Shown here piece by piece: positions 1 through 64,000 of a stretch of 64,000 nucleotides of DNA. The DNA is from Mobula hypostoma (Eukaryota), in NCBI RefSeq assembly GCF_963921235.1, contig NC_086097.1, forward strand, positions 21,578,001 through 21,642,000, in the 5' to 3' direction. The translations under genes and the position numbers were made by a program. Positions within the stretch are counted from its first letter, which is position 1. Every line of letters starts with the position of its first letter. The notes below the pieces were generated by a model. That model saw nothing but the letters and a program-made list of their open reading frames with translations, did no database searches and was not told where the DNA came from.

Positions 1-249
1 CCTGGGTCAGGTTAAGCTATAACAGTGCACAGTATTATTCAGTACCTTCACTCTCCCATGCTTACATTTTGCAAGGGGACAGGTTGACATTGCAGCCCAA
101 AGAAATCCTGCAAGTAGGAACACTTATCTCTGTGTGATTTGCTGCACATTTTCACCTGATATTTATTTTGCCCCCTCCTCTGATGAAAGTCAGTTGGATA
201 GGTAGTGGGAGAGTCTAGGGACAGAGAGCACAGCTGCATAATTGAAGCA

Positions 250-1100
250 CGTTCCTTTAGAACATAGGTAAGAAGGAATTTTTTTAGCCAGAAGGTAGTG
301 AATCTGTGGAATTAATTGCCATAGATGGCTGTGGAGGCCAAGTTGTTACAGTATATTTAAAGCAGAAGTTAATACGTACTTAGGCTGTCAAAGACGAGAA
401 AATCTGCGGATGGCTGGAAATTCAAGCAACGCACACAAAATGCTGGTGGAACGCAGCAGGCCAGGCAGCATCTATAGGAAGAGGTACAGTCGATGTTTCG
501 GGTCGAGACCCTTCGTCATAACTAACGGAAAAAAGAGATAGTAAGAGATTTGAAAGTGGAGGGGGGAGGGGGAGATCGGAAATGATAGGAGAAGACAGGA
601 GGGGGAGGGATAAAGCTAAGAGCTGGAAAGTTGATTGGCAAAAGGGATACAAGACTGGAGAAGGGGGAGTATCATGGGACAGAAGGCCTTGGAAGAAAAA
701 GGGGGAGGGGAGCACCAGAGGAAGATGGAGAACAGGCAAGGAGTTATTGTGAGAGGGAAAGAGAGAGAAAAAAAATTAAAAATTAAGGATGGGGTAAGAA
801 GGGGAGGAGGGGCATTTCCTCCCCCTCCTGTCTTCTATCATTTTGGATCTCCCCCTCCCCCTCCCCCTTCCACTTTCAAATCTCTTACTATCTCTTCTTT
901 CATTTAGTCTTGACGAAGGTTCTTGGCCCAAAACGTCGACTGTACTTCATCCTATAGATGCTGCCTGGCCTGCTGCATTCCATCAGCATCTTGTGTGTGA
1001 GGCTGTCAAAGGTTATGGGGAGAATGCGATTGAGAGTTAAAATAAATCAGCTATGATTGAATGGTAGAGCAGACTCGATGGGCTGAATGCCCTCATTCTG
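250..1100 (+). mobile_element. CR1 LINE 3' fragment interrupted by the 394-999 insertion
   Basis: CR1 3' motifs (gtgaatctgtggaat..gctgtggaggccaag, ggttatgggga, tail hairpin gggctgaatgccc) continue on either side of the duplicated aggctgtcaaag. Confidence 0.8.
394..999. mobile_element. Fold-back Penelope-like element (PLE) 3'-end insertion with 12-bp TSD
   Basis: TSD aggctgtcaaag at 382-393 and 1000-1011. Arms ~430-611 and ~816-999 are reverse complements. Homologous to the region downstream of the GIY-YIG stop in the PLE at 29053-30140. Degenerate hammerhead cores in both arms. Confidence 0.85.
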
Positions 1101-1820
1101 CTCCTAAGTCTTATGGTCTATGAATGATAGTAGAATTGATATTATAAGGGGTCCTGGATTCAAATATTGTCTCTTTATCACCACAATCAGAGACATAGTC
1201 CTTATCACAGTATCATAGATGCAGACTTTGAAGGGATTGGTTCGAAGTTGGGTCTTTCCAACTCAGGCTCAGCACCTGATGTCATTACCTTTTCCTGTTG
1301 ATGTTTTGCATTTATCTGGAGATCCAACTCACAAAATTAGCACTGGAATCATTTGACAAGGTATGACAGCAATATTTAAGAAATATTTGGACTAACTCAC
1401 GAACAGGCAGGAAATAAAGTGTTAGGGATTTTGTGCAGGCAGATAGGGTTAGTTTAAAGTGGCGTCATGGTCAGCACTGACTTTGTGGGCTGAATGGCCC
1501 GTTCCTTTGCTGTACTGTTCAATATTCTGGTTACTATCTTATAAGGTGTGAGCTGTGGAGGACCCCACGATGAACGTGAATGATCATGCATGGACTTGCA
1601 AAAATTGGCTCTTTCAAAGCCAGCCTAAACACAAGCAAAAATTAAAACATTGACTTTCTAAATGACTGTAAGCTTCTGAAGTGTGTAACTGCTTTAAAAT
1701 CTCTGTTTGTTAGGTTTGTTTTGAAGTTTTAGGAACCAGAAACAATTAGTAGTTTACACCAGTAAATGATTAGTGAAAGGTTATCATTGTTTGATGTTCA
1801 CCGAGCTTGGCAATTAGCTT

Positions 1821-1860
1821 GCAGACGTTTCTTCACCAACCAAGGTGACATCCTCAGTGC
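1821..1860 (-). ncRNA. Minimal hammerhead ribozyme motif (second family), in a probable PLE pseudo-LTR fragment ~1760-1990
   Basis: Minus strand: gca CTGAGGA tgtcacc ttggtt ggtgaa GAAA cg TC tgc. Stem I gca/tgc, stem II tcacc/ggtga, palindromic ACGT stem III. Upstream TATATAAA (1896-1903) and two CCAAT boxes. Confidence 0.65.
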
Positions 1861-2724
1861 GCAGTGGTTGGTGTTTCTCTCTGGGATTGCTCGTGTTTAT
1901 ATAGGCCCCCCTTCGCTTGCCTCAGTCCTGATTGGCTACGCCTTCAGTTGACTATCAAATCCTATTGGCTCGTGTTTCTTTGACTCATTTATTATACAGC
2001 CAGGAACAGGCCCTTCAGTCCACTATCTTCATGTCAACCATCAAGCACCCATCTACACCAATAGTATTTGCCAGAAATTGGCTATAACCTTGGTGATTCA
2101 AGTACTCATTAGATACCTGTCTCCACTACCCCCCTCTGAGTGAAATAATTCCTCCTTAGATCCCCTCTAATCTTCTTACCCCTTCCTGACACCTAAGCTC
2201 TTCAGTTTCAGATACAAGGTTGTGAGTGACTGTACAAGTCTCCAATCTTGGTTTGAATTCTTTGTGGCAAAACTTCTTTTGAACAAGGTTCCTTTTGTTC
2301 CTCTTTGGCCACCTTCCGGTGGTCAATGGATTTTTCTAATTTGCTCAATATTTCCAGCCAGGCGTTCTCTGTGAATATAATTAGAGACATCTTAGAGAGA
2401 AATGGAGGGATACGTAGGAGTTAAAGCTTAGCGTAAGTTAAAGGCCAGCACAACGTCGTAGGCTGAAGGGGCCTGTAATGTTCTGTAGAGTTCTACAGTA
2501 TATTCAATAATCCATTGGAGTCAATATAGTCACTGATTCTGCAAGGAGATTTCCCAGGGAAACTATATGAAGCAAGAGACAAACTACAGAAAGTACTCAG
2601 TGGATTGGGCAGCATCTATAGAGGCAAGGAGCTTCCAATAATTTGGGTGATGTCCTTGCGTCATCAGCCCTGGTGCAGGGTTGACTTTCCATATGCTGCC
2701 TGACCTGACCCCAGAGAAGACAGT

Positions 2725-3895
2725 TGTAGAGTCATGGAAGACTACAACACAACACAGAAACAGGTCCCTTGGCCCGTCTAGTCCATGCTGAACCATTGTA
2801 ACTACCAGAGCCACACCGGAACCATAGCCCTCCATACCCCTCCCATCTATATACCTATCCAAACTTTTTTTAAACTTTGAAATTGAAATCGCATGCACCA
2901 CTTGTGCTGGCAGCTCGTTCCACACTCTCATCACCCTCTGAGTGAAGAAGTTTCCCCTCATATTCCCTTTAAACTTTTCACCTTTTACCCCTAACCCATG
3001 ACCTCTGGTTTCACTCAACCTCAGTGGAAAAAGCCTGCTTGCATTTAGCCTATCTATACTGCTCATAGTTTTGTAAACCTTCATCAAATCTCCCATCAAT
3101 CTTCTACCCAACCACAACCTATTCCAGCTGCTACCATCCGGGAAATGATACCACAGCATAAAAGCAGGACCAACAGGCTCCAGGACAGCTTCTTCCACCA
3201 GGCCATCAGACTGATTAACTCGCGCTAATTTGAGTGTGTTCTATGTTACATTGACTGTTCTATTTATTATAAATTATTATGATTGCACATTGCACATTTA
3301 GATGGAGACGTAATGTAAAAACTTTTACTCCTCATGTATGTGAAGGATGTAAAAAATAAAGTCAATTCAATACAATTCAAAGAAGTTCTCACCTATTGAA
3401 TCTTTCCTTGTAACTCAGGTCCTCCAGTCCCGACAACATCCTTGTAAATTTTGTCTGCACTTTTTCAATCTTATTTACATTTTTCCTGTAGGTGGGTGAT
3501 CAAAACTGCACACAATACTCCAATTTAAGCCTCAGCAATGTATTATACAACTTCAACATAGCATCCCAACTCTTATACTCAGTGCCTTGATCTATGAAGG
3601 CCAATGTTCCAAAAGCTTTCTTTATGCCCCTGTCTACCTGTGACACCACTTTCAATAAATTATGGACCTGCGTTCCCAGATCACTTTGTTCTACCATGCT
3701 CCATAGTGCCTGACTGCTCGCTGGGAGGGACCTACTCTGGTTGGTCCTCCCAGGGTGGCACACCTCACAATTGTCTGCATTAAATTTCACCTGCCATTTC
3801 CCCATCTGGTCCAGATCCTGCTGCAAGCTTTGATAGCCTTCCTCGCTGACCACTACCCCTCCAATCTTGGTGTCATCCCTAAATTTACTTATCTA
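2725..3895 (-). mobile_element. CR1 LINE 3' ORF2 fragments, with a plus-strand Rex1/Babar 3' end nested at ~3110-3380
   Basis: ORFs 3500-3853 and 2584-3198 contain CR1 C-terminal motifs (KWQVKFNAD, LEYCVQF, TRGHGL, FFTQRV..VWNELP). Confidence 0.8.
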
Positions 3896-4224
3896 GCATC
3901 TTCCTCTTATGTTAATCCCCTGGCAGATTTTTCTCTCTGTGGAATAGACTATTCCTAAAATGTCAGCTCTGTGGCCCTCTGCGAGCTGGAACCGGCTGCA
4001 AGTGGTAATTAAACCTCAGGCAGTGGAACCTGAAGCCTTGCCCTCAGCACTGCCCTAATAACTTTTGACAGCTCCCTGCTGTAAAGAGGCATTTACACAC
4101 TATGAAACATCTCTCTTGTTCAAAGATATTTAAAAGCAGTTAAAGTGGATTTAAATGACTTAAAATATAATTAAAATAATTTTAAAAAACAAATTAGCCT
4201 TATTAAAAATCAAATATATATATA

Positions 4225-4300
4225 TATAGATAATGGCTAATTTATTAGGTACATGTATACACATGCCTGTTAATAAAAATATCTAATCAGCCAATCATGT
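4225..4300. mobile_element. Tc1-like MITE terminal fragment
   Basis: tggctaatttattaggtac...ctaatcagccaatcatg is the reverse complement of the right end of the 20162-20709 element. Confidence 0.55.
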
Positions 4301-4340
4301 CCAAAGTACAAAGTAAATTTATTATCAAAGTGCATACATG

Positions 4341-4705
4341 TGTAATGGGCTCTTCGGGTCTGTGCGGGGAGCTGGAGAGTTTTGGGCTTGGAGGTTTCTA
4401 GAGCACCTGGATTTGTTAATTGTTGTTTTAATGAGGGTCATTAATCCCTGGTGCTTTCTGTTTAAACTTGATAAGATTATCTTGACTGGCATGAGTTTTC
4501 GGCATTCTGTGATTATTTAAGTGGCCTCCCGATTTGCACATCGCTGGGTCCTAGCTTTGATAATGTTGTGCCTTGTGGTGTTGTCCTGCTGAGCCACCGA
4601 TGTTTTGTTGGAACTATAATGAGTAAACCCTGGTTACAAACTCCTCACGATATTCTGTCTTTCCTCTTCACTTGGGTTCAGCCTTTGCTAGCACTCACCA
4701 TGACA
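4341..4705. mobile_element. Solo LTR
   Basis: TG...CA termini with inverted ends tgtaatgg / ccatgaca. Interrupts the host LINE tail between ...gcatacatg and ...tcaccatatacaaccc. TSD not clean. Confidence 0.6.
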
Positions 4706-4802
4706 GTATATCACCATATACAACCCTGAGATTCATTTTCTTGCAGGCATACTCAATAAATCTATAGTAGAATAATAACCATAATAGAATCAATGAAGGA
4801 CT

Positions 4803-5042
4803 TTCTTTCTTTTTAAATCTTTTTATTGAGTAAGTATACAAAAAAGGTAAGCCATATAAACATTAATACAATGTTAAAGTATAATAAAATTCCAAAAGAT
4901 ATCAATACCAAAAAGAAATTACTACAAACAATGTAATTTAAACATAAGGAACCAAGATAACATAATAGTATACTAAATTTTATATATATCAATGGAAAGA
5001 AAAAGAAAAAAAAACCCCCCAAAAAAAAACCCACCGTGCAGC
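4803..5042 (-). mobile_element. 5'-truncated L1-like 3' UTR insertion with 8-bp TSD
   Basis: TSD gaaggact at 4795-4802 and 5043-5050. Minus strand ends in aataaa plus an A-rich tail. Confidence 0.6.
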
Positions 5043-5133
5043 GAAGGACTGCACCAACTTGGGTGTTCAACCAGCGTACAAAATACACAAACTGTGCAAA
5101 TACAAAAAGAAAGAAATAATAATAATAAGTAAG

Positions 5134-5615
5134 TCTCTCTCTCTCTTTCTCTGACTATCCATCCCATAGGATGATGATGGTTCCTTTCAGTCAGTTAGTG
5201 GGGTGGTACCCCACTCCTCAGAAAGGAACAGCGTATGCGTGAGTGGATTTTAGGTTAGTGGGGGGTTGCACAGGTCCAGACCCACCCTCTTGACATCCCC
5301 TCCCGGATCCAGCGGCATGGTGGGGTCCAAGACGGCTGGGGGAAGTTCTGTTTCAGTGAATGGCCAGACCAAGCTTCGATGAAAGGGATGCCCTTTCCGC
5401 GCTTTACGGCACGTGTTTGCTAGATGGCTGTTGACCCTACGAGAGGGTTCATCTGCCCTTTGACAGATCTTGTTTTTTGTCCTGCAGGGTGTCTAGCCAC
5501 CCTCCTCACCGGGCAAGCCTGGTGGGGGAACCGGTTTAGTTGCCGACCACCTGACCATGCGACAGGTAGTACTGGGTTACATGGCACCAGTTGCACTCAG
5601 ACGAGTGACCTGACC
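5134..5615 (-). mobile_element. Short non-autonomous retroelement (probably RTE-related) with (GA)n tail and TSD
   Basis: TSD aataagtaag at 5124-5133 and 5619-5628, (GA)n tail on the minus strand, GC-rich structured 5' region. Confidence 0.7.
5496..5585 (-). ncRNA. Twister-ribozyme-like motif (candidate)
   Basis: GCCA TG TAA CCCA GT ACTACCTG..CAGGTGGT..CCGG TTCCCCC..GC CCGG TGAG GAGGG TGGC. The P1, UAA, P2, P3, P4 and GAGGG elements fall in twister order. P2 has one mismatch and the P4 loop is enlarged. Confidence 0.45.
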
Positions 5616-7507
5616 ATAAATAAGTAAGCAATAACTATTGAGAACATGAGATGAAGAGTCCTTGAAAGTGAGTCCATAGGTTGTGGGAACAGTTCAGTGA
5701 TGGGGCAAGTAAAGTTGAGTGAAGTTTTCCCCTTTGATTAAAGAGTCTGATGGTTGAGGGGTAATAACTGTTCCTGACCCTGGTGGTGTGAGCCCTGAGG
5801 CTCCTGTACCTTCTTTCTGATGGCAGCAGCGAGAAGGGATAGTGATGGATGCTGCTTTCCTCCAATCATGCTTCGTGTAGATGTGCTCAGTGATGGGGAG
5901 GACTTTACCTGTGATGGACTGGGCCGTATTCTCTGCTTTTGGTAAGATTTTCCATTCAAGTGCTTTGCTGTTTCGATGCCAGTCAATATACTGTCCAACA
6001 CACATCTACAGAAGTTTTAGATGTCATGGCAAATCTTTGCAAATTCCTAAGGAAGTAGAGGTGCTGACCTGCTTTCTTTGTAGTTGCACGTAATCTGCTA
6101 GGCCCAGGACAAATCCTCTGAAATGCTAACACAGAGGAATTTAAAGTGGCTGACCCTCTCCATCTCTGATCCTCCGATGAGGACTGGCTCCAGTTTCCTC
6201 CTCCTGAACTCAATAATCAGGTCTTTGGTTTTGCTGACATTGAGTACGAGTTTGCTGTCAACACTCAGCCAGATTTTCAGTCTCCCTCCCATATGCTGAT
6301 TTATCACCACCTTGACAGTGGAGTAATCAGCAAAAACTTGAATATGGCATTGGAGCTGTACTTAGCCTGATGAAGTGTAGCAGCTGCCTGCCATCTCCAT
6401 GATTGCGTCAATGTGTTGGGCCCAGGCAAGATCCTCTCAGATCACCCAGGAACTTGAACCTGGCTGACTCTTTCTACTGCTGACCCGTCACAGATTGATG
6501 AGTGTTGTCTCGGCTTCCTAAAGTCCCTGGTCAATTCCCTGGTCTTGTCAACATTGAGTGTGAGGTTGTTGTCATGACGCCACTCAGCCAACTGATTTAC
6601 CTTGCTTCTGTGCACCTCCTCATCACCACCAGAGATTCTACCAACAACAGTGGTAGAGATAAGCAAAAGCAATATCAAAAATTAAGGAATGGAGTTGCTT
6701 GCTGGGGCCTGGTGTAATGCTGGGAGACTGCATTTGATACCTCAGTTGGTTTTACCACTGTCACTTGACTGAGTGATGAGGCCGGTGGACTGACACCTCT
6801 GCTCCAGTGTACTGCAGCACCCAGATGCAGCTACAGGTCGGAGGGTAGACAGGGACTGATGCTCTCAACAAAACGTGATCCACCATGATGTTTCTTCCTG
6901 TGGCTACTGTTTAATTTCCTCTGATTACACTCCCATGTAGTCCCTTGGTTGTATTAATGGCATATACATGCAAGTTGTAATAGTGTAAAAGCATTTACAG
7001 GCTAGAGGCAGGAATTAATTTACACCGAATCTTAATGAATCAAAATGGATTCAATTAAAATGATGTGAAACAAGATGAAGATATGTGGGGGTGGGGAGGG
7101 GTGCTGCGGCCAATAGTTGTCAGTGGTAATGTGGAGCAATTAGATTGGTGGCATTGTTTGATTACGCTCTTTCTTCCCCAGAGTAATGCTTCCAATAGAT
7201 AAAAATATCGCCTGCCAGCTCTATCAGGTCATCCCCTCAGCCTGCTTTGCTCCAGAGGAAACAACTCCAGCCTGTCTGATGAACAAGATCTGCAAGCAAG
7301 CAATTGCTGAGAGTTTTTGGATGTGCTGTTAAATCATGGCCCAAAAGGAGGCTGGGAACCCTCAATCTTCGCCCTCTAGTTCTTGATTCTCCAATCCTGG
7401 GAAAAAGGCAATGCTCGTTGACCCTCATGATTTTATGCACCTCTGTATTATTAGTCCTCGTTCTTCTACATTCCAGCGAAACGGTCCCAACCTGGCTCAG
7501 ACTCCCT

Positions 7508-7790
7508 CCACGGTAGCGTCGCAGTTAGCGCAACGCTATTGATGCTGAGAAGGTGGGAGTTCGGAGTTCAGTTCCGGCACCGTCTGTAAGTCTGTACGGT
7601 ACCCTCTCTCCCGGGAGTGCTTGGGTTTCCTCCGGGTGCTCCAGTTTCCTCCCACAGTCCAAAAACGCAGCGGTTAGTAGGTTAATTGGTCATTGTAAAT
7701 TGTACTGTGATGAGGCTAGGGATAAAGAAGTGGGTTGCTGGGCCGGAAGGGCCCGTTCCACACAGTATTTCTAAATAAATAAGTAAATAA
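7508..7790 (+). mobile_element. tRNA-derived V-SINE (HE1-like) with CR1-type tail
   Basis: A/B-box-like head, V-domain gggtttcctccgggtgctccagtttcctcccacagtccaaa, tail gggccggaagggccc...taaataaat. Further copies at ~8285-8545 (+), 9925-10150 (-), 11555-11840 (+), 25050-25260 (-), 28245-28540 (-), 42900-43190 (-), 48420-48580 (+), 50545-51340 (-), 58170-58360 (-). Confidence 0.8.
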
Positions 7791-8447
7791 ATCACAATTC
7801 CGTCCCTTGAGTTCCTAGCAACACTCTTGTAAGTCGAAAGATCAGCAGCAGTACCTGCTTTAGGCACAGGGGCTGTTCTCACATGATTTTGCCTCCACCA
7901 AAATTTCTTTTCTGTACTTTAGCAAATGAACAATTCCCAATGGGAATCCTGAATCTAGAGTTCCTAATCTCCTTCCCATTCTCGACTTTTCCTGAAAGAC
8001 ACTTGTTACAGACTGCTCAATTGAAAAAGGTGATTGTCAGTCATCCTAATTTCTTTTAATATTTTTCTCAGTATCAAATTTTATTTGGTTCCGCTCCTGT
8101 GAAACACCACTATTAAATTGGTAAATTGGTTTATTATTCTCACATGTACCGAGCTACAGTGAAAATCTTGTCTTGCATATCATAGATACAGCATATCATT
8201 ACACCAGAAGACTGAGGCAGCAGAAGGTAAAACAATAATAGAATGCAGAAAAAGGTGTTACAGTTACAGAGAAAATGCAGTGAAGTGGGTTTCCTTCGGG
8301 TGCTCCCATTTCCTTGCACATTCCAAAGACAGTAGGTTAATTGGTCATTGGAAATTGCCCTGTGATGAGGCGAGGGTTAAATGGGTGGGTTGCTGGGTGT
8401 TGTGGCTCATTGGGTCAGAAGGACCCGTTCCGTGCTGTGTCTGTAAT

Positions 8448-8528
8448 TAAAGGTTCCCAACCTGGGGTCCATGAATCCCTTGGTTAATGGTGGGGATCCA
8501 TGGCAAATAAAAAGGTTGGGAACCACTG
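8448..8528. mobile_element. ~80-bp hAT/Charlie-type MITE in a SINE tail
   Basis: TIR ggttcccaacct ... aggttgggaaccactg. 8-bp TSD is degenerate. Confidence 0.6.
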
Positions 8529-8742
8529 CTCTAAATAATAAATACACAGATAGATGGACAGATAAATAAATAAGGTGCAAGATCACAGAAAGGAAGATTG
8601 TGAGGGAAAGACTCCACCTTATCATGCTAGTAGTAGTCTTGTAACAGCAGAATAGAAATTACCCTTGAACCTGGTGGTGCATACTTTCAGGATTTTGTAT
8701 CTTCTACCCGATGGGAGGGGTGAGAAGAGAGCATATCTCTCT

Positions 8743-9590
8743 TGGTTGGTCTGATCAGAGGGGATGACGAGAGGGCCTACAGGGACGAGGTCCAGCACCT
8801 GGCTGCGTGGTGTGCCGACAACAATCTGGCCCTTAACACCCAGAAGACCAAGGAGATCATTGTGGACTTCAGGCATGCCAGGAGTCACACTCACGTGCCC
8901 ATCTACATCAACAGAGCTGTAGTGGAGCGTGTATCAAGCTTCAAATTCCTTGGTATCCACATTTCTGAGGATCTCACCTGGTCCCTGAACTCCTCCATCT
9001 TGATCAAAAAGGCCTTTATTTCCTGCGGAGCATGATGAAAGCTCACCTCTGTCCCAGGATACTGACTGACTTTTACTGCTGTACCATTGAGAGTATACTC
9101 ACCAACTGCATCTCAGTGTGGTATGGCAATTGTCCCGTATCGGACCACAAAGCACTCCAGCGTGTGGTGAAAACTGCCCAGCGGATTATTGACACCCAAT
9201 TGCCCACCATAGAGAACATCTACCATAAACGCTGCCTGGGCAGGGCGAAAAGCATTATCAAGGATGCATCTCACCCTAACCATGGACTTTTTACTCTCCT
9301 CCCATCCGGTAGGTGCTACAGGAGCCTCCGCTCCCACACCAGCAGGCACAGGAAGAGCTTCTTCTCTGAGGCTGTGACACTGCTGAACGTCTCATCACAG
9401 CGTTAAGCAGTATTGCATCTATATTGTAGTGTCTCAGTACTTTTATATTTGTGTGTTGTAGCACATTTTTTTATTCACAGTTACTTTGTAAATAACACTA
9501 TTCTTTGCATTTCTGGTCAGATGCTAAATGCATTTCATTGGCTTTGTATCTGTACTCGGCACAATGACAATAAAGTTGAATCTAATCTAA
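8743..9590 (+). mobile_element. Rex1/Babar-type LINE, 5'-truncated young copy
   Basis: ORFs 8742-9035 and 9032-9406 (WCADNNLALNTQKTKEIIVDFR, FKFLG, CTIESILTNCISVWYG). aataaa and (ctaat)n tail. Near-identical to 25970-26860. Confidence 0.88.
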
Positions 9591-11865
9591 TATCTGGTGG
9601 GGGATTGGATGGGGTGGAGGTCTTTGCATTAGGCTGGCTGCTTTACTGAATCAGTGAGAAATGAAGACACCACCCATGGAGAGGAGGCTGGTTTCCGTGA
9701 TGTGTGAACTGTGTCTGCAGCTCCCTGAAGTTTCTTGTGCACCCAGGCCGAGCAGTTGTCATACCAGGCCGTGATAGGTACATCCAGAGTGAATGTTTTC
9801 TACGGTGCGTTTATAAAAATTGGTGTAGGTCAATGGGCACATATCTGATTTCTTTCCTGAGGAAGTAGAGGCACTGGTGCACTTTCTTGACCATTGTGTC
9901 TACGTGGTTAGATCCAGGACAGATTATTTATTAATTGAGATACAGTGCAGAGTAGGTCCTTCCAGCCTAATTGTCACAGGACTATTTACAAAAACCAATT
10001 AACCTACCAGCCAGTACATCTTTGGACTGTGGGAGGAAACCAGAACACCCGGAGGAAACCCACGCAGTCACGGGGAGAATGTACAAACAAGCAGTGGCTG
10101 GAATTGAACCCAACACTGGTATTGTAAAGCGTGCTAACCACTACACTACTGTACTAATATTTACTCCTAGTAACTTGAAACTCTCATCCCTCTTAACCTT
10201 AGCACCACTGATATCAATAGGAGCATGTACACCACCCCTCTCCTGAACTCAGTGACCAGCTCTCGTGCTTTGCTGGCAAAAAGGTTGTTGTCATGCCATG
10301 TCACTAAACTCTCTATAACCTTTGACACTCTTACTAATTATTTATCAACCTCCACTTTAAATATACCCAATGACCAGCCTCCACAGCTGTCCGTGACGAT
10401 GAATTCCACCTTGTGGCTACAACCATTTTTCTTCATCTCTGTTCTATAAGAACATCCTTCTATTCTAAGGCTGTGCGCTTTGGTCCTAGACTTCCCACTA
10501 CAGGAAACATCTTCTCCACGTCCTCTCTGTCTAGGCCTTTCAATATTGAATAGGTTGAAATGAGATCTCATCTCATTTTTCTAAACTCCAGCAAGTACAG
10601 GCTTAGAGCCATCAAACACTACCCTTTCATTCTTGGGATCGTTTGACCTCCTTTGAAATATCTCCAATATCAGCACATCCTTCCTTAGATTGTGGTCTGA
10701 CCAATGGCTTCTAATTAGGAAATAAAATTAAAGTCTTTTGCCATTGAAGGCTAATCAGTGAACCCCCTTTCTCAACAACTCCTTCTGTTGTGCCACCTAG
10801 TGGAGAAGAGGAATGGTTTTGTCTGTGGGCCTGAGAAATCTTGCACACAAGGAGTGTACTTGGCTGGAACCACTTGTATGAAGAAATGTCTTGAGCAAGT
10901 GGAGAAAATTGGCAAGAAAGAAAGAAAATTGTAGTTAAAAGAAAAAACGTAATTTTGTAAATTAGGTTGGAAGCATTTTCAGTTTTTAGAAATGACATTT
11001 TTTAGCAGAAAATGTGACTCGAAATTTGAAAGAGAGCAGATGCTGGGACAGCATGCATTTGAACCGAGTTGGGTTAGCTACAGATAAATTGATAGCAGTG
11101 CTGATTAATCCTCAGAAAAATGCAGCTTGGAGATCTGTTTGCCTGCATAATAGATACTGTACATCAGATTAATTCATTATACATGGAGCTTTCTGAGATT
11201 CTCGCAGATGCACAGTGTGCCACAATATAAATGCAAATCTTCCCCCTTTATCTGTTTTGAAGCGGGAATGAAGGTTGCAGGTTTAGGGCAGATAAGTCAA
11301 ATGCTTCAGGGAACACAGTGCTTCCCAGTCACTGAGACCAAAAAGAAAATATTGGTGCTCTTCAAGTGTAATCCTCTCGGATAGAATAGTGGAGATTTCA
11401 GGATTAAGAAAATATTCCCTTCCTAAACCTCTTCTCTTCATTTCTCTCCCTAAATTAGAGATTGTGCTTTATGCAGAGCTGTCCAATGAAAATTGAATTG
11501 ATAAAGCAACTTGTATTTTACATACAATTAGTGTAAGGCGGAAAAGGCTCGATGGCACGGTAATGTAAAACACTTCACAGTTGGAGTGATCAGGATTTAA
11601 CTCCTGTCGCTCCCCATACAGAGTCTGAATGTTCTCCCTGTCACCATGTGGGTTCCTTCGAGTGCTTCTGCTCCCCCCACGTTCCAAAAGACAGGCACGT
11701 TAGTAAGTGGTGGGTATGCTTTGTTCAAGCCGACACTTGCGGTCTGCCCCGGCACATGCTCGGACTGTGTTGGTCGTTGATGCAAATACCGTGTGTTACT
11801 GTATGTGTTTATGCAGATGTGAGAAATACAGCTAATCTTTAATATTCAAGATCAAGATTGTTTAA

Positions 11866-12111
11866 CGCAGCAGGCCAGGCAGCATCTATAGGAAGAGGCG
11901 CAGTCGACGTTTCAGGCCGAGACCCTTCGTCAGGACTAACTGAAGGAAGAGTGCTCACACACTCACTCTTCCTTCAGTTAGTCCTGACGAAGGGTCTCGG
12001 CCTGAAACGTCGACTGCGCCTCTTCCTATAGATGCTGCCTGGCCTGCTGCGTTCACCAGCAACTTTGATGTATGTTGCTTGAATTTCCAGCATCTGCAGA
12101 ATTCCTGTTGT
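11866..12111. mobile_element. Young fold-back PLE insertion with perfect 90-bp inverted repeat and 14-bp TSD
   Basis: TSD tcaagattgtttaa at 11852-11865 and 12112-12125. Arms 11864-11953 and 11964-12053 are exact reverse complements with a 10-nt spacer. Confidence 0.9.
11979..12016 (+). ncRNA. Minimal hammerhead ribozyme motif (mirror copy on - strand at 11901-11938)
   Basis: tagtc CTGACGA a gggt ctcg gcct GAAA cg TC gactg. Intact core boxes, 5-bp stem I, stem II with CUCG loop, loop-less palindromic ACGT stem III. Predicted cleavage after C12011. Confidence 0.75.
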
Positions 12112-12264
12112 TCAAGATTGTTTAATGTCATTTCCAGTACACAAGTATAAAGGAGAACAAAATAATTGGTACCCCAGATCTGATGCAGCACAAATACACA
12201 ATAAAGATAAAGAACACAAAAATTAAAAAAAAACACAATAAATATAAATACATAAAATAGCTTA

Positions 12265-12331
12265 CAGTACTGTGCAAAAGTCTTAGGCACATATATATAG
12301 CTGGGGTGCCAAAGACTTTTGCACAGTGCTG
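12265..12331. mobile_element. 67-bp Tc1/mariner-type micro-MITE
   Basis: 26-bp TIRs cagtactgtgcaaaagtcttaggcac / gtgccaaagacttttgcacagtgctg (2 mismatches), TA on both sides. Second copy at 35383-35443. Confidence 0.8.
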
Positions 12332-12427
12332 TAGTAATTTTATGTATTGCACTGTACTGAAGCCACAAAAAAAACTGTGGTAAGAAGGTATGTGAAACCA
12401 CGGGGGGGGGGGGGGGGAGAGGACCTA

Positions 12428-13848
12428 CAAGGGAGTAGAGATAACCCAGGAAATTATAGACCAGTGAGTCATACTTCAGTGGTGGGCAAGTTGTTGGAGA
12501 AGATCCTGAGAGGCAGGATTTATGAGCATTTGGAGAGATGTAATCTGATTAGGGATAGTCAGCATGGCTTTGTCAAGGGCAGGTCATGACAAACCTGACT
12601 GAATTCTTTGAGGATGTAATAAAACACATTGATGAAGATAGCGCAGTGGATGTACTGTATGTAGATTTCAGTGAGACATTTGATAAGGTTCCCCATGCCA
12701 GGCTCATTCAGAAAGTGATGAGGCATGGGATCCAAGCAGACCTTGCTTTGTGGATCCAGAAATGGTTTGACCACAGAAGGCAAAGGGTGGTTGTAAATGG
12801 TTCGTATTCTGTCTGGAGGACAGTGACCAGTTATGTTCAGCAGGGATCTGTTCTGGGACCCTGTGCTCTTTATGATTGTTATAAATGACCTGGATGAGGA
12901 AGTGGAGGGATGGGTTAGTAAATTTGCTGATGACACCAAAGTTGGAGGGTGTTGTGGATAGTCTGGAGGGTTGTCAGAGGTTACAATGGGACATTGATAG
13001 GATGCAGAACTGGGCTGAGAAGTGGCAGGTGGAGTTCAGTCCAGATAAATGTGAAGTGGTTCATTTCAGTAGGTCAAATTTGAAGACAGAATACAATATT
13101 AATGGTAGGAGTCTTGGCAGTTTGAAGGATCAGTGAGATCTTGGGGTCCATGTCCATAGGACACTCAAAGCTGCTGCGCAGGTTGACAGTGTTGTTAAGA
13201 AGGCGTATGGTGTATTGGCCTTCATCATCGGTGAGATTGAGTTCAAGAACCATGAGGTAATGCTGCAACTATATAGGACCTTGGTCAGACCCCACTTGGA
13301 GAACTGTGTTCAGTTCTGGTCACCTCATTCCAGGAAGGATACAATAGAAAGAGTGCAGAGGAGATTTACAAGAATGTTGCTTGGATTGAGGAGCATGCCT
13401 TACAAGAATAGGCTGAGTGAACTTAGCCTTTTCTCCTTGGAGTGATGAAGGATGAGAGGTGACCTGATAGAGGTGTATAAGAGGATGACAGACATTGATC
13501 ATGTGGATAGTCAGAGGCTTTTTCCCAGGGCTGAAATGGCTAACATGAGAGGGCACAGTTTAGAGGTGCTTGGAAGTAGGTACAGAGGAGATGTCAGAGG
13601 TAAGTTTTTCACACAGAGAGTGGTGGGTGTGTGGAATGCACTGCCAGTGATGGTGGTAGAGGTGGATACAATAGGGTCTTTTAAGAGACTCTTAGATAGG
13701 TACATGGAGCTTAGAAAAATAGAGGACTATGTGATAGGGGAATTCTAGTTAGCTTCTAGAGTAGGTTACATAGTCAGCACAACATTGTGGGCTGAATGGC
13801 CTGTAATGTGCTGTAGATATTCTATGCTCTATGTTATATGTTCTATGT
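12428..13848 (+). mobile_element. CR1 LINE, 5'-truncated, decayed RT and 3' tail
   Basis: NYRPVSHTSVVGKLLE, QHGFVKGRS, QGSVLGP, tttgctgatgac (FADD), TRGH-like motif, tatgttc-type tail. Frameshifted. Confidence 0.92.
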
Positions 13849-13849
13849 C

Positions 13850-16180
13850 CTCATTGACATGGTCAAACCGTCGTTCAGGGACCTCAAAAGGTGCCAGTGG
13901 TGCCTGGACATGGGCGGTAAATCTTTCCCCACTGGCACTCCACACAGGCTGCAGTCCAATCACGCACGTCCTTTCTGAGGCCATACCAAACAAACTTCAG
14001 CGCAACCAGTTTCTGTGCGGCTTTTCAGCCCGTATGGAGTCGAAAACAGTTCATCTGCAGTTTGCGGGCACATTGAGGTGAGGGTGACCAGTTGAGACAT
14101 TGCACAGGAGCAAGACACCAATTCCTGGAATTTAATGTCAACCAAACACAGGCCCATGACTGTTGTCCAGTAAGCCTGGACCTCTGGGTCATTAACTTAG
14201 TTGGTCGCCATGCCAGCATAGTCAACCCCTATGTGTAGGGCCTCAATGACTGGCCGTGAGAGGCAGTCAGCCACAGAATTATTTCTCCCCTTGATATGTT
14301 GTATATCCGTTGTGAACTCAGATATCTAGACCAGTTGGTGTTGCTGCTGTGCAGACCAAGGGTCTGATATTTTGGCAATCGTGTGCACGAAGGGTTTGTG
14401 GTCAAGGAACGCTGTGAGATGGTGACCCTCTAGAAGAAAATGAAAATGGCAGACAGCCAGATAGAGACCAAGAAGCTCACGGTCAAACCTGCTGTACTTC
14501 CTTTTGGGGGAACGACACCCACAGCATCATCTGCAGCGTCAGTAGTAGTGACTATCGATGCGTTGGGGAGTAGGTGTTCCAGTAGTGTTGCATTAGAGAG
14601 AGCTCGTTTGGTATCATCAAATGCCCTGGTCATGACTGCTGACCAGTCAAGTCCTTGATTAGGGGTGTTTCCTATACAGAGGGAGCATGCGGTCAGCAGT
14701 TCACGGAATGAAGCGGTGGTAGAAACTCATCATGCCAAAAAACTCCTGTAGTTTTTTTAGTAGTGAAATCCATAATAGCTGCTACCTTTGATGGGAGGGG
14801 TTTCGCACCTTCAGTGGAGGTACAATGGCCGAGAAAATCAGTGGTTGACAACCCAAACTGCCATTTAGCAGGGTTAATAATTGGATACATGTTCAGATTT
14901 GGATGCATTGGGGACAAATATGTCATCTGGGTAAACAAAGAGGAAGTCTTAAATGTTTTAATACAGAGTCCATCAGCTGCTGGAAAGTCTGTTTTACATT
15001 TTTCAGTCCAAGCGGTGCGCGCAGAACCGCTAATAAAAGGCCAAATGGTGTTATCACAGCTGTTTTAGGAATGGCCTTCAAGCACACAGGCACCTGACCA
15101 TAGCCCCTAACTAGATTGACTTTGGAAAAAATTAACTTTCTGGATAAATGTGCCAAAAAGTCTGGGATGTGTGGGACCTGATAACAATCGGGAGTGGTGG
15201 CTGACACCATTGAACTTAGGGACCCTATGGAGGGGTGAAGCCTAGGGACCATTTGGCCAGCGTACAATGCTGAGTCTTTCCACCTTGGCAAACTCAGCCT
15301 CCGCTGTTGTCAGCTTTTCTGGGTCCATTCTAAGCACGTGGGCATGGCCTGGCGGGCTGTTGGAGGAATGTGGTGTTCAACTCCATGTTTTGTGACTGTA
15401 GTGGAGAATGTAGGCTTGGTGGGGTTTGGGATTTCACCCAGCAGTTGAGTAAACTCACATGTGTTGGTGCATACGCTTGATAGATTCACTGTGGGGAACT
15501 TACTGGGGGAGCAGAGTAACGACCCAAAGTTCTCGACATCCACAAGCTGACAGTTCTTAAGATCAACTAAAATTCCTTAGTTACACAAGAAATCTGCACC
15601 GAGCAGAGGTCTAGCCACTTTAGCCAGAACGAAGTCCTATGTGTAATGTCATTCACTGAAGCAGAGTGTCACCCCTCGTGTTCCGTAAGTCTGGATCCTG
15701 CTGCTGTTGAAGGCCTCCAGTGAGGCTTTGTCACTCTTTGCCTTCTCATCAATAGGCAATGCTGACAGTACACTCACTCAAGCACCCATGTCACACAGGA
15801 AGCGTCGTCCTGAAAGGACATCAGTAATGAACAGTAAATAACCCTGGCAGCTGAAACCCACGGTGTTCACAGATCTCTGATGTCCCGATGCGCTGGCACT
15901 GTTGAAGCTGTAAGGCAGTTGGCACTTCCTAGCGATTGTGGTAAAAGCACAGGCCCAGCTACGTCTTTTTCGCAGCCGAAGGCATCCTTATGTTGGGAAC
16001 CTTGCTGATTGGGCTTATTGAGATAGTGAAGGAAGAGGAATGATACAGCACTGCCTGTCTGAGTGGAGACTATCAGCCATTTGAACAAAGTCTGTATAGA
16101 CCATCATGGGGGGCATTAGCGAGGGTTACACGATCTGGATCAGGATCAAGCATTTGCTGTAGGAAGAGTTCTTTAAAAAT
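13850..16180 (-). mobile_element. Decayed Gypsy (Ty3) LTR retrotransposon internal region (gag end, protease, RT, RNase H, integrase start)
   Basis: Minus ORFs: LVRGYGQVPV..IPKTAVITPFGL..GLKN..QTFQQLMD (RT), NPAKWQFG..DFLGH, TTDAADDAVG (RNase H). Many stops and frameshifts. Confidence 0.85.
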
Positions 16181-16185
16181 AAATC

Positions 16186-18292
16186 GAGTTAAAATTGGCA
16201 TGTCGCAAAGGTAATGCTACAGTTGTTATGGGGGTTTTCAACTTGAAGGTAGACTGGAGGAATCAGGTTGGTACTGGACCCCAAGAAAGGGAGTTTGTGG
16301 AGTCTCTCCGAGATGGATTCTTAGAACAGCTTGTACTGGAGCCTACCAGAGAGAACGCAATTCTAGATTTAGTGTTGTGCAATGAACCGGATTTGATCAG
16401 GGACCACGAGGTAAAGGAGCCATTAGGAGGTAGTGACCATAATATGGTAAGTTTTAATCTACAATTTGAGAGGGAGAAGGGAAACTCAGAAGTGTCAATA
16501 TTACAGTTGAACAAAGGGAACTATGGTGCTATGAGGGAGGAGCTGGCCAAAGTTCAATGGAACAATACCCTAGCAGGGATGACAGTGGAACAGCAATGGC
16601 AAGTGTTTTTGGGAATAATGCGGAAGGTGCAGGATCAGTTCATTCCAAAGAGGAAGAAAGATCCTAAGGGGAGTAAGGGGAGGCCGTGGCTGACAAGGGA
16701 AGTAAAAGAGAAGAAGTATAACATAGCAAAGACGAGTGGGAAGCCGGAGGATTGGGAAACTTTTAAAGAACAACAGAAGGTAACTAAAAAGGCAATGTTC
16801 TATAGATTCAGAATCAGTTCCTGTGGATTGGAGGGTGGCTAATGTTGTCCCTGTCTTCAAGAAGGGAGGAAAGAGAGAAAACAAGGAATGATAGACCGGT
16901 TAGCCTGACGTCGGTGGTGGGAAAGATGCTGGAGTCAATTATAAAAGATGAAATTACGACACATCTGGATAGCAGTAAGAGGATTGGTCCGAGTCAGCAT
17001 GGATTTACGAAGGGGAAATCGTGCTTGACTAATCTTCTGGAATTTTTTGAGGATGTAACTATGAAAATGGACAAGGGAGAGCCAGTGGATGTAGCGTACC
17101 TGGACTTTCAGAAAGCCTTTGATAAAGTCCCACATAGGAGATTAGTGGGCAAAATTAGGGCACATAGTATTGGAGGCAGAGTACTGACATGGATTGAAAA
17201 TCGGCTGGCTGACAGAAAACAAAGAGTAGCGATTAACGGGTCCCCTTCAGAATGGCAGGCGGTGACCAGTGGGGTACCGCAGGGTTCAGTGCTGGGACCG
17301 CAGCTGTTTACAATATATATTAATGATTTAGATGAGGAAATTAAAAGTAACATTAGCAAATTTGCTGATGACACAAAGCCGGGTGGCAGTGTGAAATGTG
17401 AGGAGGATGTTATGAGAATGCAGGGTGACTTGGACAGGCTGGGTGAGTGGGCAGATGCATGGCAGATGCAGTTTAATGTGGATAAATGTGAGGTTATCCA
17501 CTTTGGTGGTAAGAACGGGAAGGCAGATTATTATCTAAATGGAGTCAAGTTAGGAAAAGGGGAAGCACAATGAGATCTAGGTGTTCTTGTACATCAGTCA
17601 CTGAAAGCAAGCATGCAAGTACAGCGGGCAGTGAAGAAGACTAATAGCATGTTGGCCTTCATGACAAGGGGAATTGAGTATAAGAGCAAAGAGGTCCTTC
17701 TGTAGCTGTACAGGGCCCTGGTGAGACCACACCTGGAGTACTGTGTGCAGTTTTGGCCTCCAAATATGAGGAAGGACATTCTTGCTATTGAGGGAGTGCA
17801 GCATAGGTTCACAAGGTTAATTCCCGGTTTGATGGGACTGTCATATGTTGAAAGATTGGAGCGACTGGGCTTGTATACTCTGGTATTTACAAGGCTAAGA
17901 GGAGATCTTATTGAAACATGTAAGATTATTAAGGGATTGGACACGCTGGAGGCAGGAACCATGTTCCCGCTGATGGGTGAGTCCAGAACCAGAAGCCACA
18001 GTTTAAGAATAAGGAGTAGGCCATTTAGAACGGAGTTGAGGAAAACCTTTTTCACCCAGAGAGTGGCGGATATATGGAATGCTCTGCCCCAGAAGGCTGT
18101 GGAGGCCAAGTCTCTGGATGCTTTCAAGAAAGAGATGGATAGAGCTCTTAAAGATAGTGGAATCAAAGGTTATGGGGATAAGGCAGGAACTGGATACTGA
18201 TTGTGGATGATCAGCCATGATCACAGTGAATGGCGGTGCTGGCTCGAAGGGCCGAATGGCCTACTCCTGCACCTATTGTCTATTGTCTATTG
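16186..18292 (+). mobile_element. CR1 LINE (EN end, internal deletion, RT, tail) inserted into the Gypsy gag
   Basis: ORFs 16195-16842 (PTRENAILDLVL, LGGSDHNMV), 16842-17573 (QGSVLGP, KFADDTK) and 17721-18200. Tail gggccgaatggcct..(tattgtc)n. Confidence 0.93.
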
Positions 18293-18600
18293 TAAAACAA
18301 GGATGGTAATTTTCCAGGAGAGGCAGCATGCGGTCCATTAGAATTTGGTATTGTCGGTGCTGATTTCTCACGGAGTGAACTGGGCCTCGGCTTGTATGAA
18401 CCAAGCAACGGCATTTTGCTTCCAGAACTCCAGTAGTTTGAAAGCGACTGTGTTGACAGACATGTTCAGGAACTCCGGATCGGCCTAGGGCATTGGGGTC
18501 ACCAATGTAGGATTTTGCAAATGAAATGAAGTGAGGCATTTTATGTTTAATGAAACCCATTTTGTTGAACTCCAAAATCTACACACAAAAGCGCGCTAAG
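18293..18600 (-). mobile_element. 5' part of the Gypsy element: LTR end, PBS and gag start
   Basis: Minus strand ...ctaca t tggtgacccc (PBS-like, 18504-18495). ATG at 18463 gives MSVNTVAFKLLEFWKQNAVAWFIQAEAQF, a gag N-terminus type. Confidence 0.75.
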
Positions 18601-18619
18601 ACACAAATTTTTTTGTGTT

Positions 18620-20130
18620 TGCCTCCCTCATAGCACTCCATTTTTTCTTTCATCCATATGTCTGTCTAAGTGTCTCTTAAATGTTATTAACAGCTGCCTC
18701 AACCACCATCCTCAGCAGTGCATTCTGTTCATTTACCACTCTCTTTGTAAAAAAAAACTATCCCTGACATCCCTCCTATACCTTCCTCCAATCTCTCTTG
18801 TATTGGCCATTGCTATGCTGAGAAAAAGTCTCTGGTGGTCCACTCTCACTCTATATCTGCCATTTGTCATCTTATACACATCTATCAAGTAATCTCTTAT
18901 CCTCCTTCACTCCAAAGACTAAAGCCCTAGTTTGCTCCACCTTTCCTTATAAGACATGCTCTCTAATCCAGGCAGCATCCTGGTAAATCTTCTCTGTAGC
19001 CTCTCTAAAGCTTCCACATTCTTCCTATAATGAGGTGACCAGAAATGAACACAATACTCTAAGAGTGGTCTAATCAGTATTTTATAGAGCTGCAACATTA
19101 GCTTGTGGCTCTTGATCCAAATTCCCTGACTAATGAAGCCCAGTACACCATATGCCTTCTTAACCACCCTAACAACTTGTGTGGCAACTTTAAGAGGTAT
19201 ATGGATGTGAACCTTAAGATCTCTTTGTTCCTCCACATTTCTAAGAATCCTGCCATTAACCCTGTACTCTGCCTTAAAGTTTGACCTTCCAAAGTGTATC
19301 ACTTTGTGCTTTCTCATATTGAACTCCATCTGCCACTTCTCAGCCCATCTCTGTATCCTATCAATGGCAAGTTGTTACCTTTGACAACCTTCTCCATTAT
19401 CCACAACACCACCACTTTCCACTATCCAGTATCTGAAGAAATTTGCTTTCGGACAACCCTGGTTTTGTTGGCTACAGTTATACATAAGAGTGGTTTCAGA
19501 AGCGTTGGGGATTTGGGTTTTGCAACTATCATTATTGATAGATTGGTGATCCCAGTGTCTAGTGGCAGGGATGGGTGGTTGAAGGTAGGAGGTTGTGTAA
19601 TGGTGGTTTGCTATTGTCACATGTACTGAGATAGAATGAAAATCTTTTGCTTGCATGCCATCCAGACAGATCATTCCATACATCGAGATAGTAGAAAAGA
19701 CCGTAAGACATAGAGGAAGAATTAGACCATTTGGAAACATCCAGTCTGTTCTGCCATTCTATCATGGCTGATGTATTCTCCCTATCAACCCTGTTCTCCT
19801 GCCTTTTCCCCGTAACCTTTGATGCCCATACTAATCAAGAATCTATCACCCTCCACTTTAAATCCATTAACTTGGTCTCCACGACTGTCTGTGGCAATGA
19901 ATTCCATAGATTCACCATCCTCTGACTAAGGAAATTCCTCCTCATCTCTGTTCTAAAGGGACATCCTTGTATTTTGAGGCTGTGCCCTCTGATCCGAGAT
20001 GCCACCACTATAGGAAATATCCTCTCCATGTCCACTCTATCAAGGCCTTTCAATATTCGATATCTTTCAATGAGATTCCCCACCCATTCTTCTAAACTCC
20101 AGTGGGTAGAGGCTCAGAGTCATCAAACGC
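18620..20130 (-). mobile_element. Two CR1 3' fragments (~18620-19420, ~19700-20130)
   Basis: ORFs 18919-19329 (LEYCVHFWSPHYRK) and 19835-20083 (RGHSLKIQG..NFLSQR). Confidence 0.85.
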
Positions 20131-20161
20131 ACAAGCTACTTCAAGTTTCTAAATTAAATTA

Positions 20162-20709
20162 TATTCACTGTCCACTTTATTGTACTCATGTACTTTATTA
20201 TATACATGAGTATATGTTTGTGAGCTTCTGCTTCTGTAGCCCATCCGCTCAAGGTTCGAAGAGTTTTGTGTTCAGAGATCCTCTTCGGCACACCACTGTT
20301 ATAACGCGTGGTTATTTGAGTTACTGTCACCTTCCTGTCAGCTTGAAACAGTCTGGCCTTTCTCCTTGACCTCTCTCATTAACAAGGTGTTTTTGGCCAA
20401 AGAACTGCTGCTCAGTGGGTTTTTTCTTGTTTTATGCTCCATTCTCTGTAAACTCTAGAGAATGTTGTGCATGAAAATCCTAGGAGATCAGCAGTTTATG
20501 AGATACGCAAACCACCCCATCTGGCACTAACAGTCTTTCCACGATCACATCTCTTCTCCATTCTGATGTTTGGTCAATCTGAGCAGTTGAACTTCTTCAC
20601 TATGTCTGTGTGGTTTTATGTATTGATTTGCTGCCTCATGATTGGCTGATGAGATATTTGCATTAAAGAGCGGTGTACAGGAGGTACCTAATAAAGTGGC
20701 TACTGGGTG
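20162..20709. mobile_element. Tc1-like non-autonomous DNA transposon
   Basis: Degenerate TIRs (ccactttatt..gtac / gtacctaataaagtggctactgggtg) with TA flanks. Confidence 0.65.
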
Positions 20710-21679
20710 TATAATCCCACCTTTTATCCATGTTGTATTTGCTTACCTGAAACTATTTCAAATTCCTAAGTTAGATAGAATTCAGCAACCCCATTTTAAA
20801 TCAAACAGTTAACGATGGATAGTGCTCTTCCTTTTGTTGCTTCGGGTGATTTAATGCTAATGGACCTGGTTTGTTTTTTGACACATGAAATATGATTCTC
20901 GGTTATTGCGGCATGGCTCCCACTTTCCTGAGCTTATCTTTTTCATGTGCTGCGCTTCTGACAGAGAAAGCTCTGTATCACAAGCTGTGCGAGTATGTTC
21001 AGTACCCTCAGGGCTTAGCAGAACGCAGTTACAAGAACTTTGGAAAATTCATTTTCCCCACTAAAATGAGAAAAAAAAAGGATATTCACAACTGAGCAAT
21101 GACCCACTCCCGCCTGTGAGGGATGAATTGCAAACGTCACATTCATATTCATTGCCCAGAATTGATAAGAGTTGAGGAGAACATTTTTTTCTGGGAATGA
21201 CTTTCAGTTTTCATTTCCTTTTTTATATTGCAATATCATGAATATAATATTTAACTGGAAGTCTTTATTTTAATAAAATGACTTTATATTCTTCATACAA
21301 GGGCATATTTTACGGCCTTTTCTATAATCCTAATAATTCTAATTGGAGTCAAACCACCAGGCAACATGGATTCAATATTTTGTTAAGCTGAACTCAATAA
21401 TCCATGTCACATTCACCTGAAATTCCTCTGTCTGGTTACCTGGTTTTCACACAACTGGATCAGTATGTGTGTTGGAATTAGACAGGCGGAACTTCACTCA
21501 TATCCCTGGAGCATCAAGCCGGCACAACATATTCATATCTCCGTGCTTCCATCTGTTGCTGTGCCTCTCTTAAGATTTTTCCTGCTCAACAATTACTTGG
21601 CACTTGCGCTGGGCGCGCGAACATGCAGTTTTTTCTCCTTGTTTTTGAAAGGGGGGCAGGATGCAGGGTTAATGGTCCC

Positions 21680-22625
21680 TCAAAGCTGTCGTGCTAGTTG
21701 ATAGAGTGCTTAAGAAGAGTATGGTGTGTGGACCTTCATTAGTCGGGTGATTGAATTCAGGAGCTGCGAGGTAATTTTGCAGCTCTATAAAACTCTGGTC
21801 AGACCACACTTGGAGTATTGTGTTTATTTCTGGTCACCTCATTATAGGAAAGATATAGAAGCTTTAGAGAGGGTGCAGAGGAGATTTATCAAGATGCTGC
21901 ATGGATGAGAGAGCATGTCTTATGAGGATAAATTAAGCGAGCTAGGCCTTTTCTCTTTAGAGCAAAGGAGGATGAGAGATGACTTGATAGAGGTAAACAG
22001 GATGATAAGAGGCATAGATCAATGGGATAGCTAGAGACATTTTCCCAGGGCAGAAATGGCATAGTTTTAATGATGTACTCTGCAGTAATTAAATATTGTA
22101 ACTTGACCACAAGGCATGATAGGATAGAGTCCTAGAAAAGTACAGCCCTGAAACAAGCCCTTCGGCCCATCTAGTCCATGTCAAACCATTCCAACTACCT
22201 ACTCCCATTGGCCTGCACTTGGAAAATAGACCTACATACCCCTACCATCCATGTACCCATCCAAACTTTGGTTGAAATTGAGCTCGCATCCACCACTTGT
22301 GCTGACAGCTCGTTCCTCACTCTCACCACCTTCTGAGTGAAGCTTGATTTTAAGGGATCGGAAGAAAGTGTGGGTGCGAGGGGAGGATGTCAGAGGTAGC
22401 TTTTTACACTGAGAGCGGTGGTGTGTGGAACGTGCTGCCAGGGGTGGTGGTAGAGGTAGATACATTAGTGACATTTAAGAGACTCTTAGATAGGCACATG
22501 GATGATAGAAAAATGGAGGGCTATGTGGGAAGAAAGAGTTAGATTGATCTTTTAGAATAGGTTAAAAGGTCGGGATAATATTGTAGGCCGAAGGGCTAGT
22601 GCTGTGTTCTAGTGTTCTATGTTCT
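21680..22625 (+). mobile_element. CR1 3' fragment carrying an inverted duplicated segment at 22060-22342
   Basis: ORF 21726-21908 (RPHLEYCVYFWSPHYRK). CR1 sequence resumes after 22342. Confidence 0.8.
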
Positions 22626-23099
22626 AGATTGTACTTATTACATCTTCCAAATTGTCCTGACTGCCCAGTTTTCCCTTTATCTCTAAGTAATGCAAAGATA
22701 AAATGGCAGGAACTACTGGTATCTACACAGTGAGTAGGAACAAGCGTAGTTAGATGTCCAAATCAGGATGAGTTGTAATTTGGAGAGAACCCTACCTCAG
22801 AGGTGGTCGCAAGTCTACAACCAGCCCTTGCACTATCATGGATTGGTTTCTATTATCACTTTGCTTTTTCTACGCTTAAGGCCTTGCTCTTGCGTCTCTT
22901 TTTCCACTGTATGATTTTATGTACAATTTATTTTTCATATTTGGTATGTTCTTTATTCCGATGCACCTGTATTGCTGCTACAAACAATCTTGTGAGGAGT
23001 CATTATTTCCTTAGCATCCCCCAGGTTTCCACATTTCATATCTTATAATTCAACCCAGCTTTCGGCTCTCTATTCTACTACCTCAGTTTTCAAGGCAAT

Positions 23100-23990
23100 A
23101 AACCATAAGACCATAAGATATAGGAGCAGAAGTATGCCATTCGGCCCATCGAGTCTGCTCCACCATTCAGTCATGGGCTGATCCAATTCTTCCAGTCATC
23201 CCCACTCCCCTGCTTTCACCCCATACCCTTTGATTCCCTGGCTAATTAAGAACCTATCTATCTCTGCCTTAAATACATCCAATGACTTGGCTTCCACAGC
23301 CACTCGTGGCAACAAATTCCACAGATTTACCACCCTCTGACTAAAGTAATTTCTCCACATCCCAGTTCTAAAAGGACATCCTTCAATCCTGAAGTCGTGC
23401 CCTCTTGTCCTGGAATCCCCTACCATGGGAAATAACTTTGCCATATCTAATCTGTTCAGGCCTTTTAACATTCAGAATGTTTCTATGAGATCCCCCCTCA
23501 TTCTCCTGAACTCCAGGGTATACAACCCGAGAGCTGCCAGACGTTCCTCATTCAGTAACCCTTTCATTCCTGGAATCATTCTCGTGAAAATTCTCTGAAC
23601 CCTCTCCAATGTCAGTATATCCTTCCTAAAATAAGGAGCCCAAAACTGCAATACTCCAAGTGTGGTCTCCCGAGTGCCTTATAGAGCCTCAACATCACAT
23701 CCCTCCTTTTATATTCTATACCTCTAGCAATGAATGCCAGCATTGCATTTGCCTTCTTCACCACCGATTCAACCTGGAGGTTAACCTGTAGGGTATCCTG
23801 CACAAGGACTCCCTTTGCATTTCTGCATTTTGAATTCTCTCCCCATCTAAATAATAGTCTGCCCATTTATTTCTTCCACCAAAGTGCATGACCATACACT
23901 TTCCAACATTGTATTTCATTTGCCACTTCTTTGCCCATTCCCCTAAACTATCTAAGTCTCTCTGCACGCTCTCTCTTTCCTCAACAATTA
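23100..23990 (-). mobile_element. CR1 3' fragment (same subfamily as 36705-41620 and 47255-47810)
   Basis: ORFs 23196-23471, 23612-23866 and 23758-23967. (accataag)n tail. Confidence 0.88.
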
Positions 23991-24099
23991 ATATTTCTGC
24001 AGAAGATGTTCTAATCCAAATGTTCCTGTGTTAACTGATGCATCACGAACTGCCAACACAACTGCTGATAATTTTGTACTCCCGAAACTCTTTCTTTTG

Positions 24100-24815
24100 T
24101 ACTGAGGAGTGTGGTAGAACAAAGGGACCTGGGAATACAGGTTCATAATTCATAGAAAGTGGCATCACAGGGAGGTAGAGTCGTTCAGAAAGCTTTAGGC
24201 ACATTGGTCTTTATAAATCAAAGTATTGAGTAAAGGAGATGGGATGTTATGTTGAAATTGTATAAGACATTTGTGAGGCCTAATTTGGAGTATTGTGTGC
24301 AGTTTTGGTTACCTAGCTACAGGAAAAAATGTAGGCAAGGTTGAAAGAGTACAGAGAGAATCTACAAGGATATTGCTGGGTTTGGAGGATCTCAGTTATA
24401 AGGAAAGATTGAATAGATTGGGACTTTATACCTTGGAATGTAGAAGATTGAGAGGAAATTTGATGGAGGAGTACAAAGTTATGTGGGGTATAGATAGGAT
24501 AAATGCAAACAGGCTTTTTCCTCTTAGGTTGAGTGGGACTACAACCAGAGGTCCTAGGTTAAGGGTGAAAGGTGAAAAGTTTAAGGGGAAACTTCTTCAC
24601 TCAGAAGGCGATGAGAGTGTGGAATGAGCTGCCAGCACAAGTGGTGGATGTGAGGTCGATTTCATCATTTAAGAGAAGTTTGGATAGGTACATGGATGGT
24701 AGGAGTATGTAGGTCTATCTTCCCAGTTCAGGTCGATGGGAATAGGCAATTGGAATGGTTTGATATGGACTAGATGGGCCAAAGGGCCTGTTTCAGTGCA
24801 GTACTTTTCTAGGAC
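24100..24815 (+). mobile_element. CR1 3' fragment
   Basis: ORF 24295-24627. Tail gggccaaagggcct. Confidence 0.85.
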
Positions 24816-25969
24816 TCGATCCTATCATGCTTTGTGGTCAAGTTACAATATTTAATTACTGCAGAGTACATCATTAAAGCTATGATTTAAACAATTAGTA
24901 TCACACATATTCAATGTATTCTTAACAAGCCTAGTTAATGTAGATTAGGTGGTGGCCGTTGTTTATGGTTTGTGTGTCCCTAAGGCACACTTTCCTCATG
25001 CTCGCTGTACCAAACTATATCTGAGAAATGCAAATTGAAGATTAAAGATTTAAAGATGAGTTTTATTTGTCACAGAGACGTGAAAACATACAGGGGGAAT
25101 CCATTGTTTGCATCAAATCAAATCAGGTTTGTGCAGAGCAGTCCGCAACTGTGCGCAAGCTTCCTGCAGCAACTTGGTATATCCACAGCTCATTAACTCT
25201 AACCATACCAATTTAGAATGTGGGAGGAAACCAGAACACCCAGAACAAACACATGTGATAAGAGCGATGGACAGAACGTACAGCTAGTGCCATTTTCCCA
25301 GGGTGGCAGTGCCTAATATAAGAGGACATTTTTATGAGCTGATTAGAGGGAAGTATGGGGGGTGGTGATTTTAGATACAAGAGGTTCTACAGGTGCTGGA
25401 AACCCAAAGCAACACAAGCTGAATATTGGAGTAACTCAGCTGATCAGGAAGCATCTATTGAGATTTTCCATTTGAGGACGAGATATTTCATCAAGATCAG
25501 TGGGTGGACGTTAGAAGTAGGGTTTCAAACAGACTGGGAGATGATGGGACGTGCTGCCAGGGGTTGTGGGAGAGGCAGGTATATTAGGGACACTAAAGAG
25601 ACTCTTAGATAGGCACATGGATGAAAGAGAAATGGAGGGCTGAATGGGAGGGAAAGGTCAGATAGATTTTGGAGTAGGTTAAAAGTTTGGCACACACTGT
25701 GGGCTGAAGGGCTTGTACAGTGCTGTACATAAGAACATAAGAAATAGAAGCAGGAGTAGGACATCTGGCCTATTGAGCTTGCTCTGCCAGGCAATAAGAT
25801 CATTTACTGTTCTATGTTCTATAATTCCGCGGTGTGGAGTTTATATATGTGACTACATACATGAGTTTCCCTTGGGTTCTCCAGTTCCTCCTGTATCATA
25901 ACGACATGCCTGTGGTCAGACGGATCGGCCACTGTAAGTTACCTCAAGTGTCATCTCTGAGGATTGTCT

Positions 25970-26860
25970 ATGAGGATAATCAAGTTCGCAGACGACACCA
26001 CGGTGGTTGGCCTGACAGAGGGGATGACGAGACGGCCTACAGGGACAAGGTCCAGCACCTGGCCGTGTGGTGTGCCGACAACAACCTGGCCCTTAACACC
26101 CAGAAGACCAAGGAGATCATTGTGGACTTCAGGCATGCTAGGAGCCACACTCACATCCCCATCTACATCAACGGTGCTGTAGAGCAGCATGTACCAAGCT
26201 TCAAATTCCTTGGTGTCCACATTTCCGAAGATCTCACTTGGTCCCTGAACTCCTCATCCTGATCAAAAAGACGCAACAGTGCCTTTATTTCCTGTGGAGC
26301 ATCAGGAAAGCTCACCTCTGTCCCAGGATACTGACGGACTTTTACCGCTGTACCATTGAGAGCATACTCACCAACTGCATCTCAGTGTGGTATGGCAATT
26401 GTCCCGTATCAGACCGCAAAGCACTCCAGCGTGTGGTGAAAACTGCCCAGCGGATTATCGGCACCCAATTGCCCACCATTGAGAACATCTACCATAAACG
26501 CTGCCTGGGCAGGTCGAAAAGCATTATCAAGGATGCATCTCACCCTAACCATAGACTTTTTACTCTCCTCCCATCCGGTTGGCGCTACAGGAGCCTCCGC
26601 TCCCGCACCAGCAGGCACAGGAAGAGCTTCTTCCCTGAGGCTGTGACACTGCTGAACCTCTCATCACAGCGCTAAGCAGTATTGCATCCATATTGTACTG
26701 TCTCAGTACTTTTATATTTGTGTGCTGTAGCACTTTTTATTCGCAGTTATTTTGTAAATAACAATATTCTTTGCATTTCTGGTTTGATGCTAACTGCATT
26801 TCATTGGCTTTGTATCTGTACTCGGCACAATGACAATAAAGTTAAATCTAATCTAATCTA
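25970..26860 (+). mobile_element. Rex1/Babar-type LINE, 5'-truncated young copy
   Basis: IIKFADDTTVVGL followed by the same C-terminal peptide as 8743-9590. (ctaat)n tail. Confidence 0.9.
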
Positions 26861-27199
26861 ATTGTCTCCTTGTCATGGTGGAGAGGCTTGTGAGTTCCTG
26901 AGAGCAATATATACTTTGATAATGAATTTACTTTGAAATTTGAACATTATTTAGTGAAAGTTTGAGGGGACTTGGTGTGGGATTGGGGATGGTATATGGC
27001 ATATCCTTTTCAGTAGCCCAGAATGCGGTGGAAATTAGTAGTTGTTGTTTGTATATCAGTGCAAAGTCTACAGAAACCTTCACCCTCACAAGGCCAGTGT
27101 CTTTTTACACGTCCTTATACTCGGCTACATTGCCCTCTTGAGCAACAGCAAACCAGCAGAGCCTGCTTGTGACGACATTCCATTTATAAGTTCTTATTA

Positions 27200-27320
27200 A
27201 ATGTATTATTATATTGATTATTATAATTAATTGCATATTTTATATATTTAATGCACTGTTGCTGCAAAGAACAAATTTTACGACACACAGTATGTCAGGG
27301 ATGCTAAACCTGATTCTGAT
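27200..27320 (+). mobile_element. LINE 3' tail abutting the ADCK1 splice acceptor
   Basis: tgcactgttgctgcaaagaacaaattttacgacac...aaacctgattctgat resembles the reverse complement of the LINE tail at 48737-48815. Confidence 0.6.
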
Positions 27321-27328
27321 CTTGACAG

Positions 27329-27487
27329 ATCACCCAGCTGTTTGCCAGCTTTGATGAAGCCCCCCTTGGTGCTGCGTCCTGGGCCCAGGTCCATAAAGCA
27401 GTTCTACACGATGGAAGGACGGTGGCGCTTAAAGTCCAGCATCCCAAAGTACAGAGCCAGTGTGCCAAGGATGTTGTTCTGATGGAG
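27329..27487 (+). CDS. ADCK1: Internal coding exon of aarF-domain-containing kinase 1 (UbiB/ABC1 atypical kinase), 159 nt, phase 0/0
   Basis: cttgacAG|ATC...ATG GAG|GTaaat splice sites. Translates without stops to ITQLFASFDEAPLGAASWAQVHKAVLHDGRTVALKVQHPKVQSQCAKDVVLME, which matches the vertebrate ADCK1 segment as I recall it (LFxSFDxxPLGxASLAQVHKAVLHDGRTVAVKVQHPKV), covering the A-rich loop and the catalytic Lys (VAxK). Confidence 0.93.
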
Positions 27488-27729
27488 GTAAATTTGATTA
27501 AGTCTTTAGAAGTAAAGAGCATGACACTTAGAGAATTGGGTAACTGATGATTAGGATAATCACTACTTGCCTTGTTTTTGCAGAGTAATTGTAAGAAATT
27601 CAAGCTCTGTTTTCTGCACCTCACACAGCAATACTTCCTCATGCAAAGTAACCATGTATTAAGATTCACATAAGAGTCGCATAGAGTTACGTGCAAGCTA
27701 CAGACCTTAAGACAAAGGAGTATAAGCAC

Positions 27730-29035
27730 CTTTACTAATCAAGAACCTCTGCTTTAAATATACCCAATGAATTGGTCTCCACAGCCATCTGCAGCAATGA
27801 ATTCAGCAGGTTCACAACCCTCTGGCTAAAGAAATTTTTCCTGATCTCTGTTCTAATGGGACGTCCCTCTATTGTGAAGCTGGTTCTAGACTCCCTCACT
27901 ATAGGTCAACATGTTCTCCAAATATTCAATATTTGACAGGTTTCAATGAGATCCCCCCCCCCACCCCATTCCTCTAAACTCCAGTAAGTACAGGCCCTGA
28001 GCCATCAAACGCTCCTCATAAGTTAACCCTTTAATTTCTGGGACTATTCTCATGAATCTCCTGTAGACCATCTCCAATGCGGCACTTGCTTTCTTAGATA
28101 AGGGGCTGAAGTCTGATCACAACACTCCAATGGGGGCTGACCAAAGCCTTATAAAGCCTTCGCATTACATTCTTCCTTTTATATTCTTGTCCTTTTAGAA
28201 TATAGGCTGGTGTCAGTTTTTAAAAACTAATCTTATTTATTTATTTATCGATCCATCCATCCATCCATGTGCAGTGTGGAATAAACCCTTCCGGTCCCTT
28301 GAGCAATGCCTCCCAGCAATCCTCTAATTTAATCTCAGCCTAATCATGGGACAACTTACAACGACCAATTAACCTACTAACCGGTACGCCTTTAGACTGT
28401 GGGAGGAAACCGGAGTACCCAAAGGTAACCTACATGGTCATGGGGAGAACGTAGAAACTCCTTACAGACAGTGGTGGGAAATCAACCCAGATTGCCTGCA
28501 CTGGAAAGCATTGTGCTAACCATGACACTACTGTGTTGCCCCTCTCAAAACGAATGCTAACATTGCAATTGCCTTCCTTACCACCGACTCAACCTGCAAG
28601 TTAGCCTTTATGGAACCCTGCACGAGGACTCTCAAGTCCTTTTGCACCTCTGATTTCTGAAATTTCTGAAAATAGTCTATGCCTTTATTCCTTCTATCAA
28701 AGTGCATGATCTAACGCTTCCCTGCACTGTATTCAGTCTGCCACTTCTTGGCCCATTCTCCTAATCTGTCCAAGTCCTTTTGCAGACTCGTAAACACAAA
28801 ATACTCTGCAGATGCTGGGGTCAAAGCAACACTCACAACACGCTGGAGGAACTCAGCAGGTCCGGCAGCATCCGTGGAAACGATCAGTCAATGTTTCGGG
28901 CCGGAACCTGAATACTGACAAAGGGTTCCGGCCCGAATCGTTGACTGTTCATTTCCACGGATGCTGCCCGGCCTGCTGAGTTCCTCCAGTGTGTTGTGAG
29001 TGTTGCTTTTGCAGACTCTCTGCTTCCTCAACCAT
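27730..29035 (-). mobile_element. CR1 3' fragment interrupted by a V-SINE (~28245-28540) and a fold-back PLE (28790-29005)
   Basis: Similar to the minus-strand CR1 copies at 23100 and 36705. Confidence 0.75.
28790..29005. mobile_element. Fold-back PLE insertion with 13-bp TSD
   Basis: TSD cttttgcagactc at 28777-28789 and 29006-29018. Arms ~28823-28908 and ~28924-29009. Decayed hammerhead ctgacaa agggttccggccc gaat cgtt gactg. Confidence 0.85.
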
Positions 29036-29052
29036 ATCAGTATAGAATCAGT

Positions 29053-30140
29053 GCAACACACACAAAATGCTGGAGGAACTCAGTGGCCAGGCAGCATCTA
29101 TGGAAATGAGTACAGTGGACGTTTCGGGCAGAACTGGAGAAAAGATGAGGAGTCAGAGTCGGAGGATGGGGGAGCGGAGGGAGAAGTACAAGGTGATGGG
29201 TGAAACCTGGGTGCGGGGGAGGTGGGAGTAAAGAGCTGGGAAGTTGATTGGTGAAAAAGATACAGGGCTGGAGAAGGGGGAATCGGATAGGAGAAGACAG
29301 AAGGCCATGGAAGAAAGAAAAAGGGGGGGAGGAGCACCCGAGGAATGTGATAGGCAGGCAAGGAGATATGGTGAGAGAGGAAAATGGGAATGGAGAATGG
29401 TGAAGGGGGGAAGGGCATTACTGGAAGTTTGAGAAATCAATGTTCATGCCATCAGGTTGGAGGCTACCCAGATGGAATATAAGGTGTTGTTTCTCCAACC
29501 TGAGTGTGGCCTCATTGAGGCAGTAGAGGAGGCCATGGACTGACATGTCGGAATGGGAATGGGAAGTGGAATTAAAATGTGTGGACACTGGAAGATCCCA
29601 CTTTTTTTGAGAAGCGATCTTGCAATGTACAGGAGGCCACACCGGGAGCACTGGATACAGTAGATGACCCCAGTAGACTCACAGGTGAAGTGTCACCTCA
29701 CCTGGAAGGTCTATTTGGGGCCCTGAATGATAGTGAGGGAAGAGGTGTAGGAGCAGTTATAGCTCTTGTTCCGCTTGCAAGGATAAGTGCCGAGAGGGAG
29801 ATCAGTGGGGAGGGATGAATGGATAAAGGCGTTGCGTAGGGAGTGATCCCTGCGGAAGGCAGAAAGTGGGCAGGAGGGAAAGATGTGCTTGGTGGTGGGA
29901 TCCCACTGGAGATGGTGGAAGCTACGGAGAGTTATGTGTAGAACGTGGAGGTTGGTGGGGTGGTAGGTGAGGACGAGGAACTCTATCCCTGGTGGGGTGG
30001 CGGGTGAAGTGGTGAGGGCAGTTGAACACGAAATGGAAGAGATGCGGTTGAGGCTAGCATTGATGGTGGAGGAAGGGAGGGTCCTTTCTTTGAAGAAGGA
30101 GGACATCTCCTTAGTTCTAGAATAAGATGCCTCATCCTGA
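29053..30140 (-). mobile_element. Penelope-like retroelement 3' portion: post-RT linker, GIY-YIG endonuclease C-terminus, 3' pLTR region
   Basis: LVLTYHP..HLQWDPTTKHIFP..AFRRDHSLRN..GTYPC, and PVSTHFNS..H..LRLEKQHLIFHLGSLQPDGMNIDF* (ORFs 29711-30238, 29418-29651). Downstream sequence matches the fold-back inserts. Confidence 0.85.
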
Positions 30141-30499
30141 GAGGAGACGGAGGTATTGCACCTGTTAAATACATCCTGGGCAGAAAAGAGTTGTTTGCTG
30201 TAAGTCTGTTTTCCACATCTTGGTCCATGGCCTTGCACTTTAAGTCCTTGGCCAGCTACTCCTTAAATATGCAAGGGGTTTTGCCTTTCAACAGTAGGTT
30301 CTAGACTGCCACTGCCCTCTTTGCAAACAGATATTCCTCAAATCCCCTTTGAACTTTCTACTATCTGTAAACCTTTGCCCACTGGTTATTGAATCATTTT
30401 TTTCACGGCTAGAACTTTCCAAGCCACTCTGTCTAGGTCTCTTCTTGGTACTAAATCTTCCCTCAATAAATCTTCTCTCACCCTCCTCTGCCACAAGGA

Positions 30500-31495
30500 A
30501 AACGACCCTGCCTCCTCTAACCTCTGCTCTTATTGGCTTATCTACATATTGTGTCAGGAAACTTTCCTGAACACACCTAACAAACTTCACCCCATCTAAA
30601 CCCCTTGCTCTAGGGAGATGCCAATCAATATTTGGGAAATTAAAATCTCCCACCACGACAACCTTGTTATTATTACACCTTTCCAGAATCTGTCTCCCTA
30701 TCTGCTCCTCGATGTCCCTGTTACTACTGGGTGGTCTATAAAATACACCCGGTAGAGTTATTGACCCCTTTCTTGTTTTTAACTTCCACCCACAGAGACT
30801 CAGTAGACAATCCCTCCATGACTTCCTCCTTTTCTGCAGCCGTGACACTATCTCTCAACAGCAGTGCCACACCCCCACCTCTTTTGCCTTTCTCCCTGTC
30901 CTTTCTGAAACATCTAAAGCCTGGCACTCTAAGTAACCACTCCTGTCCCTGAGCCATTCAAGTCTCTGTAATGGCCATGATAGCTCCAAGTACTGACCCA
31001 CGCTCTGAGCTCATCTGCTGTGTTCATGACACATCTCAAACCCTCAGTCTGAGTGCATCCCTTCTCTATCACCTGCCTATCTTCCCTCTCACACTGTCTC
31101 CAAGCTTTCTCTATTTGTGAGCCATCTGCCCCTTCCACTATCTCTTCAGTTCGGTTCCCACCCCCCCAGCAATTCTAGTTTAAACTCTCCCCAGTAGCCT
31201 TAGCAAACCTCCCCACCAGGATATTGGTCCCCCTGGGAATCAAGTGCAACCCGTCCTTTTTGTACAGGTCACACCTGCCCCAAAAGAGGTCCCAATGATC
31301 CAGAAATCTGAATCCCTGCCCCCCTCAGCCACGCATTTATCCTCCACCTCATTCTATTTCTATACTCACTGTCGCGTGGCACAGGCAGTAATCCCGAGAT
31401 TACTATCTTTGCGGTCCTGCTTCTCAACTTCCTTCCTAACTTCCTGTAGTCTGTTTTCAGGACCTCCTCCCTTTTCCTACCTATGTTGTTGGTAC
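30500..31495 (-). mobile_element. CR1 5' fragment (ORF1 end, ORF2 AP-endonuclease)
   Basis: RGGGVALL, VFYRPP, VVVGDFNFPNIDW. Confidence 0.85.
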
Positions 31496-31764
31496 TGCTC
31501 CAATCTTCAGGTCAGATGCACCTGAGGAATGTATGTGATATTCCAGCTGTGGTCCAAATGGTGGTTTATACAGCTCTGGCATGATTTTCCTGTCCCTGTA
31601 CTCTGCACTCAGTCTCCGCCTTGTCTACTTGCCCTGCCACTTCCAAGGTCTTTCTGTCCCTCGGTACTTCTCAGTATCCTACTGTTCATTTTATGTTCTC
31701 TCCCCTTCTTTAGCCTCAACAAATGCTTGATTTTACAATTCCCCAGATGGAATCTGTTTGCCTT

Positions 31765-32620
31765 CTTCAGGTCAGGTCAAGTTTATTGTCATTTCGACCA
31801 TAAGCTGCTGGTACAGTTCACAGTAAAAACAAAACAATGTTCCTCCAGGACCCTGGTGCTACCTGAAACAACACAAAAGTACACTAGACTATGTGAGACA
31901 GCACAAGGCTACACCAGACTATGTAAAACAAACAGAAAAACTTCACTAGACTACAGACCTGCACAGGACTACATAAAGTGCACAAAACAGTGCAGGGCAG
32001 TACAATAATTAATAAATGAGACAATAGGCACAGTAGAGGACAAATTACAATACAATAATAAATGATGTAGATGTCAGTCTAGACTCTGAGTATTGAGGAG
32101 TCTGATGGCTTGGGGAATGAAACTGTTGCACAGTCTGCTTGTGAGAGCTGGAATGCTTCAGTACCTTTTGCCAGAGGGCAGGAGGGAAAAGAATTTGTGT
32201 GAGGGGTGCGTGGGGTCCTTCACAATGCTGTTGGCTTTGCGGGTGCAGCGTGTGGTGTAAATGTCTGTAATAGCAAGAAGAGAGACCCCGATGATCTTCT
32301 CAGCTGACCTCACTATCCGCTGCAGGGCCTTGCGATCCGAGACGGTGCAATTCCCAAACCAGGCAGTGATGCAGCTGCTCAGGATGCTCTCGATACAACC
32401 TCTGTAGAATGTGGTGAGGATGGGGGGTGGGAGATGGATTTTTCTCAGCCTTCACAGGAAGTAGAGACGCTGCTGGGCTTTCTTGGCTATGGAGCTGGTG
32501 TTGAGGGACCAGGTGAGATTCTCCACCAGGTGAACACGAAGAAGTTTGGTGCTCTTAACGATCTCAACGGAGGAGTCGTCAATGTTCAGTGGGGAGTTCT
32601 CGCTCTGTGCTCTCCTGAAC
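31765..32620 (-). mobile_element. Rex1/Babar-type LINE 3' fragment
   Basis: [21 protein letters not shown] (ORF 32452-32682). aataaac(ttgacc) tail. Confidence 0.8.
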
Positions 32621-32746
32621 TCTTTTCCTCGCCTTTTGGCATTTTCCTGCAATATTCTGGTTTCCGCCTCACCAACAACCAAATAAGTAATCTTAGCATC
32701 CCGTACTTCAGCCTAAGTCATTGTTAGCTCCTCGCATTTTGTGGTA

Positions 32747-34700
32747 CAGGTGTCCCCCGTTTTTCGAACGTTCGCTTTACGACACCTCACTGTTATGAAA
32801 GACCTACATTACTTAATTGTTTTCGCTAACAGAAGGTGTTTTCACTGTTACGAGAAAAGGCAGCGCGCGATAAAAGGCAGGTGCGATAAAAGGCAGGTGT
32901 GATAAAAAGCAGCGCGCGCCCTGAGCAGCAAAGCTCCTCCCCCGGAACTGCATTCTAGCTGGCATTGCTTAAATACGTGCCTGTGAGCATTTGTGCTTTA
33001 TGTCGATTTATTTTGAGCATCCGTTAGCAAGATGAGTTCTAAGGTATTGGAAAAGCCTAAAAGAGCTCGTAAGGGTGTTACATTTAGCGTAAAACTAGAC
33101 ATAATTAAGCGTTTCGATCGTGGTGAACAAAGTAAGGACAAAGTGAGTTTGGCTTGTGGAAGTTGACGAAGATGATAGTCATAGTCATAATCATAGTCAT
33201 ACTTTATTGATCCGGAGGGAAATTGGTTTTTGTTACAGTTGCACCATAAATAATTAAATAGTGATAAAACTATAAATAATTATATAGTAATATGTAAATT
33301 ATGCAAGGAAATAAGTCCAGGACCAGCATATTGGCTCAGGGTGTCTGACCCTCCTAGGGAGGAGTTGTAAAGTTTGATGGCCACAGGCAGGAATGACTTC
33401 CTATGACGCTCAGTGCTGCATCTCGGTGGAATGAGTCTCTGGCTGAATGTACTCCTGTGCCCAACCAGTACATTATGTAGTGGATGGGAGACATTGTCCA
33501 AGATGGCATGCAACTTGGACAGCATCCTCTTTTCCGACACCACCGTGAGAGAGTCCAGTTCCATCCCCACAACATCACTGGCCTTACGAATGAGTTTGTT
33601 GACTCTGTTGGTGTCTGCTACCCTCAGCCTGCTGCCCCAGCACCCAACAGCAAACATGATAGCACTGGCCACCACAGACTCGTAGAACATCCTCAGCATC
33701 GTCCGACAGATGTTCAAGGACCTCAGTCTCCTCAGGAAATAGAGAGTAGAGATGTTGAAGAGGTTTTGGCATCCCATGACCAAGAACTGATAGATGAAGA
33801 GCTGATGCAATTGGAAGAGGAAAGGATAACAATCGAAACCGAATGCAGTAGTCATCCAGGAACTGAACGTGAAGCAACTGCGTGAGATCTTCGCTGCAGT
33901 TGACAACGCTGCAATGATTGCAGAAGAGTACGACTTTAATTTTGAAAGGCTACATCCGTTTAAGGGATATTTGCAGGATGGTTTGAGTGCTTACAAAGAA
34001 CTATATGATAGAAAAATGTGCGAGGCTAAGCAGTCAAGCGTACCCTCGTTTTTCAAGCCTTCCACATCAGCCACAGCAGACAACGAACCTCGACCTTCAA
34101 CATCGAGGCAGGCAGACATAGAAGAAGAGACCTGCCTGCCCTGATGGAAACAGATGACGATGAGATGACACCCCAGTGTCCCACCACCCCAACCTCTGAC
34201 GACTCAGCCTAACACACCATCATCAGTGTGCTCGTTGTCTTCCTGATTCCGGTAAGCGATACTACACTGTACATACATTATTTCTACTTTATATAGGCTG
34301 TGTATTTTTATGTGTTATTTGGTATGATTTGGCAGCTTCATAGCTTAAAGGTTACTGGGGAGAGTGCTTCTGCTGAGAGCGCTTGTACCGAGTGTTTCTG
34401 CCGAGAGCGCTTGCGTGAGATTTTCGCTACGGTGGACAGTGCTGCAATGATTGCAGAAAAGTATTTCTACTTTATATAGGCTGTGTATTTGTCATATCAT
34501 TCCTGCTTTTGCTATATGTTACTGTTATTTTCGGTTTTATGTGTTATTTGGCATGATTTGGTAGGCTATTTTTTGGGTCTGCGAACGCTCACAAGTTCTT
34601 CCCATATAAATAAATGGTAATTGCTTCTTCATTTTATGACATTCCGGCTTACGAACCGTTTCATAGGAACGCTCTACCTTCGGATGGAGGGGGAAGCCTA
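32747..34700 (+). mobile_element. Internally deleted Tigger/pogo DNA transposon
   Basis: TA-flanked ends caggtgtcccccg / ggagggggaagccta. ATG 33032 gives MSSKVLEKPKRARKGVTFSVKLDIIKRFDRGE (CENP-B-type HTH start), joined to the acidic C-terminus DVEEVLASHDQELIDEELMQLEE..YKELYD..KQSS..SFFK. No DDE domain. Confidence 0.8.
33176..33747 (-). mobile_element. Rex1/Babar-type LINE 3' fragment nested in the Tigger
   Basis: LYFLRRLRSLNICRTMLRMFYESVVAS..SFLPVAIKLYN. (atgact)n tail. Confidence 0.85.
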
Positions 34701-35382
34701 TACATTTCGGACAGTGAGCCTTGTGGAATCCCTCTTCTTACAGCTTTCCGATCACCGTTGGCCATTAACAGTTGTTTCCTGGCATTAAGGAATCACTTTC
34801 AAGGACGTATGGACTCAACTTCAAGGACCCCACAACAAATGTTCTCAATATTATTTATTTTTAAATTTTTTTATGGCTTTGTATACTTGTGAAACCCTTT
34901 TTTGCTGGGCGTCTCTGGAAATGCGACTCGTTAGCCCCTCGCTAACAGCCATTGGACTCTGCGGCGAGAAGCCCACCTTCCTCGGGCTTCGTACGTCTAG
35001 GGTGTATACAACTTTGGTCCCGCCAGATCCGTGAGGTTGAGATGTCTCGCCCACCTGAACCCTGGTTTGTGTGAATGCTGTTCGATTTACTATCCCCCGG
35101 CAATCATCCGTCGGCAAGAGATAACAGATCGCACACTGCATACAATGATTTTAAAAAGTATATTTGAGAAGGAAAGCACTAGAATATCAATTATTTGGAA
35201 TCAAATAACCTCGCCTGGTGTCTCAGGGCCGGGTGTGTGCACCCATGCCACCCCCCTCCCACAGCACTCCTTCTCGGCCACATGTCCTACGCCCTTCCCA
35301 CGGTGCTCCACCCTCGCCATTCCCGATATGCTTTGCTCCCACCAGATTTGCAAACTCGCTCTTTGCTCCACATTGACAAATA

Positions 35383-35443
35383 CAGTACTGTGCAAAAGTC
35401 TCATGCACCCTAGCTATGCACACCCTAGTCATGCACAGTACTG
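35383..35443. mobile_element. Micro-MITE, second copy of the 12265 family
   Basis: ta cagtactgtgcaaaagtc ... tgcacagtactg ta. Confidence 0.65.
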
Positions 35444-38400
35444 TATGCACTTTGATAAGAAGTATAATTTGAACTTTGAACTTTTGATTCAATCATGAAC
35501 CTTCCATGTAGGGCATTGTCAGATACCTTCCTAAAACCCATGTAAACTACATAAAAGTGTTATCCTCCTAAGTCTGCTTTTTGTTATCACCTGAAAAAAA
35601 TCATTCAATTTAGTTTGATGTGACCTTGCCATCACAAATCCTTACTGAATGTCCTTGCCCATCTGAATGCTGATAAATACTCTTCCTTGGAAGTTTTCCA
35701 GAAAAATTGTCCACTATTGACATTGAATTCAGTGGCCCAAAATGACTTGATTTACTCTAATCTGCATTTCTGAACAGTGCTGTATTTGCTGTCTTCTGAT
35801 CCCGGGCCAAGAAGCCTCCAGCCAAAGAGGGCTGGAAAATTATGTTTAGAGTCCTGCTCTTTCCCCCCCGCTTCTCTTAAAAGGCTGCCTAAAATCTGCG
35901 AAACCCCTTTAATATTTTTCTTGCTTGCCTTGCCTGTCTTATCTAATGTTTCACTATCTCTTCATTAACTACATCATATACTACATTTTCCACTTGAACA
36001 GACAAGTGCAAAGTGCTCGTTAAGAACCCATATTCCCGTCTGCATATGCAGATTACCTTTCATTCTTTCATAGCTCCTACTCTTTCCTTTTGTTCTTTAT
36101 GTTTGTAATACTTAATTTAGTTCCCTTTTATTTTCTGTGCCTCTGTTCGAGTTCATGAATTTCTTTAGCTCTTCGCTCCTGCATTATCTATACTTCTGAA
36201 TACAGAATTGACCTTGGTATATAGAATATGCTTCAAAGTTCAAAGTGCATTTATTATCAAACAATGCATAAATTATACAACCTTGAGATTTGTTTGTTTA
36301 CAGGCAGCCGCAAAACAAGAAACCTGAAAAGAACCCAATTTAAAAAAATAAAGACCAACCCCCAATGCGCACAGAGAAAGAGAGAAAAAAACGCAAATCG
36401 TGCAGAATGTAGAAGCGAGGAACAGCATCAGCATTCCGAACCAAAATGAGTCCTCAATCTAAATCCCCCAGAGCAGTCTGGAGTAGGCCCAAAGCCCCGG
36501 TATTCAATTCAATATGCTTATCATGTATGCTGAATTTTATCCTATATCTCCCTTGGCATCTCTGCATCTCTAGATTTGATCCCTGGTACCAGTTTGAATT
36601 AATTTGCAAATATATTTTCTTTGAACCCTTGCTATTAAAGTGCCTACTGTGGTGGTGATGTCGACGCATTCAAGGATCTGTTCCCAGTCCAGTTTTAGAC
36701 AACAAGGTGTAGGAGCAGAAGTAGGCCATTCAGCCCATCAAGTCTGCTCCACCATTCAATCATGGGCTGATCCAATTCTTCCCGTCATCCCCACTCACTG
36801 GCTTTCTCCCCATAACCTTTGATGCCCTGGCTGATCAAGAACTTATCTATCTCTGTCTTAAATGTACCCAATGGCTTGGCCTCCACTGCCACTCGTGGCA
36901 ACAAATTCCACAGATTTACCACCCTCTGTAACTTCTCCACTTCTCTGTTCTAAATGGACGTCCTTCAATCCTGAAGTCATGCCCACTTGTCCTAGACTCC
37001 CCTACCATGGGAAATAACTTTACCATATCTAATCTGTTCAGGCCTTTTAACATTCAAAATGTTTCAGTGAGATCCCCCCTCATTCTTCTGAACTCCAGGG
37101 AATATAGCCCAAGAGATGCCTCATGTTCCTCATACGGTAACTGTTTCATTCCTGGAATCATTCTCGTGAATCTTCTCTGAACCCTCTCCAATGTCAGTAT
37201 AACCTTTCTAAAATAAGGGCCCCAACGCTGCACACAATACTCCAAGTGGGGTCTCATAAGTGCCTTATAGAGCCTCAACATCACATCCCTGCTCTTACAT
37301 TCTGAACCTCTAGAAATAAATGCCAACATTGCATTTGCCTTCTTCACCACTGACTCAACCTGGAGGTTTACCTTCAGGGTATCTTGCACAAGGACTCCCA
37401 AGCCCCTTTCCATCTCTGCATTTTGAATTCTCTTCCCATCTAAATAATAGTCTGTCCATTTATTTCTTCCACCAAAGTGCACGTCCATACACTTTCCAAC
37501 ATTGTATTTCATTTGCCACTTCTTTGCCCATTCCCCTAAACTATCTAAGTCTCTCTGCAGGCTCTCTGTTTCCTCAACACTACCTGCTCCTCCACCTATC
37601 TTTGTATCATTGGCAAATTTAGCCACAAATCCATTAATCCCATAGTTCAAATCATTGACATATGTCATAAAAAGCAGTGATCCCAACACAGACCCCTGTG
37701 GAACTCCACTGGTAACTGGCAGCCAGCCAGAATAGGATCCCTTTATTCACACTCTCTATTTTCTGCTGATCAGCCAGTGCTCCACCTATGCTACTAACTT
37801 CCATGTAATTCCATGGGCTCTTTTCTTGCTAAGCAGCCTCATGTGTGTCACCTTGTCAAAGGCGTTCTGAAAATCCAAGTACACCACATCTACTGCATCT
37901 CCTTTGCTTGTAATTTCCTCAAAAAAATTGCAGTAGGTTAGTCAGGCAGGATTTTCCTTTCAGGAAACCATGCTGGCTTTGGCCTATTTTGTCATGTGCT
38001 CCAGTTATTCCGTAATCTCATCCCTAGCAATTGATTCCAACAACTTCCCAACCACTGATGTCAAGCTAACAGGCCTATAGTTTCCTTTCTGCTGCCTCCC
38101 ACCCTTCTTAAATAGCGGAGTAACATTTGCAATTTTCCATTCATCGGATACGATGCCAGAATCTATTGATTCTTGAAAGATCATTGTTAATTCCTTCACA
38201 ATCTCTCCAGCTACTTCCTTCCAGACCCGAGGCTGCATTCCATCAGGTCTAAGAGATCATTAAGCTTCCTGATCATCTTCTCAGTCGTAATTTTCACTGC
38301 ACATACTTCACTTCCCTGACACTCTGGAATATCCGGTATACTGCAGATGTCTTCCACTGTGAAGGCTGATGGAAAATACACATTCAGTTCCTCTACCATC

Positions 38401-38694
38401 TCTGTGTCTCTCATTACAATATCTCCAGCATCATTTTCTATTGGTCTTGTATCTACCCTCAACTCTCTTTTACCTTTTATATATTTAAAAAAGCTTTTAG
38501 TATCTTCTTTGATAGTAGTCGCCAGCTTCCTTTCATAATTCATCTTTTCCTTCTTAATGACCTTCTTAGTTTCCTTCTGGAAGTTTTTAAAAAAACTGCC
38601 CAATCTTCTACCTTCCTACTAGCTTTGGCTTATTTGTATGCCCTCTCTTTTGCTTCTACTATGGCTCTGACTTCACTTGTCAGCCACGGTAGTG

Positions 38695-39480
38695 TGTCAT
38701 AAGGTGGTGGTTGGGAATGGACCCAAGTGCAAGACACAGACACTGAAGTACTAGGGACAGGACTAGGATACAGAGTGAGGACAAGGACATGGACACGAAA
38801 ACCGGGAACCCGGAACAGGACTGGACAAGAGAGCTAGGAGACCAGAGACTCGAGACGAGGCTGGGGACTGGAGGCTCGAGGCAAGACTTGAGACTAGAAG
38901 CTTGGCTTGGCTGAGGCTCGAGGCTTGGGGTCTTGAAGCTTGGCTTGGGGCGAGGCTCGAGGCTTGGGGTCTTGAAGCTTGGCTTGGGGTGAGGCTCGAG
39001 GCTTGGGGTCTTGAAGCTCCTCCTGGGCAGGGCGCGGATCTCCACCCAATGGAGGCAAGGCACAGGAAGGGCCAGAACCAACTGCAGGGTAATGGCAAGA
39101 TGGCTTGGCTTACCCGACAGAGGCAAGGGACAGGAAGGGACAGAAACAACCGCAGGGTAACGGCAAGACTGCTTGACTTACCCGGCGGACGCAAGGGACA
39201 GGAAGGGAGCTAGGTACAGGGTGGCTCCAAGACAAGACTTCAGGTGAGACGAGGCGAGAGTTATCAGCAAGACTAAGCAAGGCTTCAGGCAATGCAAGGT
39301 GAAACAAGAACTTCAGGCAAGGTGGGAGTTACCGGCAAGACAAGGCAAGGCTTCAGGCGAGGAAACAGAAGGCAGGGGAAGGGATACAAGGAGTAAGGAC
39401 AAGAACAATCCAGCAGCCACGCCCTGGTCTCTGGAGGTATTAATGCAGCCAGCCCCACTGAGAATCAGCTGCCTCAATTA
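38695..39480. mobile_element. LTR-like insertion (begins tgtca) with internal 39-bp and 68-bp tandem repeats; other end lost
   Basis: Abruptly interrupts CR1 ORF2. 39-bp unit x~2.7 at 38913-39018. 68-bp unit starts at 39053, 39121 and 39189. Confidence 0.55.
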
Positions 39481-39976
39481 GTGCGTGAGATTTTCACTAC
39501 GGTGGACAGTGCTGCAGTGATTGCAGAAAAGTATTTCTATTTTATATAGGCTGTGTATTTATCATATCATTCCTGCTTTTACTATATGTTAGTGTTTTTT
39601 AAGGTTTTATGTGTTATTTGGTATGATTTGGTAGGTCATTTTTTGGGTCTGGAAATGCTCAAATTTTTCCCATGTAAATTAATGGTAATTGCTTCTTCGC
39701 TTTACGCCATTTCGGCATGAAAGGTTTCATAGGAACGCTCTACCTTAGCGGGGGAAATACGGGACAAAGGCAGTCCCGTATGGGACAAACCAATTTAGTC
39801 CAATATATGGGATGTCCCAGCTAATACGGGACAGTTGGCAACCCTATGTTCAAGTTCAATAGTGCGTGACAGGGAACGAGGAAAGGTGCAGCTGACTCAT
39901 ATCGTTTCCTCGCGGCCCGGTAGCACATGCTTTGCGGCCGGGTACCGGTCCGTGGCCCGGTGGTTGGGGACCGCTG
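39481..39976. mobile_element. Right end of a triple-nested MITE (Tigger end inside hAT end inside Charlie/MER1-like end)
   Basis: 39481-~39757 matches Tigger 3' region ~34410-34695. hAT terminus gttggcaacccta ends at 39846. Charlie-type terminus ggttggggaccgctg ends at 39976. Confidence 0.7.
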
Positions 39977-40622
39977 CCTTATTGGGCTCAACAACAAGTT
40001 GTTTTAAAAAGCTATCCCTTAAACATTCTACAAATTCTCTCTCTTGAGGTCCAGTACTGGCCTGGTTTTCCTAATCCACTTTCATGTTAAAATCAGCAAC
40101 GGTTATCATGACATCGCCCTTCTGATACGCTTTTTCTATCTCCTGCTGTAATTTGTAATCCACATCCTGGCTGCTGTTTGGAGGCCTGTATACAACTGCC
40201 ATTCGGGTCCTTTTACCCTTGTTCTTAGCCCAACCCATAGAGACTCCACACTTTCCAATCCTATGTCATTCCTTTCTAATGATTTAATATATTTCTTATA
40301 CACAGGGCCACACCACCCCCTCTGCCTACTAACCTATCTTCTTGATACACTGTATATCCTTGGATGTTCTGCTCCCAATGGCAGCCATTCTTTAGCCAAG
40401 TTTCAGAAATGGCCACAACATCATACTTGCCCATCTGTAGCTGAATTTCAAGATCGTCCGTTTTATTTCTTATTCTGTGTGCATTCAAATATAACACTTT
40501 CAGTCCAGTATCTGTTGCTTTCCATTTTAACTGCGCTACACCTCTATTGCCCTGTAAATCATCCCACTGACATTGATTATGCCTCATCTGCTGCCTGTCC
40601 TTTTTATCATCTCTGTTGCACA

Positions 40623-41615
40623 CTACCTTTGATTTATTTCTGTTTTCCCCTTCCTCAGCCCTATCACTCCGGTTCCCATCCCCCTGCCAAATTGGTTTAA
40701 ACCTCCCCCAACAGCTCTATTAAACCTGCCTGCAAGGATTTTGGACCCCTTTGGGTTCAAGTGTAATGCGTCCTTTTTGTACAGGTCGTACCTCCCCCAG
40801 AAGAGGCCCCAATGATCCAGGAACCCGAAACCCTGCCCCCTACACCAGTCTCTCAACCATACTTTAATATGCCTGATCATGCTACTCTTGCATGGCACAG
40901 GCAGCAGTCCTGAGATTACTACCCTGGAGGTCCTGCTTTTCAACTTCCTACCCAACTCCCTGAATTCTCTCTTCAGGACCTCCTCCCTTTTTCTACCAAC
41001 ATTATTGGTACCAACATGTACCAAGACTTCTGGCTGTTCACCCTTTCCCTTCAGAGTTCTCTGCACTGAATCTGAGACATCCTGTACCCTGGCACCTGGG
41101 AGGCAACACACCATGCGGGTAACTCTATCAGGCTGACAGAGCCTCCTGTCTGTTCCCCTCACTATGGAATCCCCTACGACTACTGCATTCCTCATCTTCT
41201 TCTCTCTCTTCTGCACCACGGAACCAGGCCTAGTGCCAGAGACCCAATTGCTGTGGTCGTCCTCTGTCAGGTCACCCCACTCAACTGCATCCAAAATGAG
41301 ATAACGATTACTGAGGGGGATGGCCACGGGTGTGTTCTCTAATATCTGAGCTCTTCTCTTCCCTTCCCTGACGGTCACTCACTTGTCTAACTCCTGCAGT
41401 CTCGGGGTGACTAACTCCCTGTAGCTCCTATCTACCTCCTGCTCACCTTTCCTAATAAGCTGCAGGTCATTGAGCTGCAGCTCCAGGTCCCTAACACGGT
41501 CTCTCAGGAGCTGCATCTCAGTGCACCTGGGGCAGATGTGGCCATCTGGGAGACTGGAAGATTCCCAGCATTCCCACATCTGACACCCAGAACAAAGCAC
41601 TAACCCTGCAGACAT
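40623..41615 (-). pseudogene. CR1 ORF1 (Cys-rich N-terminus, coiled coil, SGNH esterase) with a single in-frame TGA
   Basis: ORFs 41379-41615 and 40623-41378 are contiguous in one frame. Motifs VVGDSIVRG, CCLPGARV, VHVGTNN, DALHLN. TGA at 41381-41379 aligns with TGG in the copy near 62300. Confidence 0.85.
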
Positions 41616-41984
41616 GCTCGCTATTCCTCAAAAAATGCAGGGGAAAAATGAAGTCCACTTACCCACTTACCTCGCCGAAGCCCGAATGAGCCAAAGCGCA
41701 ACTACTCTGACTCGGACCACTCCTTTGATGACAGCTCTGCTAGGCAGTGTCTTCCTTTTATGCCTGAACCTTCTCTGCTCTCCAACACGATTGGTGTGCT
41801 GGTTACAGCCGAGTTCCCGCGAAGCTTTCCCCATTTAAATTTTGCTCCTGGTCCTGTGTGCCACCTCCTCTCTCGTAGCTCTCCAACTCACGATTGGTGC
41901 GCTGGTTATTGCCAAGTTGTATCTCAAAATGGCATACTTGGCTGAGTCTATTTAAGAACTTTTGCTGAACAACATTAAATTTAC

Positions 41985-42548
41985 TCTGAGGCCTCTGTTG
42001 GTCAGGACTGATAATCAGTGTTGTGTCCTGGCTGTCTAGGTGCACAAGCTTGGGCTGTACAATATGGAGAGCAAGGTGTCGTCCATGTAACAAGCTCCCT
42101 CTGTCTGCAAAGGAATGGCAGAGACTGATACGGATTGGCACCAGGAATGTCGTGGGAGTTGCCAGTCAACCTTGGACTGCCTTAGGGACTCCAGCTCTAG
42201 ATTTTTCCCTTGGGGTTTACTCCTGAAGCCTTCCCCATGAGGGGGTACAGCTTCAAGACAGCAGAGGTTTGAGAACAGAGTTTTCCTTCTCCGAGATGAG
42301 CTGCCAGCAACAGCTGATGAGCCCCATCTGCCCAAAGTGACTGGTTTTAAGGTGCCAGTAACCCGCCTTTGTTTCTTCTCCTGTCAGTAGAAACGGTTCC
42401 GCCAGGCTTAATAACTAAGCCACATGTGAAGGGCAGATGCTAAACTTGGTTATTGGAGGTTATTTGAGGCACACGCTGTTGGAAATATTTAATAGGTAGT
42501 GGGAGCTTGTCCCCATTGCCACCCCCAGCTAAAATAACCATAGGAACC
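41985..42548 (-). mobile_element. RTE-derived non-autonomous retroelement
   Basis: RTE 5'-UTR-type motif ggcagctcatctcggagaaggaaaactctg on the minus strand. No ORF. Confidence 0.55.
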
Positions 42549-45500
42549 AACAGTAAAATTAGCTGAGTTCTGGTCCCTGTTGCCAAAATACTCCCTTTTC
42601 AGGCCAGCTTCATTCCACAGCAGCAGTGAAATTATCCACACATTTTCTCCCACACTGTTCATCTAACCCAATGGTCTCCTTCGTGCGCTTATTCAGTTGC
42701 TCTTGAAATGAGAGAGATAGATATTCATCTCCCAAGTGCCTTGTGATTATGAATTCTATCTTCTTTCAAATGGACAATGGATTTATTGGCCTTATGACCA
42801 CTGGTAATTGATATTGTGTTATTATTGTCAACGCGTACCAAGATACAGTGAAAAGCTTGTCTTGCACAGTGTTCATCAGTTTTCTGAGGTAAAAATTAAA
42901 GAGAGATTAGCATTATTTGTCACACGTACATCAAAACGTTGAAACAACAAATGTGTCATTTGTGGGACTGACCAATATAGTTCAAGGATGTGCTGGGGGC
43001 AGCTCACAAGTATCACCATGCTTCTGCACCTACAACTGACTGACCTAAATGTTTTTAGAATGTGGGAGAAAACCCATGAAGTGACAGGGAGAATGTACGA
43101 ATTCCTTACACACTAGTGGGAATTAAACTCCAATTGGTGGTTGCTGGCACTGCAAACAATTACCTTAACCTCTGCGCTACTGTCTCACCTGTAGAAAAAG
43201 GTGAAACACTAACAATGCTTCTAAAGTCTAGAAGCTACAGAGAAAGCGCAGTGCAAGGTCATAAGGAAGGAGCAGATTGTGAGGTCAAGGGTTTGTCTTA
43301 ACGTACAAGATCTATCGTACCACCTTATATTTACAGAACCCCCTTCCCAGATTTAGTTGGGGGTTGTGAGGACTGAATAAGCAGTGGGTTTCAGTGAATG
43401 TATTACAGGGCTCGAATCTTAGTGAGTTCAAGAGCCAGAGACAGTTTTGGTCACATGACATGGTTATTGTTGGGAAGGTCAACATTCATTGCCCATCCCA
43501 AATTGTCCTTTGGGAGGTGGTGTATCTTGGGCTTCCTGGAGAAGGTTTCTCCATTTTGGGTCCGATTCAGATGCAGTTACAACGAAGGAGCAGTAATCTA
43601 TTGTGGTGTGAGACTTGGAGGGGAACCCATGTTGTTCCCATGTTCCTGCTTCCTTTGTGTGTATGGATTTGCTGAAGAAACCTTGACAAGTTGTTGCCAT
43701 GGATTTTGTAGTCTGAATCAACAAAATACACTGTTGATTCAATCTACAAAATTGAACGGATTTCAATGTATTCAAACTAAAGTGAACAAATTTAAATTTT
43801 TTCAATTCCAAGTAATTGAACTGATGTCATAGAGTGCTGGCAGTGGAAGGTGAACACTTGGTTTGTACTCCATGCCTGTCAAGCTGCCTGCTTTATTGCT
43901 GATTGAAATTATAAAAAATATCTAAAAGGCACCTGGGAAGTCAAGGTTTAAGGGACCTTGGTGTGGAGAATGAACAAGGCATCAAGCTGATAATGATGTT
44001 TTGATTTTAACAGCAGCCATATGTTGATGGGAGTATCTTATCTTCTATGGTTTGAATTTTCAGTGTAAGGTCATTACATCTTGAACATAATCCAAATGCT
44101 CAAGGTTGTGATGAGATCATGTCCGAGTAATGAAAATGTGGAATTGCAAGTCCTTCCTCCTCCACCTTATTCCCCTGCTTTCCTGAGATTTATCTGTGTC
44201 TCTCACAAACTTGCCATTGTTAGAATTATAGGAAAGTACAACATAGAAGGAAACCTTTTGGCCGATTGTTTCTGTGCTGGCAAAAAAGAACCATGGAGAC
44301 CAATGCAGCTTCTCAGGTGTTGGCCAGGGCTCTAGGGGTTATGACTTTTTAATAGCTCATCAGTTACTTTTTAAATGTGATGAGAGCTTGTGTCTTCATT
44401 AGTCTTTCAGGCACTGAGTTCTGGATAGGCATTTCTCCTTGGAGTCACAATCTTCCCACAGCCCCCTCGAATCCATAGCCCTTCATACCACTCCCATCCA
44501 TGTACCTATTCAAACTTCACTTGCTGAAGTACAATTAATGTTAATTCCTTGGTATTTCATAATTTTATGCATGTTTGATTAAGTTTCATCAGAGCCTCTG
44601 TTCTGAAGAAAATAATGCTTGCCACCTTGTAATTCTCATCGCCAAATTTCTCCATTGTTTGCAGACATCCTTGTAAATCTGCTCCTTGTACAATCGCACT
44701 TGTTCAGTTGCAGAGCATAGAACAGTACAGTACACTTCAGCCCACTATGTCTGCACTGACCATAATGTCAAGCTAAATACTCCTATTTGCTCACACATCT
44801 GTCTGTCTAAGTGCCTCTTAAACATTGCTATCATGTTTGCTCTGCCACCTCCCCGGCAGTAAAAGCAATCTTATTTTCATTGACATATGTCGTGAAATTT
44901 GTTGATTAGTGGCAGAGGGACAGTACAATACATAAAATTACAATACATTACAATAACTGTAAGTCAAAAATAAATAGCGCAAAAGAGAGAAGAATCATGA
45001 CAGAGTATCCTTTGGTTCTTGGACCTTTCAAAAACCCGATGGTTGAGGAAAAGAACCTGTTCCTAAAACATCAAGTTTCAGGCTTCCGTGACGAGAAAGG
45101 GGCCTGAGCCGAGAGGGAGGGAGCTTTATGACAGATGCCACCTTCCTGAGGCAGCACCTTTTGAAGATGTTTTCGATGGTGGCGAGGCTAGTGCCCTTGA
45201 TGGAGCTGGCTGAATCTACAACTCTCTGCGTGGCCCCTCCATACCAGCTAGCAATGTAACCATTCAGAATATTCTCCATGGTGAGTCCGTAGAAGTTTGC
45301 CATACCCTATATTCTCAAACTCTGTTCATTCAGAACCAAAGATGATCTGGATATGAATATTCCCTGAATATGAATATTTTCCGATCTCTTTTAAACTTTT
45401 CCCCTCTTATCTTAAGTCTATGCTGTCTAGTTTTTTCACTCTGGGGAAAAGAAATCTGATTATCTGCCCTTTTTTTGCCTTTCATAATTTTATATGCATC

Positions 45501-45801
45501 CACCAGGTCGCCCATCAACTTACAATGCTCTAGAGAAAACAGTCCAGCTTAGTCCATCTACGATCATAAGTAATACTCTTCAGTGAAGAGAGTGTTTTAG
45601 CATTTCATGTTAATTATTTCTCATTGTAATGGGGGTGGGGGGGAAGACTGAAGTAAAGAAATTGAATTGCAGAGAGAGAAGGAGAGTGAAAAAGAGAAAG
45701 AGAGGTAGAGAGAGAGTGAGATGTTGTCTTCAGATAATCAGTAATTCCAGTGCAGTCTCACATTTCCCGTGTTAAGTTTATTTTCCCTCTGCTCTTCTTG
45801 A

Positions 45802-46160
45802 AGGGTACGGTTACGCAGTTGTTAAATTACTAGATTAGCAGCCAGAAGTCGGAAGTATTGATCTAGAGACATGATTTTGAATCCCACCATGGCAACTAGG
45901 GAATTTAAATTCAAGTTGTTCAATAAATCCGTAATGAAAAATACCTCCTAGTATGGTAACCATGAAATGACCGGACTGTTTGGTTTGCTGATGTCCTCCA
46001 AGGAAGGAAATCTGCCAACCTTACCAGGTTTAGCTCATCTGACGCCCCAGACCCGCCAGTGTAATTCTTAACTTGACTTTTGGTTCGGGGGCATGGGCAA
46101 TTAGGAATAGCTGATAAATATTGGCACCGCCAGTGGCATCCACATCCCGTGAATGAGCAA
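45802..46160 (+). mobile_element. Old tRNA-derived SINE with LINE-type tail
   Basis: Degenerate A/B boxes (tttgaatcccacca). Tail gcaattagg..ataaatattggc..cacatcccgtgaatga, a related tail reversed at ~43450-43520. Confidence 0.55.
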
Positions 46161-46269
46161 CAACAACTGTACACTTAACACCATCTACACTTAACACTAT
46201 TTCAACAATCAGATTCCTGAGAATCATTATTTCACAGGACCTCATGTGGGAGAATCATATCTCCTTCGT

Positions 46270-47810
46270 TAACACAACGGCTCGGCCAACAATCTATTTC
46301 TTGCGGCTGTTGGTAAAATTCCATCTTCCCCGGAACATACTGGTGCAATTCTACACTGTCGACATAGAGAGCACCCTCATATGAGCTGTGACTGTCTGGT
46401 TTGGTGCAGCATCCTCTTACAATATGTGAAAACTACAGTGAACTGTCATGTCAGCAGGCAAGGTCATTGGCTACAGTCTACCATCACTGCAGGACTTGTC
46501 TGTGTCCAGAATAGACAAGTGGGCAGAAAAAGTCATTGTGGACACTACCCACCCAGTAAATTGTCTTTTGCAAAAGCTCCCTCTGGAAAGTGCTGTACGG
46601 CTATTAAAACAAAAAATTAACGTCATCTTAAAAGTTTATCCCCCCCACCCCAGCCAGTTAGTTTGAGCAACAATTCTAGTTAGCTTTTCCCACTCTCCTA
46701 TATTACCCCAATCACTGAACCGTAAACACTTTAAACCACTTTTTTATAATGCTATTTACATTATAAATACCTATTGGTATTTATGCACATTTTATTCCAG
46801 ATCCGTACTTTAATCTTTACCCTTTTTTTAATATATTTCTTTATACTGTCTTTATACTTTTTAATTATGAGAGGCATAGACAGGGTAAGTGCAAGCAAGC
46901 TTTTCCCGCTGAGGTTGGGTGAGACTACAACTAGAGGTCATGTGTTAAGGGTGAAAGGTAAAATGTTTAAGGGGAGCGTGGGGGAACCTTCTTCACTGAG
47001 AAGGTGGTGAGAGTGTGGAATGAGCTGCCAGCGCAAGTGGTGTATATGAGCTCGATTTCAACATTTAAGAGAAGTTCAGATAGGTACATGGATGGTGGGG
47101 GTATGGAGAGCTATGGTCTGGGTGCAGTGTGATGAAAGTAGGTGGTTTAAATGGTTCAGCACAGACTAGATGGGCCAAAGGGCCTGTTCTGTGCTGCATG
47201 ACTCTATGACTTTAATTGTTGAATGCTTTTTGTTGCGTGTCAGATCAACACTTATAAGACCATAAGATTTGGGAGCAGAAGTAAGCCATTCAGCCCATCG
47301 AGTCTGCTCCGCCATTCAATCATGGGCTGATCCAATTCTTCCAGTCATCCTCCCTCTCCTGCCTTCTCCCCATATCCTTTGATGCCCTGGCTAATCAAGA
47401 AACTATCTATCTCTGACTCAGATGCACCCAGTGACATGGCCTTCATAGCCACTTGTGACAATAAATTCCACAGATTTACCACCCGCTGACTCAAGTAATT
47501 TTTCTGCTTCTCTGTTCTAAATGGACCTCCTTCAATCCTGAAGTCATACCCCCTTGACCTAGACTCTCCTACCATGGGAAATAACTTTGCCATACCTAAT
47601 CTCTTCAGGCCTTTTAACATTCAGAATGTTTCTATGAGATCCCCCCCTCATTCTCCTGAACTCCAGGGAATACGGCCCAAGAGCTGCCAGACGTTCCTCA
47701 CACAGTAACCCTTTCATTCCTGGAATCATTCTTGTGAATCTTCTCTGAATCCTCTCCAATGTCAGTATATCCCTTCTAAAATAAGGAGCCCAAAACTGCA
47801 CACAATACAA
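46270..47810. mobile_element. Cluster: Rex1/Babar 3' end (+, ~46270-46850), CR1 3' end (+, ~46860-47210), CR1 3' end (-, ~47255-47810)
   Basis: ORFs 46448-46666, 46774-47010, 47345-47620 and 47559-47810 carry family C-terminal motifs. Confidence 0.75.
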
Positions 47811-48736
47811 TGTAAGTGTATATGGTGAATGTAGCTGATCCTTGAATAATAAAAAAAATTGACTCTGATTTGTCTCTTTCTGCTTGCGTTTTCATAGTTA
47901 ATCTCATTCGGTCTCACCCTCCCACGGACTTTTTTTTGTCCCTCGCCCCCTTTCTGTTGAGGTTACGACTTGTTCCCATTCTACATTTCTGATGAGAGGT
48001 CATCAGCTGGTCCGGTTGGCTCTGTTTCTCTCTCCACAGACACTGCCTGACGAGCATTTTCTGAATTTTATTCAGATTTTCAGTATTTTACTTTAAAAGG
48101 AATGGTGTAATTAGTGGAGCCGCAGCCTCCTAGCTATTGCTGACCACTGCTGCCATTCGCAGAACAAAGAACCTAACAGCCTATTCAATGGCTGTACCAC
48201 CTCATCCTCCAGCAGGCATTCCCTTTGCTTCACCTATTGTCCTCCACCACCATCTCTGCTATTGAGACCAGCTTGCCTCCTCTCCTTCTCAGTTCTGCTG
48301 AAGGATCGTTGACCCTTTAGGTTTACTGATTTCTCCTTCCACAGACTGGCTGAGTTCTTTCAGCATTTCTGCTTTTGCTTCTGGTTCCAGCATCTGCTGT
48401 TTTATTTTTTTGTCTTCCTCTGATGCTGTCTGTGTGGAGTTTGCATGTTCTTCCTGTGTTCCTTTGGATTTCCTTCAGGTGCTCCTGTTTCCTCCCACAT
48501 TTCAAAAGCATGTTGTTTGATGGATTACGTGGCCATTATATATTGCTCCTAGTGTGTAGACAAGTGCTAGAATCTGGTGTGAGTTTTTCTGATCGAAAAG
48601 CTCCAAAACATGGACCTCTGCACTTCCCTCTGCATCTGGATCCTTGACTTCTTTACCAGGAGACTACAGTCTGTGCGGATCGCAAATAACATCTCCACCT
48701 CATTGATAATCAACACTGGCAGATCTCAATGATATG

Positions 48737-49760
48737 TCAGAATCAGAATCAGCTTTATTATCACCGGCATGTGTTGTGCAATTTGTTAACTTAGCAGCAG
48801 CAGTTCAATGCAATACATAATATAGAAGAAGAAAAATATAATAAATAAGTAAATAATTTACAGTATGCATATATTGAATAGATTAAAATAGTGCAAAAAA
48901 CAGAAATAATTATATATTGAAAAAGTGTGGTAGTGTTCACAGGTTCGATGTTCATTTAGGAATCAGATGGCAGAGGGGAAGAAGGGAAGTGTGTGCCTTC
49001 AGGCTTCTGTACCTCCTACCTGATGGTAACAGTGAGAAAAGGGCATGTCCTGGATGCTGGAGGTCCTTAATAATGGACGTTGCCTTTCTGAGACACCGCT
49101 CCTAGAAGATGTCCTGGGTACTTTGTAGGCTCGTGCCCAAGATGGAGCTGACTAAATTTACAACCCTCTGCAGCTTCTTTCGGTCCTGTGCAGTAGCCCC
49201 TCCACACCAGACAGTGATACATCCTGTCAGAATGCTCTCCACAGTACATCTATAGAAGTTTTTGAGTGTATTTGTTGACATACCAAACCTCTTCAAACTT
49301 TTAATGAACTATAGTCGCTGTGTTACTTTTTTATAACTGCATCAATATGTTGGGACCAAGTTAGGTCCTCAGAGATCTTGACACCCAGGAACTTGAAACT
49401 GCTCAATCTCTCCACTTCTGATCTCTCTGTGAGGATTGGTATGTGTTCTTTCGTCTTATCCTTCCTGAGGTCCACAATCAGCTCTTCCGTCTTACTGACA
49501 TTGAGTGTAAGGTTGTTGCTGCGACACCACTCCACTAGTTGGTATATCTCACTCCTGTACGCCCCCTCGTCCCATCTGAGATTCTACCAACAATGGTTGT
49601 ATCATCAGCAAATTTATAGATGGTACTTGAGCTATGCCTAGCCACACAGTAATGGGTATAGAGAGTAGAGCAGTGAGCTAAGCACACACCCCTGAGGTGT
49701 ACCAGTGTTGATGCTCAATGAGGAGGATATGTTATCACCAATCCACACAGATTGTGGTCT
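48737..49760 (-). mobile_element. Rex1/Babar-type LINE RT 3' half
   Basis: KFADD region, WCRSNNLTLNVSKTEELIVD, FYRCTVESILTGCITVW. (ctgatt)n tail. Confidence 0.87.
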
Positions 49761-50629
49761 TCCATGGTTGGCACAGATTCAGTGGATTTAAGGACCCATT
49801 TCTGTTCTGTATCCCTCTGTAATTCTGTGAAGGAGAAACATGGCCTACTGCAATGTGTGATGAAAGGAAGGTGAAGTTAAGAGACTGCAAACAAAACTTT
49901 CATTCAATTTGATCACTTCTGATCTACATATTAATTTTACCTCCTTTCCTTACTTATGTAGCCCTTCGCATCTCTTAATCGAATAAAATTCCTAATTCCA
50001 AACTTCATAATTTCTATATTTAATCCTGTTTTTCCTTACAGCGCAGAGAAAGACCATTCAGACCATCGAGTATAATCTAGCTCTCAGAACATTGCCATTG
50101 CTTCCATTCCTCACTTGTCTTTCTGTAACTTGTTCTTCCTCACAGCCCCCACTCCTGTCTCTCACTTGCACTGGGGGAATTTATAGTGGACCCAATTAAT
50201 CGGTTAACATAGCCTATGGAAGTGGATGTGGGAGAAATATGAAACATCTGGTGAAGAAAACCCACACAGTCAGAGGAGTTTCATTGAACACTGAAAGTCT
50301 AGGCAGAGTGGACTTGGAGATGATGTTTCCTACAGCGGAGGAGTCCAGGACCAGAGGGAATTGCCTCAGAATACAAGGATGTCCCTTTAGAACAGAGATG
50401 TGGAGGAACATATTTAGGTGGTGAATTTGTGGAATTCATTACCACAGACAGCTGTGGAGGCCAAGTCATTGACTATATTTAAAGTGGAGGTTAATAGGTT
50501 CTTGGTAAGTAATGGTGTCACAGGGATAAGGCAGGGGAATTTATCTGTTTACAGTATGGAGTAGGCCCTTCTGGCCTTTCAAGCAATCCCTCAGTTTAAT
50601 TGCTAGCCTAATCTTGGGACAATTTACAA

Positions 50630-51166
50630 TAGGGTTGCCAACTGTCCCGTATTAGCCGGGACATCCCGTATATTGGGCTAAATTGATTTGTCCCATACGG
50701 GACCGCCCTTGTCCGGTATTTCCCCCGCTAAGGTAGTGTTCCTATGAAACCTTTCGTGCTGAAATGGCGTAAAGCAAAGAAGCAATTTCCATTAATTTAT
50801 ATGGGAAAAATTTTTGAGCATTCCCAGACCCAAAAAAATAACCTACCAAATCATACCAAATAACACATAAAACCTAAAATAACACTAACATATAGTAAAA
50901 GTGGGAATGATATGATAAATACACAGCCTATATAAAGTAGAAATAATGTATGTACAGTCGGGAAGATTAAGCCAAAACCGATTTGTAGAAAAAAATCGGC
51001 ACGTACACGCATGCGCACGTCATGTATGCGCATGCCACACATACGCACACAGGTGCCTGCACAAGGCTTCATGGTCATGGTAAACTTTCTCGGGGTAAAC
51101 ACAAGTGTCCTGTTTTTGACTGCTACTTTTGTCCCTTATTTGGGAGCGAGAAAGTTGCCAACCCTA
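50630..51166. mobile_element. Complete non-autonomous hAT element carrying a captured Tigger end
   Basis: TIR tagggttgccaac / gttgccaacccta. 8-bp TSD atttacaa (50622-50629) / acttacaa (51167-51174). Inserted in a V-SINE. ~50720-50958 is the reverse complement of the Tigger 3' region. Confidence 0.85.
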
Positions 51167-52704
51167 ACTTACAATGACCAATTAACCTACCAACCAGTAT
51201 GTCTTTGGACTGTGGGAGGAAACTGGAAGGAACCCATACAGCCACGGGGAGAACATACAAACTCCTTACAGACCGCGACAGGAATCGAACCCGGGTCGCC
51301 TGTACAAAGTGTTGTGCTAACCATTATGCTACCGTGCCGCTCCACGGTTGAAAGAGATAACAAATCAGCCATGGTATAATAGTGGAGCAGACTCGATGAG
51401 CTGAGTGACCTAATCCTGCTCTTACTGTAAATTCCATGCAGACAGCACCCAAGGGATAAGATCAAACCCAGCTCACTGGAGCTGTGAGCACGGCCTTCTA
51501 CCCTACCACTCACTAGGGCTGGTTGCAACTGTTTGAAACACAAAGTTGAGTGGAGCTGTGATTCCTGTATTCTGCTAATTTCCGTGTGTTGCTTATCTAT
51601 TGCTATGGTTAATAGTCTGAGAGTGGTGCGTATGATTAGATCATAAAAGCCTAACAGGCATCAATTGGAAGGCCAAATTAAATTCATAGTCATTGAACTG
51701 TGTCCTTGGATAGCAACAGCTAAGGTAATTGGGATTTAATACTGGCTATTCTGATTTAATTAATATATTGTTAGAAGCATAATCACTTACCTTTTTGATC
51801 TCTGTTAAATAAAGAGTTGCATTTTGTTACACAAGCGGTTTGCTTGCTCATATATATTCAAAACCTTGTTGTTATGCCAGCAATCAGTATTCATGATTAG
51901 CTTGAACTTCTGCATTATTTTGCAGATGTAGAGGCCAGTAAAGGGTCAAGTAGTGTTGTCTGTGTGTGCTGGACATCTGTGTGAATACCCCTTGCCATTT
52001 TTCTCTGATGAAGTGTCTTAGTCCAAGATGTATCCATCGATGCTACCTGACTTGCTGAGTTCCTCCAGCACTTTTTGTGTGCTACTCTGGATTTCCTGCA
52101 TCTGAAGAATCGTTCTTTTTGTATTTATTGCAATGTTATGGCTTTGTTATTGGGTTAGCAATCCAGGGGCCTGTGCCAGTCATCTTGTGAATACAGCTTC
52201 AAATCCTACCACAGGAGTTTGTGATTTTGAATTTGGGAACACAGACTGATGATACTCTCTGGCTTCGAGTCCATTCATTTCCATTGTAAGCATTGACTAA
52301 CGCTGTCCTCGCTTATCCGTGGCTCCATTTCTTCATCCATCCTTTGCTGCCTGGAGCTCCCACCATGCACCTCTCACAAAAAATACAGAGTTCACATAAC
52401 TTCAGGCTGGAGTTCAGGCCTGTCCAGGCTGGAGCTCCGTCCATGCACCCCCCCCCCCCCAAAATAAAACTGGAGTTTATTTGAAACTCTTCCGTTGTAT
52501 TTGTCATAACCTATGGTTGTTGACATTTTTTGGCCTCACTGTTTCCAACCATATCCCCAGTCCCCTGTCATCCAGTTCAGTCCCATTTCCCCTCTTGGTG
52601 CCTTTCACTCCCACACGCGACCTACTGCATCTCGTATCCACATCCCCGGTTGGCTTCATCGGCATCTCATCCCTCCTTTATTTGGTTCCTCATATCATCT
52701 TCCA

Positions 52705-53065
52705 TTCTGTGGTGGGTGAAGGTATGTCTCTACCAAAGGTGCTGTAAGGATCCCCTTCCCTCCACTAGCCTGCAGATCACCCTTGGGCCAAGTGTAGCAT
52801 CTGTTTAGCCCCCTGATCAGGGTCACGTGAAACCACAGGAGCTGGTAGTGGATGGTTGTATGAGCAGCTGGTGCCCTGCTTATGTGACCACTGACACCAG
52901 GCCGACAACCTCTGAAGATTATTGATAATGGCTGGGGTCTTCTGTCTTGTAAAGACACTGTCAAGAAGAAGGCAATGGCAAACCACTTCTGTAGGAAATT
53001 TGCCATGAACAATCATGGTCATGGATAGACCATGTCATACAACAGATCATGATGACAATGATGAT
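52705..53065 (+). mobile_element. RTE-tailed SINE-like element
   Basis: gaaggcaatggcaaaccacttc motif and (gat)n tail. Confidence 0.6.
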
Positions 53066-53099
53066 TACCTTTCTTATTTATCAGAGTGTAAGATTGGTA

Positions 53100-54895
53100 G
53101 ACTCTTGTGTCTCCACTTAATATCTTCTTCTATCTTTCCCTCCCCCATCTGCTGTTTGTTTTTATTTATTTGTCCCAGCTATCACCCACCAGCCACTTTG
53201 TCCCCACTCCACATCCCCCCCCCCCCGCTTCCTGGTTCCATCTGGCCATCAACTGGTTCCACCTATCACCTTCCAGACCCTGCCTTATCCTTCACTCTTC
53301 ACACTTTATACTGATTATCTCCCCTCTACACTCTTGGTCCTGATGCAGGCTCTTGGCCAGAAACATTGCCCACTCCCCTGCCTCCGCAGATACTGGCTGA
53401 CTCGTTGAGTTCACCCAGCAGTTTGGTTGTTGCGCCAGTTTACAGCTCTACAGTCTCTTGTGTCTACAGCGAACTATCAGTTTTCATTCAAAGTGACAAC
53501 AAGACAACTTCAAAAGGACTTGAATGAAATTCAAAATGATGCAAATGCAGGAAATCTGAAATATATGCAGAAAATACCAGAAATGCTCAATAAGTCAGGC
53601 AGCATCTGTGGAGACAGAACAGAGTTAACATTACAGGTGTTCCCGCTGCTATCTGTAAGGAGTTTTACGTTCTCCCTGTGACTGTGTAGGTTTGCTTAAG
53701 ATAGTTTAATGCCATTTCCAGTATGCACATTTAAAGAAGATGAAATAATTGTTAATCCAGATCCAATGCAGCATGAAAAGAAACACAATAAGGCAAAGAA
53801 CACAATAATAATAAAAAAACAAAATAAATATAACTACATAAGGTAGTTTATATACATAAATAGTAGGTGCTCCTGTTTCTTCCCACTTTCCAAAGACATA
53901 CAGGTGAGTAGGTTAGTTAGTCACAAAGGTATAATTTGTTTGCACGGGCTCACTGGGGCAGAAGGGCCTGTCACTGTGATGTGGGAAGAAAAGCAAATAG
54001 ATGAAAGTCAGTTGTCGGAACTGGAGAAGGGGGAAACCGAATAGGCTGTAGGTTGCAAAGAGGGTGGGCCAAGGGAGTATATGTGATGAAGTGAGCCCAA
54101 GGTTGCTGTGGAGATAAGATGGCCACCTGAGTAATGGATAAATGGTGGCAGTGAGAGAGGAGCAAAGGAACGAAAAAGCTGTAAGAAGAGGGAAATGAGA
54201 GAGAGGAAGAACACAAACAAAGGAATTGAAAAGGTAATGCACACACATACAAAATGCTGGAGGAACTCAGCAGGTCAGGCAGCATCAATGAAGAGGAATA
54301 AAGAGTCGATGTTTCGGGCTGAGAACCTTCATCAGGACTCAAAGCACTCCAGACCTTAGAGTTCCAGTCAAATAAGTTAACCGTTGTAGAAATACAGTAA
54401 AAACATGTTTCCAACAATAACAATGTCTTACATGCCTTCAGTGTACTGATATAAAGGTGTAAAGTTAACACGGCCTGACCTGCTGGGCATGTCCACAAGC
54501 CTGAGTGTTACAATTGTTTTAGAGCTTCTGTGTTCCTTTACCCAGTTTCTCTCTTGCTGACTATTCCCTTTTACCAGATGGCCTTGCTTGCAGATTGCCA
54601 CAGGGCCTAACCCTATACCAGATCTCCCCTTTGCCCTCTCTCCCCCAACTTCTCTATACTTTATACCGATTATTTTCTCTCTTTCCCAGTTCTGATGAAA
54701 GCTCACCGACATAAAACATTGATGCCACTTCTCTTTCAGCAGCTTAAGGAGTATCTGTAAAACCACAAGAGGTTCTGCAGTTGCTGGAAAATGTTGAACA
54801 ACATACACTAAATCCCAGAGGAACTCAGCAGGCTAGGCAGCAGCAATGGAGGAAAATGAGTAGTCAGCATTTTGAGCAGAGATACTTTATCAGTT
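53100..54895. mobile_element. Cluster of decayed PLE 3'-terminal fragments in alternating orientation
   Basis: Repeated aaatgctggaggaactcagcagg..cagcatc motif and degenerate ctgatga..gaaa cores (~53340, 54303-54340, ~54692). Similar fragments at ~2580-2720, 25375-25500, 47985-48090, 52000-52110 and 57540-57650. Confidence 0.65.
54303..54340 (-). ncRNA. Hammerhead motif copy (PLE family 1)
   Basis: gagtc CTGATGA aggttctcagccc GAAA ca TC gactc. Perfect 5-bp stem I, weakened stems II and III. Confidence 0.55.
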
Positions 54896-55147
54896 CAACT
54901 TCGAGTTCAAGTTCAAGTTCAATGATCGTTCAACAATACATGAATATAACCAAATGCAGCAGTGTTCTTCTGGGGCCAAGGTCCAAAACACATTACCAAC
55001 AACACCCAGCATTCTGCACATAACACGTAGCACAAATAGCACATATGGTTACGATTTCAGAAAACATACAGTCACAAAGGAGAGAAAAAAAATATATCCC
55101 AAGGTCCTTGAGTGGCATGACTGTAAATTGATGGTAAGTTGTTCTTC

Positions 55148-57392
55148 CACCAAGTGAACACCAGAGACATCACCCAGCAAACACCAGAGACATCACCGAG
55201 CGAACACCAGAGACATCACTGAGCAAACACCAGAGACATCACTGAGCGAACACCAGAGACATCACCAAGCGAACACCAGAGACATCACTGAGCGAACACC
55301 AGAGACATCACCAAGCGAACACCAGAGACATCACCAAGCAAACACCAGAGACATCACCAAGCAAACACCAGAGACATTACCAAGCAAACACCAGAGACAT
55401 CACCGAGCAAACACCAGAGACATCACCAGGCGAACACCAGAAACATCACCGAGCAAACACCAGAGACATCACCGAGCAAACACCAGAGACATCACTGAGT
55501 GAACACCAGAGACATCACCGAGCGAACACCAGAGACATCACCGAGCGAACACCAGAGACATCACTGAGTGAACACCAGAGACATCACCGAGCAAACACCA
55601 GAGACATCACCAAGCAAACACCAGAGACATCACTGAGTGAACACCAGAGACATCACCGAGCGAACACCAGAGACATCACTGAGTGAACACCAGAGACATT
55701 ACCAAGCAAACACCAGAGACATTACCAAGCAAACACCAGAGACATTACCAAGCAAACACCAGAGACATCACTGAGTGAACACCAGAGACATCACCGAGCG
55801 AACACCAGAGACATCACCCAGCAAACACCAGAGACATCACCAAGCAAACACCAGAGACATCACCAAGCAAACACCAGAGACATCACCAGGCGAACACCAG
55901 AAACATCACCGAGCAAACACCAGAGACATCACCGAGCGAACACCAGAGACATCACTGAGTGAACACCAGAGACATCACCAAGCGAACACCAGAGACATCA
56001 CTGAGTGAACACCAGAGACATCACCAAGCGAACACCAGAGACATCACCGAGCAAACACCAGAGACATCACTGAGTGAACACCAGAGACATCACCAAGCAA
56101 ACACCAGAGACATCACCAAGCAAACACCAGAGACATCACTGAGTGAACACCAGAGACATCACCGAGCGAACACCAGAGACATCACCCAGCAAACACCAGA
56201 GACATCACCAAGCAAACACCAGAGACATCACCGAGCAAACACCAGAGACATCACTGAGCAAACACCAGAGACATCACTGAGCGAACACCAGAGACATCAC
56301 CGAGCAAACACCAGAGACATTACCCAGCAAACACCAGAGACATCACCGAGCAAACACCAGAGACATCACCAAGCAAACACCAGAGACATCACCGAGCGAA
56401 CACCAGAGACATCACCGAGCGAACACCAGAGACATCACCGAGCGAACACCAGAGACATCACCGAGCAAACACCAGAGACATCACCGAGCAAACACCAGAG
56501 ACATCACCAAGCAAACACCAGAGACATCACCGAGCAAACACCAGAGACATTACTGAGCAAACACCAGAGACATCACTGAGCGAACACCAGAGACATCACC
56601 AAGCAAACACCAGAGACATCACCCAGCAAACACCAGAGACATCACTGAGTGAACACCAGAGACATCACCGAGCGAACACCAGAGACATCACCGAGCAAAC
56701 ACCAGAGACATCACTGAGCGAACACCAGAGACATCACCCAGCAAACACCAGAGACATCACTGAGCAAACACCAGAGACATCACCGAGCAAACACCAGAGA
56801 CATCACCTAGCAAACACCAGAGACATCACCGAGCAAACACCAGAGACATTACCGAGCAAACACCAGAGACATCACTGAGCGAACACCAGAGACATCACCG
56901 AGCAAACACCAGAGACATCACTGAGCGAACACCAGAGACATCACCGAGCAAACACCAGAGACATCACTGAGCAAACACCAGAGACATCACTGAGCGAACA
57001 CCAGAGACATCACCGAGCGAACACCAGAGACATCACTGAGCGAACACCAGAGACATCACCGAGCAAACACCAGAGACATCACTGAGCGAACACCAGAGAC
57101 ATCACCGAGCAAACACCAGAGACATCACTGAGCAAACACCAGAGACATCACTGAGCGAACACCAGAGACATCACCGAGCGAACACCAGAGACATCACTGA
57201 GCGAACACCAGAGACATCACCGAGCAAACACCAGAGACATCACTGAGCAAACACCAGAGACATCACCAAGCAAACACCAGAGACATCACCAAGCAAACAC
57301 CAGAGACATCACTGAGCGAACACCAGAGACATCACCAAGCAAACACCAGAGACATCACCAGGCGAACATCAGAGACATCACTGAGTCAACAC
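55148..57392 (+). repeat. 23-bp minisatellite, ~97 units, consensus aacaccagagacatcacYRagYR
   Basis: First aacacc at 55157 and last aacact at 57388 are exactly 97 x 23 apart. ORFs 55775-56008 and 55959-56579 are translations of the repeat. Confidence 0.97.
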
Positions 57393-57929
57393 TGGAGGGC
57401 AGCGTTGACGGGCCTCCAGGGACAAAGTTTCAGTCCTGACCTCTGACACAACTCATGTGGAAGTTTGCAACTTCTCCCTGTGACCACGTGGATTTCTTCG
57501 AACATCCCAAAGGCATTGTAGTTGGCAGGTTAATTTTCAAAGAGTCCCGATGAAGGGTTTCAGCCTGAAATGTTGACTGTTCATTTCTGTCCAAAAGTGC
57601 TGCCTGACCTGCAGAGTTCCTCCAGCATTTTTGGTGTATTGAATCTGTGGAACTGTTGCAGAAAGTAGTTCAAAGTTCAATGTACATTCATTGTTAAAGT
57701 ATGTATATGTCACCGTATGGTACCTTGAGTTTCTTTTTCCTGTAGCCATTCACAGTGGGACAAGGTACTACAACAGAGTTTATAAAAATCATGCAGAACA
57801 AAGCCTGACAAAGAGCCAAAGTGCAAAAGAGGACACTAATAAATTAAAATAAATATTATTGAGAACATGAGGTGTAGATTCCTTGAAAGTGAGTCAATAG
57901 GTTTACAGCACAGTATCAGGGCCTTCTGA

Positions 57930-58160
57930 TCTGTCATCGTCAGGTTGAGCTTTGACTGCCGTGGCCCACACACTCCTCTTTCGGGTCAAGTGGATCAGTT
58001 CATTGGTATTCATTTCCAGTTCTCTGGCTGCTGTTTCCATCATCATTTGTCTTTGCTGTCCTCTTGCTCTCTTCCCTTCAATCGTTTCCATAATTACCGT
58101 GCATTCTAACTCCTCTTTCCTAATCACATGTCCAAGGAAGTTACATTGCCTTTTCATGAT
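57930..58160 (-). mobile_element. RTE LINE 3' end
   Basis: KRQCNFLGHVIRKEELE..IEGKRARG..RSVW and a (gat)-type tail. Confidence 0.8.
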
Positions 58161-58451
58161 ATATATGCTGCCTAATTACACCCTTGTGACCAATTAATCT
58201 ACTAACCCGTACATCTTTGTAACGTGGGAAGAAATCAGAGAACCTGGAAGAAACCCATGTGGTCACGGGGAGAATCATAACCATATGTGCGACCTTACAG
58301 GCAGCGGCAGGAATTGAACCTGGGTCACTGGCTCTGTAATAATGCCATGCTATGTTGTCACCCCAGAATTGGGCTCACTGAGGATTTAAACCCACAACCT
58401 AAACAAGAATCATATCCCTAGATCAACAAGTCAGCTGCAATTTGTGGAAGA

Positions 58452-61400
58452 CACTAGACACTAGAACACTACAGCACAGTACAGACCCTTCGGCCCTTGA
58501 TGTTGTGCTGACCCATATATTCCTTAAAAAAAGTACTAAACCCACACTACCCCGTAACCCTCTATTTTTCTTTCATCCATGTGCCTGTCCAAGAGGCTCT
58601 TAAATATCGCTAATGTTTTAGCCTCCACCACCATCCCTGGCAAGTCATTTTAGGCACCCACAACCCTCTGTCTAAAAAAATTACCCCTGATGCCTACCCT
58701 AAACTTCCCTCCCTTAACTTTGTACATATGCTCTCTGGTGTTTGCTATTCGTGCCCTGGGAAACAGGTACTGACTATCCACGCTATCTATGCCTCTTATA
58801 ATCTTGTAGACCTCTATCAAGTCCCCTCTCATCCTTCTACACTCCAAAGAGAAAAGTCCCATCTCTGCTAACCTTGCCTCATAAGACTTGTTTTCTAATC
58901 CAGGCAACATCCTGGTAAATCTCCTCTGCACCCTCTCCATAGCTTCCACATCCTTCCTGTAATGAGGTGACCAGAACTGAACACTCTTCTGGTCTCACCA
59001 GAGATTTGTAAAGTTGCAACATGAACTCTCTACACTTGAACTCAATCCCCCTATTAGTGAAGCCTAGCATCCCATTGGCCTTCTTAACTATCCTATCAAC
59101 CTGTGCAGTGACCTTGAGGGATGTATGGATTTGAACCCCAAGGTCCCTCTGTTCATCCACACTCTTAAGTAACTGACCATTAACCCTGTACTCAGCCTTC
59201 TGGTTTGTCCTTCCAAAATGCATCACCTCACACTTACCCGGATTGAACTCCATCTGCCACTTTTCTGCCCAACTCTGCATCCTGTCTATATCCTCTTGTA
59301 ACCTTCGACAACCTACAACTCCATCCACAACTCCTCCAATCTTCGTGTCATCCACAAACTTACTCACCCATCCTTCCACCTCTTCATCCAGGTCATTTAT
59401 AAAAATCACAAAGAGCAGGGGACCCAGGACAGATCCTTGCTGCACTCCACTAGTCACCGACCTCCAGGCAGAACACTTTCCTTCCACTACTACCCTCTGC
59501 TTTCTTCCTGTAAGCCAATTTTTTATCCAAACAGCCAAGGTTCCACTGATCCCATGCCTCATGACTTTTTGGATGAGTCTCTCATAGGGGACCTTGTCAA
59601 GTGCCTTGCTAAAATCCATGTAGACCACATCTACCGCCCTACCCTCGTCAATTTCTTTTGTTACCTCTTCAAAAAACTCAATTGGGCTCATGAGGCATGA
59701 CCTTCCCTTCACAAAGCCATGTTGACTATCCTTGAGTGGACTGTACTTCTCCAAATGCTCGTAGACCCTATCCCTAAGAATCCTTTCCAATAGTTTGCAG
59801 ACCACCGAGGTAAGACTCACTGGACTATAGTTCCCAGGATTCTCCCTATTACCTTTTTTAAAGAAGGGAACTACATTTGCCAATCTCCAACCTCCGGCAC
59901 CTCCCCTGCAGCCAAAGAGGATTCAAAGATCATAGCTACTGCTCCAGCGATCTCTTCTCTCACTTCCCACAGCAACCTGGGGTATATCATATCCGGCCCT
60001 GGGGACTTATCAATCCTGATGTTTTTAAGAAGATCCAACACTTCTTCCTTAATCCCTACATTGTCCAGCACACAGGCCTGTTCTATTTTGACCTCACCCT
60101 GATCAAGGTCCTTTTCACTTCTGAATACTGAAGCAAAGTATTCATTTAGGACCTCCCCAACCTCCTCTGCCTCCAGGCACATGTTGCCTTCTTTATCCTT
60201 TAGTGGTCCCACCTTCATTCTTGTCCTCCTTCTGTCCTTCACATACGCATAGAACGCCTTGGGGTTCTCCTTAATCCTACATGCCAAGGCCTTCTCATGC
60301 CCCCTTTGAGCTCTCCTAAGTCCTTTCTTAAGCTCCTTACAGTTCTCATGAGCCCCTCCTGCTTCCTGCTTCTTATATCTAACATATGCTTCCTTCTTCC
60401 TCTGACAATTTGCCTCACGTGTTTCATCAGCTGCTGTTCCCTTTTCCTACCATTTTTTCTTTGTCTCAGTGGGACAAACCTAGCCTGAACCCAGTACAAG
60501 TGGTCCCTAAACTTCCTCTATATTACTTCTGTGCCTTGAACATGTTTCCAATTTACTCTCGCTAGTTCCTGCCTCACAGTTAGCCCTTCCCCAGTTAAGC
60601 ACTTTCCCATTCTGAATGGTTTTTATCCTTTTCCATAGCTATGCTGAAGCTAAGGGAGTTGTGGTCACTCTCACCAAAATGCTCCCCCACCAAGAGGTCT
60701 GCCACCTGACCAGGCTCATTACCCAGAACTAGATCCAGTATGGCCTCTCCTCTGGTCGGCCGGTCCACATACTGTGTCAGGAATCCTTCTTGAGCACACC
60801 TGACAAATTCAGCCCCATCTATCCCCCTTGCAGTCAGGAGGTGCTAGTCAATATGAGGGAAGTTGAAATTGCCCATAACTACACTGTATTTCCTGCACCA
60901 TTCTAAAATTTGCCTGCTTATCTGCTCCTCGGTGTCCTGAGGGCTATTTGGGTGCCTATAGACTACTCCCAGCACAGTGATTGATCCCTTCCTATTTCTG
61001 ACTTCCACCCACACCGACTCAGTGGACACTCCCTCTGCAGCGTCCTCCCTTTCTATAGCCGCGATACTATCCCTGACCAGTAATGCTACTCCCCCCACCC
61101 TTTCCTACCTCCCATCCTATACCTTTTAAAACACCTAAACTCCGGTACCTGCATCAGCCAATCCTACCATCCCTCCAGCCAAGTTTCAGTAATGGCCACA
61201 ACATTGTAGTTCCATGTACTGATCCATGCTCTAAGTTCATCCCCTTTATTCCTAATACTCCTAGCGCGGAAATAGACATATTTCAACCCTTCTAACTGGC
61301 TACATTCATATCTTGTCCCCTGCCTGTCCGTCCTCACCAACTCAGAACACATAGCATCATGCCCTTGTCCTTCTATCCTAATCTCTGCATTCACATTCTG

Positions 61401-62520
61401 ATTCCCACCCCCCTGCCAAACTAGTTTAAACCCTCCCCAACAGCTCTAGCAAACCTGCCCACCAGAATATTGATAGGAAGTATAGTCGACATTTCGGGCC
61501 TAGGCCCTTTGTCTGTACCCCTTCCTATAGATGCTGCCTGGCCTGCTGTGTTCCACCAGCATTTTATGTGTGTTGCTTGAATTTCCAGCATCTGCAGATT
61601 TTGTCGTGTTGGCATATATAGTATCTAGCAAACCTGCCCGCCAGGATATTGGTCCCTTTCCAGTTCAGGTGCAGCCCCTCCTTTTTGTACAGGTCAGACC
61701 TTCCCCAGGAGAGATCCCAATGATCCAGAAATCTGAACCCCTGCCCCCTGCACCAACTCTTCAGCCACACATTCATCTGCCATAACTTCCTGTTCCTACC
61801 CTCTCTGTCTCGTGGCACAGGCAGCAATCCCGAGATTACCACCCTTGAGGTCCTGCTTTTTATCTTCTTTCCTAACTCCCTATATTCCTTCTTCAGGACC
61901 TCATCCCTAATCCTATCCATGTCATTGGTCCCTACATGGACCACAACATCCGGCTGCTCACCCTCTCTCCTGAGAATACCGAGAACTCAATCCGAGATAT
62001 CGTGGTCCTTGACACCAGGGAGGCAACAGACCATCCAGGAGTCTCGATCTCTCCCACAGAACCTCTTGTCTGTCCCCCTAACTATCGAATTCCCTATCAC
62101 TACTGCTGTCTTTTTTCCCCTCCTTCCTTTGTGAGCTGAGGGTCCAGTCTCGGTGCCAGAGACGCGACCACTACAACTTGTCCCTGGTAGGTTGTCCCCA
62201 CCAACAGTATCCAAAACGGTATACTTATTGTTGATGGGAATGGCCACAGGGGTACACTGCTCATTCTGTCTATTCTCCTTCCCTCTCCTGACAGTCACCC
62301 AGTTACCTGTCTCCTTACTTTTAGGGGTGACTGTCTCCCTGAAACTCCAATCTATTACTGCCTCTGCCTCCCGAATGATCTGAAGTTCATCCAGCTCCAG
62401 CTCCCTAACTCAGTTTGTCAGGAGCTGCAGCTGGATGCACCTTTTACAGGTGTAGTCATCAGAGACAATTGTGCTGTCCTTGACTTCCCACATCTTACAA
62501 TCAGAGTACTGGACTGCCCT
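58452..62520 (-). mobile_element. Near full-length decayed CR1 LINE (ORF1 SGNH, EN, RT, tail)
   Basis: ORFs 61987-62298, 61564-61944 (VHVGTND, GLHLN), 61164-61394, 60844-61098, 59871-60287, 58879-59883 (QGSVLGP, KFVDDTK) and 58650-58949. Confidence 0.93.
61473..61623. mobile_element. Short fold-back PLE insertion with 28-bp target duplication
   Basis: tctagcaaacctgcccaccagaatattg (61445-61472) and tctagcaaacctgcccgccaggatattg (61624-61651). A ~40-nt inverted piece is followed by the PLE terminus. Confidence 0.8.
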
Positions 62521-62689
62521 ATCTACCAACACCTAAGTTAATTAAATTAATTAAAGAAACTTACCTTGTGAGATGCAGATTTTCAATGTTTTAATTCATT
62601 TGAATCTTTAAATATGTTTGAAATTAGCAAAGCCAATGTCTATTTCCATTCCCAATTGCGGCTGAACTCTGTGGTTTTGGGTTGGTCGA

Positions 62690-63800
62690 GAAGATTCGGT
62701 TGCTCAACATTCAAGATGAGGTAGTAAATTTGGTTAGACATTTGCTTTGTGGGAGGAGCCAAGAGTGGTAGTAAAGGGTTACCTCTCTGACGGGAGATCG
62801 GTGACTAGTCGTGTGCCGCAGGGATCGGTGCTGAGTCCGTTGTTGTCTGTCACCTATATCAATGATCTGGGTGATAATGTGGTTAGCTGGGTCAGCAAAT
62901 TTGTGGATGACACCAAGATTGGGGGTGTAGTGGACAGTGAGGAAGGCGTTCGTGGCTTACAGCCGGATCTGGACCAGTTGGAAAAATGGGCAGAAAAATG
63001 GCAGATGGAATTTAACACAGACAGGTACGTGGTGTTGCACTTTGGTAGGACCAACAGGGTAGGTCTTACACAGTGAGTGGTAGGACACTGAGGAGTGTGG
63101 TAGAACAAAGGGATCTGGGAAAACAGGTCCATAATTCCTGGAAAGTGGCGTCACAGGTAGATAGGGTTGTAAAGAAAGCTTTTGGCACATTGGCCTTCAG
63201 GAGGTGGAACGTTATGTTGAAGTTGTGTAAGACGTTGGTGAGGCCTAATCTGGAACATTATGTGCAGTTTTGGTCATCTACCTACAGGAAAGATGTAAAC
63301 AAAGCTGAAAGACTGCAGAGAAAATTTACAAGGATGTTGCTGGATCTGCAGGACCTAAGCTATAAGGAAAGATTGAATAGGTGAGAACTTTATTCCTTGG
63401 AACATAGAAGATTGAGAGAAAACTTGATAGAAGTATACAAAATTTTGAGGAGTATAGATAGAGTAAACGTAAGCAGGGTTTTTCCAGGGAGATTGGGTGG
63501 GACTACATCTAGAGGTCATAGGTTAAGAGTAAAAGATGAAATGTTTAAGGGGAACATGAGGGGAAATTTCTTCAGTTAGAGTGTTGTGAGGGTGTGGAAA
63601 GAGTTGTCAGCAAGTGATGCATGCAAGCTCGATTTCAAAGTTTTAGAGAAGTTTGGACAGGTACACAGTTGGTAGGGAAATGGAAGGCTATGGTCTTGGT
63701 GCAGGTCATGGGAGTAGGCAGTTTAGATGGTTTTGTGCAGTATAGGTGGGCTGAAGGGCCAATTTCTGTGTTGTACTTTTCAATGGCTCTATGACTCTAA
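62690..63800 (+). mobile_element. CR1 RT 3' half and tail
   Basis: VPQGSVLSP, KFVDDTK, RPNLEHYVQFWS, SRGHRL. Tail gggctgaagggcc. Confidence 0.9.
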
Positions 63801-64000
63801 CTGCTGTGTCTGCAGTTTCACATCCAGATCAGACCAGGCAGATTCCAGTGCTCTCATGGCCACTGCTACTGATGATAAGTTTTTACTGGATAACGATTGA
63901 GTTCGAGAGCTATGATGTAATGTTGCAGCTATACAATACTCTTGTTCGACCACACTTGGAGTATAGTGTTTGGTTCTGCTCCCCTCATGTTAGGAAGGAT

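Follow-up and report, generated by a model that had tools for sequence, protein, structure and literature searches.

Each of four inserts in the window (the whole 64,000-nucleotide stretch of Mobula hypostoma DNA analysed here) consists of two head-to-head, 5′-truncated 3′ ends of a Penelope-like element (PLE) of the Neptune type. The enclosing TSDs are 12, 14, 13 and 28 bp long in inserts A, B, C and D (Table 1). We put at about 0.9 the probability that the inserts stem from a PLE and arose at integration, and the step involved was probably priming from both target strands. The inserts are real but mostly ordinary, since they have the form published for a typical PLE insertion. The earlier note had proposed that such units are made at each integration and are not copied from one master MITE; the variable TSDs, the one-sided tails, the four junctions and the sister arms in B and C make this very likely right, yet it is not new, because the PLE literature already describes an origin at integration (PMC3846280, PMC8557442, PMC2377424). 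As the architecture is also known, the finding as stated changes little, and the extra value of the inserts is the record that they keep of how PLEs integrate. In the literature covered, which included few subscription papers, we found no paper on such a structure in sharks or rays.

Table 1. Inserts A to D and the neighbouring PLE remnant; arm positions are counted from the predicted hammerhead cut.
Feature	Position	Strand	Remarks
A left TSD (12 bp)	382-393		exact copy at 1000-1011, 12/12
A tailed arm	394-816	-	about ORF stop (-325) to tail end (+98); ribozyme core mutated
A tailless arm	817-999	+	about -117 to +62; core mutated
A right TSD	1000-1011		exact repeat of left TSD
B left TSD (14 bp)	11852-11865		exact copy at 12112-12125, 14/14
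B tailless arm	11866-11953	-	about -46 to +40; predicted intact minimal hammerhead core 11899-11938
B junction loop, 10 nt	11954-11963		arm assignment uncertain
B tailed arm	11964-12111	+	about -50 to +98; predicted intact minimal hammerhead core 11979-12018
B right TSD	12112-12125		exact repeat of left TSD
C left TSD (13 bp)	28777-28789		13/13 with 29006-29018
C tailed arm	28790-28909	-	about -21 to beyond +98; begins in helix II
C tailless arm	28910-29005	+	about -28 to +65
C right TSD	29006-29018		repeat of left TSD
Copy E, 3′ UTR/pLTR, single-armed, tailless PLE	29053-29417	-	14-nt deletion removes half of hammerhead
Broken C-terminal PLE ORF	29418-30160	-	post-RT region, Cys linker, GIY-YIG endonuclease
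D left TSD (28 bp, 2 mismatches)	61445-61472		26/28 with 61624-61651
D tailless arm	61473-61513	-	about -26 to +18; core mutated
D tailed arm	61513-61623	+	from +3 (+1 if one mismatch is allowed) to tail; about 10 further bases
D right TSD	61624-61651		repeat of left TSD

The positions and TSD lengths given for the inserts in the earlier note were correct, and an identical search at random position pairs returned exact repeats of at least 12 bp in 0 of 3000 cases. For the empty-site test we used paralogous host repeats within the window. Insert A sits inside the 3′ end of a probable CR1-like LINE and its site is spanned by four paralogues, with the target word single in each; insert C lies inside the RT region of what appears to be a CR1-like LINE, and here two paralogues run across gap-free and contain the target word once. 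Two paralogues with a single target copy also span the site of D, and for B no spanning paralogue was found in the window. A TSD search round ten single-armed copies gave nothing exceeding background except for an 11-mer at copy J, which is at the same time tail sequence.

A tail of about 35 nt is present on exactly one arm of every insert (4/4). Between the arms 156 of 174 paired positions are identical in A, 88 of 88 in B and 75 of 82 in C; in D only 8/8 bases pair and the segments overlap by about 15 nt. The tailed arm of A contains a match to protein P0001 at 816-697, and the tailless arms of B and C share microhomology with the target (2 nt) and with the right TSD (4 nt), respectively. 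Nesting of the arms is seen in A and B but not in C and D. The tailless arm of C extends further 5′ and holds about -28 to -22, which is missing from the tailed arm, the latter being also without the CUGANGA half of the hammerhead core. In D the tailless arm holds the ribozyme part (-26 to -1) absent from its partner, and the tail is found solely in the other arm. It had been noted that the fold-back point varies, and all four junctions do differ. The description as fold-back hairpins, however, is apt for C (z -21.2) but not for D (z -1.69; 13 of 200 shuffles as good). D is thus an inversion whose two arms overlap only briefly, and not a fold-back.

As the earlier note had stated, the inserts are homologous to the 3′ UTR behind a GIY-YIG ORF, the left arm of A being identical to 29053-29419 at 276 of 352 aligned bases. 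The ORF had been placed at 29053-30140; this span combines UTR and ORF remnant, and the coding part at about 29418-30160 is broken by two in-frame stops and one frameshift. The remnant is 68% identical to P0003 across 186 aa. Taken alone it matched 0 Pfam families, and among its homologues P0003 matched GIY-YIG (E 4.6e-4) and P0005 RVT_1 (E 1.1e-4), each scoring slightly below the curated cut-off. Judging from these homologues, RT plus a GIY-YIG endonuclease at the C terminus would be encoded in one ORF as in endonuclease-positive (EN+) PLEs; the window copy itself is without the RT core. The window copy, P0003, P0004 and P0008 have a CxxC between the VIY and LYI words, which corresponds to the two cysteines between GIY and YIG of the CCHH motif defined for EN+ PLEs (PMC8557442), and one histidine region of the window copy is lost at the frameshift. 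The CX2-5CxxC linker between RT and EN of the Neptune and Nematis clades can be recognized as C-x4-C-x2-C in P0001-P0004, with the middle Cys replaced in the window copy; together with the domain order this linker points to the Neptune type. A minimal hammerhead is predicted in the pLTR, again as in EN+ PLEs. The hallmark of such elements, an inverted 5′-truncated copy with a one-sided 30-40 bp tail and a variable TSD (PMC8557442), is seen in 4/4 inserts. The earlier note had also called for the autonomous partner; none of the ten protein matches, which span 271-423 aa, is full-length.

In B and C the nearest neighbour of each arm is its own partner (88/88 and 75/83). The left arm of A is nearer to the right arm of D (90/97) than to its own partner (109/125), and the left arm of D is no closer to its right arm than to other arms; a common template for both arms is not established for A or D. 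The ends of the arms can be compared with other copies. The tailless ends at +62 (A) and +65 (C) match those of two copies with a single arm, +66 in E and +65 in G, and among four public contig sets each run has 1161-1654 records that exit the arm at window position 432 (+60) into unrelated flanks, which agree by only 0.38-0.39 beyond this point, while 495-881 records continue as tail at 413. Twelve contig runs with shares under 0.2 were left out as evidence, except X9.

Insertions with inverted pLTRs are known from endonuclease-positive PLEs, for example Pen2a_Av of Adineta vaga (PMC3846280) and the D. virilis Penelope (PMC2377424 Fig. 1C), with a general scheme in PMC8557442 Fig. 2, and copy-variable inverted arms have been reported in fly strains transformed with Penelope. 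The ray inserts share with them the adjacent inverted 5′-truncated copy, the head-to-head junction, the one-sided 30-40 bp tail, the one variable TSD round the unit and the copy-dependent arm length. They differ in that both copies are reduced to the last 40-420 nt, so that the unit looks like a MITE, in TSDs whose 12-28 bp exceed the 8-10 bp seen in the rotifer examples, and in the far greater abundance of the family. For Schistosoma mansoni, Cervera and de la Pena (2014, PMC4209133) describe minimal hammerheads that occur in pairs, one on each strand, at a distance of 100-700 bp, a spacing found also for the opposite-strand pairs of A and B, and the minimal type I hammerhead, the palindromic helix III, the unpaired base before helix II and the PLE terminal repeats are common to both; that account, as far as covered, gives no TSDs or junctions, and in the ray inserts most cores are decayed. 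Non-LTR retrozymes of animals (bioRxiv 10.64898/2026.07.22.740005) are likewise short non-coding pLTR-related units with hammerheads, but these are described as tandem arrays, whereas the ray arms are head-to-head pairs within one TSD and not head-to-tail.

We propose that each insert arose in a single integration, dead on arrival, of a Neptune-type PLE that is abundant in rays. From PLE biochemistry, the GIY-YIG endonuclease would nick both target strands 12-28 bp apart, which gives the TSD, and both free target ends may then prime reverse transcription on element RNA. One priming at the far 3′ start site would yield the tailed arm. The other would yield the tailless arm, beginning in A and C at a second site that lies about 35 nt upstream, and in B and D further inside. 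Both cDNAs would stop early, and a head-to-head joint with at most slight microhomology would link their 3′ ends; in the literature covered we found no demonstration of such joining. The hammerhead would be a pLTR passenger, the junction position not being set by the ribozyme. Priming from both strands is supported by the one tailed and one tailless arm in 4/4 inserts. In vitro the anole PLE protein, a predicted dimer, cuts and extends both target strands and starts reverse transcription at two sites bounding the tail (PMC11167929); this is a Poseidon element, whereas the inserts of rays are Neptune-type.

Both PMC8557442 and PMC3846280 treat the formation of inverted repeats by PLEs as unresolved, and for Penelope we found no mechanism paper on twin priming or template switching in a literature search covering few subscription papers. 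The earlier note had offered both. L1 5′ inversion by twin priming (PMC2912911) is similar in that priming occurs at both ends of the target, the two cDNAs become joined and one TSD results, and D with its nearly non-overlapping segments resembles it. The arms of A-C, however, cover a common 82-174 nt, beyond one pass over one RNA segment, and the ray inserts are without poly(A) and depend on a different enzyme. A simple template switch onto the nascent cDNA is unfit for C and D with their non-nested arms. More generally, the reverse transcriptase could turn back on the target-primed cDNA, or prime on an antisense template, still at integration, and the end of the inverted copy would then be joined to the other target end. 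Self-priming of this kind was inferred from palindromes at inverted junctions by Arkhipova et al. (PMC3846280), the small hairpin of helix II coincides with or adjoins the junctions of C and D, the nested arms of A and B fit it equally well, and the identical B arms share two inner bases unmatched by arm A. We nevertheless consider it rather unlikely and favour priming from both strands, because the arms of C and D each hold sequence which the other lacks, because the tailless ends of A and C coincide with those of single-armed copies as a random end of the copied strand would not, and because the A junction has no clear self-complementarity. This case is built on four inserts. Once inserted, a palindrome can undergo asymmetric sequence loss at its centre, which could fake non-nesting, and in C the margin is only about 7 nt.

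The other explanations are much less probable. Pre-formed palindromic masters might have been re-mobilised as a unit by PLE enzymes or a DNA transposase, and PLE enzymes can indeed move pLTR-framed sequence in trans (PMC3846280). The inserts differ in subfamily (identity 84-93% among A, B and D, 68-76% to C), so the four differing junctions alone would leave several masters possible. MITEs, however, have flush terminal inverted repeats and a fixed TSD length, and here the TSD length is variable, the tail overhangs one end in 4/4 inserts and no junction recurs among 18 profile matches in the window, which makes such masters very improbable. The public contigs hint in the same direction: among the 15 listed of 107 joints, a sample of low power, there was no high-depth shared junction, and the 3 opposite-strand joints were seen in 1-3 contigs at a depth of 10-31, compared with a summed depth of the arm, which is not a copy number, of up to 1.0e7 (X1). 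Slightly less probable still is that hammerhead cleavage sets the junction, with the enzyme running off self-cleaved RNA and the free end being turned or joined. The right arm of D begins at +3 (or +1), and three contig joints have one side at +7, +12 and +13. The +12 and +13 sides, however, coincide with the point where the alignment of a second subfamily ends (loose ends at 475), and the other seven of eight arms start at about -325, -117, -50, -46, -28, -26 and -21; the clustering of breakpoints at the cut for which the earlier note had suggested looking is not seen, with 1/8 arm starts within 3 nt. In anole, ribozyme cleavage was not required in vitro and RNA-seq ends at the cut were not found (PMC11167929). 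Least probable of all are two unrelated adjacent insertions, later recombination or an assembly artefact. The family is dense enough for neighbours (18 matches in 64 kb), but a single TSD surrounds both arms in 4/4 inserts, against none of the random pairs, and in A and C the arms differ from each other, transitions making up most of the changes (12/18 and 4/7), unlike an assembly duplication.

We tentatively suggest that ray genomes hold about 1e5 minimal two-armed inserts, a rough extrapolation from 4 inserts in 64 kb, and that non-nested arms are common among young copies. If true, this would be in vivo evidence that a PLE complex carries out reverse transcription from each of the two nicked strands of the target, using two RNAs or two passes, and joins the cDNAs head to head, and genome statistics alone would settle between dual target priming and self-priming. 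The short TSD-bounded two-armed copies of so abundant a family can be scored for nesting, end positions and microhomology. For annotation it matters that such units would be mistaken for MITEs or miRNA hairpins.

A strict hammerhead core is present in both arms of B and in copy F1. The predicted helices I and II have 85.7% of cells paired, compared with 24-59% in slid controls; 26 of 500 shuffles reach this value, with only 7 distinct rows. The 10 Rfam matches at E up to 5 included none at gathering score and none to a hammerhead family. A pattern scan of metagenome contigs gave 0 matches, and one pattern match in viral contigs was taken as chance because the surrounding PLE-like repeat is absent. 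Among the four inserts only B has an intact core (2/8 arms), and in the B hairpin this core is fully paired and buried in the duplex; to call the inserts a high-output source of ribozyme-bearing hairpins was an overstatement. Young copies such as B, if transcribed, could give long double-stranded RNA, a likelier effect than ribozyme activity.

The four inserts, designated A to D, are real and lie where the earlier note had placed them (table). All four consist of two arms in head-to-head orientation, each a 5′-truncated 3′ end of a Penelope-like element (PLE), and exactly one arm of each carries the tail, an extension of about 35 nt. Searching 3000 random pairs of positions in an identical manner never produced a repeat of 12 or more bases. 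Related host repeats in the window cross the insertion sites of A, C and D with only one copy of the repeated word, so the flanking repeats of these three are true target site duplications (TSDs); no paralogue in the window crosses the site of B. The inserts are largely as first described, including the fold-back character of three of them; insert D, however, is an inversion with just a short paired stretch and no hairpin by folding (z −1.69), and insert C is a strong hairpin (z −21.2).

Coordinates of the inserts and of other features in the window. Arm positions (tailed arm; tailless arm) are counted from the predicted hammerhead cut and are accurate to a few bases; microhomology is between target and tailless arm.
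Feature	Position (strand)	Arms	Identical bases in flanking repeats	Empty-site paralogues	Paired arm bases	Microhomology (bases)
Insert A	394-999	-325 to +98; -117 to +62	12/12 (382-393/1000-1011)	4	156/174	0
Insert B	11866-12111	about -50 to +98; about -46 to +40	14/14		88/88	2
Insert C	28790-29005	about -21 to past +98; -28 to +65	13/13	2	75/82	4
Insert D	61473-61623	+3 to past +98; -26 to +18	26/28	2	8/8	0
AT-rich bases of insert D	61609-61623
Host repeat between insert C and copy E	29006-29053
ORF remnant of copy E	~29418-30160 (minus)
Decayed single-armed PLE ends	2570-2664, 25377-25497, 48292-48397, 52004-52115, 57543-57648
Single-armed PLE ends	54236-54345 (minus), 54758-54900 (minus)
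Pyrimidine-rich stretch	54560-54745 (plus)
Old PLE ends	53336-53454 (plus), 53540-53637 (minus)
Recurring tail 11-mer	53102
Loose hammerhead matches	1857 (minus), 48006 (minus)
Decayed LINE-like ORFs	30288-30854, 40623-41378, 61564-61986
23-bp tandem array	~55100-57380 (plus-strand frames)

Decayed LINE-like ORFs crowd the window (by eye, their frames resemble RT, endonuclease and esterase, and there are many RT fragments), and three of the four inserts are located within decayed LINE-like repeats. The host repeats around inserts A and C are presumably CR1-like. No more than about 35 nt separates copy E, a single-armed tailless PLE copy with an ORF remnant, from insert C, and one host repeat holds both.

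The proposed homology to the region behind this ORF was borne out, the arms matching 365 nt there on the minus strand with 276 of 352 aligned bases identical. The remnant itself is broken by two stops and one frameshift and hit no family in a Pfam search. A protein search gave 10 matches among 189 candidates: eight are assigned to rays (Hypanus sabinus, Mobula hypostoma), another to a bamboo shark, and the tenth is known by its id only. These matches make a ray the most probable host; no full-length protein of an autonomous partner was among them. The homologue P0003 is 68% identical to the remnant across 186 aa and matches Pfam GIY-YIG (E 4.6e-4), and P0005 matches RVT_1 (E 1.1e-4), both slightly under the curated cut-off. 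Since the homologues carry a C-x4-C-x2-C linker and a CxxC within the GIY-YIG word, which PMC8557442 gives as features of Neptune and Nematis PLEs, the parent is classed on these motifs as a putative Neptune-type PLE.

The main inference of the earlier note, that the inserts originate at each integration and are not copied from a master MITE, is probably right, and in outline it is already in print. The testable MITE features, inverted repeats reaching both termini and TSDs of constant length, were absent from the four inserts. PMC8557442 lists as common PLE features an inverted 5′-truncated copy adjoining the 5′ end, a 30–40 bp tail at one end and TSDs of variable length, in all of which our inserts are alike. 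Inverted head-to-head pLTRs with 9–10 bp TSDs are shown in PMC3846280, and a curation guide counts inverted pLTRs and 3′ extensions among PLE peculiarities (PMC8969392). Among the papers searched, none dealt with this two-armed structure in sharks or rays.

The earlier note had proposed testing whether breakpoints cluster at the hammerhead cut. They do not, because only one of the eight arm 5′ ends falls within 3 nt of it; five lie between −21 and −50. The ends of the tailless arms in A and C correspond to those of two single-armed copies, E at +66 and G at +65. A sister relation of the two arms is clear in B and C only. Insert D has about 10–15 AT-rich bases past the usual tail end, possibly untemplated or flank-derived.

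If the RT turned back on its own cDNA (snap-back), the second arm would be copied from the first and the tailless arm must therefore nest inside the tailed arm. This is so in A and B, but not in C, whose tailless arm has about 7 extra core bases compared with the tailed arm, nor in D, whose tailless arm holds −26 to −1, missing from the tailed arm. Palindromes may suffer deletion at the centre after insertion, and such a deletion could imitate non-nesting. Each arm of C and D has sequence that its partner lacks, so RNA was probably the template of both arms in either insert. Such copying agrees with what PMC11167929 describes for the anole PLE protein: it cuts and extends both target strands, begins reverse transcription at two sites bounding the tail, is a predicted dimer and is active without ribozyme cleavage. 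We favour, with a probability of roughly 60%, dual target priming, in which both cut target strands would prime RT and the resulting arms would be joined head to head; self-priming as in PMC3846280 appears rather unlikely.

Four public contig sets, two of the best-matching sample and two of other organisms, were aligned to window positions 380–830. Each run had 46,673 to 68,743 contigs that matched at ≥80%, which shows the family to be highly abundant in each of the three organisms. Many records of every run exit the arm at 432 (+60) into unrelated flanks (1161–1654 records, agreement 0.38–0.39), and others continue as tail at 413 (495–881 records, agreement 0.65–0.69), which supports two 3′ ends of the PLE genome-wide. 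Among the 15 joints listed of 107, three join opposite strands, their depth of 10–31 in 1–3 contigs being near the roughly 5–20 of long single contigs, and none is a high-depth shared junction; few joints were detected relative to the records, and joint ends coincide with points where other subfamilies cease aligning, which weakens this test.

The emphasis formerly laid on ribozymes found no support. The arm motif comprises CUGANGA, an unpaired A, helix II, GAAA, a palindromic ACGU and the predicted cut, following the minimal type I definition in PMC4209133, where such hammerheads also occur paired on opposite strands 100–700 bp apart. Helices I and II both form when the 40-nt motif of insert B is folded at minimum energy. 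Helix pairing reached 85.7% of cells over 7 distinct rows versus 24–59% in slid controls. This value was attained by 26 of 500 shuffles, however, so covariation support is weak. The mean unpaired probability of the core bases is 0.001 in whole insert B versus 0.334 in its right arm alone, for which the hammerhead is not the predicted structure either. With strict cores in two of eight arms, both of insert B, and that core predicted to be buried in duplex, the inserts would be poor ribozymes; insert B, if transcribed, would form a long RNA duplex. Two loose minimal-hammerhead matches occur elsewhere; the one at 1857 lies outside every PLE profile match and could be due to chance.

A profile built from 14 arms (E < 0.001, window only) gave 18 matches, namely the 8 insert arms and 10 single-armed copies, with 14 of the 18 found by construction; the two-armed form therefore makes up 4 of 14 loci. 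In several decayed single-armed copies the alignment stops 26–40 nt upstream of the predicted cut; RT stalling near helix II may be the cause, or mere subfamily divergence. Two minus-strand ends about 410 nt apart enclose a pyrimidine-rich stretch terminating in a hammerhead-like word; together (54236–54900) they are possibly a fifth, older head-to-head arrangement of a different subfamily, for which no TSD was found. Two old ends stand tail to tail with 85 nt between them, and the tail 11-mer of the plus-strand copy recurs about 350 nt upstream, so that this may be a partial tandem tailed at both ends. The tandem array comprises about 100 copies with open frames.

Follow-up and report, generated by a model that had tools for sequence, protein, structure and literature searches.

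A probably functionless fold-back insertion of a Penelope-like element in an ADCK1 intron of a ray

The insert and its host intron

The window analysed here, a stretch of 64,000 nucleotides, lies within ADCK1, a gene that spans ~715 kb (G000:C1:21299724-22015060) and has introns of up to ~190 kb. On the plus strand of this contig, 10 collinear places match an ADCK1 protein from a ray. The exon that precedes the insert described below is at G000:C1:21495997-21496224 (plus strand, by the ray protein mapping), and the next exon, at 27329-27487 on the plus strand of the window, is 98% identical to stingray ADCK1. The insert is found in the sense strand of ADCK1 in the intervening intron of ~109 kb, ~94 kb downstream of the previous exon and ~15.2 kb upstream of the next exon's acceptor. 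An intronic location in the ADCK1 sense, as given in an earlier note on this DNA, is borne out by the exon matches and the protein mapping; short ADCK1 motifs located no exon, and Pfam and the ray protein did. Just left of the insert, positions 11540-11840 carry decayed SINE-like sequence, which may resemble elasmobranch tRNA-derived SINEs.

A target duplication of 14 nt, TCAAGATTGTTTAA, occurs on the plus strand at 11852-11865 and again at 12112-12125, with an insert of 246 nt between the two copies. Positions 11864-11953 and 11964-12053 are reverse complements without mismatch (90 of 90), separated by a loop of 10 nt, and the last 2 nt of the left duplication are common to the left arm. The target is the head of an older high-copy repeat, into which the right duplication runs on and which continues at 12126, according to depth and loose ends at 12111-12181. 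A motif and repeat scan reproduced all the coordinates that the earlier note had given for arms, loop, duplication, insert, hammerhead boxes and the cut at C12011.

We number element positions from C12011 as 0, the last nucleotide before the predicted hammerhead cut. On this scale the insert combines the last 151 nt of an element (-50 to +100) with an inverted copy of -47 to +42, a filler of 7 nt lying between the two. The long-ended copy (11961-12111, plus strand) comprises the pseudo-LTR end, a hammerhead and a one-sided tail, the last at about +67 to +100 (12078-12111, plus strand), between the family's two 3' end points. The short-ended copy of the element's 3' end (11864-11953, minus strand) lacks the tail. 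The filler (11954-11960) is not collinear with the element and by its appearance may be a slipped repeat of the adjoining CTCAC; the junction of which it is part occurs once in the 3.48-Gb genome when searched as an exact pattern. Immediately 5' of helix I of the hammerhead, the plus strand at 11962-11981 carries a motif (CTCAC, a pyrimidine run, CAG, TAG; TCAGTT) that we take, against consensus motifs, to be splice-acceptor-like and initiator-like. This motif coincides with the hotspot for 5' ends of the family described below.

The two arms are identical to one another, as are the two duplications, and across the 151 nt of the long arm only two sites depart from what most sampled copies have, both of them polymorphic in the family. 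Perfect arms are not rare, and were found in 8 of 37 fold-backs. In a relative, the match of one contig (run X5, record 17) to 11400-11865 contains 15 differences; it ends with the left duplication, leaving 9 letters unmatched. This match end suggests that the relative probably has an empty site and that the insertion is younger than the split corresponding to ~3% divergence of the flank. The identical arms, the two polymorphic-site differences and the stopping of the relative's contig at the left duplication all agree with the youth that had been claimed for the insertion.

The element family

In the genome searched (3.48 Gb in 200 contigs), a 41-nt word from the hammerhead has 26,613 exact copies and a 25-nt word downstream of it has 69,329, with no copies of either control (the reversed word in the case of the hammerhead). 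Exact patterns were used because the 148-nt arm matched nothing as a DNA query, since very common words are skipped. Longer copies are 94-98% identical to the insert across the common part. They extend upstream, through a pyrimidine-rich 3' region and into a frame with reverse transcriptase (RT) motifs, a C-x4-C-x2-C linker and a GIY-YIG nuclease. The Pfam match of the linked ORF to GIY-YIG (PF01541; E 1.9e-4) scores 22.1 bits, just below the cut-off of 22.6, and the motif is visible. Upstream of the nuclease, the RT motifs GRPIVS, MDV.SLYT, QTKGVAMG and YIDD were recognised by eye as putatively Penelope-like; Pfam gave no RT family at E<=0.05 in either of the two RT-bearing pieces. The zinc-finger-like linker CKRNKCYTC is present in all six translated long copies, once with a conservative change, and such a motif between RT and nuclease is common to Neptune and Nematis (Craig et al., 10.1101/2021.04.23.441226).

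Judged by these sequences, the element is an endonuclease-bearing Penelope-like element (PLE), Neptune-like or Nematis-like by its linker, for which we use the label "Neptune-like". The frame with RT motifs and GIY-YIG in longer copies supports the Penelope-like origin that the earlier note had proposed. In two copies (L128 and L005) the ORF stops ~330 nt upstream of the hammerhead, and the hammerhead-bearing pseudo-LTR thus follows the ORF. The longest copy traced (L012 with L127) ends within the RT, and a full-length copy is absent from the sample.

The hammerhead and its folding

A minimal type I hammerhead was located at 11980-12015 on the plus strand by motif scan and comparison with the description in PMC4209133. 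It has boxes CTGACGA (11984-11990) and GAAAC (12004-12008), a loop-less palindromic ACGT helix III, and a helix I of 4 bp that pairs 11980-11983 with 12012-12015; cleavage is predicted 3' of C12011. The core elements CUGANGA, GAAA and NUH are all present, as are the palindromic helix III and the bulge, an A, before helix II. Helix II is closed by G10.1·U11.1, and not by the G-C pair that characterizes minimal type I hammerheads and is termed highly conserved in PMC4209133. This is usual in the family, where 61 of 77 sampled copies have T at 11.1. The core that had been called intact is therefore so in its core letters and not in the closing pair of helix II. The scan also found the mirror hammerhead at 11902-11937 on the minus strand, with its core starting at 11933 on that strand. 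A hammerhead on both strands is thus present as claimed, but it is not noteworthy, since any inverted copy gives a mirror image.

Matches to the motif exceed chance, because reversed control patterns gave 0-1 matches genome-wide, compared to hundreds to tens of thousands. A check of the Infernal type with hammerhead models, which the earlier note had suggested, gave a negative outcome: an Rfam scan returned no hammerhead family at E<=10, and hammerheads were absent among its 16 weak matches.

In RNAfold, which takes no account of tertiary contacts, the fold of the entire insert has an energy of -208 kcal/mol and a pairing probability of ~0 for helix I. The expectation that the ribozyme would be paired with its own antisense arm is therefore upheld in this folding model. 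The lone right arm prefers another hairpin and forms helix I with a probability of 0.003. From the layout, the antisense arm emerges first whichever strand is transcribed. Single minimal hammerheads did not cleave in vitro and dimers cleaved weakly (PMC4209133), 8 of 9 dimers from Xenopus showed no cleavage (10.64898/2026.07.22.740005), and the Anolis hammerhead required protein and was dispensable for insertion (PMC11167929). There is little to silence, because the lone arm hardly folds the ribozyme and single minimal hammerheads are inactive (PMC4209133). Silencing of the ribozyme by the opposite arm holds in the model, yet is probably moot. The idea of the hairpin as a remarkable silencing device was not sustained, as it is a routine product of the family whose lone arm hardly forms the ribozyme anyway.

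Sister fold-backs

Fold-backs account for at least 11 of the 26 distinct insertions among loci L001-L030, a floor, as the flanks fetched were 1.5 kb. Over sampled loci totalling ~0.17 Mb we found 52 fold-backs, 51 of them with both ends inside the fetched DNA. About half of these 51 were chosen via a pattern for tight apexes, and the others lie within the initial 10 Mb of a single contig. The pairing of their ends follows a rule. Fifty fold-backs, this insert included, combine one long and one short end, one has two short ends and none has two long ends. Long ends lie at +95 to +104 and short ends at +28 to +76, mostly +57 to +76, these end points being BLAST extensions that may overshoot by a few bases. 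The median target duplication is 14 nt. Apexes, arm lengths and fillers vary among fold-backs of the family, and many apexes are tight and lie on inverted microhomologies of 2-6 nt.

Nineteen fold-backs are lopsided, with 5' ends separated by 15 nt or more; in 11 of them the tail-less arm extends further 5', and in 8 the tail-bearing arm does. In each of the 11, either arm has sequence that is missing from the other, and therefore neither arm can have been copied from the other at the DNA level. Comparing arms within insertions gives 8 discordant bases at 125 non-CpG diagnostic positions, and comparing insertions with one another gives 3,296 of 6,219 (53%). This within-insertion discordance is nevertheless about six times that at invariant positions (39 of 3,499; Fisher p 1.6e-4). 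In one fold-back (L024) the arms differ at all three diagnostic sites.

Other arrangements were also seen. Three plain short-ended copies (L084, L119 and L074) have 5-17 nt beside the duplication that by eye resemble an inverted element end, and possibly reflect an aborted second priming. Locus L038 (G000:C2:25270608-25273641) is a fold-back followed by approximately four head-to-tail units of 76 nt, each with a hammerhead; this small array is retrozyme-like and could form dimers. A short partial tandem is found at L102.

A hotspot for 5' ends

To map where copies stop, we used 88 copies picked by the downstream word in the first 3.7 Mb of contig 1, leaving out 7 of 100 listed places. Among the 74 copies at risk, 24 end between -20 and -35, a rate of 0.020 per nt; 14 of the 24 are inverted and 10 are plain. 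The rate elsewhere is 0.002-0.006 per nt downstream, 0.009 at -36 to -50, and 0.001-0.005 beyond. Genome-wide patterns of equal size detected 2,065 tight fold-backs at -25 to -31, and other windows gave 277 (+1 to +7), 228 (-10 to -16), 442 (-36 to -42) and 167 (-46 to -52, this insert among them), counts whose pattern 10-mers are unequal in CpG content and subfamily reach. The fold-back joints that occur in short-read contigs of X1 and X5 are likewise most frequent at this place.

The hotspot corresponds to the 5' edge of helix I and the acceptor-like and initiator-like motif. In Penelope of Drosophila virilis an intron ends at helix I (PMC4209133) and the promoter is within the pseudo-LTR (PMC2377424). 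Joining at the hotspot may be promoted by a mini-palindrome, GTC-CT-GAC, at -30 to -23, yet this leaves the plain copies unexplained. Spliced copies were considered as the origin of ends near -30 and were not seen: in 12 copies inspected, what directly adjoins the 5' end is either the duplication or a small number of filler bases.

An accumulation of 5' ends at the hammerhead cut is mostly rejected, given that 2 of 88 copies end at +1 and that tight fold-backs there number 277 against 2,065. By eye, approximately 23 of the 50 junctions listed at +1 to +7 have their centre precisely at the cut. The cut is a natural 6-nt palindrome with which these junctions coincide, and the evidence for a small cleaved fraction among templates is therefore ambiguous. 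Because ends lie upstream of the cut, RT normally reads through the hammerhead cut site.

Formation of the fold-back

We consider it quite probable that the insert is a young, dead-on-arrival, 5'-truncated insertion of a Neptune-like, endonuclease-bearing PLE, that it folded back in one event, and that it has no function. The GIY-YIG nuclease of the element would nick both target strands ~14 nt apart, and both 3' ends would then prime RT on element RNA, one at a far site (+100, with the tail) and the other at a near site (about +66). In this insert, the near-site end would have been trimmed further, to +42. Both cDNAs would pass an uncut or religated hammerhead and halt early, here at -50 and -47, and their free 3' ends would be joined through the 7-nt filler. 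The two arms would usually be templated by one RNA or one source locus, hence their identity. In ADCK1 pre-mRNA the antisense arm would be made first and the sense arm would zip onto it, leaving the ribozyme unable to fold, and an antisense transcript would behave likewise. We propose that the hairpin, 90 bp long and intronic, is a neutral by-product and one among thousands.

The 11 of 19 lopsided fold-backs with private sequence in both arms favour two RNA-templated priming events over snap-back of a cDNA. Dual priming also fits, by analogy, the behaviour of a Penelope-like protein from Anolis, for which cutting and extension of both strands, two internal starts bounding the tail and the use of uncut RNA are described (PMC11167929). 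In the Anolis system the choice of start site was equal between strands (PMC11167929), and so the strict combination of long and short ends in the ray (long with long in 0 of 51) needs an extra assumption. The scatter of short ends (+28 to +76), and the end at +42 here, point to trimming. A more comprehensive reading, which we hold tentatively and at somewhat less than even chances, is that fold-backs arise by dual priming in which the two target strands always take different start sites, for the most part on a single RNA and in some cases on two, and that RT reads through the cut and stops 20-35 nt upstream. The template's 5' end would then derive from a transcription start in the pseudo-LTR, splicing or a structural stop, and not from self-cleavage, and the youngest subfamily would thrive with a weakened ribozyme.

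Self-priming, in which one cDNA or an antisense RNA (PMC3846280) snaps back and a nuclease trims one arm at the tail boundary, is a possible though rather unlikely alternative to dual priming. It accords with arms that nearly always have the same subfamily haplotype and with the many tight apexes on microhomologies, and it could explain the tight cases, this insert included. Palindromic junctions have been interpreted in this way (PMC3846280), and Craig et al. attribute the tail to nuclease-mediated resolution (10.1101/2021.04.23.441226). However, self-priming does not readily accommodate the lack of a fixed polarity, since the tail-less arm is longer 5' in 11 of 19 lopsided cases, with private sequence in each arm, and the tail-bearing arm in 8. 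Also difficult for it are the diagnostic-site discordance at six times background and the plain copies L084 and L119, in which 5-10 nt beside the duplication resemble, by eye, an inverted tail end.

The remaining alternatives concern what the hairpin is and does. In a functional reading, the antisense arm would silence a ribozyme that is otherwise active, and Dicer or ADAR would act on the hairpin with an effect on ADCK1; this reading gains some appeal from a perfect 90-bp hairpin in the sense strand of an intron and from the folding model, which buries the ribozyme completely. We regard it as very unlikely, because equivalent hairpins number thousands, the insertion appears, from the end of the contig match, to be absent in a relative diverged by ~3%, the lone arm hardly forms the ribozyme in RNAfold, and 10.1-11.1 is a G·U pair. 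The published inactivity of single minimal hammerheads and weakness of dimers (PMC4209133), the 8 of 9 uncleaved Xenopus dimers (10.64898/2026.07.22.740005) and the protein dependence of the Anolis hammerhead (PMC11167929) likewise argue against function. Contigs of uncertain type in run X15, the one run that may derive from RNA, are swamped by sister copies of the family. Inverted arms flanked by a target duplication, together with numerous related small hairpins, might instead suggest a MITE-like or retrozyme-like mini-element, a hairpin able to propagate itself and to move as one unit. Many copies with common termini and a common internal junction were not seen, and apex, arms and fillers vary by copy. 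The junction of this insert is unique, and therefore the hairpin arose at this site and did not move as a unit. The arms also fail to reach both termini symmetrically, and a head-to-tail array is absent at the locus; we thus consider a mini-element extremely improbable. Perfect palindromes can be created during library preparation, none of the contigs listed for run X1 spans 11852-12125, and none of the listed contigs or reads bridges the locus. The chance that the insert is an assembly artefact from a read fold-back is nevertheless practically negligible, as a read fold-back cannot produce a duplication of 14 nt, a filler of 7 nt and ends whose inequality obeys the family rule. Moreover, the long and short asymmetry matches 49 other insertions, and fold-back joints of the family occur in short-read contigs of the separate runs X1, X5 and X9.

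Comparison with known systems

The locus itself is ordinary and represents a known and frequent outcome of PLE integration; the statistics of sister copies are the informative part. Inverted, 5'-truncated pseudo-LTRs with a one-sided tail of 30-40 nt and a target duplication are described for Penelope/Poseidon, Neptune and Nematis (PMC3846280; 10.1101/2021.04.23.441226). Like these canonical insertions of endonuclease-bearing PLEs, the insert has a head-to-head copy, a tail at one end, a short duplication, a pseudo-LTR hammerhead and heavy 5' truncation. Unlike them, it has very small arms and retains no ORF, and the family is very abundant in the ray. Minimal type I hammerheads in PMC4209133 share the core letters, the short helix I, the bulged base and the palindromic, loop-less helix III, although the ray copy has G10.1·U11.1 where they have a conserved G-C, and the ribozyme is here a prediction from sequence. 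Pairs of minimal hammerheads on opposite strands, 100-700 bp apart, were already noted in that paper.

The reaction proposed for the family resembles that of Poseidon PAc of Anolis in the two internal starts that bound the tail, the cutting and extension of both strands, and the use of mainly uncut RNA as template (PMC11167929). PAc belongs to another clade, however, and in the text consulted that paper describes neither fold-back products nor start sites that pair in a fixed way. Non-LTR retrozymes (10.64898/2026.07.22.740005) are similarly non-coding hammerhead derivatives of PLE pseudo-LTRs and occur in a cartilaginous fish too. They are head-to-tail, dimer-capable arrays, whereas this insert is a pair of copies arranged head to head and incapable of forming a dimer.

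Formation of inverted ends and tails in PLEs, and the role of the hammerhead, have been called unresolved (10.1101/2021.04.23.441226; PMC11167929; PMC4209133). In the openly accessible texts that we covered, no statement was found of a pairing rule, of dual priming or of a hotspot in PLEs. For both the rule of one long and one short end and the 5'-end hotspot, the present analysis gives counts. The ray genome, which has more than 26,000 near-identical copies, makes such questions countable without bench work: how ends pair, which haplotypes the arms have and where 5' ends fall are all imprints left directly by the integration reaction. One consequence is that ray introns are strewn with long RNA hairpins whose pairing is almost perfect.

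LINE-1 elements form 5' inversions by twin priming. There too, both target strands prime cDNA, and an inverted segment lies between duplications. The two arms in LINE-1 copy different parts of the RNA, whereas those of this insert copy the same stretch, giving a palindrome.

Other repeats in the window

An older, diverged fold-back of a related subfamily is found at 397-992, with its long end on the left and its short end on the right, and is ~85-88% identical to the young insert. Decayed short fold-backs of related Penelope-like ends are present at 28805-29005 and 61484-61601. Single related copies occur at 29053-29132, 52036-52110, 53334-53453, 54241-54339, 54765-54893 and 57543-57639, and a fragment of a decayed Penelope-like ORF lies on the minus strand at 29711-30262. 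Broken RT frames of LINE type, which we presume to be CR1/L2-like on the basis of motifs, are at 16183-18200, 37054-37746 and 58879-60446, and at 26142-26675 and 33280-33990.

Positions 12263-12333 contain a 28-nt inverted repeat (93%) around an AT-rich spacer. This sequence is high-copy in sequencing runs and by its appearance could be a small MITE-like element; its Rfam matches to microRNAs are weak and far under thresholds. A long tandem repeat with strong AT skew occupies 55959-57400, and several of its registers are open.
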